This document shows positions 1 through 64,000 of a DNA stretch of 64,000 bases, one piece after another. Numbering within the stretch: position 1 is the stretch's first letter; each line of letters starts with the position of its first letter. The DNA comes from Amoebophrya sp. A120 (Eukaryota; Protista; Dinoflagellata), in contig CAJINV010000004.1 in assembly GCA_905178155.1 (NCBI GenBank), positions 6,302,828-6,366,827 on the forward strand, given 5' to 3'. Position numbers and translations under genes: made by a program. The notes below the pieces were generated by a model. It saw only the letters and a program-made list of their open reading frames with translations, did no database searches and had not been told where the DNA came from.

Positions 1-515
1 CCATCGACCCATCGCTACAGCGACGCCACTTGCGGCCCTGCCACTAAGACAGGACCCCCTGCTTGGCTTCTAGTTGGTTCTTGCGTGACAAGTAGCGCGC
101 TACTGTGGTATTAAGCCATCACTCGGCCCCGTATGTCGGGGCCAAGCAATACACGAATCAAAGTCTGCCGTATGCGAGCGACATTGATGGAGCCAGCGAT
201 GCGGGGCAGGCGGTCGGTATATCCAACCAAGCAACTGGCCCAACGCGGCCACTGCAAGTGGGCACACCGGACGCATACTGCCGGGGCGCCCGTGCAGGCG
301 CACGCGTGCGCGTGGGTGGCGTGGCCGGCGGGGCCGCACCAAGCGCGCCCGCCGAAGAGCTAGGCGGCCAATGTTCGCCCGCGTAGGGCCCCCGGGCAAA
401 CAACGCGGAGGGCCCTGGCGCGCGGCCGGGCCCAAAGCTGCGGCGCGCATGCGGGCCGGGGCCGGCCGCGCGAATACTTACTGAAAGCACTCCCCAGCTC
501 CGCGCGCCCCTAAAA

Positions 516-1873
516 TCAGGCGGAAAACGCCCGGGCGGTTTTCCTTTCTAATAGTTCTCTAATTTTTCCGGTTTTGAAAAAAAAAGGCCCACCCAGATTC
601 CCCATCGGCGGACCAGGCGAAGAACGTCAGTGGGAAGGAGAGCCCAGCGAGGCGCGGAGGCAATGTCGCGAAGAGGAGAAACCCAGACCATGCTAAAGAC
701 ATCCCCAAAGAGCAAAGCTGGCGGCCCACTAGACGATACGCCAAAACGCATCGGCACAACCCCGACCACCGAGAGGAAAAATGCCGCGGCTCGAATGACA
801 TTTCCGACGAGGAAATCGCCACGGCCTGACGAGATGGACTGCCCACAAGACCTTGCGCATCCAATCTCCGCTCTCCCCTCTGCAGTCGCCCTCTAATTTC
901 GCCCTCTAAAGTTGTCCTCTCATTTCCCTCTCTAAAGTCGGCCTCTAATTTTGCCCTCTAAAACGCGTCTCTAAAATGCGTCTCTAAAACGCGTCTCTAA
1001 AATGGCCTTCTAAAATCGGCCTCTAAAAGTGGTCTCTAAAAGTGGTCTCTAAAAACCACCTCTAAAACCCAACTCTAATTTTTTCCCGGATTCCTCTAAA
1101 ACGTCCTCTAATTTCCCGCCCGGAGGCGGAAAATACCGGACGTTGTCCCGCCTCTAAAAAATCTTCTAAAATCACCGGTAGCGCAAAATCCCGTAGGATT
1201 TGCGTGTTTTGTGATTTTAAAAGGTGCGGGTCCGGGACTTTAGAAGCCGAAAATGCCCGATTTTAGAAGCCGAAAACGGACAATGTTCGGATCTTCTAAA
1301 ATTGGGCTGGCCGAAATGTCCATACCAGAAGTGCGCGGCTTTGGACGGTCTTGGAAGATGATGTTCGAAATCCATGTCGAACATCATGTTCCGAGGGCGG
1401 GAGAACAACGTCTTCAACGCCAAGAGAAGCACAAGCCAAAACACCTGCGGAATGCGAAGTGGCAACGCACACAGATGCACGCCACTTCGCACGCAACACC
1501 AACACAAGCTGAAGTCCAGCCCTCGGGTCGGTGCGCCATACATCACCCAAATGACCACCGAGCAACCTCTTCCGGAAACTCCGAAGGGCCCGGAAAAATT
1601 GCGCGGCCCCCTTTACACCGGAAAACGGCCCAAATTTTTAAATTTTAAAACTTCGAAAGCGAGAGGGCATCGCGCCAATGGCCAACCTAACAAGCGGGAG
1701 GCCGAACAAAGGAAAGACACAGCCAAGGCGCGTGGCGGGGCGGGCAGGGTCTGGCTATTGCCCTCAGGCGGTTGCCGGCCGGGCCCGCCAAAACGGGCGC
1801 CCGGAATTTTTGAAATCCCGGAAATTTTAGCGGATTTTTAGCAGGGAAATCCGCCCGGGGTGTCTCCGCGTGA
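516..1873. mobile_element. 1,358-bp non-autonomous TIR DNA transposon, copy 1 (TCA...TGA ends, ~65-70-bp imperfect TIR, 6-bp TSD CTAAAA)
   Basis: Direct repeat of 45225-46582 (offset 44709; the ORF translations inside the two copies are identical). Left end TCAGGCGGAAAACGCCCGGGCGGTTTTCC aligns with the reverse complement of the right end, TCACGCGGAGACACCCCGGGCGGATTTCC. CTAAAA at 510-515 and 1874-1879. Confidence 0.9.
890..1084 (+). repeat. 13-bp-period array (15 units, core CTCTAA plus variable spacer) inside TIR element copy 1
   Basis: NCTCT/CTTCT cores start at 890, 903, 916, 929, 942, 955, 968, 981, 994, 1007, 1020, 1033, 1046, 1059 and 1072. Confidence 0.9.
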
Positions 1874-3649
1874 CTAAAAAAATCGCGCGCGGCCGGGAGC
1901 GGCGCCCCGGCCGCCCTTCCGCTCTGAGTTCGCAGGCCCCCGAGGGGGGGCGGGGCCGGCGACCGAGGCGACGGCCAAAGCCGTAAAACCGCGCAGGCAA
2001 ACCGGGACCCCACTGCCCGCTTCTCTTCTGAAGTTTGAACGTCCACCAGAAGACCACAGACCCGACAATATCAGCCCGCGCACTTGGTTCCCATTTTGCT
2101 CCGGGGAAGATGGACGGAGGCCACGCAAGCAGGCGCCGATAAAAAAAATCCTCGCGATCCCAGTTATTTTGCGCCAACTTCTCCAAAGAAATGCCGCGCT
2201 TAAAAAGCCGCGCGCCCGGCAACCAGGAACGGGCCCACCGGGCCCGGCATCATCGCCGCCGTTGCTCCCGCCGCTGCTGGACCTGCGGGGCGACCTCCGA
2301 GAACCTCGTGCCCCAGTATCCGGCCGGTGTGTCCCGGAAAAAGCGACTGCCAGTTGAGTGCGCCAATGGTGGGGCCCCGGATAGGCGGCAGGCGCGGCCA
2401 AATGTTTGCGATGACCGGGGTGGCCTCGTAGAGCGTGAACCCCATCACATGGGCCGAGCCCTGCCGGGGGATAGGCGGGTCGGCCGCGTTGCTGCGGCGG
2501 GGGGTTCCGTGATTTCCAAAAGCCGCGCAGCGTTCGCCCGCGCGGAACTGCAACGGCGCCCGTCATGCCGGACGTAATGCCGGAGGCAGCGGCGGCTGCG
2601 GTGACCGGCGCGGATTACGGCGGCCGCCGCGAGTTTGCGCACCCCGTCGCCCGACCACACTGATTTCCTGCGCCCCACGCCTGGGGGGGCGGGGCGGAAA
2701 AGCCGAGGCGCGACGCGCAGCGCCCGGCGCGCTTCACGCACGCACCCACCCACGGCCGGCCCCAGCGGCGAAAATAGGCCCCCGCGCTCCCCGTGTAGCT
2801 GAAGCACTCCCGACCGAGCACAACGCTGCGGCAGCCTCTAACCGCTTCCCGCGTGAGCACGTCGCGGGCCTGCGTAAGCGTTCCGAACCGGCTCCGGATC
2901 GTTAACTATCGGCCAGGCCATCCGAAAAGCACCACCACGGGCACACGCCGCGCGCTTCCCGCACAAGTTCCCCCATGCCTCTCCCTCCGCTCTCCAGCAG
3001 GAAGCCCGGGCGGCGCCAGGTTGAAAACTACAGGCGGAGGCAAGGGGCTGGCCCGCCCGGGTGCTTGGTGGATCCGCCCAAATACGGGCGGCTTTCCGCG
3101 CGCGCCATAGAGGGGCGCGGCCTAAAGGGCCCCCGCCTTTGGGTTCAGCGAGGCCCACACTGCTGAGCCTGTGAATGTAGACAGTCGGGGCACAAGCTCC
3201 CATCAATCCCTGGACTTCATACGAAAACGAGAAGCATTGGGAAACTGAACACAATATACCTCACAGCCGAACACTGTTGTCTGGTTTCGGCCACCGAGGC
3301 CCTAGCGCTAAATTCTCTTTTTCATTATTCCAAACTCGGCTGCAACCACGCCGCGTGTTTTTTATTTTCCACAGAGATATGGTCTTCTTTAGACGTACTA
3401 TCATGTCGAATCTACTTTGAGATTTTTCGTGATGGATTCAACTCCAGGCCTCTTTCTACTCTACTCATTTTGGTGAGCTTCCACCAAGTGGCACTCCAGA
3501 AAGTAGTCAACAACCGGCAACATCCCAAGAAACAAATCTGCGTTGTTTGCCACATCACTGGTACTACGTGGTTGTGCAGTAAAAAAATTGTCGCTCGGTC
3601 GTCTTCGCTGTTAGGTGCTCTTCATTTGTTTTGTATTTAATTCGTTTTG

Positions 3650-6600
3650 CTACTTCCAGAAATCGTACCGCTTGATAGCAACCTCCTCATCGTCCGCATC
3701 ACCTTCCTTCGCACAGATAACCACCTCGGCCTCGTGCTCCAACGCGTTGGGTTCGTTTTGCTTCGGCTGCCACCGGCTCCGCACGAAGCCCAGCAGAAAG
3801 TTCGGTCGCACCGCCTCGCGCAAGTACAGGGCTGCCGGCTTTGGGGAATTCTGGAAGACCAGGTCCAGGACGAAGTTCACTGTGTTCTCAAACCGGTTAC
3901 ACAGGAACACCGCGTCGTTTGGGTCTAGTTTATTGATTTCTGTATCCAGAAAAACCCTTCGCTTCCTTTGATCTTCATCGTCGGCTACAATTTCTTCATC
4001 CTCATCGTCGGGGACGAGATGTTCTTCTGCATTCTGCTCCAGTGCGTCGACGTCCTCTTGCGACTTCCCATTTTTAGAATAGACGTTGCTCTGCTGCTGT
4101 CCTCCCTCACTCCCAGTTTGGCTAACCTCTTCTTCCTCGTTCTCCTCCTCGCTATTCATGGCGGCCCGCTGCCGCTGAATCTGCCGCTCCACTTTCTGGT
4201 GCAGCGGCGCCAGACTGGATTTCAACTTTTTCTGGTAAATGTTCCCAAACAGGCTTGGATTGGCGTCCCCGAGCACGGCCTGTGAGAAGAAAGATATTGA
4301 AGAGAGGATGAGTTACATGTAGGGTTATCTACGTCTAGCGCGAACGAAAAAAGAGCACCAATAAATTTTATTGTTCCCGTCCACACCAACATCGTGCGAG
4401 CTGCATAGATAAGTCAATGTCTTCATTCGATAAATTTACAACATCTTCACCGACACAAAGCACCTTCATTTTTAAAAAACTGATCTTATTCAAAATACCG
4501 GCGCAAGCTGCGGGTTTTGTTTCAAAAAACGAAACATCTCCTGTTCCAAAGCCCGTTTTTCTGCTAAAAAGCGCGGCTTATTTTTCTGCCCGTCGTCCTG
4601 AAGAACATCGTCGTTTACGTCAGCCTCGATCGACTCAGCCTCGTCCTTTTCCGCCTCGTGCAAGGCAAGCCAAGCCCCCATAGCATTCACCGATACGAAC
4701 GAGGTTGTTAGATGGGAAGGTGACTCGGCTGCGATGTCATTTGCTGCGGCTCCGTGTTGTAGGTAGTGAAAAGGTCTAGTATTTTCATCATCTCCGTGTA
4801 GAGGTTGTAATTCAGTTGTTCTGTAGTTATCCAACAAACCATGGTCCATGACGCAAGGAGCCCCCGCAGCCGTGACCAGGTCGTGCGATAACTTGTAGCT
4901 CTTGCTTCCGTCCGCGAAGCGCACCGAGACCCAGCCGTTCCGATGCAGCTGAAAGTGGCAGCCCCGGGCCCCGCCGTGCACCGTCACGCTGGCCACGATC
5001 GACGGCGCAAAGTACAGATCAAATTCCTCGTCTCGCGTCGCCGTGTGGAGGAACGGTTGTCGTTGTGGTCCTTGCAGCTGCTCTTCCTCCTCGACAAGCA
5101 TGACCGGCTCGAAATTACGATTTGGATTTTGTTCCGCATCCGATTTAATATCTTCGTTCACATCTTCTGGTTGTAGTTCGAAATTTCCTGCGCCTCTTTC
5201 CAGATTCAGTTGGTTCCCTCGCGCGCGGGTAGAAGTAGCACCACTCATGTCCAGCTGCGCTAGAGCTTCCTGTACCGCCTGCGTTCGGCGCTCCGGAGGA
5301 GGTCCTCCGGAATTCATTTTCGGGTGGATCTGCTCCCTTGCCTTGGCAAAAATGTGCGCTTTCTGATTCAACAAATACTCCGCGTCTACTTCAACAACCG
5401 GTCCATCTTCGAGGTGCGGCGCGTCTCGCTTTCGTTCCCGAATCAGTTCCAATCCCTCTTCGTCAACCAGCAGTGCCGGATCGCTGTGGTGCACCAGCAC
5501 GCGCAGATTCTGGTCGAAGGTGCTGTCGCCTTCGTCGTGCTCTTGGATCGTGCAGTGTCGGTGTCGGTACGCGCACAAATTGGCCACTTTGTAGAGGAAC
5601 TGCACGCCAAGCACGTACTGGGCCAGCAAGTCGTAATTCCCCACGACCAAGTCCTTGGTAATTTTCTCGTGGGGGAAAGTGTGCGACAGGAGACCGGGCA
5701 TGGACAAAATGTTCACGGCTTGTTCTACTACTTCATCCCTCTTGTTGTGCGACACTGGATTTAGTGTTTTCGGGGCAGCTGACGAGGGAACCAGATCTTG
5801 ACGACGTAGATCCGGTGCATGATCTTCGACCTCCCTCGGCTCCTCGGCCGACGGCGGAGGTACTGCCAGAAACCGGGGATTGACATCGTAGCGACCAGCG
5901 AGGGTTCGCTCGATCTGCATCGGGTAGCCGTGCTGGTCCGTCGTGGTAATTTGCTGCGCATCACTGCTCTTGAACGCCACCGCCAGATTGCCGGTTTTTT
6001 TTCCACGCTGCGTCATCGCCTTGCTCAACGGCGTCTTGATCGGTAAAATCTGCCGTTTGTATAGTGCTCCTCGCTGTGGCGGACCAGCAGATGAAGCAGC
6101 GTCTGGCTGCGGTCCTGACACAGCACCTGCTGTTGTACTACTTCGCATAGACGCAGAAGTAGAGGAGAAGTTATTTTTCCAAAAATCCGGCCGATAATCA
6201 TACGTGCCCACGAATAAAGACGAGCTCATCTTTTCCTGTTCGGTCGTCCCAGAAGGAGGAGCCGCGTCCTGGTTACTGCGCCGAACAACTAAACTATCCG
6301 CCACCGCGGTGTCTAAGTTGTTCCCTCGCATCTCTTCAAATTTGGTTTGCCTCGCCACGTGTTTTTTCACGGGCGTCAAATTTTCCTCCAGAAACGAGGC
6401 CAAATCCTTCCAGACCAAATCTCGCGGGAAGAATTTCTTGTCCGGCCAGGCTGTTGTTGACGCTCCTCCAACCCGAGGCGATTGATGTTCCTCCGCCGGT
6501 AACGGTAGAAGTTGCTGCTCTTGCACTGTCGTTCCAGCACTATGCGCAGCTGCCACGCAGACGGCGAAACCGACGTGCACCCCGGGGCAGGCGCCCGGCA

Positions 6601-9600
6601 ATCGGGTGTGCAAGATCAAATGGATCTGCTGGTCGGAAATCGTTCCCCGACTGGACAAAAAGCTGTCCACTTTCCAATCCGTCATCACCTTGTGCTTTTT
6701 GCTTTGCGTATTGCACCACTCTCGCAGCCAGGTTTCCACGATCCAGAGCAAGTCCGCCTGTTCGTACACCGACCGCAGCGCCGCGGCGGGGTTTTGCCAC
6801 CCCGAGTTCAGCAGGTAGGTAAGGCACGGAGTCAAGACGCTGCCGGGCAGCTGCTCGGAATTTATTTTTCTCTTCAAATTATTCTTGTTATGCCGGAGTC
6901 GGGGCAACGACGGAGGATGTTTGTCCGCTTCTCCAACCGCGCTGGCGTCACAACACCTCTGCGTAATGCCCGCGCGCAGCCGGCCGCTGGGACCCGGGAG
7001 CACGCTCGCCGTCATACGCACGTTATTTTGATGCGTTCTTTCCGGAGGTGCCGCTTTCGGATTGTCTAGTTGCACCCGTTCTTCTTGCACCTCGGTTGGA
7101 ACGACCGGCAATGGTACCCTGGCGGAGGCGACGCCGGGTTTCCCCACTAGATGGTGGGGCGCGTCCGCTTCAGCGAAACTGATCGTCAACGCAATTTCTC
7201 GTGTGGGGTAGCTGAATAACGGCATGCTCAATCTCGAGACGATTTCCCGATCCACACTACTCAAATACTTGGACGTCAACACGCATGCCCACTCGTAGGG
7301 GGTGCGCCCGCCGTAGAAGGAAAGCAGTCTGCTGTAGTTGTTGTACTTTATTTCAGCATAATTTTTATCGTTTGTCGTGGTCGCCGGGAATAAAGAAGAA
7401 CCTCCTCCGAGAACTATTTCTTTCGGACCCGCGTTCACAGACCGCGTCTCTGGCAATCGGAAGCGCTCCACTTCCTCTACCGCTTTGCGTAGCAATTGCA
7501 GTCGGTGAGTGGCCTCGAGAAAGCCCCAAAAGTACTTGAAGCCGTTCGAGGATTCGTACCAGGCGGTGACTTTGTCAAAGGAAGCGCAGTCATTGTCCTG
7601 CTCGTAGCGGAGCTGCTGCTTCTGCTCCTCGTTCAAGAGAGCTGGCGGCTTTTCACTCGGTTGTTCAAAATAAGTGGCGGAAAATTTTCCCACCACGGCC
7701 GGTGAGTTGCCGTCGTTCTCGTTGTTTATGTGGAGGTGGTCATGAACCGCATTGAAACACGTCAGGGTGAACGACCGGCGTTCAGGCGAAGAATGAACTA
7801 CGTCTTTGTTCATTTTTGACAAAACAAAAGACAAGTCCTTTGTCGCGCGATCCAGCGGTTCGAACGTATCAATAAAGTCGGGGAATTGTTCTTTTCGCGG
7901 GTAGTTTTTGTTTTTGTTGTTTTCTGGATTTTCATTATCATCTCTGGGGAACAAATCAATCCGGCCCGTTTTTTTCCCTCGCCGATCGTCAAACAGGCTT
8001 GGCCGGACGCACAGTCGAAGAAAGTTCCCGCGAATCATAGTGTCTAATACTTCTGTACGTGTACCAGCAGAGGCTGAGACTACGTCGCTCGGGATTTTTT
8101 CCAGGACTAAACTCACGCTGTGAGTGGTCCTACTCCTGGGAGAGTGTTCTTGATCTTCGCCATGTAGCAGCATTGTCGCCGATCCTTGTGCTGCACTTCC
8201 CTTCTCATGATTTATTTCCGAAAAATTCTCCTCGAGTTCTTCTTCTGCACCTCCAACTGCCATTAACTCCGGGAACATTTTTTCCATCGAGGGGATGGTC
8301 CAGTTGTACTTCTCGTCGCCGTTGGGTTCTTGAATTTCCCGAGTCATCTTCACGTCCTTCACACTGCTCAGACGCGCGGTGAAAGCCTCGAGGTCTTCCA
8401 GCGACGTGTTGGTGACCTTATTTACCTTTTGGAAGTGGTTTTCCACAAAAGCCCAGAACGCCATCGGCTCGCGGGTCTGCCGCAGGGGCCAGGACTCCGA
8501 GCCGTCGAAGCAGGGTCCGAACTCGCTGGGCACGCTCGCGATCCCGGGACCCGCGGGCCAAACGAGTTCCACGTGCGTGACCTCCTCGCGGTTCAGTCGG
8601 ATCCGCAGGTCCACAGTCTTCAGAGTCCGGTGCCCCAGCACAAGCAACACTTCCTCGTGCCGCAATGACTTTCGCTTGCTGACAGAAGTTGTGCCAGCAA
8701 TCGAGGACCCACCAGTTGTACCAAGTCCCACGCGGCCCCTCGGCGTCATCTTCCCACTCGCTTTTGAAGATGTAGTTCCACCCGCAGATGAAAGGGCCTG
8801 ATTCACAAAAATTTTCCGCTTCCCCTTCATCCCAGAAGGTTCTTGCACGTCGTCGAGAAATGCCTTCACATCCCGCTCCTCACTCGAAAGGCCGTTCACC
8901 GGCCCCAGCGTGCGAATGCTTTCGCGCAAAAACCAGGATTTCGTGAAGGGCGACGAATCGAGATTCTTATTTTTACCGTCAATTATTTTTCCGTTGGTCC
9001 TCTCGCCAGGGCTCTCGTTGTTCCTGGTGTTGCTCTTGGTGTAGCGAGGCAGTTGCCCCGGATTATTCTGATACACCCCGAACGGCAGCCACCCTCGCTT
9101 AGTGTCTCTGTTGGTTTGCCACCACTCCCGCCCCAGCCGCTCAAGCTCCTCGTCGTAGAGCTGGGCCAACAAAACATGCAGTCGGGCGAGAAATCCAAGA
9201 TTACCAAACACAATAGCCAGGTCCTGTATGTCGGGCGGAGAAGTGCTGTGTTTCCCGTTTATTTTCATCTCGTGCAAATCCCCCCACCGCTGCAGTGCCC
9301 CGCAGGACTCAAATTGCAGCGAAGAGGCGAAGTTGCGCTTCTTCTGCTTCACAATTGCCCCCGTTTTTCGGTCCCGGTACTTCATGACCACAAAATCCTC
9401 CGCGGGGGGTTCGAGCCAATGCTTTTGTTTCAGCGATACCGCGACAGAAAGCAAGTTTTCTTCCAGTCTGGTGTTCCTCTCGGCTATTTTTACACCAGCA
9501 TCTCCGTCATCGTCGTCGTTCTCCACACCTTTACCTTCATCTCTGCTCACATCCGATAACTCAACATCTTCTAAATTGCACACGATGTACTGCACTGGGG

Positions 9601-12583
9601 GGCCCGTCGGGTAGTTGTCAAGAGGTTCACTACTACTACTTCTTCGCATTTTATTCTTTTTCCGCTTGTTTTTGTTTCCTGTCGCGTTTTTTTTCCCTAT
9701 TTGTCGTCGTCCTGGTGAAGATGTGAAGACCCCGTCATAATTCATCGCAGCGTAAAAAAGCCGATTCTCCTCCTCCGCCAGGTAGGTCAAGTCCGGAAAC
9801 TTCGATACGAGCTGCTTCAGTCCGCAGACCGCAACCGCCTGGTCAAGTGCGATTCGCTCGAGTTTGTACAACAGCGTCTGCAACGTGTCCTTTCCCAGCA
9901 TCATGTCGTGCGAAACCTCGACTTTTTTCTCCACTTCTGCGACGTCGTCCGCGACCCAGCAGCACTTCAAGGCCCCTCCCGGGGCAGGCCACACTTCGGC
10001 CACGGAACCGATGGCCAAATGAAAAGATGGGTTCTCCTGCAGTTGCACGTGCTCTGTGGGACCGCTTCTCATCTCGTCGTGGCGCGCTGCGTCGGTTTTG
10101 TAGTTGTGGACTAGCTCTTTTAATCTCGCTTCCGCCACCAGCTGTAGCACATCTCTCATCGCTTCCGTTAGACTTTCCCAGGTTCTTGGCCGAGGACCAA
10201 CTACTCCGGAAGGAAGGTCGGCAGGAGGACCTCGTCCGGGATCACCATCACCACCAGCGCCGGATGTAGTTGGTTCTGGCGAGGACACGACCCCTAGCCG
10301 CCTTTTCAAATACGCGGTCGATTCTTTTAGCGTCATGTACGGGTCGGCGGTCAACATCTCGTGGCTCGTATCTTCGTTCCTGTCGTAGCTTGCAACATCA
10401 TTCTTCTCACCAACACCACGACCACCCATTGTACTAGCTGCACCAGCAGGTACAACCTCGTCTACTGCTTCCCCCTGGTCGGCGTCCCACCAGGCAGTAG
10501 TTGCACCCCACGCACTGTCGTCCTGCGCCATAATTTCCGCAAAGGTCATTTCCGAGTATATGGCAGGTTGATCATTCAACACCCCTTCTCCTGTGTGCAA
10601 CGTCTTGCTTGCTTCTTCGGTGCTTTTCTTATCCTTCTTCTGCTTCGGCGGTTTTGGCGCCTGCTGTTGTTTCCCTACCAAGTACGCAATGTCAGACACC
10701 GAGTACGACAAGGGCGATCTTGTTCCCGAAGATGAACTATCCGGCGTCCCGGACACAAAAACTTCAAAGTGCACCTTCACCAGGTTCCCCACCTCGATCG
10801 GGCCGACCTTGTACACCCGGATGTACGGCCAGGGTTTATTATGTGTGGAGGATGTTGTTGATGTCGATGATGTGTTCTTCCCCTCAACATCGTCCGATTC
10901 ACGCTTCACGAGCTTTTCAAACGCAAGTTCCCGAGCGGTTGGAATCAAGTAGGGGTTTTCGTTTTTCGGCCCCTCCTGGTCGTTGAAAATAATATCATCC
11001 GGGTGTGGAACGTGAATTTCGCCCTGCTTTATCTGGGCGCCCGACAGATGATCATCATCCATCGGTTGAATTTGTGGCGTGAGAGGAGCGGTGGCCGGGG
11101 TAGAGGATGCCGTGGTTCTTTCACCCCCGCGTCCCGTGGGAGATGTCGTTTCATCTGCTGGACGTAATGAATTCTTATTCATGTTCATCTTCTGCAGCAT
11201 CTTCCTCTGCTTCTTTTTCATTTTGATGCGCTCGTATTTCTCATCGTTCTTCGACTTCGCTTTTATCTTCGCGAAATTTGCGTTATAGAAGTTGGACGAA
11301 GCTTTAGTACTCCGGCCCTGTAGTTTATCGAGTGCAAGGTCCGGGTCCATCGAGGAGGGGGCGCTCGAGGAGGTTCCAACCAGTACACCATTAACAACAC
11401 GCTGATGTTGTTGCTCATCTTGTTGACCAGCACGATCCGCTGATGTAGTAGTTGTGTTGTTTTTCGAATCATCTCCGAAAGGACGAACCCCCGCATGACC
11501 TTCCGACAAGACTTCCCACTCTGCGTCGTCGTCTTCGACATCCATTCCGTCTGATCCATCATCCTCGTCCTGCTGGCCTACTCTATCTAGTACTTCCAGC
11601 ACCTCGTCGTTTTCATAGGATTGACGTTCCTTTTCTCGCTGATCTTGAAACACACGACTAGCAATCCCCCTGCTTTTCCGATTGGAGATTTTTTCCTCTA
11701 CTTCTTCCATTCCGTACTGAGAAGTTGTTGAAACGATCCATTTCGTGATGTCGATCTGAATCAGCGCCATTTCCTTTTTCAACATTCTCCTCCGCACCTC
11801 CTCCGTCGTATCACTGGGGTCGTATTTAGCGGTGAAGGCCGCGGCGCGCTCGACCGCGTAGTCACTGGGCTCCCCGAACAGGTTGTGCAGCAGGGGGGCG
11901 AAGCAGTTGGGCTCTTTGAGTAAACAGGGCAAAACCTCCTGCTCCTCGGGAGATTTTAATACTTCTGCGCGGGTTCTCACGTCCCTCGCGGCCGCGGTGG
12001 AAGAAAGCGAAAAGAACCGGTCCGCGAGCAACGTTGCGGCCTGCGGGGTGGTGGTGTTCACGCTGTTGGGTTTCGACAATTGCCGCATCTTCTCCGCGGT
12101 GTTGGTCAAAATTGATTCTCCGCTCCGGTTCGCGAAGATGCTTTGCGAAAGCAGGTTGTAATTTTTCGTGTCCAGCCGCAGGTTTTTCAGCATGTCCGGC
12201 CGCAAGGAGCAGTCCACTACGTGGGTCAGTTGCAGGACAATCTCCCGCATCTTCCGTGCGGTCAAAAGCTTGTCGTACGTCCGCTGCTTCGTCAGACTGA
12301 TGGAGGACTTCGCGTTGGAAGCCGCACCAGCGGTGGTGTCCCTATCACCGCCCGAGATGATGGAGGAATTCTGTTTCTTCAGCTTCTTGTCCTTCTTCTT
12401 CGTGGCGGTCACGATGCTCGAGGACCCTTTTTTGCTTTTATTGTCCCCAACATCTTCTTTGTCGTCCTCTATTTGTTCCAGCTCCCCCTTGCTGACGCGA
12501 GTGATTTCCTTTTTCAAGTGCCCCACGCACTCGCGCACCAATTGGTCCACGGGGACGTGGGAATTCAGCTGGGCGTGCGCCAT
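3650..12583 (-). CDS. Very large protein (~2,904 aa; exons 12583-4499 and 4279-3650); N-terminus weakly reminiscent of Mediator subunit MED14
   Basis: The 2704-aa ORF joins the 208-aa ORF through GT-AG intron 4280-4498 (CCG|GTATTT...CACAG|GCC), with the frame preserved. First ATG at 12583. The MED14 resemblance (VPVDQLVRECV...KLLTARKMREIVLQLTHVV) is by eye only. Confidence 0.75.
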
Positions 12584-14128
12584 CTCGACGACGTGGGGCT
12601 TCAATGAGACAGTGATCTTCTACTAGGCGTAGTTTCCTTAGTCTTGATTAAAAAATCAAATCATGAGATGTGATAAACACTTGTCGAATTATACTTTTTT
12701 CTACTTCGTATTAAGCAGCGGCGCGTGGTCTACTTCGTACCCAGAGGCGCGTCCGCTGGCACACGATCACGCTACCCTTACTGCGTCTATTATTTCTAGG
12801 AAAAACTATTCAGCTATCTTCGACCTGTGGAAGGGCTGTTGGTTGTGGAATGAAATTGTCCCTGCGTAAACAAGAAGATGAAACGACACCGAAGCTACAA
12901 GAATCGATCCCAGCAATGTTCGCGGGCGTCGCAGACGCGCCGCGTCTAGGGTTGTACTTGTAGTGTGCCACTATATGATGTCATACAAAAACCAAAACCA
13001 TCGATATGGAGGAGCGACAGCTTGGATAAGTAAGTAAGTACCTTCTTTGATTGTCTTGAATGATCTCCAACATGATGAGTTGAAAAGTCTACAATGAGCA
13101 GAATGATCGTCCTTAGTTCTAAACGGCACTGCATCGATCCTTTTGATCCGGATCGAAAATAAGTATCAACCAACTACAGCTTGTGATACTGAATATTACA
13201 GCGGCCGGCAGTTGTGTAGAAACAATCGAACTACTCGCTGCTGCAGCTCCGTTGGAGAGGGTCTTCCACCTCTTCCGGACTACTTTGCACATCGGCTGCT
13301 CTACACAACCTCCAAAAATCTGAATCTCCATCTGTATGCATTTTCGTTCTTCAGAAATACAGTTTTTTTCTTTTCGTTTCGCAGACATGCATCAAATTCG
13401 CAGATGCTATATCATATTCGATTCGGGGTTGGCATTTTTTTGATGAGGCCGAGAAAACTCTGGCCCGGGTACAGAATCGCTACCAGAGTTCTTTTTGTTG
13501 AAACGTTAGGCGAGCCCGTTAGGCATAACCTTTTCGCAGACTTCAGAGATGTTGTTGAAAACGATTTTTTGCTTACTACGGAAACCGCTCAGTTTTGTGA
13601 TGAAAAGCTTCAAAGTGATATACTTACCTCGATCTACTACTTGCTTCGTTGCAGTTGTACACAGCGTTTGCCTTCTGTGGAGATGAAAATCCTTCTCTTT
13701 CTAGACTTACATACACGACTTTCTAAATCTTCGACAAGTTCATGTTCCATAACACGAGAAAACAAACAAGGAATCTATCTTAAGCATCTTGTAGTCCGAT
13801 AGTAGTTTTCCTCTTCTGGAACCCCAACTGACTATGGGCGCCCATTTTTATCATTTTACATTTTTAGAAGTGTTGGTACCGGCTCCTCAGGACATCAATT
13901 CTACACATTCTGGAATGATAGCCAGATACTTGTGATGCACTGTATTTCGTGAAGAGGACGCTGCGTCCCCAGGCTGAATGTCAATGGACCTGGATGTGAA
14001 CTACTTAAGTACAAAATTGGAAGCTTTTTTCTGAGGACAGCATTGGAAAATCAGACAACAAAAAAGCCGGAGGCGGAACTAAATTTTCTTTGTCCATCCA
14101 AAACATACGAAAGAAGCACCTCAACCTC

Positions 14129-17100
14129 TCAAGCGGAAGATGAAGTCCCCAGCGTTTGCAGCGTTTTGAGGAACTTCGCCGCAGACGCGTCCCAACCTTC
14201 CGCCATGCCGCCCGTGGAGAACGCGAGGCTCACGATGCGCGGCATGTAGGGCGCGTCGTCGACCCGATACACGCTGGATATCTTCAAACCAACGTCCTTG
14301 TGGTTTTTGCCCACAAAAAACTCCTCGCCCTCCACCTCTTGGTGGATCTCAAACGGGTTCTTCACGGTGAACATGAAGGCACCGCTTTCGATAACCTGCA
14401 AAGTTTGACGTTGTCTCGTCAGGTTGCAAACAAAAAAAATGCCATCACCTTTGTCATAAATCGCGTGCTTACAGCACAGCTTTTCGTTATTTCAAGTCTA
14501 CTCTTCATCTTCCTTATTGTCAACACAATTCCACAAAAGTACCTCGGTGACACGTTTAAGCGTAAACTTTTTCAGGCCGTTTGCGCCGGCGGTCCACTTC
14601 GTGAAAGTCACGCGGTCATGCATTTTGGCGCGCTTCAGCGGTGAGTTGTCCTCGGACATAGCTTCGACTTTGTAGACGTACTTTCCGTCGGGCGTTGTGG
14701 ATTCCTGCTCGGTCCCATCAATAACTGCGTACTCCATGGGGGATGGGACATAGTACCTGGGGTCAACATGTTGTGTCCGGTCGTTTAAATTTGCCTCCTT
14801 CTGCATTTAGAACGAAAATGTAAATTAGAAAAAAGTCGAAAAAAAGCATCAGCAGAAATCCCCGCGGGCGGGTACTGACAACAACATCGAAGTTCTTTTG
14901 GCTCTGCTTTTATCGCACTAGCAGCGCTCAGTCCGTGGATACAGATAGTTCTGTACTACTTTTGCAGCCGCTCCTTCTCTAGTACCACTATACCTCACAT
15001 CGTAAATAGCCGTTGGCGACCTGCTGTCCACAAAAACCTTTTGAAAACCGTCCGCGGAGAAAAACGCCACTTCAGCGTCGCACTTTACCATGGGGTACCC
15101 GTTCGCATCCTTGTCCCGCCATTGTTGCGGCAAACCACGGACCGTCGGCGGTCGCGCTGGTTGTTGCTGGACTGCTGCTGGTTGCGGAAGCTGCGCGGAC
15201 GCTTGGGGCAGTTGTGGAATCGGGAGGGCTTGCTCCGTGGACTGCGTCAGTTTGGTGCCGCTGGTCGCCAGCTGCTGGTTTTTCATCTTCATCGCAGATG
15301 ACGTGCTAGAAGAAGAAGATCCAGCGAGAGCAGCGGCAGACGAGTCGGCAATTATCGGCTGTGTGTGTCTCCCTTGTGCCTGCGGTGCGTTGTTCGGAGG
15401 CAACGCACCAGAAACAACACTTTCCGCTGATTGCGGCTGCTGCGCTTGTTCTGGTGCTGTCGGTGCGACCGCCGAAACGATGGGCTGCTGTGCGGGCAGT
15501 TGTGCAGGTTTCATTCCTGGTAGTTGTTCTGCCGCCGGTTGAGACGACGTTGGGAGCGCTGATGTGCCAGCCCGTTGCATCATCTGCGGCGAAGGAACAG
15601 GCAGGACTTCCCCTGTCCCACTTGATAACATCAAAGGCTGCTGTGAAGTAGAAGTTCTTCCTTCTGCTCCATCCGCCTGCGTCGAACCATACCCTGGTTG
15701 CTGCTCCGCAACAGAGGCCACGGCAGAGCCCCCACTGGGAGGTTGTACTAGCGAAGATTCGACATCCGGCGCGGAACTGCTGACCGCACTCTGGAAGGAC
15801 GGCGTAGGACTTTGAGAAACTGGCAGCAAACTGTTCGTGATCTGTGACTGTATCTGCGTTTGCTGTGCCTGGTTTACTATTTTCGGCTGCGCAGCAGGAG
15901 GAGGAGCTCCGGCTGGTGCGGGTGTGGCTGGAAGCTGCTGCACCCGCTGTGTTATTTCCAGTTGCTGCGGTTGCGTTTGTTGCTGCTGCTGCTGCTGAGG
16001 TACTACTACACCTTGCGGTCCAGATGGTCGCTGAATGGGCGGGTTTTGCGCCGGTAAAACTTGCACCAGCTTTCCGTTTACCATCATGTACTGGGGCTGC
16101 TTCGACATCACGACCGGACTGCCTGCGCTAGCGTGCCGTGACTGCGAGCGCGACTGCTGTTGTTGTTGTATTGGAATCATGCGCGGGGGTCCGCCGTTCT
16201 GTCCGGGCACGACGGTAAACATCGGGTTCCCCTGCGTCCCGCCCTGCGCAGCTGCATTTGCGTTCGTAGCTTGCGAGGAAACAACACCTGGCAGAGAGCC
16301 TTGTTGCTGCTGCAAGGAACCTGGCTGTCCGGGCTGGCTCGGGGCTGCACTTGCGCCCGGTCGAGGTTGAGGCACAAACACTGCCGCAGATCCTGACAAA
16401 GACCACATTCACTTTCATCAATCTAGATCTACCAGCATCTTCACAAGAAGCATGTATGTTTTTACACTGATTCTGTACTAGCATGCAAGAAAAATTTCTT
16501 CAAATGCATGTACAAAACTAAGTACCCAGCTGCGCAGCGGCGATCGTCGTTGGGAGCTGCGCTCCACCGGACTGGGTAGAAGCCGCTGGGGGACTGGCGA
16601 CGATATCTGGTTTACCCGTACTACCGCTTACGGGCATTGCAGCTTGAACATCCCGAGCAGGCCAGCCTGGTGTTTGTCCTCCACCACCAGGCGTCGTCCC
16701 GGTGCTCCACGCTGGCGACGGCGCAACCGTGCTGGGGTCCCCCCTACTGCTGGCTGCGCTCCTGGTTGTGTCTTCTCCTGTGGCACGGCCACTCCTTTCG
16801 TTTGTTCCCGTTCCACCTTTTATCCCCTTAAATTCCGACATTGGTGTGAAAAAACCCTCGACGTCCGGAGGACCTGTGTTAGATGTCCTTGTCGCGGTTC
16901 GTCCAGCGTCACTTTCACTGCTGCGTTTGCTTCCAGTTGTCCTGCTTCGCGCAGTGTCGAACCCATCCGTAGCACTGGCAAAATCATCATCGTAACTCTC
17001 GTCGTTCTCGAAGAATTGCAACGACGATCGCTGTGATGTGGAGGAGGAGCCTGCATTTTTGTCCTCAACATTCGTTGTGTACATCAGCGCAGGGCTGGAC

Positions 17101-18365
17101 CGCGTCAAGGGCCTTTGTAGTTCGGGCCGGTACCGCTTGCAGCCCCGACAGGGGATGTAATTCCCCCCGCGCACGTTCCCCTCCCAGGGCCGCATGTCCT
17201 CTTCGCTGTCGTGTTCTACTTCCTGCGTCCAGCCCATCAACTTGTCCCTGATATGCAATACAAATTTCCCGTACATGTACAAAATGCATGACAAACTTCA
17301 CCAATTTGGAGGGTAAAACTTGTCATGCTGAACTAGGATCGAAGCCAAGTTTTGTCATGCAGCGCTCGCATTTGTACGTGTACTGAAAATTTACTGTGGA
17401 TACCTGATTTTCCGACTCACGACGCCGGGTAAATCGAGCAGCTGCCGGAAGGAAGACGTTGGGACAGCACCGTCTGGAGGAGAAGCGACTGGTGTAGAAG
17501 TTGTTCTTGGGGTCGTGGTAGCGGCTTCGTCGTAAAGACCATCTGCACCATTTCGAGGCGGTGCATTAGGACGAACAAGCAGAGCACCATTTGCAGTTGA
17601 TCTCTGCTGCTGCAGTTCTAGAGAGTCTGGCGGCAGCGTCGTTGTCGAAGAGGATTCAGACAAGGAGAAGGGAGTGCTGCTTGCGCTTTTATTCTGCACC
17701 TGCGGTTGCTCGCCTGCGGTTGTTCCCTTCGGATGACCAGTTCGTTGCTCTGACGCAAGAAAGCTGTTTTGCGAATCCGGACCCAAAATTTTTGCCACTT
17801 TGGTTTCAGCTGAGGGTGAGGTCGACGCAGCGGTATTAGAGTTCGGCGGGGAAGAGAAGGAGTTGGACGAAAAGCCCAGCGCTAAACTCCGGCTCGTTTC
17901 CGCATAGCTCTTCGCTGAGGCCGCAGCAGCAGCGGCTGCGGCGGCTGCAGTAGCAGGCCTCGCAGCAGTGCTGGACGATGAACTTCTAGCTGGGTCTCCA
18001 GCTGCGCCGCGCACGGGCAAACCAGCGCCATCGGCTTGATCGGTAATTGGCACAGGCGCTCCTGGCTGGTGAAACTCTATTCCAAATACAGACACGTACG
18101 CGGCGCCCACCACGAGCACTAAACAGGCCGTGACCAGTCCGACCGTCAACCCCGGGGCCGGCGTTTTCGAAATCAACTTACTCTCGTCGACCAAGAGCTC
18201 ATTTTCCGGGCTGCTATTGGGGTGATGCAGAGGAGCCGTCGAGCCTGTAGTTCTTTGTTCGGGCCGTGCCGCTGGAACGCCTACGGTGGAGGACGAGGAG
18301 GATTCGGATGTGTCGGTTGCGGGAGGCATAGAAGACGAGGAGGACGAGGTGGACGAGGAGGCCAT
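14129..18365 (-). CDS. Membrane-anchored low-complexity (S/P/Q-rich) protein; 3' exon structure uncertain
   Basis: ORF 17391-18365 has a TM segment (LTVGLVTACLVLVVGAAYVSVFGI). It joins 16518-17294 on removal of 17248-17403, then joins the 14918-16408 ORF by GT-AG intron 16393-16525. Probable further exons lie at ~14500-14800 and 14129-14395; those junctions are not resolved. Confidence 0.6.
17252..17402. mobile_element. Introner element (family F, 151 bp), TSD CCTGA; the only copy that also reads as a GT-AG intron
   Basis: TAT...ATA ends, imperfect TIR, CCTGA at 17247-17251 and 17403-17407. Removal gives ...SRKIR-DKLMG. Confidence 0.85.
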
Positions 18366-19042
18366 TTTTGTCGTCGGTCACTGTGCTAGTATCCTCGCGG
18401 CAGGAGTCCTCTTCTGGGGGCACAAAAACAGATCTTCAAAGAAGAGGCAAATTTCGAGTGAGCGGTGAGCAAAGTGCTTTTACAGGCTGATGTTGGTGTT
18501 GTTCGTGCTTGTGGAAATAAAGTCAGTGTGCAGAACCGCCGGCGTCATGGCGATCATACATGGATCGAAATCTTAGATTGCGAGAGAAAGACCGATTGTT
18601 GGCGGGATGATGTGAGGAAGAAGTACTTAAAGTTACATTCACAACACGAAAGCACAGCTACAGTGCATCAACACAACAACGACTTTGAAGACAAACGAAC
18701 AACACCAAGATCGGCAGAGCGACACGCTTCGCATTCGGCGTAATTCTCGAAGGAGCTGAGCTCTGCGGGTTGGCCTACGTCTATTTCACTTCTACTCTAT
18801 GACAAAGAATTTCGAGCAACTGCAACTGCATCTGCAACATCATGCTATCCCAAAATAAAAACCAAAAAAACATGACAAATATGCTCTGTTTACGTTCGTA
18901 TGCAGCAAGGAACGGAATATGGCTAAATCATATGACTTCATCGGCCAGTGGGCCGTCACAGTGATAGGAATATGCAGCAAACAAAGATTGGAATCCGCAA
19001 AAGTACAAAATAGAAATCAATTTCGCGCCAAAGAGAGATTGC

Positions 19043-19841
19043 TCAATACCCGTTCAGCAGCATAGGTGGCAGCTGCGGGGCGTTGCGCTGGTGCTTTGCC
19101 TCGATATGCTGGGTAAGGCTCGTGAATTTGTTGAAGGTCCTGTAGCAGTGCTTGCACTGGAACGCGTTCGCGGGAACGTAGTTCGGGTTCACCCAATCGG
19201 TCACATCATTCGCGTCACAGATTGCACGATTTATGTAATTCGGCATCCGCTGCTTCACGAATTGGTAAACCGCTGCCTCTCCGTTTGTACGTCCCGGGAC
19301 ACAGCTACAAAAGCCTCCTTCGACATGACTCGCTACACCCGCAGCAGAGCGGAAACGAGATTGCCGGCACAACGGGCACGTGACGGTCCGGGACAGATGC
19401 GTCTGCATGTGCTGCTGACGCATGTTCTGTGGGTGTGATGATCTTTTTTGGAAGAGTGCCAGGAGAAGATCATTGATTCAACGGTGGATGTACAAATACA
19501 GTACTTATCCCATAAACGGTTGTTTCAGTCATGTAGCGTACCTCATTGTTCCTCGAATTGTTTGCGCGCGTCTGGAAGATTGTGTGACAGACCGTGCAGA
19601 AGACAGCATTGCATTCCCAATCGGCATGACCTTTGTGATCGCAAATGCCGCACGTGACCACGAAGTCAGAGTTGTAGTTGCACGCGACGCAAGCTTGCTT
19701 GTGCGCCCGGAGGTTGTTGAAGTTTCCGCTTAATGAATTATGCGATGACTGTATGACTCGCTCGCAACCGGGACAAATCAGCGCCTCGCATTGCGACTCT
19801 TCGTGCCCGGGACGCTGACAAATGGCGCAGAGTAGGACCAT
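19043..19841 (-). CDS. Zinc-finger protein with CCHC knuckles and C2H2 fingers (227 aa; GT-AG intron 19427-19541)
   Basis: CAICQRPGHEESQC and CGICDHKGHADWEC knuckles and a CKHCYRTFNKFTSLTQHIEAKH C2H2 finger. Splicing GAG|GTACGC...CACAG|AAC completes a CTVC...HMQTH finger. Confidence 0.8.
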
Positions 19842-20328
19842 AACGCTTGCTGTAGGTGCTTTAACTTGACACGACAAAACGTCAGACACTCCAGCAAAGA
19901 CCTACTCATGTCGGAAAAATCAAAGAAGTGACACACTACAGCTCTTAACTGCCAACACTCAACTCACACTCCTGCTCCTGTTTCTCATCGTCCTCATTGA
20001 ACGAGCAGCCTGAATGATTAGTACTTAAAAAAAAAGCTCTCGTTGTCAACATGCAGTGCGAAAAATGGCGCACGGACTGGCTTGCAGAACAGTTGTGAGG
20101 GCTGTCAAAAGAACGTGAGAAGGCGTTCCTCGGGGAGAGTTTGCGCGCCGCACCGTATTTGGCTAGTAATTTCAATTTGAGAAAAAGGGTATTCTGCAGC
20201 TTATTACAACCCAAAACAAAAAAAGGAATTTCACACACAATAACACGTCACGAGGGTGGGGGTGCTACCCTGAGTCTAAGTTCAGAAATGAATTTCACTG
20301 AACTCCGCATCACTGGAGTCTAGTTTTC

Positions 20329-23300
20329 TCACTCCGCATCCTCCCCGTGCACTATATCGTCTATGTCGATATTTTTCACGCCGACGTTCCCTTTGACCCG
20401 GGCCTCCAAAATCTCCAGCGCCTTCCCCATCTTCTTATTTTTCTTCACATTCCCCACTTTGGGCCGCTGTCGCTCCCGCCGCTGCGCGTAGCTTTCTATC
20501 CCTAACTTCGCGGACAACTCGTCCTGCATCCGAAGGTCCTGTGGTCGGTTTTTATCGACTTTCGTCATCTTCTCCGCCAGTTCTCTTTGCTTCTCCTCAA
20601 CCTGCAACGCCAACTGCGCTGCTATCGCCCGCCGCTTCGCTTCGGAGCGCGGGGTCAGGCCGAGGTCCCCGTCCACCTCCTTCTTCAAGCTCTTCTGCAA
20701 CGCCTGAATGTTCATCGATCCACCGAAAATATTCGGCGCGTGGTCAACATTCGACATTTCCTCGTTTTCCGTGAGTCTCTGTGACGACATGCGGTGGGTT
20801 AGTATCTTTGAGTTGCGATGATCCTGTTCAATAACGGTCTGGTACGCGGAGTCCTTATGGCCGCGGACGCCAGAAATCAGACCTTCACTCTGCCCGGAAT
20901 CGAAGATCATTCCTCCCGCACTGACCAGGTGAATGCCTGAGCCCTCTATCTGCTGGTCCTTATTTGTACCGCCGCCTCCGGAGGCCTTATTTGGTGACGC
21001 AAGCTCGTCCGCGGTACGCGCCATCGCGGAGGCCTTGGCCATCGCTGCGCCCTTGGCACCGAAGAGACCGGCCAGCGCGGGGGCGGGGGGTTTGCCGACG
21101 GGACGTACGGGCGCCTCCTGGTCGTTTCCAAAGGACGGAGGGCGCTGCACAGCCGTTGCAGCCGACGGCCGGGCCACCGGTCGCGGTGGCGCCGTGGGAG
21201 AAGTGTCAGCCGCAGCGCGCGACGCCTTCGCCATGGCCGCGCCCTTCCCGCCGAATAACCCGCCCAGCCCCGCCGCAGCGGCCGCCATATTGCCCTTCCC
21301 GAAGGCCTTCTCGTTGCCGCCTCGGCCCGGCAGGTCGGCGAGCTTGGTGGGCGCAGGACCACCGGGTTTCGCCTGTGGCTTCGGCGGCGCTTTGACACCG
21401 TCCGCACCGAAGAACGCACCTAAATTTGCGCGCAGGGATTTGAAATCCGCGGACCTCTGCGCGGCAGAGGCTCGTGGCGCGCGCTCCCTCGCACCGACCG
21501 CAGCCGCCGGATTATTTTGTGGCATCATGGCATCCATCAATCGCATATCCCCTCCCTGCAGCGGGGGCGGCAAATTTCTCCGCGGGTCGCTGGAAAGCTC
21601 CCGGCGCAGGTCCAGCGGCTTCATCAGCGTCTCCGCCCCGGGTGTACCGGGCCCGATGTTCCGTCGTTCCTCCCCCGGAACGTACCCCCGATAGGCCATG
21701 CCGGTAAAGTAATCCGCCTCCTCGGCCGGCGCCGGGGCCTCGATCTTCCGCGGCGTCACGTCCGGCCGGTAATCCACCGGGCGAAACAGGTACTCTTCGG
21801 TCGTGGTTCCGGCGCCAAATTTCGGGTTGAACCTGTCGCTCACCTCCGGCCGGTAGTCGACCGGGCGGAACATGTACTCTTCTGTGGTCGTCCCCGCGCC
21901 AAATTTCGGGTTGAACCGATCCGAAACCTCCTTCCTCTCAATCATCGGGCGGAACGTGGTCAGATTCGCGTCCGGCGCGGGCGCGGACACCTTCGCCCGC
22001 TCTTCAACTAATTCCGGACGGATGTCCATTGGGCGGAAGATGCCCAGTTCCGCGCTGGGCTTCGGCGCTTCGGGCTTCGCAAATGCCATGATGCGGTCGT
22101 ACGCGAGACGCTGCTCCTTCATGCGCATAATGCCCAGCTCATCCGTCGGGAGCCCCGGACCCATCTGCGGATTGTACTTGTCGATCACCTCCGGCCGGTA
22201 GGCCGCCATGCGGAAGAGAGATTTGTCCTGCTCGTCGGGCAGATACGCGTACCCCGCGTCCGACTTCGGCCGCACCGCCTTGATGTCTACCGGGCGAAAC
22301 TTCTCCGGCTCTTCGAACGGCGCCGGCGCCTCCACGCCCTCGCGGTAGCCCTTCTCGGTCGCCGGGCGGAACTCCCGGAGCGGCAGCATCTCGTTCGCGC
22401 GCAACGACTCGTCCGCCAGCGGCTTGTCCGGACCGCGCGGTTTCACCGCGGGCTGGTAAACAGCCTGCATGTTCGCGTTCCGGTCGAAGTCCACTACTAG
22501 TAGTGGGTCCGGTGGCCCTGGCTTTTGTGCCTTCAGGAGCTGCGGGGGCGTGAGCGGTCTATCGAGCTGCAAATCGTAGATTGGACTCGGCGCGGGGGCC
22601 TGGAAGGGCTGGACGTCCGGGCGGTAGTTATGGATTGCAAATATGTCTGGGTCTGGAAGAATGCGAGATCTGTCATGCAGTTTTTGCCTGACCCAGATCG
22701 CCTGGCATGTGAGCTCTAGCATCACAGATTTTGAGCACTTTTCCCAATGCCTAATCCGCATGACAAATCCTCTCTCTCGGAAACCAAAAATGGGGCTTTT
22801 TGCTAGCCACGCATGACAGATTTTATCATGATGTAGACTTCGCATCACAAATTCGAATCTTTCCAGACCCAGACATTTTTGCATTTGATAATAGTCCAGC
22901 ATCCGCAACCGCATGTCCTCGTCCATCGGCAGCGGCGCGTCCGCCTGGTACTGGTTCGTCCGCGCGGAGAACGCGGGGCTTTCCTCCATGCGCACGCGCA
23001 ACGGGCGGTTCAGGATGTCCACGTCCATTGGCGCCGGGGCGGGGAGTTCGTACGGGGTCGGGACGGAGAAGTTCGGCTGTTGCTCAAAGCGTCGGTCCAG
23101 CGCACGGAACGTGGTGACTTCCTCGTTCGGCAGCGGGACGGACACCAGCGCGTTCTGCGCGGTCCGCACGCTGAACATCGGCGCTTCCTCCATCCGCTGG
23201 TCCAACGGCCGGAATTTCGGCTGCTCCTCCTGGCCCGCGCCCGCCTGCGGCGCCGCCACGGCGAACCGCTGCCCGGCGGCGCGCTCCATGGCGGGGATGT

Positions 23301-26300
23301 TGTGCTCGCGCTGCTCGTAGTCCTTCGGGCGTAACAACCGCTCAGTGCCGTCTAAGGCACCGGCTTCGAGGTTCAACCCATACCCTATCCCGTAGGTCGC
23401 GCCGGCGAACATCACGTCGTCGCGGAGTTTTTCCACCAACTTGTCCGGGTTCAGCATGTACGCCTCCTCAAACCCCTTGGGCGCGTCGGGGATGTACTGC
23501 TGCGTCTTCGCGGAGAACTGCGGGGACGCCTCGGGGCGGATGTCCTCGGGGCGGAGCGCGCGGTCCTCCGCGGCGGTTTTGAAGTTTTCGGCCTTCAGCG
23601 CGTCTACCACCATCGCGCGGTCCGCGCCGGTGCGGCCCCCCTTCAAGTGGTCGTCCAATTGTTTCTCCTCGAAGGTCCGCTTGTCGATGATGCCGTCCTG
23701 CAGCGCGTCCACCTGGGACATGCGCGTGAACTTGTCCGCGCCGGTTTTCTGCAGTTCCGCGACCCGGTCGGCCCCCGCGTAGCCGCCAAACTGGTAGCCG
23801 TCGACCAGGTGGCCGCGGTTGCCGCCTCGCCTTTGCTCGGTGATGAAGTCGATCTGCCCCAGGGGCTGGTCGATGCCCTCCTTGACCAATTCCAAGTTGC
23901 GGTCGGCCGGCCCGTAGCCCCGGGTGGTCGTGCCGTCCTTCAAATGCCCCCGATTCCCGCCCCGCTGCATTTCGGTCACGAAGTCCAGCGGCTCTAACTC
24001 TTCCCCGATGTACGGCACGCGATCGGCGGGACCGTGGCCGGCCAGCGTTTCCCCCGCCGCGATGGTTTCGGGGGAAATCAAGCCGGGAACGTACGAAATC
24101 CTTCCCATCTCCGGCAACTCCTGGGTCAACCGGACCGGCGGCAGCGGCTGTGCGCCCTCCACGAACGAAATCCGCCCGGCCTCGTCGAGGAACTGCGCGT
24201 AGCCGAAGCCCTGGCGCGTCATGTCCACGAAGTAGCCGTCGGGCAGCCGCTCCGGCTGCGCGCCGGTCACGATGGAGATCCGCTCGGCGTCGTCCAAGTA
24301 CCGTCCGTAGCCGAAGCCCTTCCGCTCCTCTTTCAAAAAGTACCCGTCCGCGATCCTCTCGGGCTGCATGCCGGCCACCTGCGAGAACCGCAGCGGCTGG
24401 TCCAGGCCCGGGTCCTGCATGTTCAGGTCCACGACCCCGCGGCCCTGGCCGTACTCGATCAGGTACCCCGTCGGCTGCTCCAGCGGCTGCAGCCCGGTGA
24501 CGTACTCAATTTCCCCTGCCTTGTGCTGATCCAGCCCTTGAACATTCACCGCCAGGTTCGCGCCCTGCCCGCTGTAGTCAAGGAACATACCGCCGTCCAA
24601 CCTTTCCGGCTGCGCGCCCCCGACGATCGACATGCGTTTCGCCTCGTCTAGATACCGTGCGGCGCCGAAACCCTCCCGGCCGTAGTCGACAAACAACTCC
24701 GCCGTGTCGATCTCGTCCGGCCGCATCTTCTGCAGCGCCTCGTCGGGGAGCGGCGCGAGATCCCCCATGGTCAGGTCCGCGGGGTCTTCGACAGGCTCCA
24801 AAGGCCGCAGCATCGGCAAAGCCTCGTCCAACGCCGGCGCTTCCATGTTCGCGCCAAATCCTGCGCCCTTGCGCTCGATGAAGTTCAAGTCCATCTCGTA
24901 CTGATCCGGCTCCAGCATGAACTGCTCGTCGATCTGGCCAAATTTCAGGGCCAGCTCCTGGTCCGCGAAATACAAATCGTCCATGGAAATCCGCCCGCGC
25001 CGTTTCGGCTCCAGGGGCCGGAATTTGTACTGCTCCGGCTGGTCGTCGATTTTTTCCAGCCCGAGTAACGGTCGCACCGGACCGCGGGGCATGAGTAATT
25101 CCTCTCGCTTGATTCCGAAAGTATCCAGTAGGTACTGTTGCTGTTCAGGCGATAACCCCTCGAAATCGAAGTCCAACTTCTTGCCGTCAATCCGCTTCCC
25201 CGTCGCCAAACCCTTCGCGGCCAGCACCGGGCCGAACTGCGCCAGACTGGCGAGTTTCGGCACAAACTTCGGCTGTGTGAGTTTGGCGAGCTTCGCGTCG
25301 GCCTCCGGTGTTAAATCTAACGGTAAATAGTCCGGAACCACTTCGATCCCCTTCCTCCAGCGGTCCACGAAGTCGTCCAACAAAGCCGGACCAACCAAGT
25401 CGGCGTAGCCGATGGGGCCGCGCTCGTGCTCCACGTAGGTCCGATCCTTCTCCAACGCCTTGAAGAATCCCAAATCGTCCGGCCCTGCGGTCCTCAAAAC
25501 GTCTTTGCGACCGCGTCTTAAATTCCAGTTTAAATCCTTCGCGGTGGCAGAGACCTCTTTGTCCAAATCATATTCATCGACTTTTGTTTCTTCGATAAAG
25601 TCCTCGTCAAACCGCATGTCGGCCTCGACCTTATCGAGCAACTCTTCCAGTTTCGGCGCGTCTTCGGTTCTATAAACAGCGGATTCTCGCTTCTGTTTCA
25701 ATTGCTTATCCCCGAACACGGTTTCCTGTTTCTCGTCCGGCTTCACCACCTTCAAACCCCGCTTCCACTCCTTCAACTTGCGCTTCGCGACCGGTTTTTT
25801 CGGTTTGCCGTCGTCGTCGTAGCTGAAATAGTCTTCCTCGACAGAATCTTCATGGACGTCGATTTTTCCCGGAGGTTCTTTGGCTTTTTCCTTCCCCTTT
25901 TTCACCACAAATCCCATGATCTCCTCCGCTTTTAAATCTAAATCGGGCCGCTTCTTCTCGAAGTCTTTGCCCTCTTTCTTCAAAATCTTCTCACTCGCTT
26001 TATCCAAATCGACATCATCTTTTCTTCTTTTCCCTTTCAAAAACCAGTCGCGCCTTTGGATGACCGCGCGCGGATGCCACATGGACTTCACCGGGCCGAG
26101 CGCGACGCAGCGCTCGAGCATTCTGCTCAGCTTGTTGTTCCGGTGCCGACGTTTCGTGCGAAACCGCCAGAGCAACACGTTCCGCGCCTCGCGCTCGCTG
26201 GACACGGTGGATAACGTAGCGGTTTTGCTGTGGATCGGCAGCACAAAATTGTTCCCGACCTCGTCCATGATGTGGGCGGTCTGCATGGCGTCTAGATCGT

Positions 26301-29300
26301 TCTGCCACCGGCCGCGCTGGATCAGCGGGTTGCGACTGACGGCCTTCGTCTTCCCCTTCCCCTCCGCGGCCTCCGGCCACTTTTCGGGCATCTGCGCGAG
26401 ATACTTGTCGGCGGCGTTGGACACGAGCTCTTTCCGCTCCGGGAGCGTCAGCTGCCCGCCGTACTTGCGGTTCATCGTCAGCAAGTCGTCGAACGCGGTG
26501 CGTTTCACGAACCCCGCGGTGGCGATCTGGTCTTTCAGCAGCCACCCGTGCTTTCGCGGGGGCGGCGTGCGGTCCCGCGTGTCGAACTCCTGGCGCGGAA
26601 CGTCCTGGAAGTGGTACAAGGCCGCGTTCTCGCCGTTGATATCACCGTAGTAGTTTTCCCTGGTGCCGAGATTAATCGCGCCGGGGATCGGACCGAGCGG
26701 ACTTGCGTCACCTCCTTCCGGGAGCTTGACTTTATTTTTCCCGTCCTTACTCACTGTTTTTCCGTCACCCTCCGGTTTGCCGATCAGCTCGCCCTTCTTG
26801 TCTCGCCCCTGGTAGTCCAGGGGGTCGAAAACCGTGCCGTCCTTCGTCCGCGTGCCCGCCGCGTAGTTGCCGACCCGGTTTCCCACCATGGGCTTGGACA
26901 GCTCCATGCGCGCGTCCCAGTGGGAAAACGGGGGAATGGAATAGAACCGACCCACTTCTTCCTCCAGCCAGTTCCGCTGCCGCTCGCGCGCGTTGTCGTA
27001 GTCGGTGTAGGCGTTGATCTTCGTGAAGATCGCCCGCCGAAACTGCTGAAACTCCCGCTCCGCGTGGTTCCGCATTTGCGCAAACAAGTCCGGCTGAATG
27101 GAAATGTTTGCGACCATGTCGTGCGTGTCCAGCGGGGTGGGGCTGTTGTTTATTTCGTGGTTGATGTTCTATCACTATCATTTGATTCAACCATTAACCT
27201 GTATACACAAGAACGCTTTGTTCTTGGAGACTCGGCTTCACAATCACTAATCAAAACAACTCGAACTCTCTAGTCAATCGAACCAGGGAATAAATCATGA
27301 CTCAAGTATACCCTTTCCGATGAAAGCGGTTCATGGCCCTGGTGAACGCCGGGTCGAGGTATCCGCGCACGCTTATCCCGCCAAACTCGAGGTCTTGGAT
27401 GAGCCTTCCCGGCTTCAGATTTTTGATCGCTTCCTCCTCGGGCAGCGGTTTCCGGAGCTTTTGCAGGTCGTACAACTTCACCATCAAGTTCGGCCACTGC
27501 GCCAGCACGGTGGGTGGCCGCGCCTTCGCCAGCAGCCCCTTCTTCACCTCGAAATTGCGTTTCCCGGCCTTCACGGCCCGGGCTTTTGATTTTTTCGCCT
27601 TGATGCGGGCACGGTTCTGCTCCTTCTTTTTCTGTTCCTCCTTGTCGTATGTTTCCTTCAACGCGGTCTCTTTTGCTCCACTGGGTTCCAGTATCCCTTT
27701 CGTCAAGTCCTCCCGTTCCTTGTGGATCCTTGCCTGCATTTCCTCGCCGAAGAACTTGATCTTCCCCGTTTTGTCGTCGTAGGCGTGCGGCAGAAATTTC
27801 TGTTTTTTCGTTTGCGGCAGCGATTTCCCGACGCGGAAATCGGTGGGGGTCGGCTGGCCGGTGATGTCCACGCTGGAAAACGGTATAACGCCCTCAGGTG
27901 TTACAATCTCAAACGTTACAAGTAGAATCTGGATTTTGTGTTGCAAAATGCGCAAAGTCTCCCCTACGTACTCCCAAAGGAGCGCGCATGACAAGTCTCG
28001 GAGCTCCAAACCCCATGAGAATCTGACGAAATTTGTATTGCGAAAAGCCTAAGTCTCTGTATGGTACTGATGCTGTTCATGCAAGACAAATTCCAGATTC
28101 TATTGTAACGTTTGAGATTGTAACATCTGAGCACGCCATAAACGGCTGGTAGGGTTTGTGTTGCTGTTCGTGCTCGCTGTGCGTGGCGGCCTTCGGGGCC
28201 CGGAAGCCGCCGGTCAGGCCCTGGCCGAAGCCGGGCGCGAACTCGCCGTAGTGTCGCTCCAAATCCGCCCCGCCGCCGAAGGGTTGGTGGGCGCTGTCGT
28301 GGCCCGCGAAACCGCCCATGGGGTGGGCGGGGGCCATGCTGCCACCGCCAAACCCCATGCTGGGCGCGCCGCCCATCGCGCTTTGCGTGCCGGGGCTGGA
28401 GTGGCTGGTGGCCAGGCTCGCCGCCTGGTTCGGTGCAAAGCTTCCCCCCATACTCGCACCGCCGAAGCCCCCGCCCGAACTCCCACCGCCACCGCCGGAA
28501 CTACTACCGGGCCTGTCGTCACTGCCTGCTTTCTTTTTAGACCCGTCATAGCTGCCAGCGGCGTCGCTGCCTTGTCCTCCAAAACTCCCCGGTGGCGCGG
28601 CGGTTTTCTTGTCGTCTGAATCAGACCCGCTGGACTTTTTCCCGTCAGAAGATTTTTTCCCGTCACTAGACTTTTTCCCGCCACTGTCACTGGACTTCTT
28701 CCCGCCACTGTCACTAGACTTTTTCCCGCCACTGTCACTGGACTTTTTCCCTCCACTGTCACTAGACTTTTTCCCCCCACTGTCACTGGACTTTTTCCCG
28801 TCGCTGCCATCAGACTTCTTTCCGTCCGACTTCTTGTCATCGTCACTGCCATCATCTCCGCTGTCCGCTTGCGCAAAGCTCCCGCCCAAACTGGACGCTT
28901 TACTGCTGGACTTCTTGGTCAGTTGACTCGCGGGCTTTTCTTTCCCGTCACTGGAAGATGATGAACTAGATTTCTTCCCGTCCGATTTCTTTCCGTCAGA
29001 GGACTTCTTGTCGTCGTCACTCCCGCTCCCACTGTCCGCTTGGGCGAAACTTCCGCCCAAACTCGATGGCTGGCTGCCCTTTTTGGAACCACTCGCAGGC
29101 TTTTCCTCGTCGCTGTCACTTTCCTCGTCGTGGTCAGTGCTGCCCTCCGGGCTTTGCGAGGTAGCCCCCTTCATTTGCGACGATCCCACTTGGGAATGAG
29201 ACTGCTGTTGGGATGGCGTTTGGTGTTGGTAGGAACCGAGCTGGGACTGCTGTTGGGATGGCGATTGTTGTTGGGAGGAACCGAAGGAGCTCACGTGTTT

Positions 29301-32300
29301 GTGCTGGGAAGAGCCCTGTTGCTGCGAGCCGAAGGACCCGGGCTCCTCCTCGACATCTTCGCCACTCGCACCACTGTCATTGGTGTTCGTGTCTTGTTCC
29401 TCCTTGCTGTCACCAGCCCCAGATTGTTCTTCTTGGCTATCCTCACCTCCTGTACTTTCCTCGTTGGTACCCGTACCACCACCGCCTTCCCCGCTATTTT
29501 CCTCGTTGCTAGCGGTGTTGCCTTGATTGCTCGCACCAGCCTCGCCACTCTCGACGCCCTCGCTCTCCTCCTCATCACCGCCGCTGCCGGATTCGCTACC
29601 GCTGCCGGATTATCAAATGCAAAAGTGTCTGGGTCTAGAAGAGTGCAGAAGTTTGTCATGCAGATTTTCCATGAGCCGTGAGGTCTGTAATGCGGGACTT
29701 AGTGTGACGGACTCTGCGAGGTCTCTGCCATGCCCACCCTGCATGAGAAACTCTCTCCCAACTTGGTCGAAAGTGGACAGCTTTTGGCACTCATGCAACA
29801 CAGATTTTTGCATGCTTCAGATTTACCATGACAGGTTACCACCTTCCAGACCCAGACATTTTTGCATTTGATACGGACTCGCTGCCGCTGCTCGCCTCGC
29901 CCTCCGCTGCCCGGACCGGAGCTTTCTTGTTCTTCCGCAGAGAGCTTTGGGCCGGCAGTAGGGAGAGCTGACTCTGCGGCATCAAGGGTTCTTTCAGCAC
30001 CGCAGGTTGTACTAACGACTGCATTTTCTTCGGAGCTTGTTTCTGATTCATGTTTCCGTTCCGTGCAGAAAAGAAATCAAACGACGCCTGCATCTGCAGA
30101 ATCTTCGCCGGTGTGGTGGAAGTGGTGGCCGCTTCAGCTTTGATGCTTGCTCTGGTCAACATCTCCTCCTGTGCATCAAGGCGGGGAGCAGTAGTAGTGT
30201 CCGCGGTTTTGCTCGACGAGCTTCTTCTACTTCTCCTTTTCACCACAACAGAAGATCCTCTTTCGTTCGTGCTGGAGCGCCGTCGGCCTGCGCGTTCTTG
30301 TTCTGTGGACTTATTGGAACTTTTCCGTCTCACTACAAGTGGGCTACCTTTTCTACTCTCTTCCTTATTCTGCCCGAGATCAGAAGATGCTTCTGCTGCG
30401 CGACCAGCAGAGCTGGTTCCCCCTTTAACCACAGCAAGAACTTCTGGCCCATCCTCCGACACCTCACCGGCGAGTGCACTTTGAAAACTTTCGTTTCCAC
30501 TCTCCTCAACGACCAGGTCATCCGCAGCCTCTCCTTCAGTGCCTACATTCGCACGTCGATGACCACCTCTATTCCGGCCCGGAATATCGTCAGCCGAGGA
30601 AGCTGCGTCGCCTTCTGCTCCGTCACCCACCATATCCATGGAAAACGGGCGCACCTCCGACTCCACGGCACTCCGAAAGCTGCTGCTCCCGTCGTCGCGC
30701 GAAGACGGGGGTCCACCGGGGAGGGAAAAATCGGCCAAGTCAATACTGCTGGTCGCCGCTGCACTCAATTCACGTTGATGTAGAAGTTCTGCGGCACTGC
30801 TAGTAGGTGGACTACTGATGATATCGTCATGCTGCTCCTCCTTGTTCAAAATCCCAAGCTGAGTAGAGGGTCGATTCTTCGCACTATATCTTTCTGCCAT
30901 CACAGCCGCGGCGCCGGAATACACGACCTTGCGCTGCGAAGAGACACCCGAGGACTTCTCTGACTGCGTGGCCGTTGGGAGAACCTTAACTGGCTTCTTC
31001 CGCACTTCGGCCGCGGCCTGCTCCTGTATCTCGGAAAGATCGACGCCAGAAGAGGACTTGCTCTCCCTGGTGCGGGGCCTATTTTTACTACTTCTCCGTT
31101 TCTGGTGATCTACTTCCTCGTCTTGCAGAATCGTAGACTTTTGGGACGCTGCTTCGGAATGATTCTCCGGAGGAGAAGGGGCACCAACTTCTTGCGGTGG
31201 AAGTTTTTCCAGCAATTTCTGCAGTTCCTGGTCCACAGCAGCAGCTTCAGCTCCAGCAGTGTCATCTACGATTTCCGCGCTAGTGTCTTGCCCCCTGCTA
31301 CTGTTTCGTGAAACCTTGCTCCGTTTCAACACAATCGGCGAAGTAGTTCTACTTGTCCGTGCAGCGCCTGCAACCCCGGGAGACAAATGTTTTTCCCCAC
31401 GATTAGCGCCCTGCTGTCCAATCTGAAAGCCTTGTTGAGGACTCTTGATCACCGCGGGCATGAAATCAAGCCGCGGCTTCACCGCCAGGCGGGAACTCGC
31501 GGTGGGCTTTGGCGAGGCCGGTTTCGGACGGGGCGGGGCGGGGCGGACAAATTCTTGCACGACCTGCGCCACCTCGACCCCCGGCTCGGCGCTGGACGAG
31601 GAAAAATCCGCGTCGGGGAAGTCCGCGTCCTGCGGGATCGGAAGAGGCGGCACCTTTCTGGGCCCGTTTGGTTTCTTACTTGATATCGGCTCTTGGTGAG
31701 GGGTAGGTCTCGTTGAGGAAGAAGTTCTTGTTTGCGTTTCTGTGGCAGTATTTGCAGCTGATACAAGTGTATCAAATGTAAAAATGTCTGGGTCTGGAAG
31801 ATTTCCAGGTTTGTCATGCACATTTTGCATGACTTCTGATGTCTGTGATGCATGCCCTAGCATCACAGATTTTGCGAGGGCTTCCTGATGCCTATACCGC
31901 ATGACAAATGCTCTTTCCGTGTAGCAAAACTTGGGCTCTCTTTGCTGCCCATGCAATACAGATTTTTTTAGAATTCAAAATCAGCATGACAAGTTGCATT
32001 CTTCCAGACCCAGACATTTTTACAGGTGATAAAGTGGCTGCGGCATCGTCGTGTAGGCGTTCAGCAGCGGTTCGTGGATCGTCGTGGTGGTACTCCTTCT
32101 CTCCGCTACTATTTTCCCCGGATCATCTTTACTAGAGATGTTCATGTGCCGGTAACTCAGCTGCTGGCTAAACCGCGACAACTCTCCTTGCGGCAATTCC
32201 TGGTTTATCCGGATCACTTCGCTCCGTCGCTCCAATTTTGCCGGCTGCACGGAGGATTTCTTGGTCGTCACTTGCTGTGCTTGTTGTGTTCGCGGTAGTT

Positions 32301-33620
32301 CATCATCTTGCACGACGTTATTTGCAGCAACGCTCCTTCTGCGCAAGTTTTCCCGCAGCGAATCTGACCGCTCGCGCGCTGAAGATCTATCTGGAGAAGT
32401 AGTAGAGCCAAGGTTCATCAGATTCTGCTGTGTACTAGAATTCTGCTGCTGTGTCGTAGTTGGAACGACCCCTGTTCGGCGCGTTACAGCGTCCGCCGCT
32501 CGTGATTCATCCACCATCTGCATCACCTTGCCCAAATCGTCCTCCTTCGACCGTTGAGCAGATGTTGAGCCCGGTAGCTCTTCTACTGCCGTCAGAGGCT
32601 GCGTGCCGACAGGCGAAGAAGCCGTTGTACTGTTGTTTCCGAGTAGAACCTTCCGGCCGTCGGATAAGAGTTTCGCCTGCTGCTCCGGCGAGGGTGTGCT
32701 TCCCACCGGGGAAACTACACTTGCCCTCAAAGAACCTGCCGAAGTTGTTGTTCTACTGCCGCCGCTATAATTTCGCGCCCCCTGGGTAGACCCCGTCGAA
32801 TTACTACCATACCGGGCCAGCAAATCCCCAATGCCCTCCGGCCGTGCTTCGGGGGAGAACGAAACCCGCTTCTTTGGCGCTGATTGTTCATTTCCCCCCG
32901 GACTCCGGCTCCGCATCGGCGGCCCCGAACGCGGTCCCTGCGGGTTTTTCGCCAAACGCGGGTCAGGTTTGATTTTGTCCACGCTGTTGCGGTGAATCAA
33001 GTCCACATCCGTGAACAGCGGGCTGGCGCTGGACGTGCGCACGTGAATCACCTCGCCCCAATATCATGTGTAAAAACATCCCCGCCCCAGAGTCAATCTG
33101 GGGATTTTGCAACACAAACATGGAAGTTTTGGGACTCACGCATCACAAGTTGCAGTGCGTAGTGTAGTGCAGGTTAGCAAGGGCAAGCGCATCACAAATC
33201 CATCTGCTTATCCTGGTTACAGCATTACAAATCCCAAAACACCACTAGAAACGCCCCTCATGGAGATGCGCATTACAAATGTTCCTGTCATTGCAAATCT
33301 GCATCACAACTCTGGGAAGGGGACGTTTTTACAAATGATACCCGAGCTTTGTTTCTAGTAGGCGAAAGCGACGCGGCCTTCAAAACATTACTCTGACTCC
33401 ACACCGTCGGGTTGGTGAGGCGCTGCAACGACCGGGGCGACAACTCGGTTTTGTCGTACCGGGATAGCAGGTTGGAAAAGCTGCTGCGCTGGATGTCCTC
33501 GCTCCTCGTCGAGCTGTTCCGGGGTAATGGTGGGGGTAACCGGTCCGTAGACCCGTCGCGGCTGGCAGCCGTTGTAGGAGATGGAGCGGCCGGCCCGGCC
33601 TCCGCTTCGTAAAACAACAT
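20329..33620 (-). CDS. Giant (~3,924 aa) low-complexity/repeat protein split by five introners and one GT-AG intron
   Basis: Exons ~33620-33342, 33057-32033, 31765-29875, 29606-28142, 27879-27312, 27142-22892 and 22624-20329 sum to 11,775 nt, in frame. Junctions read RNKAR-GEVIH, PQPL-VSAAN, GSES-GSGSES, YQPF-SSVD, HRKG-PTPL (GT-AG intron 27143-27311) and MLDY-RPDV. The start codon is uncertain. Confidence 0.7.
21760..21960 (-). repeat. Coding tandem repeat, ~84-nt unit (FRPVDYRPEVSDRFNPKFGAGTTTEEY)
   Basis: Near-identical peptide units are visible in the 2262-aa ORF translation. Boundaries are approximate. Confidence 0.8.
22629..22890. mobile_element. Introner element (family A, 262 bp), TSD GTAGT/ATAGT
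   Basis: TIR TATGGATTGCAAATATGTCTGGGTCTGGAAG / TTCCAGACCCAGACATTTTTGCATTTGATA. Removal restores the host repeat motif LDYRPDV. Confidence 0.92.
27884..28140. mobile_element. Introner element (family D, 257 bp), TSD AACGG
   Basis: ~50-bp TIR containing TGTTACAATCTCAAACGTTACAA; perfect TSD at 27879-27883 and 28141-28145; frame restored. Confidence 0.9.
28630..28800 (-). repeat. Coding 24-bp tandem repeat (SSDSGGKK x~5)
   Basis: CTTTTTCCCGCCACTGTCACT(G/A)GA units on the plus strand. Confidence 0.85.
29611..29873. mobile_element. Introner element (family A, 263 bp), TSD CGGAT/CGGAC
   Basis: TATCAAATGCAAAAGTGTCTGGGTCT...AGACCCAGACATTTTTGCATTTGATA; frame restored. Confidence 0.92.
31770..32031. 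mobile_element. Introner element (family A, 262 bp), TSD AAGTG
   Basis: Family A TIR and perfect TSD; carries an in-frame stop if retained. Confidence 0.92.
33062..33340. mobile_element. Introner element (family C, 279 bp), TSD CCCAA/CCCGA
   Basis: TATCATGTGTAAAAACATCCCCGCCCCAGAG / CTCTGGGAAGGGGACGTTTTTACAAATGATA; frame restored. Confidence 0.88.
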
Positions 33621-34737
33621 AGTAGAGCTGATGGTGTAGCCGCTGCACTAGTCTTGATGCGTACTTGGGTGGGGCTGGGGGTACCTGAAGCAATCACAGC
33701 TACGTGACTTCTGCTGGAAAAGGAAAACTAATTTAACTTTTTTGCATGACAATTTGGATTTTACTTTTAGCGTGAAGAAAACTAACGAAAAGGAAAATGT
33801 AATGCTACTCAAAAAGCTCTCTAGATGACGGTGGTATAATCTTGGTGGTGGTATAATCTTGATCCACATATAATAACCTGGATGGCGCAATAAAGCCGCT
33901 ACTATCTATTAGGCAGGACCTGGTTTTTCTTTTTCTGAAAAGTAAGTTTAGAGGAACAATGCAACGACCGCCAGCTTAGCACGAATAAACGAACGTACCT
34001 GGTGAACGAACCGGAGAAATTTCGCTTGGACGATGGACGACAAAAGGAAGACGAATGAACGAAAACACTGAACGACCAAATGCAGAACGAAACAGCCACG
34101 ATAGGACGACAAATAAGAAAGCACGGCGATAGGACGACAAATAAGAAAGCAGTTCCCTACACGAAAGAAGCAAGAGCTCGCACTGGGAGAAATCAAAATT
34201 CAAACTTTCGTGGAGGTTTATATAAAGGTTTGGTGAGAACAACGCAGCCGCCACACCACGGAAGCCTGCACAGTTCGTGGTCTTGCAAAAAACGAGTAAG
34301 TAGCAATTCTTTCTACTTTCATGAAAACATGGAAATGGGTCGCGTTTTTTAGGACACTGTCCTTCTTGTACAACTTCTTACTTTAGATATACTCTACTCA
34401 TCGGTCTTTCTTGGCACATCACATGCCCTTTTTTTCATTTTCTTCGTCCATTGCAGTGCGAAACGAAAGGCACGACGGCTGCACGAGGTTTCTTTTACTC
34501 TCTTTCTCTTCAAGAGTAGAAACAAGGCCTCTAGTGGAATACTGTGCAAGTTTGATGTCGTTTGTAACGGTCGTTCTGGCATCACTTCTTTCAAAACCTC
34601 CACGCGGTATCAATAGAGCATGAACTCCTGAATGGGGAGGCCAGGTGGTTCTAGTGTGGTAAAAGTAGTTCCGGTTCCGTTCGTCTCAAAATGCAGTGGC
34701 CTCTGCTGGTACTAAACCTTTGCCTGTTGAGATGAAC

Positions 34738-37700
34738 TCAGTCGTCTTCATCGTAGCAGTTGTCATCCCCATCTTCATATTCGTCAGAATATAGTGCCGA
34801 TCCTTGTGGTTCATTTTCTGACTGAACTTCAGAGAATTCCTCATCTTCAAATTCGTCGCCCCCTGCTGGTTCTTGATTGTCGCTCTGCACCGGAATAGTA
34901 CCTTGCTGCTGCACCTGATGACAAAGAGCTCCTGCATCGACGTGGTGCACCCCTGCTGCTTCTTCATCTTGATTGTCCTCGAAGTTCTCGTCGTTCTCAA
35001 TCTGAACACCAGGAGCATCTAGCAGAACACCAGCCTGTACTACTTCTCCACGCGAAGAAGTTCTTGTACCACTACTTTCATACGCCTTGAACCTCGTTTC
35101 ATCATTCACCAACATTTCCAGGTCCTCTAGCAGCTCTTTGTCCTTCTGTCTTTCCGCTCGGGATTGCTTCCCAAGCAGACTGTTCCTCTTCCGGCTTTCC
35201 TGCTCCAACGCTCTGAGACACGTTTTGCGCAGCGTTTCGTTCATCCGTTCGTTCCGGTGGGGGGTCCACTTTCGGATCATCGCCTTCTTCTCGGTGAGGG
35301 TGTACTCAGAGTTGACGATGTCCATCAGACTCATCCTAGCAACCTCCGCTGGATTTGGTATGCATTTATTTTTGTTCTTCGCGTTGTTCTTTCTCCTCTT
35401 CGCATTTATGTGTTGACCATACTCGTCGAACACGACTATATCGTCCTCTGGGTCGTCGTACGGCGTAAACTTGTCTTGCTTATTTGTCCGGGCCACTATC
35501 AAATTGTCAACTGCTTCGTCCTCGAATGATGATGATGAAACTGCGCCCAACCGCACGATTTCCGGATCCAGGTCGAGGTCAAGCTCGTCCTTCTTGTTTC
35601 GGTGTCTTTTGTTACTCATCTTCGGGATCACCATCGTGTTGCTGGTGGTTGGAAGTGCAACCAGGGTAGTACAATGTGACGACGAGTTGTTCTTGGGGTT
35701 CTGTTGTACTATTGTGTCGTCGCCGACATCGCCGTCTTCGAGTGGAGCGGGAGCCAGGCTGGGGCTGAAGATATCAGAGTGGTCTCCCGAACCATAATTA
35801 CCAATACAACTCCGCTGGTGGTCGACTAGCCAGTCGAGATGATTGGTCTCGTCTTTCTTCTCGCCAGTTCTCGTACTAGTTGCTAGACTCGCCGCCACAT
35901 TCAGGATCAACCCTGCGGTTTGGTTGGAACACGAATTGGCACCGCCGACCCCGTTGAAGTTCTGGTTCGCCAGCAGCGCCGAGGGCAAGTCAATTTCTGC
36001 GGCGGTGCACTTGGATTGCTGCTTCCGCATCAGCTCCGCTCGCTTGTGCCCGTGCTCCAGTACCCGGCACGGGTTGGCGACCAGATGGGTGATGTTGAGC
36101 TTGTCGTGCCTGTCCGCCATGCCTTCCGGGTTCCTCAGGTTAAACCTGCGAATGACGTCTTGCTCGGAGGTGAAAATGTTGTAGTTATCCCGCAAATAGT
36201 CGTTGATTTTCTTCCAGTTTCCGGGTTTGAATTTTTTCACCGCCTCCGCCAAGTGCTGGTCCTGTTCCTCGGACCAGTGGTGCATCTCCCTTCTCCCGCC
36301 GAACTGGAAGTTGAGCAGGTTTTGTTTTATCTTCTGTTGCAGCTGTTTTTTACTCTTCTTATTCATTTTGTTTTTCTTTGCTTTCCGCAGCGTCGCGATC
36401 TGCCGCTGCACGTAGCTTTTGGTTTTGCTCAGTTTGCTCTGGACTGCGCTCTTTTTCACGTCGGGGTAGTGGTCGTACAGAAAATCCTGGACGATGTTTT
36501 TGTTCCCGGGGTTCCGCTTGATTTTCGCCACGCTCGCATCTTGTTGTGCATCATCGCTTTCGAGTCCAGAGCGGGGCATTTTACCCGCTTGTTCCGAGTG
36601 GTCCACGGCCGTAGTAGATCTGGGCACTTCTCGCTCCTCATTCAAGTAAAAATCCGGCTGAAAAACTTCCGACGGAACTGGAGTCTTCTTGTTTCCCGAC
36701 AAATCACCCCGACCCTGCGACTTATTTTCCTTCCTTTGCTCCCGCTTCATCAATTGGCTCTGTGTAGTCCCCGCCTTACTGTTTTTCTTAGTCGGCTGTT
36801 GAAACCTGTCTAACCCGTAGAAGAACGCCAGCGTCTGCAGGTCGTTCGCGGCGTCTGGCGCCCATTTGTGCTTCGGGTAGTTGTAGTGCTGCCAGGCTTC
36901 GCCCAAGGTCTTTGGGTGTTTCCGCTGGGCGAGAAGCTGCACCAACTATGGATTGCAAATATGTCTGGGTCTGGAACAAAGCAACTTGTCATGCTGTTTT
37001 TGGACTGTAAAAAAATTTGTAATTGCATGACCAGCAAGAGGGGTACAGTTTTTGCTACACGGACAGGGCATTTCTCATGCGGAAGGTGCATCAGGAAGTA
37101 GCCCTCTAAAAGTCTACGATGCTAGGTCAAGCATTACACGCATCATGGGTCATGAGAAATATGCATGACAAGTCTTGCATTCTTCCAGACCCAGACATTT
37201 TTGCATTTGATACCAACGTGTGCCAGTCGATCTCTTCCTGGCGCCAGTTCTGCTTGATGTACTCCCCAAAGACTTTCCGGTTATGCAAGAAAAAAACTGT
37301 GTAAGTGTAAATCTGTGATGCAGAAAATGCAAAACAGTTAAACCTGTCACGCCAGACAACCATGAAGTCCTCTCTTCGTGTGTGTTTTTCCTTACAAGCC
37401 ACGCATGAGAGGTTTTCTCTGTCGTGTAGGGCAAATTTGTGATGCTGCCAGCCCAAGAAAGTTACACTAACACAGTTTTTTTCTTGGATACCGGTCCGTC
37501 TTCGACCACCACTGCTGCACGTCCCGCGCGTGCGGGTTCAGGGCGCGCACCCACCGCGTGAACACGGACCACACGGAGCGCTTAGTCCCTAACTGCTGTG
37601 TTATCGCGACCCAATTGAGCTGCGGCTTGGAAATATTTCCAAACTTGTCGTCCCAGCCGTAGACGGCCAATTCCTCCCGCCGGTTCGGGTGGTACAATTT

Positions 37701-40356
37701 GTCGTCGGTTTCCTCGGGCCTCGGCGGCCGCCGGTCCTTCCCGAAGTTCGGCCAGTATTGCGCTTGTCTCGGCGGTCCCGTGAGGTCGATGCTGGCCACC
37801 AGACTGCGCAGCTGCTCGTCCTCCGCGGCCGTCCACGGGCGCATTTCGTAGTCGGCAGTGATCGCGTTGGCCTCGGCAGCTCTTTATCCTGTGTGAAAAC
37901 GTCCCCACCCCAGAGTTGTCATGCAGGTATGCGATAATTACAGGAAGATTTGTACTGCGCATCTCCATGGCAGGCATTTCCAATAGTGTTTTGAACAAAT
38001 TTGTAATGCTGTAAACAGCACGACTAGATGAATTTGTGTTGCGGTTGTACCTGCTAAACTGCACTACACTACAGAGAGGAATTTGTCATGCTTGAGTCCC
38101 AGCAAAACTTTTCGATTTGTGTTGCGAGATGTCGCTCATCTTGACTCTGGGGTGAGGACGTTTTTGCTCAGGATACTGTTGCGTTCTTCTTCGCCTTCTG
38201 GTGACTGCTCAGGTCGCCGTTTTTACTCCTTTCCTCACGCTTGTACAACAACTCCTCAAACCGCTGCACGCAGTCTCTCGCGGTGAAATAAAACTTGTTC
38301 GGCAGGCCCGGAATTTTTTCCCTCGTCGTTTTCGATTTTTTTTCTCCGTCGTTCTCGTTTTCGATGTTTTCGTTCTGGCTTTCATATTTTTCCACGACGT
38401 CGATGTTTTCTTCGAAAACCTCATCTGGTACAAGCTGGATCGCCTCCGTGATACGGTGCGGAATTTCGGCTTCTTTCAGATGTTGATCTGGTGACGGTTT
38501 CATGTTCATAATTGTGTCGTCATCATCATCATCATCATCATCATCCTCGGAATCCTGTTGATCGTGATTTATTCTGTCGACATTTCTTTTACCACCATCG
38601 TTGATGTCCCCACCAGCACCGGCGTTTTCAGCAGCACTGCAGTCAGTGTGATCGTCGTCGGCAGCGAGGAAAGAACTATTCTTTTGTTCTTCTTCTTGTT
38701 CCACCTCCACCAAAGCTTGCTCCACCGAATCTTCCAAATCGTCGTCTGCCTCAAACAAATCCGCGTCAACATCTGCTTGCAGTTCCAACTTCTCTTCATC
38801 TACCACATCGATGTTTTTCTCTGCGTCGCAGCTCCCGGGGTAGTTCTTGTTTTTGGCGTTGTAGTACCTCCCAGTTTGCGGATCTCTCTTCGTCTTCGTG
38901 TTCCTCCCGCGGTTGCTGTTGTTGTTTTTCTTTCCTTTATCCTTTTCCGCATTTATTCTTCTCAAAGCAGCCATTTCCTCGGCAATCTTCCTGTCCACTT
39001 CGTTAACTTCAAGGTCACCCAAGTTCCATTTTTGCACCATCCACCGCATGGCTTGATTCACACTCTTTGCGATAGGTTTGAACTCCTGTTCCCACTTCGA
39101 CAAGTCGAAGGTTGTTTTCGCAAGTCCCCACCAAGAGTCTACTGCTGGGTGTATCTCAGCTGCAGATTTTCCAGTTGTTTGTTCCATTGCCTCCTGTAGT
39201 TTGAAAACAATCCTCTTCATCGCCGCACATAGAGCCTCGTCGGCCGTGTGGCTCCACCGGCAGACTGGTCGCCGGAACTCACTGAAGTTTTTGCGTGGTA
39301 TTTTCTGCTTCGCTTGGAGGTTATGATCAACATCTATCCTATGTGAAAACGTCCCCACACCAGAGTCAAGATGGGGAATCTGCTAGACAAATCAGCCACC
39401 TTTGCTTGTTTGGCATGACAAGTTTGAACGCGTAGTGTCATCCTGTTTAGCTAGTTAAGAAGCATCACATATCTAGCATAGAATGCTGATTCTAGCATCA
39501 CAAATTCCAAAACACGAATAGAAAATGCTTCGCATAGGGCTCCGCATGAGAAACTTTTTTGGCATGCGGAATTGCATGACAACAACGGAGTGGGGACGTT
39601 TTTACTCAGAATAACATCATCCTCATTCTCGGAAGAGGACGTGTGGTACTCGGATTCATGCTGGTCCGGACACCAAATTTCGTAGCGCAACTGCTCCCGC
39701 ATGGATTGAAAAAATTCCGTTGGCTGCGGTTGCGGCTCGGTCCCGTGGTTCAGGCTGTATTTTTGACAAGGTCTTATTTTGTGTGGTTCTTTGTGACAAC
39801 TCTTCTCATCTGCTTCATCGACATTATCTCCGTAAGAAGAAAAACTACTACTTGGAAGAACACGACGACCAAATCCAGCCGTATTATTCCAGGTCTCGTC
39901 TCTTTTCCCCGTCAGGAAACTCGTGTTTTCGCAGAAGTGCCGCTCCCACTCCGAACGATACCCGGAAAATGAATCCGCGGTTTTTCTTCTCGTGAAGAGC
40001 TTGACTTTATTCGGACCATCCGGATCGTCGCCGTCGAGCAGGAGGCCGCGTTCGAATGACGCGTTTTCTTGTTGTGATGTCGGGATTTTCATTTTGTGGT
40101 GATTCTGGTTGGAAGAAGCTTTAGTACTTCTTGCCCTTGTTCCAGCAGGGGTTTTTTTACTTCTTGCAGCTCCGGCATGATCTAGCTGATTCTTCTCTTT
40201 TTTGTTTCTTCCCGGTGGGTGGGAGGAAGTTTTACCCTGGACGTCGCTGGCGCTCGAGCTGGTCGTCCCGTACAACGAAGAGTTCTCGTCTGCTTGTTGT
40301 CCTTGAAGATCCTCGTAACGGTCGGCCTCACCTTCATCTTCCACCGGGCCCGCCAT
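34738..40356 (-). CDS. Multi-Myb/SANT-repeat protein (~1,517 aa), possibly SNAPc4-like; four introners
   Basis: Exons 40356-39615, 39330-38177, 37880-37492, 37277-37214 and 36942-34738 sum to 4,554 nt, in frame. Myb-type motifs RPWTAAEDEQLRSLV...NWVAITQQLGTKRSVWSVFTRW and HWSEEQDQHLAEAVKKFKPGNWKKI. Confidence 0.8.
36947..37212. mobile_element. Introner element (family A, 266 bp, body inverted relative to most copies), TSD CCAAC
   Basis: Family A TIR and perfect TSD; removal gives DWHTL-VQLLAQ. Confidence 0.92.
37282..37490. mobile_element. Introner element (family E, 209 bp), TSD CCGGT
   Basis: TATGCAAGAAAAAAACTGTGT / ACACAGTTTTTTTCTTGGATA; removal gives SKTDR-KVFG. Confidence 0.9.
37885..38175. 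mobile_element. Introner element (family C, 291 bp), TSD CTCTT/CTGTT
   Basis: TATCCTGTGTGAAAACGTCCCCACCCCAGAG / CTCTGGGGTGAGGACGTTTTTGCTCAGGATA; frame restored. Confidence 0.88.
39335..39613. mobile_element. Introner element (family C, 279 bp), TSD ACATC
   Basis: TATCCTATGTGAAAACGTCCCCAC / GTGGGGACGTTTTTACTCAGAATA; removal gives NEDDV-DHNLQ. Confidence 0.9.
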
Positions 40357-41167
40357 AATTCTCGCTGGCGCTCAAGAATCTGACAACGGGTTTGTCTGGT
40401 TATTTGTGCTATCTGAAAAACTGTCAAGAACTCAAAAAAGGTTCATCTTTTACGGGGCTAAAAACAGGAAACTGGTCTCCCATAACAAATCCAGCTGGAT
40501 TTCTGCTTTTGAAATGTAGTCTATTCATTGTGGTACTTAATCTCATGCTGATTTTCTGTTCCTACTTCTTTATCTTTTCCTCTGCTCCCTGCGAGACAGA
40601 TAGGTAAATGCAATTGCCTTGATCGAGGACAAAACGGGCCAGGTGGATCAGGAAGAGTTATGATCTTGATGTAGCGATTTTCAGATTTCAATTCGGATCT
40701 TTTTCGGAACGTCGTTCTTGTGAATTTTTTGATGCAGTGTCGTACTTTCTTAGCGGGAATTATTTCGTCTTCTTTAATGATAGATCGTCTTGCTGCAATT
40801 GCTGATCAACAATTTTCGGACAATCCTATAAATTCTGCCTCAGGATCTTGTGCTCTGACAATGCGGGCGCGTAGTACACGAATTCAATTACGTGGTTCCT
40901 CTGTGACAAGTTTACAACATCGCACTTCAACGGCTTTTTTCAATTTTGTACTACTCAACAACGATCGACCTCTTACTTCCCGCAAGGTGCGCGAATTGCC
41001 AGCATTGCTCTTTGGATTTCATGAGTTATATATTTCCTCACAGCTTCGTTTTGTTGTTGTTATTTCTGAAGTATCCTACAAAAGTTTGTCATACAGCATG
41101 AGGTTCATTTTTTCTTTTCGCACATCTCCTGCTCCACGAAGAATACAATGACATTCAATCAGGCCTC

Positions 41168-44100
41168 TCAACACGGTCCATACATCTCCCGGTCCTGCCT
41201 GACCTCCAAATACGCGGCCGCCACCCCCTCAATGCGGCTGTTGCTGCGGCCGGCCGCTTCGAAATTATGCTGCACTTTCCGCAGCTCCCTGCTGGTGAAC
41301 TCCGCGCCAATTTTTTGGAAGCGGACCGCCAACCGTTTCCACGCTGGCTCGTCGCGAATCTGCATGTTTGCAAAGGACGTGGTGATAGCCAGCAGGCTGT
41401 CCGCGCGCAGGTGTGAGGCTTTGTCGGACCCGACGAAGGCCAACACTTGGTAAATCAGCCGCGGATCCCGGGCGAGCGTCGGCGGGGAGAGAAGGGGAGA
41501 ACGCAAATCTTCGGTAGCTAGCAGATTTTTGCTCTCTTTCGTTCTGATAGTTGCTCCGTCCGTGTTGTAGTTGTGGATGTTATACTTCTTACCAAAATTA
41601 TAACCGCTGTTCTCCGCTCCTGGTATTTCTCTCCTCGTCGAAAGACAACTTTTCTGCTCGGAAGGCGTAGTTGCATTTGATGTCCGCCTAATTTCCACAA
41701 AGTGATTCTGTTCAGCGAAGCGGCCAAGGAGTTCCATCGCCTGCAAGATTTTTACCACGTGGTCCTGGTTGAAGGCGATATCCAAGCGCAGTCGCCTGCT
41801 CCGCTCGTTGACTGCATCCAGGAAAAGCCGCAGCAGATGGGCTCGGTTTTGTACCGTTTGGAGCAGTCGGGAGACCGCCTGCTTTTCCGGTTTTGAGAGA
41901 GAAGTTGGTCCTCGGGGTCTTTCAGCGAGGCCGGCGCTATGATGGTTCGTCCAATCGGGTGGATTACTATCGGTGCTGTGACGATCATGTTGAAACAAAG
42001 AGCGGGACGAAGATGAAGTGCCATTTTCAGTGTTTGTTTTCTCCACCTGCGCATCTCTCGCGCCATCTAGCCGTGGTCGTGCAGGTCGTGTTTTGTCTGA
42101 AGGTTTTTGCTCTGCGGCTTCCACTTCTCTTACCAGTTGCACTTTGTTCGGAAAAAACACTCGATTCTGCAGCAGTTGCGTCGTTACCTGGTACAAGGAC
42201 GTCAATGCCTGGGCCGTGAACTGTATTTCGCAGTCCTCCAAGGCTCGGGTCGTGGCGGACAGCAGCAGCGTGAGGAACGCCGTGTCGCTAGGGGAAACCG
42301 TACAGAAACTCTTCAACAAAAGAACCAGGGAGTGGGATGAAATGCGGGGGGCTCCTTGCGGGACATTCGTGGGAGCAGGTGTCGGTTTCAAAACATGATC
42401 AGGACCCGTCTTGGATGGCGTAGTTAGTACACTTGTTGCTCCCGTCGTTGCAGTAGTTGTGTCAGATCGAACATCATGATCGTCCAGACCCGTTTCTACT
42501 GCTTCTCTTGTACTAGTGGAAGTACTACGAGACGTCGCATCGGTTCTTCGGTCCTGACCATCTTTACCTCCGCTTGTTCGCCTAGCTTCTTGAGCAGGAT
42601 CTCGATTTTCTTCAGGTCGTTCTTTTCCTGGCGCCGTTGCTATGGAAAACGCGAAATTCCTGGAATTCGGCGAAAACCGAGGGGAAATCATGGCGGTAAG
42701 ACTGTTCCGACCGTGATTTTTGTGGCCGTGAGGATGTTGTTTTCTCTCTAGTACAGCATGATCTACTTCATCCGGTACTAGGCGGTAAAAGTGCAAGTAA
42801 GCCCGGACCGCATCCTGCACCACCCCGATGTCTCGCACGTCCTTCCGCTCGACCGCAGCGAACCCCCACATCATCAGCGCCAAGTCCGCAAAGGAACACA
42901 TCTGGTGCCGGATAGGGTGGGCGGCGGGAGTTGTAGGGGAATCAGTAGAAGACGAAAGTGTAGTTGCAGATGTAGCCTCCACAGAAGGTTGTGAATGTAC
43001 CTCGCCGGGTGAAGAAGATGCAGTTCCTGCTGTAGCGCTCTCATCCTTTTCGTCCGAGCATTTGTCGTCGACGACGCCGTCCTGCGAATCACGAAAACCG
43101 GGGGAATCCGTACTAGAAGTGTTGCAGTTGCTCGCCGCAGAAGTACTAAAAGCACATCTTTCCGCTTCGGCTTCGCCCGTGGGAAGGAGCTGCACGGTGG
43201 AACAACTCGAATGTTGATCTCTGTTGACAGCAGATGAACTCGTGGTCATTTCGGCAGCAGCTGAGGGTGTATCGCAGCTCCTGGCAGTCAACATTGTGGT
43301 AGCCGACATACAACTTTGATTTTCCTTTCCAGCACCCCCGGCAGCTACACCCGAGGACGAAAACCCGTCAAAATCCTCCCTTGTGTAAATCAAGACCATC
43401 TTTGTCGCCAGCAAATCCCACACCCGTTCGTCGTACACATGGCACCGCCCCAAACTCCAGGCGGCCAGCGCCAATTGCTTCGGCGGAAGGTCGAGCACCA
43501 AACCCTGCAGCCGTATGAAAGTGTCAGGATCGAAATTATCGTCAGAGTTGAAAAAATAATTTGTGATGCATAAAACGGATACCAGTTGGCGCCTAGTTTT
43601 CAGGTGGCGCATGACAAATTTGGGTAGAACTCAAATCCAGTTTGTAATGCTGTTTGGGTAAGGAAGACGCCTTTTGTCATGCTACTTTAGCAGCTCAGTT
43701 TCTACCCATCAACAGGCTTGCAATCTGCATCCCTTGCGTCCTCTGTAATAGGGGTAATTTTTGCGTTGCACTTTATGCATCACAAACTACTTCAACTTTG
43801 ACGATTTCGATTCTGACGCTTCCATAAGCCGGGGCAGGAGTTTGAACACCGCGGGCGTGTACCGGAGCACGGCGTAGCGGTGCAGAATCAGGGGCAGGTT
43901 TTTGTTTGTCACGCCAAAATTCCGCACGTGTTCGTTGAACAGCCGGAAGTATCAAATGCAAAAATGTCTGGGTCTGGAAGGTTGCAAGATTTGTCATGCA
44001 GATTTTCCATGACCCATAAGGCCTGTAATGTATAACGTAGCATCACAGATTTTTAGACGGCTTCCTGATGCCTACTCCGCATGTGAAATGGCCTCTCCGC

Positions 44101-44787
44101 GTAGAGCAAACTGGACTCCTCTTGGTGGTCATGCAATACAATTTTTTTTTAGAATCCAAAGTCAGCATCACAAGTTGCAGCCTTCCAGACCCAGACATTT
44201 TTGCAGTTGATAGGAAGGCCTCCCAACTGCTGTCGAACCTGTGTTGCTGCGTCGTCAGGAGTATCAAGTGCAAGAATGTCTGGGTCTGGAAGAATGCAAG
44301 TTTGTCATGCTTGTCTGGCATGACTCGAGAATCTGTGTTGCATAGGCACGACAAAGCCCACTTACCTGTCACGCAACATCAACGCAGTTTGCCATGCGGA
44401 ACACGTAAGACACGGCAGCCAAATAAAGATTTGTCATGCATAGCTGCGCATTGCAGTGCGTCTACCATTCATTTTTAGCATTACAAGTTTCCAGACCCAG
44501 ACATATTTGCATTTGATAAGGAGCGTCAGCGCCGCAAGCCAGTCCCGGTACTGTAGCTTGGTGCGGTAGGCATGGCAGTAGGAGAACACCGCGAGGGGAT
44601 CTTTTCCGAACCTCTCCAGCTTCTTTGCGTGCTTCGTGTCCGTTTCCCAACGCAAGCGCCCGGCGAACCAGCGTCGCTGCTGAAAATTGCAGGGGACTAC
44701 TTGCTGCGGGGGTGCGGGGGGCTTCGTTGCCCTTATTTTCCGCGGTAGCAGTGGTGAACATGGAGAACTACCACACGGGGCCGACAT
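41168..44787 (-). CDS. Helical-repeat (OPR/HPR/FASTK-like) protein, ~923 aa, possible mitochondrial presequence; three introners
   Basis: Exons 44787-44520, 44257-44214, 43945-43828 and 43509-41168 sum to 2,772 nt, in frame. Repeats QLALAAWSLGR..YDERVWDLLA, DLALMMWGFAAV and SLLAITTSFANMQIRDEPAWKRLA. Acid-free, Arg-rich N-terminus ending QQRRWFA. Confidence 0.7.
43514..43826. mobile_element. Introner element (family B, 313 bp), TSD AGCCG
   Basis: TATGAAAGTGTCAGGATCGAAAT...TTTGTGATGCATAAA is inverted at the right end; removal gives KLLPR-LQGLV. Confidence 0.9.
43950..44212. mobile_element. Introner element (family A, 263 bp), TSD GGAAG
   Basis: Family A TIR and perfect TSD; removal gives WEAF-RLFNE. 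Confidence 0.92.
44262..44518. mobile_element. Introner element (family A, 257 bp), TSD AGGAG
   Basis: Family A TIR and perfect TSD; removal gives ALTLL-TTQQH. Confidence 0.92.
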
Positions 44788-45224
44788 TATGTTTTCAATT
44801 TTTCGGCGGTCTTTTTCAGTGCTGCTGGCGCTGGTGGGCTAAGTTCTTGCATATGCCAATAATAATTTTCTGGATACCGAGCCAAGGAGGTGCAGTTCTT
44901 TGACGCGAGTATCCCGGCCTGGGCTTCAGTTTGCTTACTTTACACGAAGAAATGGGCTAAATCTGGAGAAAGAACGCAGCCCAGGTCGATTCTGCGTCCT
45001 CTGCTAGTTCTCCCGAACACCTTGCGCGGAGCCGGTGCTACCTATCTATCACCACACGCGCCCCACGCAAATTAACTTCGCTCGCCGGCCGCGCGGCTTC
45101 TTCTGGCTGGAATAACCATGACGCAGGCTGACAGACGATGAGAAACGTGGCGCGGTCCCATAGGATAAGCGAAGTACCCACGCAGGCACTGCGCGCTCTC
45201 ACTAGCCGAGAGGACGCGGGCGGC

Positions 45225-46582
45225 TCAGGCGGAAAACGCCCGGGCGGTTTTCCTTTCTAATAGTTCTCTAATTTTTCCGGTTTTGAAAAAAAAAGGCCCA
45301 CCCAGATTCCCCATCGGCGGACCAGGCGAAGAACGTCAGTGGGAAGGAGAGCCCAGCGAGGCGCGGAGGCAATGTCGCGAAGAGGAGAAACCCAGACCAT
45401 GCTAAAGACATCCCCAAAGAGCAAAGCTGGCGGCCCACTAGACGATACGCCAAAACGCATCGGCACAACCCCGACCACCGAGAGGAAAAATGCCGCGGCT
45501 CGAATGACATTTCCGACGAGGAAATCGCCACGGCCTGACGAGATGGACTGCCCACAAGACCTTGCGCATCCAATCTCCGCTCTCCCCTCTGCAGTCGCCC
45601 TCTAATTTCGCCCTCTAAAGTTGTCCTCTCATTTCCCTCTCTAAAGTCGGCCTCTAATTTTGCCCTCTAAAACGCGTCTCTAAAATGCGTCTCTAAAACG
45701 CGTCTCTAAAATGGCCTTCTAAAATCGGCCTCTAAAAGTGGTCTCTAAAAGTGGTCTCTAAAAACCACCTCTAAAACCCAACTCTAATTTTTTCCCGGAT
45801 TCCTCTAAAACGTCCTCTAATTTCCCGCCCGGAGGCGGAAAATACCGGACGTTGTCCCGCCTCTAAAAAATCTTCTAAAATCACCGGTAGCGCAAAATCC
45901 CGTAGGATTTGCGTGTTTTGTGATTTTAAAAGGTGCGGGTCCGGGACTTTAGAAGCCGAAAATGCCCGATTTTAGAAGCCGAAAACGGACAATGTTCGGA
46001 TCTTCTAAAATTGGGCTGGCCGAAATGTCCATACCAGAAGTGCGCGGCTTTGGACGGTCTTGGAAGATGATGTTCGAAATCCATGTCGAACATCATGTTC
46101 CGAGGGCGGGAGAACAACGTCTTCAACGCCAAGAGAAGCACAAGCCAAAACACCTGCGGAATGCGAAGTGGCAACGCACACAGATGCACGCCACTTCGCA
46201 CGCAACACCAACACAAGCTGAAGTCCAGCCCTCGGGTCGGTGCGCCATACATCACCCAAATGACCACCGAGCAACCTCTTCCGGAAACTCCGAAGGGCCC
46301 GGAAAAATTGCGCGGCCCCCTTTACACCGGAAAACGGCCCAAATTTTTAAATTTTAAAACTTCGAAAGCGAGAGGGCATCGCGCCAATGGCCAACCTAAC
46401 AAGCGGGAGGCCGAACAAAGGAAAGACACAGCCAAGGCGCGTGGCGGGGCGGGCAGGGTCTGGCTATTGCCCTCAGGCGGTTGCCGGCCGGGCCCGCCAA
46501 AACGGGCGCCCGGAATTTTTGAAATCCCGGAAATTTTAGCGGATTTTTAGCAGGGAAATCCGCCCGGGGTGTCTCCGCGTGA
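45225..46582. mobile_element. 1,358-bp non-autonomous TIR DNA transposon, copy 2 (6-bp TSD GGCGGC)
   Basis: Same sequence as 516-1873; GGCGGC at 45219-45224 and 46583-46588. Confidence 0.9.
45599..45793 (+). repeat. 13-bp-period CTCTAA array inside TIR element copy 2
   Basis: Copy of 890-1084. Confidence 0.9.
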
Positions 46583-48586
46583 GGCGGCACGCCCAGAAAG
46601 GCTGCCTGCACCCCGAAGAGCCGGCGCCGGGGAGCGGGCGCGTGCAGTGCCGCGGCCATGTAAGTAGTCGGGCAGGCGGGGGCCAGGGGCGCCGGGCCTG
46701 TCCGCAGGCCCACCAAAGAAAGAGAGCCGAGGGGGCCCGACCCGGGGCGGCACTTCCAAAACCCAGTAGACGAGCAGCGCCCGCCCCGGGGCGGCACGGA
46801 AGGGCGCTGCCCGCGCGCGGGGCAGGCCGGGGAAACTATACGAGGGCACGCGCGCACGCGCGGGGGCAGCTCCCCCCGCGCCAAACCTACCGAAGGCAAC
46901 CGCGGCGCATCTGCAAGACATTGCAGCGCCCGGCGGGATACATCACCGCGCCGGCCATCCTTCGCGAGGCCCAAGACGCGCGCGCGGAGCTCGGTCGCCG
47001 GCGCGACCGCCGCCATCGGGGGGCCGCTTTATCAAGCCACTTGCCTCGCAGCCCGCTGCCATCTGGCTCTGCTTGTGGGCGCGACGAGTGGGCGCGCGAA
47101 AATCCTGCGGCGCTGTGCCGTTGCTCGGGATGTTTGTACCCCAGGCGGGCGGCCTTGACGTTTGCCACGCCGCGCAGAAAACTTCAGCGCTGTGGCCCGG
47201 GGTGGCCGTCAACCATGGCCCGGGCCACATTCATAACCGGGCGGGGCGCCGGCTCTCCGGCGGGGAGCGCTGCGGCAGAAACAACACGACACGCCCGGGG
47301 GGGCGCATGCAACTGGCCGCGGCCATCCGCCGCCCCACCCCTTCAATTTGAAGCACCCAGGAGGGCGCCGATGTTTTTGATTCCCGTAGGCCTGTAAACC
47401 TGCAGCCCCATTGGACCAGCCCCGTCGTCCGCCGTTGCGCTGCGCAGATCTTGCGCAACAGCTGTGGCCACACTCGCGGCACAAGATCCGTCAGCCCGGC
47501 GAGTTTGGTGCCCCAACAGATATGGCCGCGCCCATCGCAACGCCTTACATCCCCGCGCACTATCTTGAACGCTGCCCGTAGGTGGTCGGGCGTATATCTG
47601 TGAAAGCCATTGAGCGCCGCCAAGGCCTCCCCGCGAGGTACAACGACGCTGCCCGCCGCGGCCCCGGCTATATACTGCGCCGGCAAGGCCTGCAGCCTCC
47701 GCCGATCCACCCCCAACACACTGGAACGATGCTCCTGGTGTGCATGTGGCAAAGCAAAGGGCCCAAAAGCCCCGGGCTGGCGCGGTGCCTCAGGCAAGCA
47801 GGCCGGGACGGGGGCCCCGGCCCGCCCGACAAGGCCCGCCGCTGCCTGCAGCCACTCCGCCCCCTGGGCCGCGAGCGCCCGCCATCTGCGACCCTGCTGC
47901 CCGATCACGCTTGCAACCCGCGCCGCGGCACGCGGGTCCAACCTGTCAAGCGTGTCACCATGGCCGCCGGGTCGGGTCTGTCCGTGAAGGAACGGGGCCG
48001 GCCAAACAACTGGCGTCGCTGGCGGGGGAAATTGCCTCAGCCGCCTCCCCGAACGCTTCCAGGCGTTGCAGGGGCCCGGCGTGTCTATGCTCTCGACCCC
48101 GTCGCCTCTCTCAATATGGGCGGGCCCCGCATGGGTTTCGCCGAATGCTCTGGGTCTTATGGCTACGCAGTGGCGTCTTGCTACGGGCGGCCTGGTAGAG
48201 ATTGAATTTGAATTTGAAAGCAAAAAAAAAAAAAACTTAATTAAACAACGGAACCCAAACTGAGGAACTTGTCTTCAAAAAGAAACCACCCAGTGCTAAG
48301 CACAGTACTTAGGCAGAACACAGCACGACGCGCCACGTCGAAGAACATGCTCGTCACTTCTGCATCCTCCAAGCTGCTCCAGCTTGATCTTTATATGTTT
48401 GTGCTTCATGTGGTCAGCATGCCACCGCAAAACAACCCCAATTTCTTCATCATCCAGAATCCACCACAGAAATAAATGCTGCGCAAAACACTGTCACGTC
48501 ATGTCGTGTGGATCAACCACAGCATCTTCACAAGAGTGGCTATTTTTAAATCCACCCGACCAGCAGCACATCTTCAAGTTTTATCG

Positions 48587-50839
48587 CTAGCTGTACTTCA
48601 TCATCACTTTTTCGTGGATGTACCCCGCTCCGTACTCGTCATAGTCCCCCGCTGTTATCCACAAATCCCGCTGCATACTGCCGAGATTTGCGAACACTTG
48701 TGCCCCCTGCCACACGGAGTTTTTCCGGTCGGTCGCGGTGGTCACCACCCGGGTCGGCAGCTGGCTGCTGGACATCAGCATCAGTTCCCGGGAGAGCCGC
48801 GCGTCGAAGTTTTTGAACATGGTTGTGCCACCAGAGAGCACAATGTTCTGCAGCAGCGGCCGGCGCGTGTCGATCTCGCAGCCAGCTACGCAGTCCCATA
48901 TCAGGCCCGCCACACCACCCGCCTCCGCTTCGATGCCAAGCTGTTTTGTAGATACGTGCGGATTATACAGAAATTCTTTCAGATTTTCATTCTTCAGAGC
49001 TGCAGATGTACATGTTGAACGGAGGATACATTTAAAAAAGTCATGCATGGGCATGCAACATGAAGTAGAGTGTGAAATCGCAATCGGCATCAAAATCCAA
49101 TACCTGTCCAGGATTGAACAGCGCTTCGGGGCACTTCCAGCACTCTTCCCCGAGCTGAATTTTCTCTCCGTCGGGCATCTTGTAGATCGCGGGCTTGATC
49201 ACGCGCTCCTCTGTGGGGTCCATGGAAACGTAACAGAGCCGCTCCTTCATCTTCACAATCTCCCGTCGGGCGAAGGAAGTGGAGACCTGGTACCCCGCCT
49301 TTGCAAGCAGCTTTGCGAGGTAAACGTCGAGTTCCCGGCCCGCACAGTGCATCTTTTTGATGTTGTACGGCATCCCGTAGCCGTCGAGAATGGGGATGGC
49401 GTGGGTGACCCCGGCGCCGGCATCGAGCACCAGACCGGTCGTGCGGCCCTGCCCCATCAAAGCGAGGACCCCCTGGATCCGCACGGATAAGCTGGGGACC
49501 TGGATATTTGGTACGAATGGGTGCTGAAGAAGTACTCAACGTCACGTATTACACGACAAGAACAAACGGCCACGATAGAAGTTGTTCTACTTGTGAATCT
49601 GAACAATTATGCGCCTATGTACTATCGTCTTCGCAGTCGCAGTAACCAAGCAGACACCATTGCACGAAAAACCGAATTATACCCCAAAGGCCTCGAACAT
49701 GAGTTCGACTGTTCTTTCTCGGTTTGGCTTGGGGTTGTAGGGCGGCTCCGTGATGAGCACGCCGTGCTTCTCCGGCTGGATCTGCAGCACGTCCACAAAG
49801 ATGTAGTCCCACAGCATCTCAATGTGCTGAAAATTTTCAATCACCGCTCCCTCCACCGGGTGCGATACCGACAGGTACTGCTGGTTCTCGGCCACCTCGT
49901 TCCCACAGTAGAAATCGCGGTCGCACTTCTTGCGGTGCCGCCTTCGCGGAATGCCCACGTCGGTCGGGAAGACCTGATTCGGTGTTGCTTGGCAATGTGG
50001 ATAGAAGTTGCTGGTGGGAAAAAATATGCAAGTATAAAGAATACATGTTTGTCACAATTGGTGAATCGATATAAGAACTAGTGCTTTTTTGCGCAGCGCC
50101 CGGATGAACATCAAATCAGAAATACCGACACTGGCTGGTCGTCGCAGGACATGCCCACCTTCGTTATGAAATGCAAATATGTCTGGGTCTGGGAGATTGC
50201 GAGACTTGTCACGCTTGTCTGACATGACTCGGAACTCTGTCATGCGTAGGTGCAACAAGATCGATGTGTCTGTGATGCAAAAGCGCAGTCTGCCATAGCA
50301 GAACTACGCTACACATAGCAGCTCAAAAACTTGTCATGCTTGGCCACGCATGACAGTGCGCCCAGTATTCCCTGGCTTGCATCACAAGTTTCCAGACCCA
50401 GACATATTTGCAGTGCATATTCGTGAGCGCCGAGCCATTGTCGATGATGCAGACGAGCTCATCGACCTCAAAGTCCTCCTGTTCGAGTATGCTGAGCAAA
50501 AACGTCTGCGCCCCAGCTTTGTCATGCCCATCTGTATGCTTCAAATATTTCTCATGCGGAGCCCCACGAGGAGCATTTTCTAGGTTATTTTTGGGATTTG
50601 TGACGCTCGAATCAGTGCGATAAGCTTAATCTGTGACGCTGCAGAACAAACTAGCTAAACAGGACTACACTACTTACGAGGCCAGACTTGTCATGCGCAA
50701 CAACCAAAGCTGGTTGAATTGTCTAGCAGAATTCCCGTCTTGACTCTGGAGTGGGAACGTTTTTGCTCAGGATATCGAGATCCACGTCTTCTGCCGCATT
50801 CTGCGCTCCCAAGTTGTCGCGGATGTCATACGGGTTCAT
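48587..50839 (-). CDS. Divergent actin-like protein (400 aa); two introners and three GT-AG introns
   Basis: Exons 50839-50776, 50483-50421, 50160-50126, 49973-49683, 49499-49104 and 48940-48587 (1,203 nt). Actin-fold motifs IIDNGSALTKVG, VLITEPPYNP, GRTTGLVLDAGAGVTH, KERLCYV and IVLSGGTTMF. GT-AG introns at 49974-50125, 49500-49682 and 48941-49103. Confidence 0.92.
50165..50419. mobile_element. Introner element (family A, 255 bp), TSD TTCGT
   Basis: Interrupts the actin phosphate-1 loop; removal restores DNGSALT-KVG. Confidence 0.93.
50488..50774. mobile_element. Introner element (family C, 287 bp), TSD TCGAG
   Basis: TATGCTGAGCAAAAACGT / ACGTTTTTGCTCAGGATA; removal gives DVDLE-QEDF. Confidence 0.9.
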
Positions 50840-53800
50840 CTGCCGCTAGTACCGGTCCGATCCTAGTAGTGATAGTTCCTGCTACGTGATGTGATTGCTG
50901 CTCGCGGATCAGTTGGTAGCTACCGCGTTTCTCTGCTTGTACATGGAGTTGTTGAAGCACTACCTAGCAAACACTTCATGAATCATCACCAACACTTGCT
51001 GCTCCCGTGGTTTTGATGCTCGCTGTGGCAGGGAGATGTCTGTGCGTGCACTGCGGCTCCTGCTGGCGCTGGGTAGGTGCTGCAATGAGTTCTTGCGAAA
51101 GGCTGTGCTGCCGCTGCGTTCGCGTGCGCCGCAACTGGGAAAGTGGGCTGTAACAACAAATTCTGGGGTCGTCCTCGTTTGAACCGCTTCTTTGCACCGC
51201 TCGCCCAATCTCGTCCTCTGGATGATTTCTTAAAAGCGGGAGCACGGCTGTCGAAAGTCGATATATCTACCTAAGTACGGGCGGTTCCTGTTGAAGACAC
51301 CCGCAAAAACGTGACCGAATTCAGACACTATTCCTTGCTACGCGTCCTGGCCCTGCAGCCGTGTCTTCCGAGACGGTAAAGCTAGCACAAGAAGCACCGG
51401 ACGAAAATTGAAGTGCCTCTGTTCCGCCTGCTGTTCTGATCTGCAACTTGACTGCCGCAGTCCTTGGCGTTGTCAATTATTGCATCGTCCTGGCGCCATG
51501 GACTTGGACGCCGTCAACTTTGATTCTTCTCAGGATCCGCAGCAAACCAGTTCGACGAATGCTGTGGCGCGACGATGAGAAGCACGTAACATCATGTCGG
51601 ATTTGTCGCACGCGGACTGGGCAGAAACGCAGTCGCCAAAGCGGAAGAAATCGAACTCCGGAGAATTACAGGACCCAAAACATTCAGCTAAGAGCAAGCA
51701 GCCATTCGTAAGGTGTTATGATCGTGCCCTTCTTTCTTAGTTCCTGTAACAGCTCAGGAGCGTACTAGGTAGTCTTCTTCGAAGCGCCGTCGTCGAGTGG
51801 TGTAAACCATAATATGACTTTCGACTTTCTACAATAGGTGATAAACGTCAAGGAGCGTAGTAAAATACTGACACTGTGTGAAGCGAGCTTCTACTTCAAG
51901 AACCTGAACAGTTTGGTAGAATATCATACAGGATCGGCAACTTTCGAAGCTGCGATTTAAATTCACGAGACGTTCGTTCGTCACAAAGCAAGTACTTCCT
52001 ACGGATAGATATATGCTGGGCGGTGGCACATGCACTCCCAAACACAAAGTGAACATACACAGTACGCCGGCAGCGTAATTTGACCTTCCCGCAGCTTAGC
52101 GAGGGCGAACTCCCACTGCGCTGCGTTTCTGCTTCGACTGCAACATCCGCGGGACGCTTGCGGCACCCCTACCCGCATGCTCGCCGGCTGCTTGCAGCAG
52201 GGCGGGCGGCGACCAAGGAACGGGAAGACGACAGACCCCCCCGCCCGCCGGCCCAGACAAAGAAGGCGGCCGCCAATCGCGAAGCGCCCCGCCACAACCG
52301 CAGGCGCCGCCCGGCTGGCGGCAGGCCGGGCCGGCAGGCCGGCCCGAGCGAACCCCTGCGCCACGGGCAGCACAAACCACGCCGCCCCCAGAAACGTACG
52401 CGGCGCCCCCAGCGAAAGAGGGGCAACAACGGGCCCAGCCCCATAGCCGCAGGCCCCCCGGGCAAGTAGTTCGGTGGCCCGGGCGGGCCGCGGCAGCGCC
52501 CGCGCTGGTCGGCTGGCGGGGCTACACTGCGGAGGCAGGTAGCCCAGGCCGCGGGCCTTCTCACTGGCACAAGTGTGGCCCCCCCCCGTGTCTGAAAAGG
52601 GTCGCAACCTGCCCGCGCCGCGGGCCTGCTCGCGGCAAGGCGCGCACTTCGCCGGTTTTGAGTAGGATGGGCGCGAATTTCCCGCGGCCGGATTGGGGCG
52701 CGTTGCGTTTCCGAATCCGAACACTGGGAAGCCCGGGGAGCCGCTATCCTGGGGCGCCGGCCTGCGCGCCTGGCGCGCACCGGATCGGTAGGCCAGAGGC
52801 CGCCCCCCGCCTGCGCACGGGGGGAGGGCTCGCCGCCAAAGAAACAAACAAAGCGAAGCCATCAGAGGCGACGGCTCTGCCCGTTTTATCGCCCGCGCCC
52901 CGCGTTCTTCGTTCACGAAAACTCGAGGGGGCAACCTGCGGCAGCCGGTGGCCGTCTTGGTGCGCAACATGACCGCGCTAGACTGGTCGGAGGCGGCCAC
53001 GCTTTCCCGTGGCGCTCGTCCACATGGCACCCCGAACTTTTTGCGCCGCACTTTTCTTCACAGTGGGCAAGCGGCCCACCCGTGCATCTCTGCTGCCAAA
53101 AGTACGCGCCGGGTAGTTTGACCGCTGCAATCTGTTGCAGACCGCCCCGCCGCGCCAAAGCAGTCGCGAAACCTTGCCCCACCTGCAGCCGCCAAGCCGC
53201 CGCCGCATCTGCGACGACTTAGGCAGTCAGTCTCGGGCTGCGCCACCACGCGGGTCTTTTCGTTTTCTCCTGCGTACTCGAGTGGGGCGTATTCGTATTC
53301 ACCAGCCAGCGCACCCATTGAAGAAATCAAATCCGACATAGATTCCGGTCCTTCTTGTACACCCAGCGCGGACCTTCTAACGCCTCCAGTCTTGTGCTCA
53401 TGCCTTTTGCGCGACGCCACTCCGAGCGCCCGGACACCCTGCAGCGCGTGCCCTACAATATATCCATTTGCAAGCACTTCATCAGCCTTTTTCCGATGAA
53501 TAGAGGAGGACCATACAGGCCGCTGCTATGAACACATGCCCAGCCGGTAAATTGAGTGGATCCGTCAAAGGAACCACGTCCGCCAAAAAATGCGGAAGCC
53601 ACGACAACCAAATTTATTCATGGTCTTGTAGTGTTGATAACGTCTATTTTGGTGAATACGGTTCATGTTCTTTCGTTGTCGCTGGTGGAAAAAATCAGTT
53701 GTGGCTGATTCGGTAGTGAAAATTTCCAAAGCCCATAAAGCATCAAAATTCACATAGTGAAGTAGCATACAGGATTGTCACATTGGACACCACACACAAA

Positions 53801-53963
53801 GGGGAGTGCGTGGCCGCGCTAGAAGGACAAGAATTTGGAGCAGGGACTAAAATTTGTCTACTTATGTTGAAGTTTCCTTTTTGAAAAAAGAGCTTCAAGT
53901 GGTCCAAATCTTCCCGTGGCTCCACCACTTCCTCCCTTTCCACTCCAAGCCTCACTCCAACAT

Positions 53964-56347
53964 TCACAGACGCAGCGGCTGTATGCCCAGCTTTGCGCGG
54001 CGTTCGTTCTCCAGCGCGATCTCCTCCAACTCCTCCTTCGTGTACTCCTTCTTCTTCGCCTTCTTTGCGGCGTCCGCATCGGCTTCGCGTTTCTCTGCTT
54101 CCCGCTGTCGCTTGCGCTCCTTCTTCTCCTGCTTCACTTTCGCCCCGAACAACGCGGTCTTCTTCGGATCGATCGTGCTCGTGTTTTTCTGCCCCTCGCC
54201 TGGAATAAAATCTTCGTCCGAAGGCAAATCCGGGTTCCGGATTCGTTTTCGCGTGTCAACATCCTTCTTCTTGCTCTCCGCTGGAACCTCAACATCCTTC
54301 GCAGCATTCTTGTCTTTCTTCGATTTATTATTTCCCACATCACCGTCGCCATCGCGCCTACTACTTCTACCTCTCCCATTATCTTTTCTTCTACCGTTCT
54401 TATCGCGCGCTCCTGCCCTGGGTGAAGAAGATCCACGCCGCCGGTCCCTCTTCTCCTTGCGCCGCGAGCGCGATCGCTTCCTCTCAGGGGAAGACAAGAA
54501 GGAGTCGCTGCCCAACCCGTGGTCGCTTGAATTACTCTTGCTGTCCTCCGAATTCCTTTTCCGTTTTGCAGTTTTGCGATTTTTCTCGCCGTCGCGCTCC
54601 CTTCGCCGTGACCGGTCTGCCTCACGCTCCCGTGATCGACGCGACGGCCGACGGTCTTCGCTGTCTTCTCCCCTGCGCTCCTTGTCGCGTCGTTTGCGAG
54701 CGTCGCGATCGTCACTGTCATCATCCCGGCGTTTCGACGTGGTTTTATCTGCGACTTTCTTGGACTTACTCCTCCGCCTCCTCTCCGCAGTAGAATCTCC
54801 ACTTGCTGACCTGCTCTTTTCATCTTCGCGAGAACCGCTTCTGCGCTTCCGGCCTTGCGCTTTCTTCTTCCCTTGGCTTTCATCGGAGGAGGAGGACGAG
54901 GCAGCAGCTGCTGCTGCGCCACTGTCCTTGGACTTCGATCCTTTCCTTCTGGAACGGTCGTCTTTCGAAACAGCAGGTTCTTCAACAGCTCCAACCCTGC
55001 TCTCCTTCTCGTCCCCACTGTCGCTTTTCTCCGAGTTTTTATCTCGTCGTGGTCCACCCGGTGATTTTATTTTCCCAGTAGACCCTTCCTCGCCACTGCC
55101 TTCGTCTCTATTCTTCGCTCCTTCCTCATCTTCCGATGAACCGTCTTCGCTGTCCGAAGATCCTTTGTCTCCTCCGAGCTGTTCCAGCTCCGCGGTGACC
55201 GCGGCCACGCGCTCGTCTAACCGCTTTTTGCTCGCCATAATCGCCTGGTACTCGCTGTCGCTGCTGTTCGGCTCCTCCACGAGCGGCATTTTCGGCCCCT
55301 GCTGCACCGCGTTGCGGGCGGCCCGTGCCTCCTTGCGGGCCTTCTCCCGCGCCTCGCGTTCGTCGCGCCGCTTCTGCCGCTCCTCGCGCTCCTCCTCCTT
55401 CTCGCGCTCACGCGCGGCCTCGTCGTCGCGGATGTTCTTCTGCAGTTCCAGCTGCTCCAGCTCGTCGGCCTGGGAGGTTGAGTATTTTTCGTAGTTAAGC
55501 GATTTTCTGAATGACAGATTACTCGTTTCTTAGGCAAATCAGCATTGCAAATTCATTCCTTCCGTTTCAACACAAGACTAAGGTTTGTAAAGCGCATGAT
55601 GCACATGAAGCAGCTGCAATGCAGAACCCTATACCAGCGGCGACTCGTAGGGCTCCAACCGGTCCAATTCTTCCATTTTGACCCGGCTGGGGAGCTCGTA
55701 GAACGCGACGTCTTCCAGCAAATGCCGCTCCCACAGCAACTCATGCAAAAAGGTGTCCATGTGGGAAATGGTAATGCTCCCGTCCAAGTTCCTTCGACAT
55801 ATCCGTCGGTTGTCGGAGAACCAGGGTTCCAGCTGCTCGTAAATTGTTTCCGGGTCCCCGGTCATCCGTAAGTACGTGGCGCCGAGGCACCGCAAATAGC
55901 GGAACTCCTTCTGCTGAATGTAGGCCTTGATAATCTCCACGTCCGGCTGGATTTGCAGCATCTTCAACAGAAGGCAGAGGAACTTACCTGCACGGAAAAT
56001 TTTACAGATTTGAATGTCAAGTTGGGAAACTACGCACTGGTGAATTTATCCCTATGAACAAGGGTCATGGTCGCGCCGCACCAATCAAAACAACTCTGCT
56101 CATCAATCTTCATTCTGTTTTTAAAAAAGTCTTATTTACTAGGTCTCCTCCGCCCCCCGTAGGTCGCGCCGACGCTGCGGACGTGGTCGATGCACACGTC
56201 GCATATGTCCGCGGCGTTCAGGCCAAAGCAAAACTCCTTCCAAAAGTTGTCTTCCAGGATCTTGGGTCGCACAATGTTGCTCAGCAAGTACATTGGGTTC
56301 CCGATGCTGTGCACCGACCCGATCTCCCCGTAAATCCGGTTCGCCAT
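53964..56347 (-). CDS. PRP38: Pre-mRNA splicing factor 38 (PRP38A-type) with long RS/charged tail (688 aa)
   Basis: MANR...NPMYLLSNIVRPKI...FWKEFCFGLNA, FLCLLLKMLQIQP, FRYLRCLGATYLR and HMDTFLHELL match the PRP38 family. GT-AG introns 55988-56139 and 55470-55634 keep the frame. Confidence 0.92.
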
Positions 56348-57110
56348 TTTTGGTTTCTAATGGTCAAATAATGCTTTACAATTCAGACAATCAAGAGTTC
56401 TTCTAATTCCTTGCCACAAAGGGGCAGCTCAAGTACTACAACTATCTAAGAAGCAGTAAAAACATCCTTGCTAGCTAAGAACTCTACTCGAACCGCCCCT
56501 GCGTTCAACCTGATCCTGTAAAACAAGCGTAGCTTTTTGAAAAATTGAAACAATTTTGACTTCCACCCGCCACGGCTTCACCGCTGCACATTTAGTTTGA
56601 CTTCCGGTTATTTCGCTTTCCTACGCGGGGGCATACCCGGAAAATCATAAAAGCCACAAAACCACATCTATTCCCCCAAGAAGCATCATGCAGACCTTCT
56701 TCATTTTCGCCTCCTCTCCTGGCGGATCATGTGGTGCTGATCCCTATTTGCCGCCGTCCAAAATTTGATCACGAAAAAGTGCCAATCTGGATCCAGCAAA
56801 ATTGCTTCTGTGTTCATCTTGTTTTGCCCCGTCGAGTGAGTCGATCGATTTTTCATCTTCGTCCTGTGGCGCATGCATTTTTCTTGCCGAACAACCAAGC
56901 GATAGCGAGCAGGTCGCTCTGCAAGTAGTGTTAATACCCACTTTGTTCTGAGGTTGGTTCGATGCGTAGTAATACTTCTCAACAAAGAGAGCTCGCTGTG
57001 CTACGTACCTTTTCCGCGTGGTGACACAACATAAAATCGAAGAATTCATGTTGGTTGATTTGAAAAACTTCTCATGTGGCGGTCAAGAGTTGTACAAGTA
57101 AAGCACCCAA

Positions 57111-58912
57111 TTAGTTGGGGTCGATCAACTCTTCCACTTTCCAAATCTCCGTTTCCCCGTTTGGCAGCTTCCTTCGGATGTGGAAGGGAATTTTCCCTTG
57201 GCGGAGCTCTTTTTCGGCGATTTCCATCGGATCGTCTTCTCCCACGTCCAACGGGACCATTATTGGCGAATTTAACGAAATCTGCATCGCACGCGTACCT
57301 GAAAGGAGTTTTATAACTTGCGAGGTTGGATAGTGCGACGACCCGCGTCACCTTTCATATTCATCTCATGCCAGGACCCTGCATGGGTGTGTTGGTCTTG
57401 ATGGTGAAAAAAGCAGAACAATTTTTCGCGGCACACAGTCGCAACTGCAGTGAAGTATAATTTGCGATACCTATTATTCTTGCCCGCTCGTACTTGGTCA
57501 TGTAGGCACTTGTTTTCCTCTTTTTCTTCTCCTCCTCAGCCTTCTTCTTTGCCTCCGCTTCTGCTTTCTTATCTGTAGAGGAGTTTTGCATTTTCGGTGT
57601 CTCGTCATCTATGCAGTGCATGTGCAAAAGCACTAGTTCATCTAAAAACGCAATTTGTCATGCTTGATACGGTAGAAGGTCTAGATTCCTCATGCATGCC
57701 TGACTGCAATTCGTCATATTATAGTACCTGCTTCCTCCAGGTTTTCCGCGACTTCTTGGTCTAACTTTTCCTGCTTGTCCATGCGGTCGAATATTACAGT
57801 GAAAAATGCCCCCACCCCCAAAGTTGCAATGATTTGTGATGCGAAGTTTCCAAATGAAACCTTTTTGTCATGCATGAAAGGACTACAAATCTTTCTGATG
57901 CAGAGTCTAGGCGTATACAGCATCGCTTGCATGACAAGCACCGCTCTTGCTGGGATCTTTTGCAATACAAATTTTTGCTATTCACGATCGGAAATCTGTG
58001 ATGCTGATACACGCAAGAGGGCGAATGTTTCATTTGGAAAGGTTTGCAATACAAATGCTTTCAAGTTCGGGGGTGGGGGCATTTTTCATTGTAATATCGA
58101 AGTCATCCTCTTCATAGGGGTTGTCGTCCTTTTTGGGTTATCAAATGCAAAAATGTCTGGGTCTGGAAGAATGCAAGATTTGTGATGCTGTTCTTCCATG
58201 ACCCATGAGGCCTGGAGTGCAACACCTAGCATGACAAACGCTGTGAGGTGTCTATCATGCCTATCCTGCATGAGAAACTCCCTATCGAACTGGTCAAAAG
58301 TGGACATCTTTTGGTAATCATGCAACACAGATTTTTGCATGCTTCAGATTCAGCATGACAATTTGCATTCTTCCAGACCCAGACATTTTTACATTTGATA
58401 TGGGTGCCGCCGGGGCCGCCGCGGGCGGAGCTCCCTTGCCGCCTGGCCTGGATCCCTTTGCGCCGCCGCCGTGACTATCCTGTGCAAAAGTATCGCACTC
58501 GTAGTTGTAATTGCATTCATGCATTAAAAATTTTTTTCTTACGGTAAATCCGCATGACAAATTTTATTTCTCATGCTGGGGAAATTTGTAATGCATTTAT
58601 ACGAGTACGATACTTTTGCAATGCATAACGACCCATCATGCGGGCCTCGAGCGCGGACCGGGCCGCGTAACTGGAGCCCGGAGGTTGTTATCGCAAGAAA
58701 AAAGTGTTACACTTACACATTGTGTTGCAGGAGCCGCAAGAGAGACAACCTCTGTCATGCAGAAAATGCTTGCGGGTCTCGTTTCCTACGTATTTTCCCT
58801 TATGATTTTTGCATTACAAGTTTTCTCTGCCACACAGAGAAAATTTGTGATGCGGAAACTCCAACAAATGTGTAACTGTAACACTTTTCTCGTGGGATAG
58901 TTGTCCTTGCAT
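57111..58912 (-). CDS. RPB6: RNA polymerase I/II/III shared subunit RPB6 (RPABC2), 186 aa; four introners and two GT-AG introns
   Basis: [26 protein letters not shown]...[26 protein letters not shown] signature. Exons 58912-58901, 58684-58629, 58471-58402, 58134-58098, 57787-57728, 57608-57471 and 57298-57111 (561 nt). Confidence 0.93.
57792..58096. mobile_element. Introner element (family C-related, 305 bp), TSD TCGAA
   Basis: TATTACAGTGAAAAATGCCCCCACCCC / GGGGTGGGGGCATTTTTCATTGTAATA; frame restored. Confidence 0.9.
58139..58400. mobile_element. Introner element (family A, 262 bp), TSD TGGGT
   Basis: Family A TIR and perfect TSD; removal gives APAAP-KKDDN. Confidence 0.92.
58476..58627. 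mobile_element. Introner element (family F, 152 bp), degenerate TSD GTGAC/ACGAC
   Basis: TATCCTGTGCAAAAGTATCGCACTCGTA / TACGAGTACGATACTTTTGCAATGCATA; frame restored. Confidence 0.82.
58689..58899. mobile_element. Introner element (family E, 211 bp), TSD GTTGT
   Basis: TATCGCAAGAAAAAAGTGTTACA / TGTAACACTTTTCTCGTGGGATA; removal joins ATG 58912 in frame (MQGQ-PPG). Confidence 0.88.
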
Positions 58913-59454
58913 TTTTATTTCAGTGTGTCGCCGTGGAAATAGAGCGATGAACTAGCTATAACGTATGTAATTTTTCTACTAAATAACACACTAAATGGTC
59001 CTTCTTCAGCGGTATGTAGTCGTAACGTGTAAAAGTGCTCTAGTACTAATACAAATATATCCCATCGTCGCGGTCGCTGATTCGGTTCGTCAGATATAGC
59101 TGCTTAGCTCGTCTTCACTAGTACACCGTGTTTCAAGAAGATGAATCTGTGCATAGGGATTACCTCACTCGTGAGCCTCGACGAAGATCTTCCATGAGAC
59201 AGATTTACGTCGATTTCTTGGCAAGCAAAGACGACCTGAAGAACCTCATTTACAACATATCTTCTATCACTGGAAATTTGACGAAGATTTTGAGAACATA
59301 GCACTTCTAATACATCAATTTGTTTTCAGGTTCTTTTCTTTTTCCAAGGCCGGCTTTTTGTCAAAATTATCGATTGATCGAATTCAGTTCAGCTTCACGC
59401 AGTACTACGCGATCTGGAAAAGAATAAAAATCCTGTGCGAGGACGACAAAACAT

Positions 59455-62400
59455 CTATTTCAAGTCGACCCCGCACATGCTGGGAAGTAATTTTTCTGCG
59501 AATTTCGCTTCGAAGGATTTCAGATCGGCAAATTGAAACACGGTACGGTTGATCGTGGCCTTGGGAAAGTTTTGGTTCAGTTCCCGGGACAAGCTGACCC
59601 AGGACCGTTTTGCCAGACCGCTCATCCCACCGATCTTCACGGACAGTAAGTGCGCCCGAAAGTTTTGCCCCTGCAGCATCTGCATCTTCTGGTAGTTCGG
59701 GAGGAAATTAGTCGCGGAAAAAATCAGAATTTTCTGAGTCGCGTCCGACCGCGCCCCTGGGGATGTGAAGAGCTCGCGCGCGACGGAGAGTCCGCGATAC
59801 AGGTCGAACGGCCCGCCGTTCGCGGAAGGGGTCACAGCAGTGGAAGATGCGACTTTGTCCAAGGCGGCGGTTACCGCAGTCGAATCGGCTGACCAAGGTG
59901 CGGCGGTGGTGGCGGTGGGAGCTGCGAGCTCTTCCTGTTGTTGACCTTCCGCTTCTTGTAGTAACGAAGATGCTGCTGCTGACCCAATTCGCATCGTGTC
60001 GTTCAGCTTTTCCAAGGCCCTCTTCTGCTGCGGCGCGTGCACGGCGAGCATTTCTAGAAACGTGGGCCCCTTCACCGTTACGACGGCAACCTTCATTTTG
60101 TCCGCAGCTAAATCTAAGCCGGTTACAAACTTTTTCACCGCGGCCACCGACCCGGGAACGTCGGAGTTGCCGGCGGACACGTCGAGAAGAATGACCAACT
60201 ATCAAGTGCAAATATGTCTGGGTCTGGAAGAATGCAAACAAACTTGTCATGTAGAATTTCTATGCCCCACGAGGTCTGGAATGCAGCACCTAGCATGACA
60301 GGTTCTGCGACGTCTCTATCATGCCTGTCCTGCATGAGAAACTGCCTCTACTCTTGTTCAAAAGTGGACAGCTTTTTGGTAGTCATGCAACACAAATTTT
60401 TGCATGATCCAGACTTAGCATGACAAGTCCGCGTACTCCCAGACCGGGACATATTTGCATTTGATACCAAATCCGCCTTGCCCTGGCACTTCCGGTTCGC
60501 ACAGGACACGAGCTGTCCGGAGGTTGTACTAGTGCTATTCGTCATGCTCGACGTTGTTCCGGCATTTCCAGTTGCTGCAGGCACGACCACCGCAGGTGTT
60601 TTCCCACCGCCGCCACCGATGCAGGGCTTGAACTCGCGGCGGAGCGGACTGGAGGGGGCGGCGCACTGCCCGCTGCCCTCCGGTGCGGAGATCACGTCGC
60701 GGCGCCGCACCTGCAGGCCCGAGCCGCAGGTCTGGCTACACGTGTCCCACGAAGTCCAGTCACTCAGCTGACAGTCCGCATTGCAGGTTTTGCTCGCGCA
60801 GTTCTCCATGTCGGAGGTGTTCGGGCACGCCTTCCCCCCGCCCTTGGCCTCCTTCACGACGGAGCGAACGCGGTGCCGCACTATGCATTGCAAATATGTC
60901 TGGGTCTGGAACGGTGGAACTTGTGATGCGTGTTGCAGATCCTACAAAAATCTGTGTTGCATGACTTGCAAAAGGTGCCTATTTCTGGCCATCCTGAGAG
61001 GGCATTTCTCATGCAGGATAGGAATCACCAAGAGGCTGCAGAACCTGTGACGCTAGGCCATGCATTCCAGACGTGGGGTAGCTTGGAGAAACTGCATGAA
61101 AAATTTCGGAATCTTCAAGACCCAGACACTTTTGCATTTGATACGCACCCCGGACCCGCAATGCGCGCTGCACTCCGACCAATCGGACCAATCTGAAACC
61201 TCGCAGTCCTGCGGGCATTCGAGCGTGAGCGGGCAGGCCTGAAGAATGTTTCAGCTGCACATGGACATGTCTAACTTTATTTTTCTCAGATTTACTGTGT
61301 TGTCTCTCGTCGTGTGAAGCATATCGAAGTACAACAACTTCATGTTTTTCTTACATCAAAAACCGTACCATCTTCTTTCCCAGTTCCTTCGGGCAGGCCA
61401 TCCCGAACTCGTTCGCCTGGGTGATGATCTCGCGCTGCGCGAAGAAAAATTTCCCGGCCATCGTGCCACCGCCAATACCACACTGTTTCTGGCACTCCGA
61501 GACCGCGTCAGACACGTCCCAAGTGGTGACCTCACAGTCCTGCGGCAAATTTTTCTCCAGCTTCTTCAAAGCCAGCATCTCCCCCCGGGCCTGCCGCAGC
61601 TTGCAGATTGCGTCGTCGGATTCCGCTAATTCCCGCTCGCAGTCGTCCTGGGAACTCATCTTTTCGTTCGTCAATTGTGCTTTTTTCCGCAGAATCAACT
61701 CCAACTCGTTCTTGGCCTGTCCCGACTCCGCCATCAAACTGGCGACCCGCGCGTTCAAGGTGGACAGCTCGTCCCGGATTTGCTGTGACAGCTGCTTCGA
61801 CAGTTGAGAATTTTTCTTACATTCCGTTTCCGACTCCGCAATATCCTCCTCTTTCGCGCCCGTTTCCATCGCACTAGACTGCAACAATTGCGTCATGGCA
61901 GCCTCGAAGTTCCCGCAGTTCGGCTTCAAATTCGGCGTGCACGCCTCGGGCAGCGGCTCCGGGGAATCCTGAAGCAGGGTGCGCATCGTGGTCTGGATCA
62001 GCTGCAAGGAACGAAGAGGAGCAGGGTGCGTGTGTCTGTTATTTTCACCCGCGGCCCGAGTTGCAGCTGCGTTGTTCCCGATGTCGCTCCTGCTGCTTCG
62101 TCTCGCTGACTCATCAAACCTGTAATTCTGGTTGAACCAGGGATGCCTGCGTCCAAACCGCACCTGGACGAAAGATCTATGGTGGTACAGATGATCGTGG
62201 TGACTGCTTCTCTTCCTCGTGCTGCTTCGCAGGTTGTAAAGAACCAGCGGATTGTGGTTAGGCCGGTAGCGGTAGTGGCGAACACCCCGTCTGGAACCAC
62301 GCGCGCGCGCATTTCTACCGCCGCGATGAAACCAGGAATGCGGCCGACGAAGCGGAAATCTTGTGTCGTCGTACGAAGAAAGCAGTGCGCGGCGGCTATT

Positions 62401-63591
62401 TCCGTGTCGTACCGGAAATGTTGACCGGTGAAGATGGAAAGATCGCCCTCTATTTCTCCTTCCGCGGCGATGAAAAAGGCTTGCGAAGCTGGTTCTTTTT
62501 CTGTGGGAAAAACGCCGCCGATTTTTCCCACGCGGGCGGAGCGCCGGGTGGTAAATGTCTTCGTTTTCCGCAGTACCCTCGCCCAGCTTCTCGACGACGT
62601 CGATGTCGTCTTTGAAAGGAAAGTGCTCCTTTTCGCGACCAACGTCCTTGCGACGCGGGAAGGTTTTTGTTGTACTTGCGGCTGTAGTTTTCTCTACAAC
62701 TACACCTTCGTGACCGTTTCCTTGCAACAGAAGTTTTTGTTTTCTTTCTGGGGTAGAAGTGGTGCCGTTGACATCGGGGGAATGATCCCTCGACTTTGAA
62801 CGACGTTTTAAAGATGACTTTCTCGTCCTTTTCGATGAACCTTCCGTCGAAGAAGCAGTTTTTCTGCACTTTTTCACCGCCACGTGAAGTTGCTGCAATG
62901 CCGCAGAATCCGTCTTCGCCACCGGCAGCCCCAGTTTCTCTGGACAGGACGCCTTCAGCACCTCCGTGGTCATTTCCGCCTCCTGTTCAGCGTCTTTCAG
63001 TTCCTTCCGCAATTCCTCGCTCTTCTTGCTGCATTCCACTCTTCCCCTCGCGGCTTCGTCCTCGGTGCGCGCGAGCTCGCGCTCCTTTTGGGCCTTGTCC
63101 CCCTGCGTTTCGAGCAGCGACGCGGTGGCGCGGGCAAGTTTGGTCTGTGTGTCCTGCACGACTACGTCCAGCTGTCGCAGCTTCTCCGCGGTCTGTTGCG
63201 CGTTCTGTTTGCAATCCGTTTTGCGCGCGGTGAATTCCTCCCAACTATTCGATAACATCTTGTTCAACGAGTTGAGCCCGGACAAATCGACCGCTTGGTT
63301 TTCTTGCTCCATGCTGCTATTCTCCCCTTGGAGATAGTTCAATTTGTTGCGCTTGTGGTGCCTGTGCTGGTGGTCATGGTGAAACCGGAGCTTCGCGGGG
63401 AAGCCAGTTACTACTACACAACGACTTTGAAGCAGGGAGAGAAGCAGTCCCGTAGTTGCTGGACGAGCACGGGAGAAGGACCACCTCATCTGTCGCGAGG
63501 TCATGCTGTTCAACGCATCCATGTTACGTGCGGTCCCAGTGGCAAGGCCCGGACCCGGCAAATCGCCGCTCGCGGTGCCTCCACCCAGCAT
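59455..63591 (-). CDS. Coiled-coil + thrombospondin type-1 repeats + von Willebrand A domain protein (~1,155 aa), probably secreted
   Basis: TSR motifs DCEVSDWSDWSECSAHCGSG and DCQLSDWTSWDTCSQTCGSGLQVRRR; vWA start KADLVILLDVS. GT-AG intron 61239-61368 plus two introners; exon sum 3,468 nt, in frame. The start ATG is uncertain (63591, 63522 or 63489). Confidence 0.8.
60200..60466. mobile_element. Introner element (family A, 267 bp), TSD CCAAC/CCAAA
   Basis: Family A TIR; removal restores the vWA strand KADL-VILLD. Confidence 0.92.
60882..61143. mobile_element. Introner element (family A, 262 bp, body inverted), TSD CGCAC
   Basis: Family A TIR and perfect TSD; removal restores the TSR CGSGVR-HRVR. 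Confidence 0.92.
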
Positions 63592-64000
63592 GCTGGTGAG
63601 CGCGACCACCGCGCGCTCGAAATTTCGGTTGACTTCTCACATGCAGTGACGGTGTTCTCGGGCGGTCGACTCTTCCATGGTGAAAACGTACCTCTATTAT
63701 TTTCCCTAAATAGGTGGCATTGTGCTTTGATACATCCTTTCGTCCAGTGATCCCAGATGACGAAGACAACCTTTCACAAGATGTTTTGAACAAAGGCAGG
63801 CCTCTCATCAGTTGCACCATTCTCGCTCCTCGTGCCTGCAGTACAGAGACACTCAAGAACAAAACAGCGTCTGCACACCGAGCGCAGAGGCTGCACACGA
63901 GGACGTGGCCGAAGAAAATTATGCTGAAGTTCGTTTTCATCTTCTAGAAGTCGTGTGATTCTTTGCTATCTCGATCGTCCGGGGCTCTTTCTAGTATTGT

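What the first reader, a model, noticed from the sequence alone, without database searches (positions are those of the whole stretch)
17247..61148. A second, non-GT-AG intron system: 21 TAT...ATA inverted-repeat introners with 5-bp TSDs inside coding exons
Seen in sequence: 21 elements of 151-313 bp share one layout, [5-bp TSD] TAT-TIR...TIR-ATA [5-bp TSD], and 15 of the TSDs are perfect. All lie in coding sequence. Deleting the element plus one TSD copy restores the frame every time, including the actin P1 loop, a TSR, a vWA strand and the RPB6 N-terminal region. Fourteen would frameshift if retained. Sliding the junction through the TSD gives GT-AG for only one (17248-17403). Canonical GT-AG introns and PRP38 occur in the same window. 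Established knowledge: introner-type non-canonical introns with inverted and short direct repeats have been described in Amoebophrya, but to my knowledge the excision machinery is unresolved. Inference: these are transposon-derived introns removed precisely by a structure-guided route, either at the RNA level or by somatic DNA excision.
Basis: partly seen in the sequence, partly recalled or inferred. Interest (0 to 1): 0.92.

Follow-up and report, generated by a model that had tools for sequence, protein, structure and literature searches.

The report
Known Amoebophrya hairpin introns, cut register
Twenty-one small transposon-like inserts sit inside genes of the marine parasite Amoebophrya, and most of those tested are missing exactly from processed transcripts without normal splice signals; this intron type is already published, but the cut position found here suggests they are likely removed by a relaxed version of the ordinary splicing machine.

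Summary
In detail: 21 TAT…ATA inverted-repeat elements (151-313 bp), 15 with perfect 5-bp duplications, all in coding frames. Thirteen of 19 elements tested are absent from spliced RNA-type contigs by exactly element+5 nt; six were not shown either way. The window encodes a protein identical to an Amoebophrya sp. A120 record. These are the A120 introner elements of Farhat 2021 (PMC7789003), so the class is already known.

Added here: one element with unequal duplications fixes the cut at N|TAT…ATA-NNNN. TAT then sits at donor +2..+4, like this genome's canonical GTAT/GTAC donors, and all nine commonest published A120 non-canonical classes begin NT. Both orientations are used. In a related assembly, rare terminal changes spare the donor T and a 3′ A at −7 (13 cases, p=0.02). 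This favours a relaxed, stem-assisted spliceosome (about 55%) over a second machinery (about 30%). DNA excision is unlikely. One mismatch-polarity test ran against a fixed register. This scan noted similar introns in four other genomes.

The parts
17252..17402 (-). TIR element, TSD CCTGA/CCTGA; reads GT-AG as 17403-17248 (same register as the others)
22629..22890 (-). TIR element family A, TSD 4/5, in predicted 3925-aa gene
27884..28140 (-). TIR element, own family, TSD perfect
   Evidence: DNA-type contig runs 143 nt into it; RNA joint not listed
29611..29873 (-). TIR element family A, TSD 4/5; skipped in RNA-type contig 29605>29874
   Evidence: record 11
31770..32031 (-). TIR element family A, TSD perfect
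   Evidence: RNA joint not listed
33062..33340 (-). TIR element family C, TSD 4/5
   Evidence: RNA joint not listed
   Evidence: (record 12)
   Evidence: (record 12)
37885..38175 (-). TIR element family C, opposite orientation, TSD 4/5; upstream TSD copy kept through its position 3
   Evidence: record 12 (piece 38176-39328, 0 other letters)
39335..39613 (-). TIR element family C; skipped 39328>39613
   Evidence: record 12
43514..43826 (-). TIR element, longest (313 bp)
   Evidence: X3 has no depth on flanking unique bins
43950..44212 (-). TIR element family A
   Evidence: RNA joint not listed
44262..44518 (-). TIR element family B (family-A-type arms)
   Evidence: RNA joint not listed
50165..50419 (-). 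TIR element family B in actin-like gene; skipped 50159>50420 (260)
50488..50774 (-). TIR element family C in actin-like gene; skipped 50482>50775 (292)
57792..58096 (-). TIR element in RPB6; skipped 57786>58097 (310)
58139..58400 (-). TIR element family A in RPB6; skipped 58133>58401 (267)
58476..58627 (-). TIR element family D in RPB6, TSD 3/5; unambiguous joint 58471>58629 (157) fixes the intron as 58628-58472
   Evidence: X3, X4, X6; both=0
58689..58899 (-). TIR element family E in RPB6; skipped 58683>58900 (216)
60200..60466 (-). TIR element family A, TSD 4/5; skipped 60193>60466 (272)
   Evidence: X6
60882..61143 (-). TIR element family A, opposite orientation, in TSP1 repeat region; skipped 60876>61144 (267)
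   Evidence: (X6)
48617..50839 (-). Actin-like host gene, 400 aa after removing 2 elements and 3 GT-AG introns; identical to A120 protein P0001
56963..58951 (-). RPB6 host gene region (175-aa model): 4 elements and 2 GT-AG introns, all skipped in RNA-type contigs
53633..56509 (-). PRP38 gene with 2 GT-AG introns and no element (canonical control)

Best explanation
These are non-autonomous transposon-like inserts (TAT…ATA inverted ends, 5-bp target duplication) of Amoebophrya A120 that are missing, with one duplication's worth of flank, from processed transcripts, and they are likely cut out of the pre-mRNA by the cell's own spliceosome with relaxed end recognition. Shown: exact removal in spliced contigs, in both element orientations, and a cut at N|TAT…ATA-NNNN| for the one fully informative element. 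Inferred: the TIR's TAT acts as donor +2..+4 (canonical donors here are GTAT/GTAC/GTAA). The terminal stem brings the ends together and stands in for G+1, AG and U1 recognition. The 3′ cut is measured 4 nt past the stem, and the A at −7 is a candidate branch nucleotide. Offsets of 1 and 4 nt add up to the 5-nt duplication, so insertion at any coding site in either orientation leaves the protein intact. Mobilisation by an unidentified DDE transposase or integrase acting in trans is inferred from TIRs, fixed TSD length and multicopy families.
For: Removal: 8 of 8 elements in 49400-61500 are skipped by element+5, in contigs that also skip 7 GT-AG introns. Two more are shown directly and three by length; the spliced model spans 5033 nt, equal to contig record 12. 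Register: joint 58471>58629 has both=0 and joins upstream TSD positions 1-4 to downstream position 5 in X3, X4 and X6. The only GT-AG-readable element uses the same register. Elements 29611, 37885 and 60200 fit it, and L068 would gain a stop if the cut were at the TIR edge. All 9 predominant A120 non-canonical classes in Farhat Table S4 begin NT, and all 9 for A25 begin TT, where the IR starts TTA. All 8 RNA-supported canonical donors read GTA, 7 of them GTAY, with no fixed +5 base. Strand asymmetry: 13 of 240 strand-called elements have one changed terminal triplet. Position 1 changed 0 times on the 5′ arm and 3 on the 3′ arm, position 2 changed 2 and 4 times, position 3 changed 4 and 0 times; Fisher p=0.021 (a looser scan gave 0/4, 2/4, 6/1 after dropping 2 mis-registered rows). 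A DNA-level, symmetric constraint would not give this. U2, U4, U5, U6 and all but 6 of 89 spliceosomal proteins are reported in A120.
Against: The exact register rests on one element in one study (2 samples). G at intron +1 (62, against 71 expected from TSD positions 1-4) and AG at −2/−1 (19, against 21.6) are not enriched among 217 perfect TSDs, so the machine is indifferent to the spliceosome's most conserved bases. U1 was not found in A120. The donor TAT is predicted to be paired in 18 of 21 elements. The asymmetry is 13 cases, grouped after seeing the data, with strand called by a codon model trained on this window. TSD mismatches at positions 1-4 carry A/T upstream and G/C downstream 21 times against 6, opposite to my prediction for a free downstream copy; this is unexplained. 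G·U versus A·C pairs in the stems are 159 to 204, so there is no sign of RNA wobble selection. Farhat Fig. 3 calls the sites variable relative to the hairpin.
Confidence: 0.55

Rival explanations
1. A separate, non-spliceosomal RNA cut-and-ligate system (as proposed for Euglena non-conventional introns) recognises the terminal stem and perhaps the GCATGACA motif, and cuts at fixed offsets.
For: No GT or AG preference. Strong folds, z -1.6 to -15.3, against about 0 for 9 canonical introns. Both orientations are used. A shared motif lies 30-49 nt from each end in 303 of 315 elements. U1 is undetected. In Euglena a paired motif with fixed spacers suffices and a non-spliceosomal machinery is suggested (PMC12501133 passages).
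Against: The register lands TAT exactly on the canonical donor's +2..+4 in A120, and apparently in A25 with a different TIR. Terminal changes on the 5′ arm follow the canonical donor tolerance. One element is a plain GT-AG intron in the same register, and Farhat reports IR/DR organisation in 15% of A120 canonical introns.
Confidence: 0.3
2. Removal is RNA-level, but the cut slides within the duplication from element to element, and 4|5 is only one of several registers.
For: TSD mismatch polarity of 21:6 at positions 1-4. 26 of 55 mismatches are synonymous. Annotated ends are heterogeneous in Gozashti 2025 supplementary file 8, and Farhat calls the sites variable.
Against: All 4 RNA-informative elements keep the upstream copy at the mismatched position 1, 1, 3 or 4. 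Nine of nine top classes are NT. Annotated heterogeneity can come from aligner ambiguity in direct repeats (inference).
Confidence: 0.12
3. The elements are excised from the DNA in some life stage, so transcripts come from empty alleles.
For: The anatomy is that of a DNA transposon. The DNA-type run X1 may be the assembly's own source, and its joint table was swamped, so rare empty sites are not excluded.
Against: X1 contigs at depth 21-26 run from flank into element at 13 junctions of 9 elements (6 junctions with 31 or more letters on both sides). The same contigs that lack elements lack GT-AG introns. The chimeric junction and transcript-strand asymmetry point to RNA.
Confidence: 0.03

Closest known systems
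Introner elements (IEs) among non-canonical introns of Amoebophrya sp. A120 (Farhat et al. 2021, PMC7789003)
   Same: Same organism label. IR starting TAT, then seven looser bases, then an A run; 3-5-nt direct repeats, with a 5-bp example in Fig. S19; mean about 240 nt; RNA-seq-supported removal; multicopy families.
   Different: Nothing categorical. The paper leaves the border unknown or variable. The fixed N|TAT…ATA-NNNN register, orientation independence, terminal asymmetry and GCATGACA motif are not in the sections I read (10, 11, 12, 16, 25, 32, 36). I could not see its figures.
A120 introner families in Gozashti et al. 2025 (PMC12130899)
   Same: A120 families classed as TIR DNA elements, many about 250-300 bp, with mostly non-canonical annotated ends (file 8 part 15).
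   Different: Automated TSD calls are 2-5 nt and vary. Family 38 carries Copia/Gypsy-like ORFs, which I did not find. I could not map my families onto theirs (motif search 0 hits; files 13-14 not searched).
TIR introners of Polarella and Symbiodinium (Roy et al. preprint 10.1101/2020.10.14.339549) and Aureococcus
   Same: TIR plus TSD; some classes make introns in either orientation and recruit splice sites from the TSD (passages).
   Different: Those keep G-H donors and need constrained TSD sequences. Here the TSD is unconstrained (180 distinct of 217).
Euglena non-conventional introns (PMC12501133)
   Same: Paired terminal motifs with fixed spacers to the cut sites and no GT-AG.
   Different: The signature there is N3-CDG…CHG-N5-6|R; here it is N-TAT…ATA-N4. 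Euglena keeps the two intron classes distinct, whereas here one element is GT-AG in the same register.
Non-GT/AG introns of Fritillaria (PMC13326754)
   Same: Precedent for a U2-type spliceosome handling mostly non-canonical ends (abstract start and passages).
   Different: U1 is conserved there; the paper has no occurrence of 'hairpin' or 'Amoebophrya' in its main text.

Membership tests
Amoebophrya A120 introner elements (Farhat 2021) | Host genome is A120 | tested here: met
   Exon 49110-49499 is 100% identical to P0001, named Amoebophrya sp. A120; spliced model 400/400.
Amoebophrya A120 introner elements (Farhat 2021) | Splice ends other than GT-AG | tested here: met
   20 of 21 cannot be read GT-AG in any slide.
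Amoebophrya A120 introner elements (Farhat 2021) | Terminal inverted repeat starting TAT, seven looser bases, then three or more A | tested here: met
   Arms; A at positions 11-15 in 76-90% of 630 arms of related elements. 27884 and 43514 lack the A run.
Amoebophrya A120 introner elements (Farhat 2021) | 3-5-nt direct repeat at the exon-intron border | tested here: met
   15 of 21 perfect 5-mers; 243 of 315 in the related assembly, with at most 5 perfect repeats at any other length of 3-10.
Amoebophrya A120 introner elements (Farhat 2021) | Removal supported by RNA | tested here: met
Amoebophrya A120 introner elements (Farhat 2021) | Assignment to a published numbered family | tested here: inconclusive
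   No family sequences found in the supplements searched (2 of 14 files unsearched).
MITE / non-autonomous TIR DNA transposon | TIRs, fixed-length TSD, short length, multicopy | tested here: met
MITE / non-autonomous TIR DNA transposon | Cognate autonomous element with transposase | tested here: inconclusive
   None in 383 kb of related loci; L040 ORF has no Pfam hit; whole genome not available.
U2-type spliceosomal intron | GT (GC/GA) donor and AG acceptor | tested here: not met
   1 of 21; no enrichment among 217 TSDs.
U2-type spliceosomal intron | Lariat with 2′-5′ branch; dependence on U2/U5/U6 | not testable with these tools
   Only contigs cover the locus; raw RNA runs X9-X11 did not cover unique sequence.
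Euglena non-conventional intron | 5′-N3CDG…CHG-N5-6|R signature | tested here: not met
   Ends are N-TAT…ATA-N4 (signature).

The most novel reading that the evidence does not exclude
A120 has a U1-less spliceosome that needs neither G+1 nor AG. It reads a hairpin-presented TAY at +2..+4, branches at the A seven bases from the end and measures the 3′ cut 4 nt past the stem. The 1+4 offsets match the transposon's 5-bp duplication, so the element becomes a seamless intron at any site in either orientation.
Probability: 0.35. Interest if true: 0.8.

Novelty: already known. Interest (0 to 1): 0.4.

Why it matters
The element class is published, but how about two thirds of this parasite's introns are removed is still open (PMC7789003 section 16; no paper in my searches, resolves it). 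A fixed register turns that into sharp tests: where the branch should be (−7), which bases should be essential (+2 T, +3 A) and which should not (+1, −2, −1). It would also correct intron boundaries in the A120 annotation. If the spliceosomal reading holds, it widens what the spliceosome's active site can accept and shows a transposon tuned to be harmless anywhere in an exon.

Tried and rejected
No whole genome is held, so genome-wide counts and a transposase hunt were not possible. No listed holder was on record as RNA. Raw RNA runs X9 and X10 laid only on elements and X11 laid 0 reads: no test. TIR patterns: 0 hits in viral contigs and 0 in genome contigs. Long 'autonomous' candidates L018, L029, L040 and L049: only L040 was examined; its left arm is short and its 415-aa ORF has no Pfam hit at E 1. 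An apparent long repeat shared by L041 and L066 did not appear among blast hits of 420 nt or more and looks like another short element in L066. The G·U versus A·C test gave no support for RNA stem selection (159:204; copies are not independent). The TSD mismatch-polarity test went against my prediction (21:6); per-site drift inside elements is about even (0.033 versus 0.037), which weakens but does not remove the conflict. TSD self-complementarity is not enriched (47 against 53.5 and 42 against 54.7 of 217). Homolog searches meant to read the register from annotated proteins found nothing or only a partial protein that misses the informative sites. Rfam: 0 matches in the window. AT-AC at 57792 needs a slide that the RNA joint does not allow. 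Look-ups of earlier findings by place and by sequence were empty. The Atlas look-up only named an L066 frame as a homocysteine S-methyltransferase domain.
Full report
Observation. A scan for TAT…ATA pairs gave 24 hits: 20 elements, 2 bridging pairs and 2 nested pairs. Nineteen had a flanking 5-mer match of at least 4/5, against 0.07 in 100 block shuffles. A relaxed scan adds 17252-17402. All host frames are on the minus strand. Pfam supports actin, TSP1, RPB6 (E 2e-5, under the cut-off) and Myb repeats among 18 exon translations, of which 12 had no hit. PRP38 is supported and vWA is sub-threshold. The elements are 33-48% GC and fold with z -1.6 to -15.3, against -0.4 to +0.8 for 9 canonical introns (25 shuffles each).

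Organism and prior art. An actin-like exon is 100% identical to a protein named Amoebophrya sp. A120 and 86% to one from A25. The model spliced in silico equals it at 400/400 residues and matches A25 at 347 of 398. I read Farhat 2021 (PMC7789003): abstract, sections 10, 11, 12, 16, 25, 32, 36 and supplement passages; its figures are not visible to me. It reports more than 60% non-canonical introns, A120 IRs starting TAT, 3-5-nt direct repeats with a 5-bp example, 29,850 repeated introns, no U1, no transposase in A120 and an unknown border. Gozashti 2025 (PMC12130899; passages, and part 15 of 33 of supplementary file 8) lists A120 TIR families with mixed annotated ends and one family with Copia/Gypsy-like ORFs. 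A third Amoebophrya has GT-AG introns and U1 (PMC12005148 passages). The finding as written is therefore already known.

Removal. Contigs of X3, X4 and X6 are only guessed to be RNA, but they skip 7 GT-AG introns in 49400-61500, so I treat them as processed RNA (one study, two samples). In that stretch 8 of 8 elements are skipped by exactly element+5 nt (15 of 17 joints shown). In 25500-45400, X3 contigs join across 29611 and 39335, and one 5033-nt contig has only 454 nt where three more elements lie; the spliced model spans 5033 nt. That makes 13 of 19 tested. X1 has even depth (about 24-33 in most element-free bins), consistent with DNA. Its contigs run from flank into element at 13 junctions, 6 of them with 31 or more letters on each side. 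X1 may be the assembly's source, and its joint table was swamped. Raw RNA runs X9-X11 gave no test.

Register. At 58476-58627 the two TSD copies differ at transcript positions 4 and 5. The joint 58471>58629 has zero ambiguity and takes positions 1-4 from the upstream copy and position 5 from the downstream copy, in all three contig runs. The intron is therefore N-TAT…ATA-NNNN. The GT-AG element uses this register. Elements 29611, 37885 and 60200 keep the upstream base at positions 1, 3 and 1, which fits. In this register every element has T+2, A+3, T+4; the 8 RNA-supported canonical introns start GTAT (5), GTAC (2) or GTAA (1). Farhat Table S4 lists nine predominant A120 classes, all NT-NN, and nine A25 classes, all TT-NN, although the main text sees no clear signature. 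How those borders were placed inside direct repeats is not clear from the methods I read.

A larger sample. A 25-nt arm pattern hit 127 loci of one assembly in metagenome contigs (about 190 estimated; 383 kb held). An A120 protein matches one locus at 100% and 94% over 26 and 53 residues, so it is A120 or a close relative. It holds 315 elements, 243 with a perfect 5-bp TSD. A codon model called the strand for 243 of the 293 with a TSD match of at least 3/5; it was right for 20 of 21 on the window it was trained on. Five families occur in both orientations (32:54, 23:20, 15:12, 7:13, 10:5), and RNA removal in the window covers both orientations of families A and C. TSDs are unconstrained, with no excess of G+1 or AG. 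A GCATGACA-type motif is in 303 of 315 elements, peaking 30-49 nt from each end; the window has 66 hits inside the elements and 4 outside. Among 240 strand-called elements (47 left uncalled), 13 have one changed terminal triplet. Position 1 changed 0 times on the 5′ arm and 3 on the 3′ arm, position 2 changed 2 and 4 times, position 3 changed 4 and 0 times (p=0.021, grouping chosen). The donor T is spared and +4 drifts to C or A as in canonical donors, while the 3′ arm spares the A at −7.

Results against. TSD mismatch polarity at positions 1-4 is 21:6, opposite to my prediction. About half of the mismatches are synonymous (26 of 55), drift in elements is not AT-biased, and 60200 shows an upstream T kept in RNA; I still cannot explain the skew. 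G·U pairs are not favoured over A·C in the stems (159:204). The donor triplet is predicted to be paired in 18 of 21 elements. No transposase was found.

Mechanism. Shown: RNA-level, exact, orientation-independent removal, and the 4|5 cut at one element. Inferred: a spliceosome that has dropped G+1, AG and U1 recognition, reads TAY at +2..+4 and uses the stem to set the 3′ cut, with A −7 as candidate branch (0.55). Rivals are a separate nuclease-ligase as suggested for Euglena (PMC12501133 passages; 0.30), a sliding register (0.12) and DNA excision (0.03). That 5-bp duplications are typical of retroviral-type integrases is recalled and comes from no call; it makes family 38 a lead for the mobiliser. 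Of the Polarella preprint, the tunicate paper and two reviews I saw passages only.

Verdict. The elements are real, correctly described and published. The register and terminal asymmetry were not in the text I read, and searches showed no paper resolving the mechanism; the library lacks many subscription papers, and I could not see figures. Interest 0.4.

Noticed in passing
all elements; window and L001-L127: A GCATGACA-type motif and its complement recur in unrelated element families (303 of 315), peaking 30-49 nt from each end; candidate transposase or splicing-factor site.
   Followed up: partly
window 57573-57727 and about 33744-33806: A canonical GT-AG intron of RPB6, and a stretch upstream of the 33.6-kb ORF start, carry the element motif without TIRs; possibly decayed elements turned into ordinary introns.
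   Followed up: partly
L001-L127, TSD mismatches: At TSD positions 1-4 the upstream copy has A/T and the downstream copy G/C 21 times against 6 the other way; unexplained.
   Followed up: partly
window 20332-33647 (-): Predicted 3925-aa protein with 5 elements and 1 GT-AG intron; no Pfam hit in the 4 exon stretches scanned.
   Followed up: no
window 4493-12619 (-): 2709-codon open frame with no element and no Pfam hit; the first 17 kb of the window is free of elements.
   Followed up: no
window 59458-63636 (-): 1156-aa model with thrombospondin repeats and a weak vWA-like C-terminal part, TRAP-like in layout (label recalled); covered by an X6 contig.
   Followed up: no
whole window: Every gene modelled lies on the minus strand, matching the unidirectional clusters reported for Amoebophrya.
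   Followed up: no
window 33100-33119 and 39363-39393: Raw RNA run X10 has over 100 reads matching only short pieces of family C arms, and X9 has a similar pile at 29789-29826; related arms are expressed at other loci in those samples.
   Followed up: no
L040 476-2934; L029 2877-4061: Longer stretches bounded by TIR-like ends and perfect 5-mers; L040 holds a 415-aa ORF without Pfam hit, L029 was not examined.
   Followed up: partly
Farhat Table S4: All nine predominant A25 non-canonical classes start TT and the A25 IR starts TTA, which would put TA at +2/+3 in that strain too.
   Followed up: no
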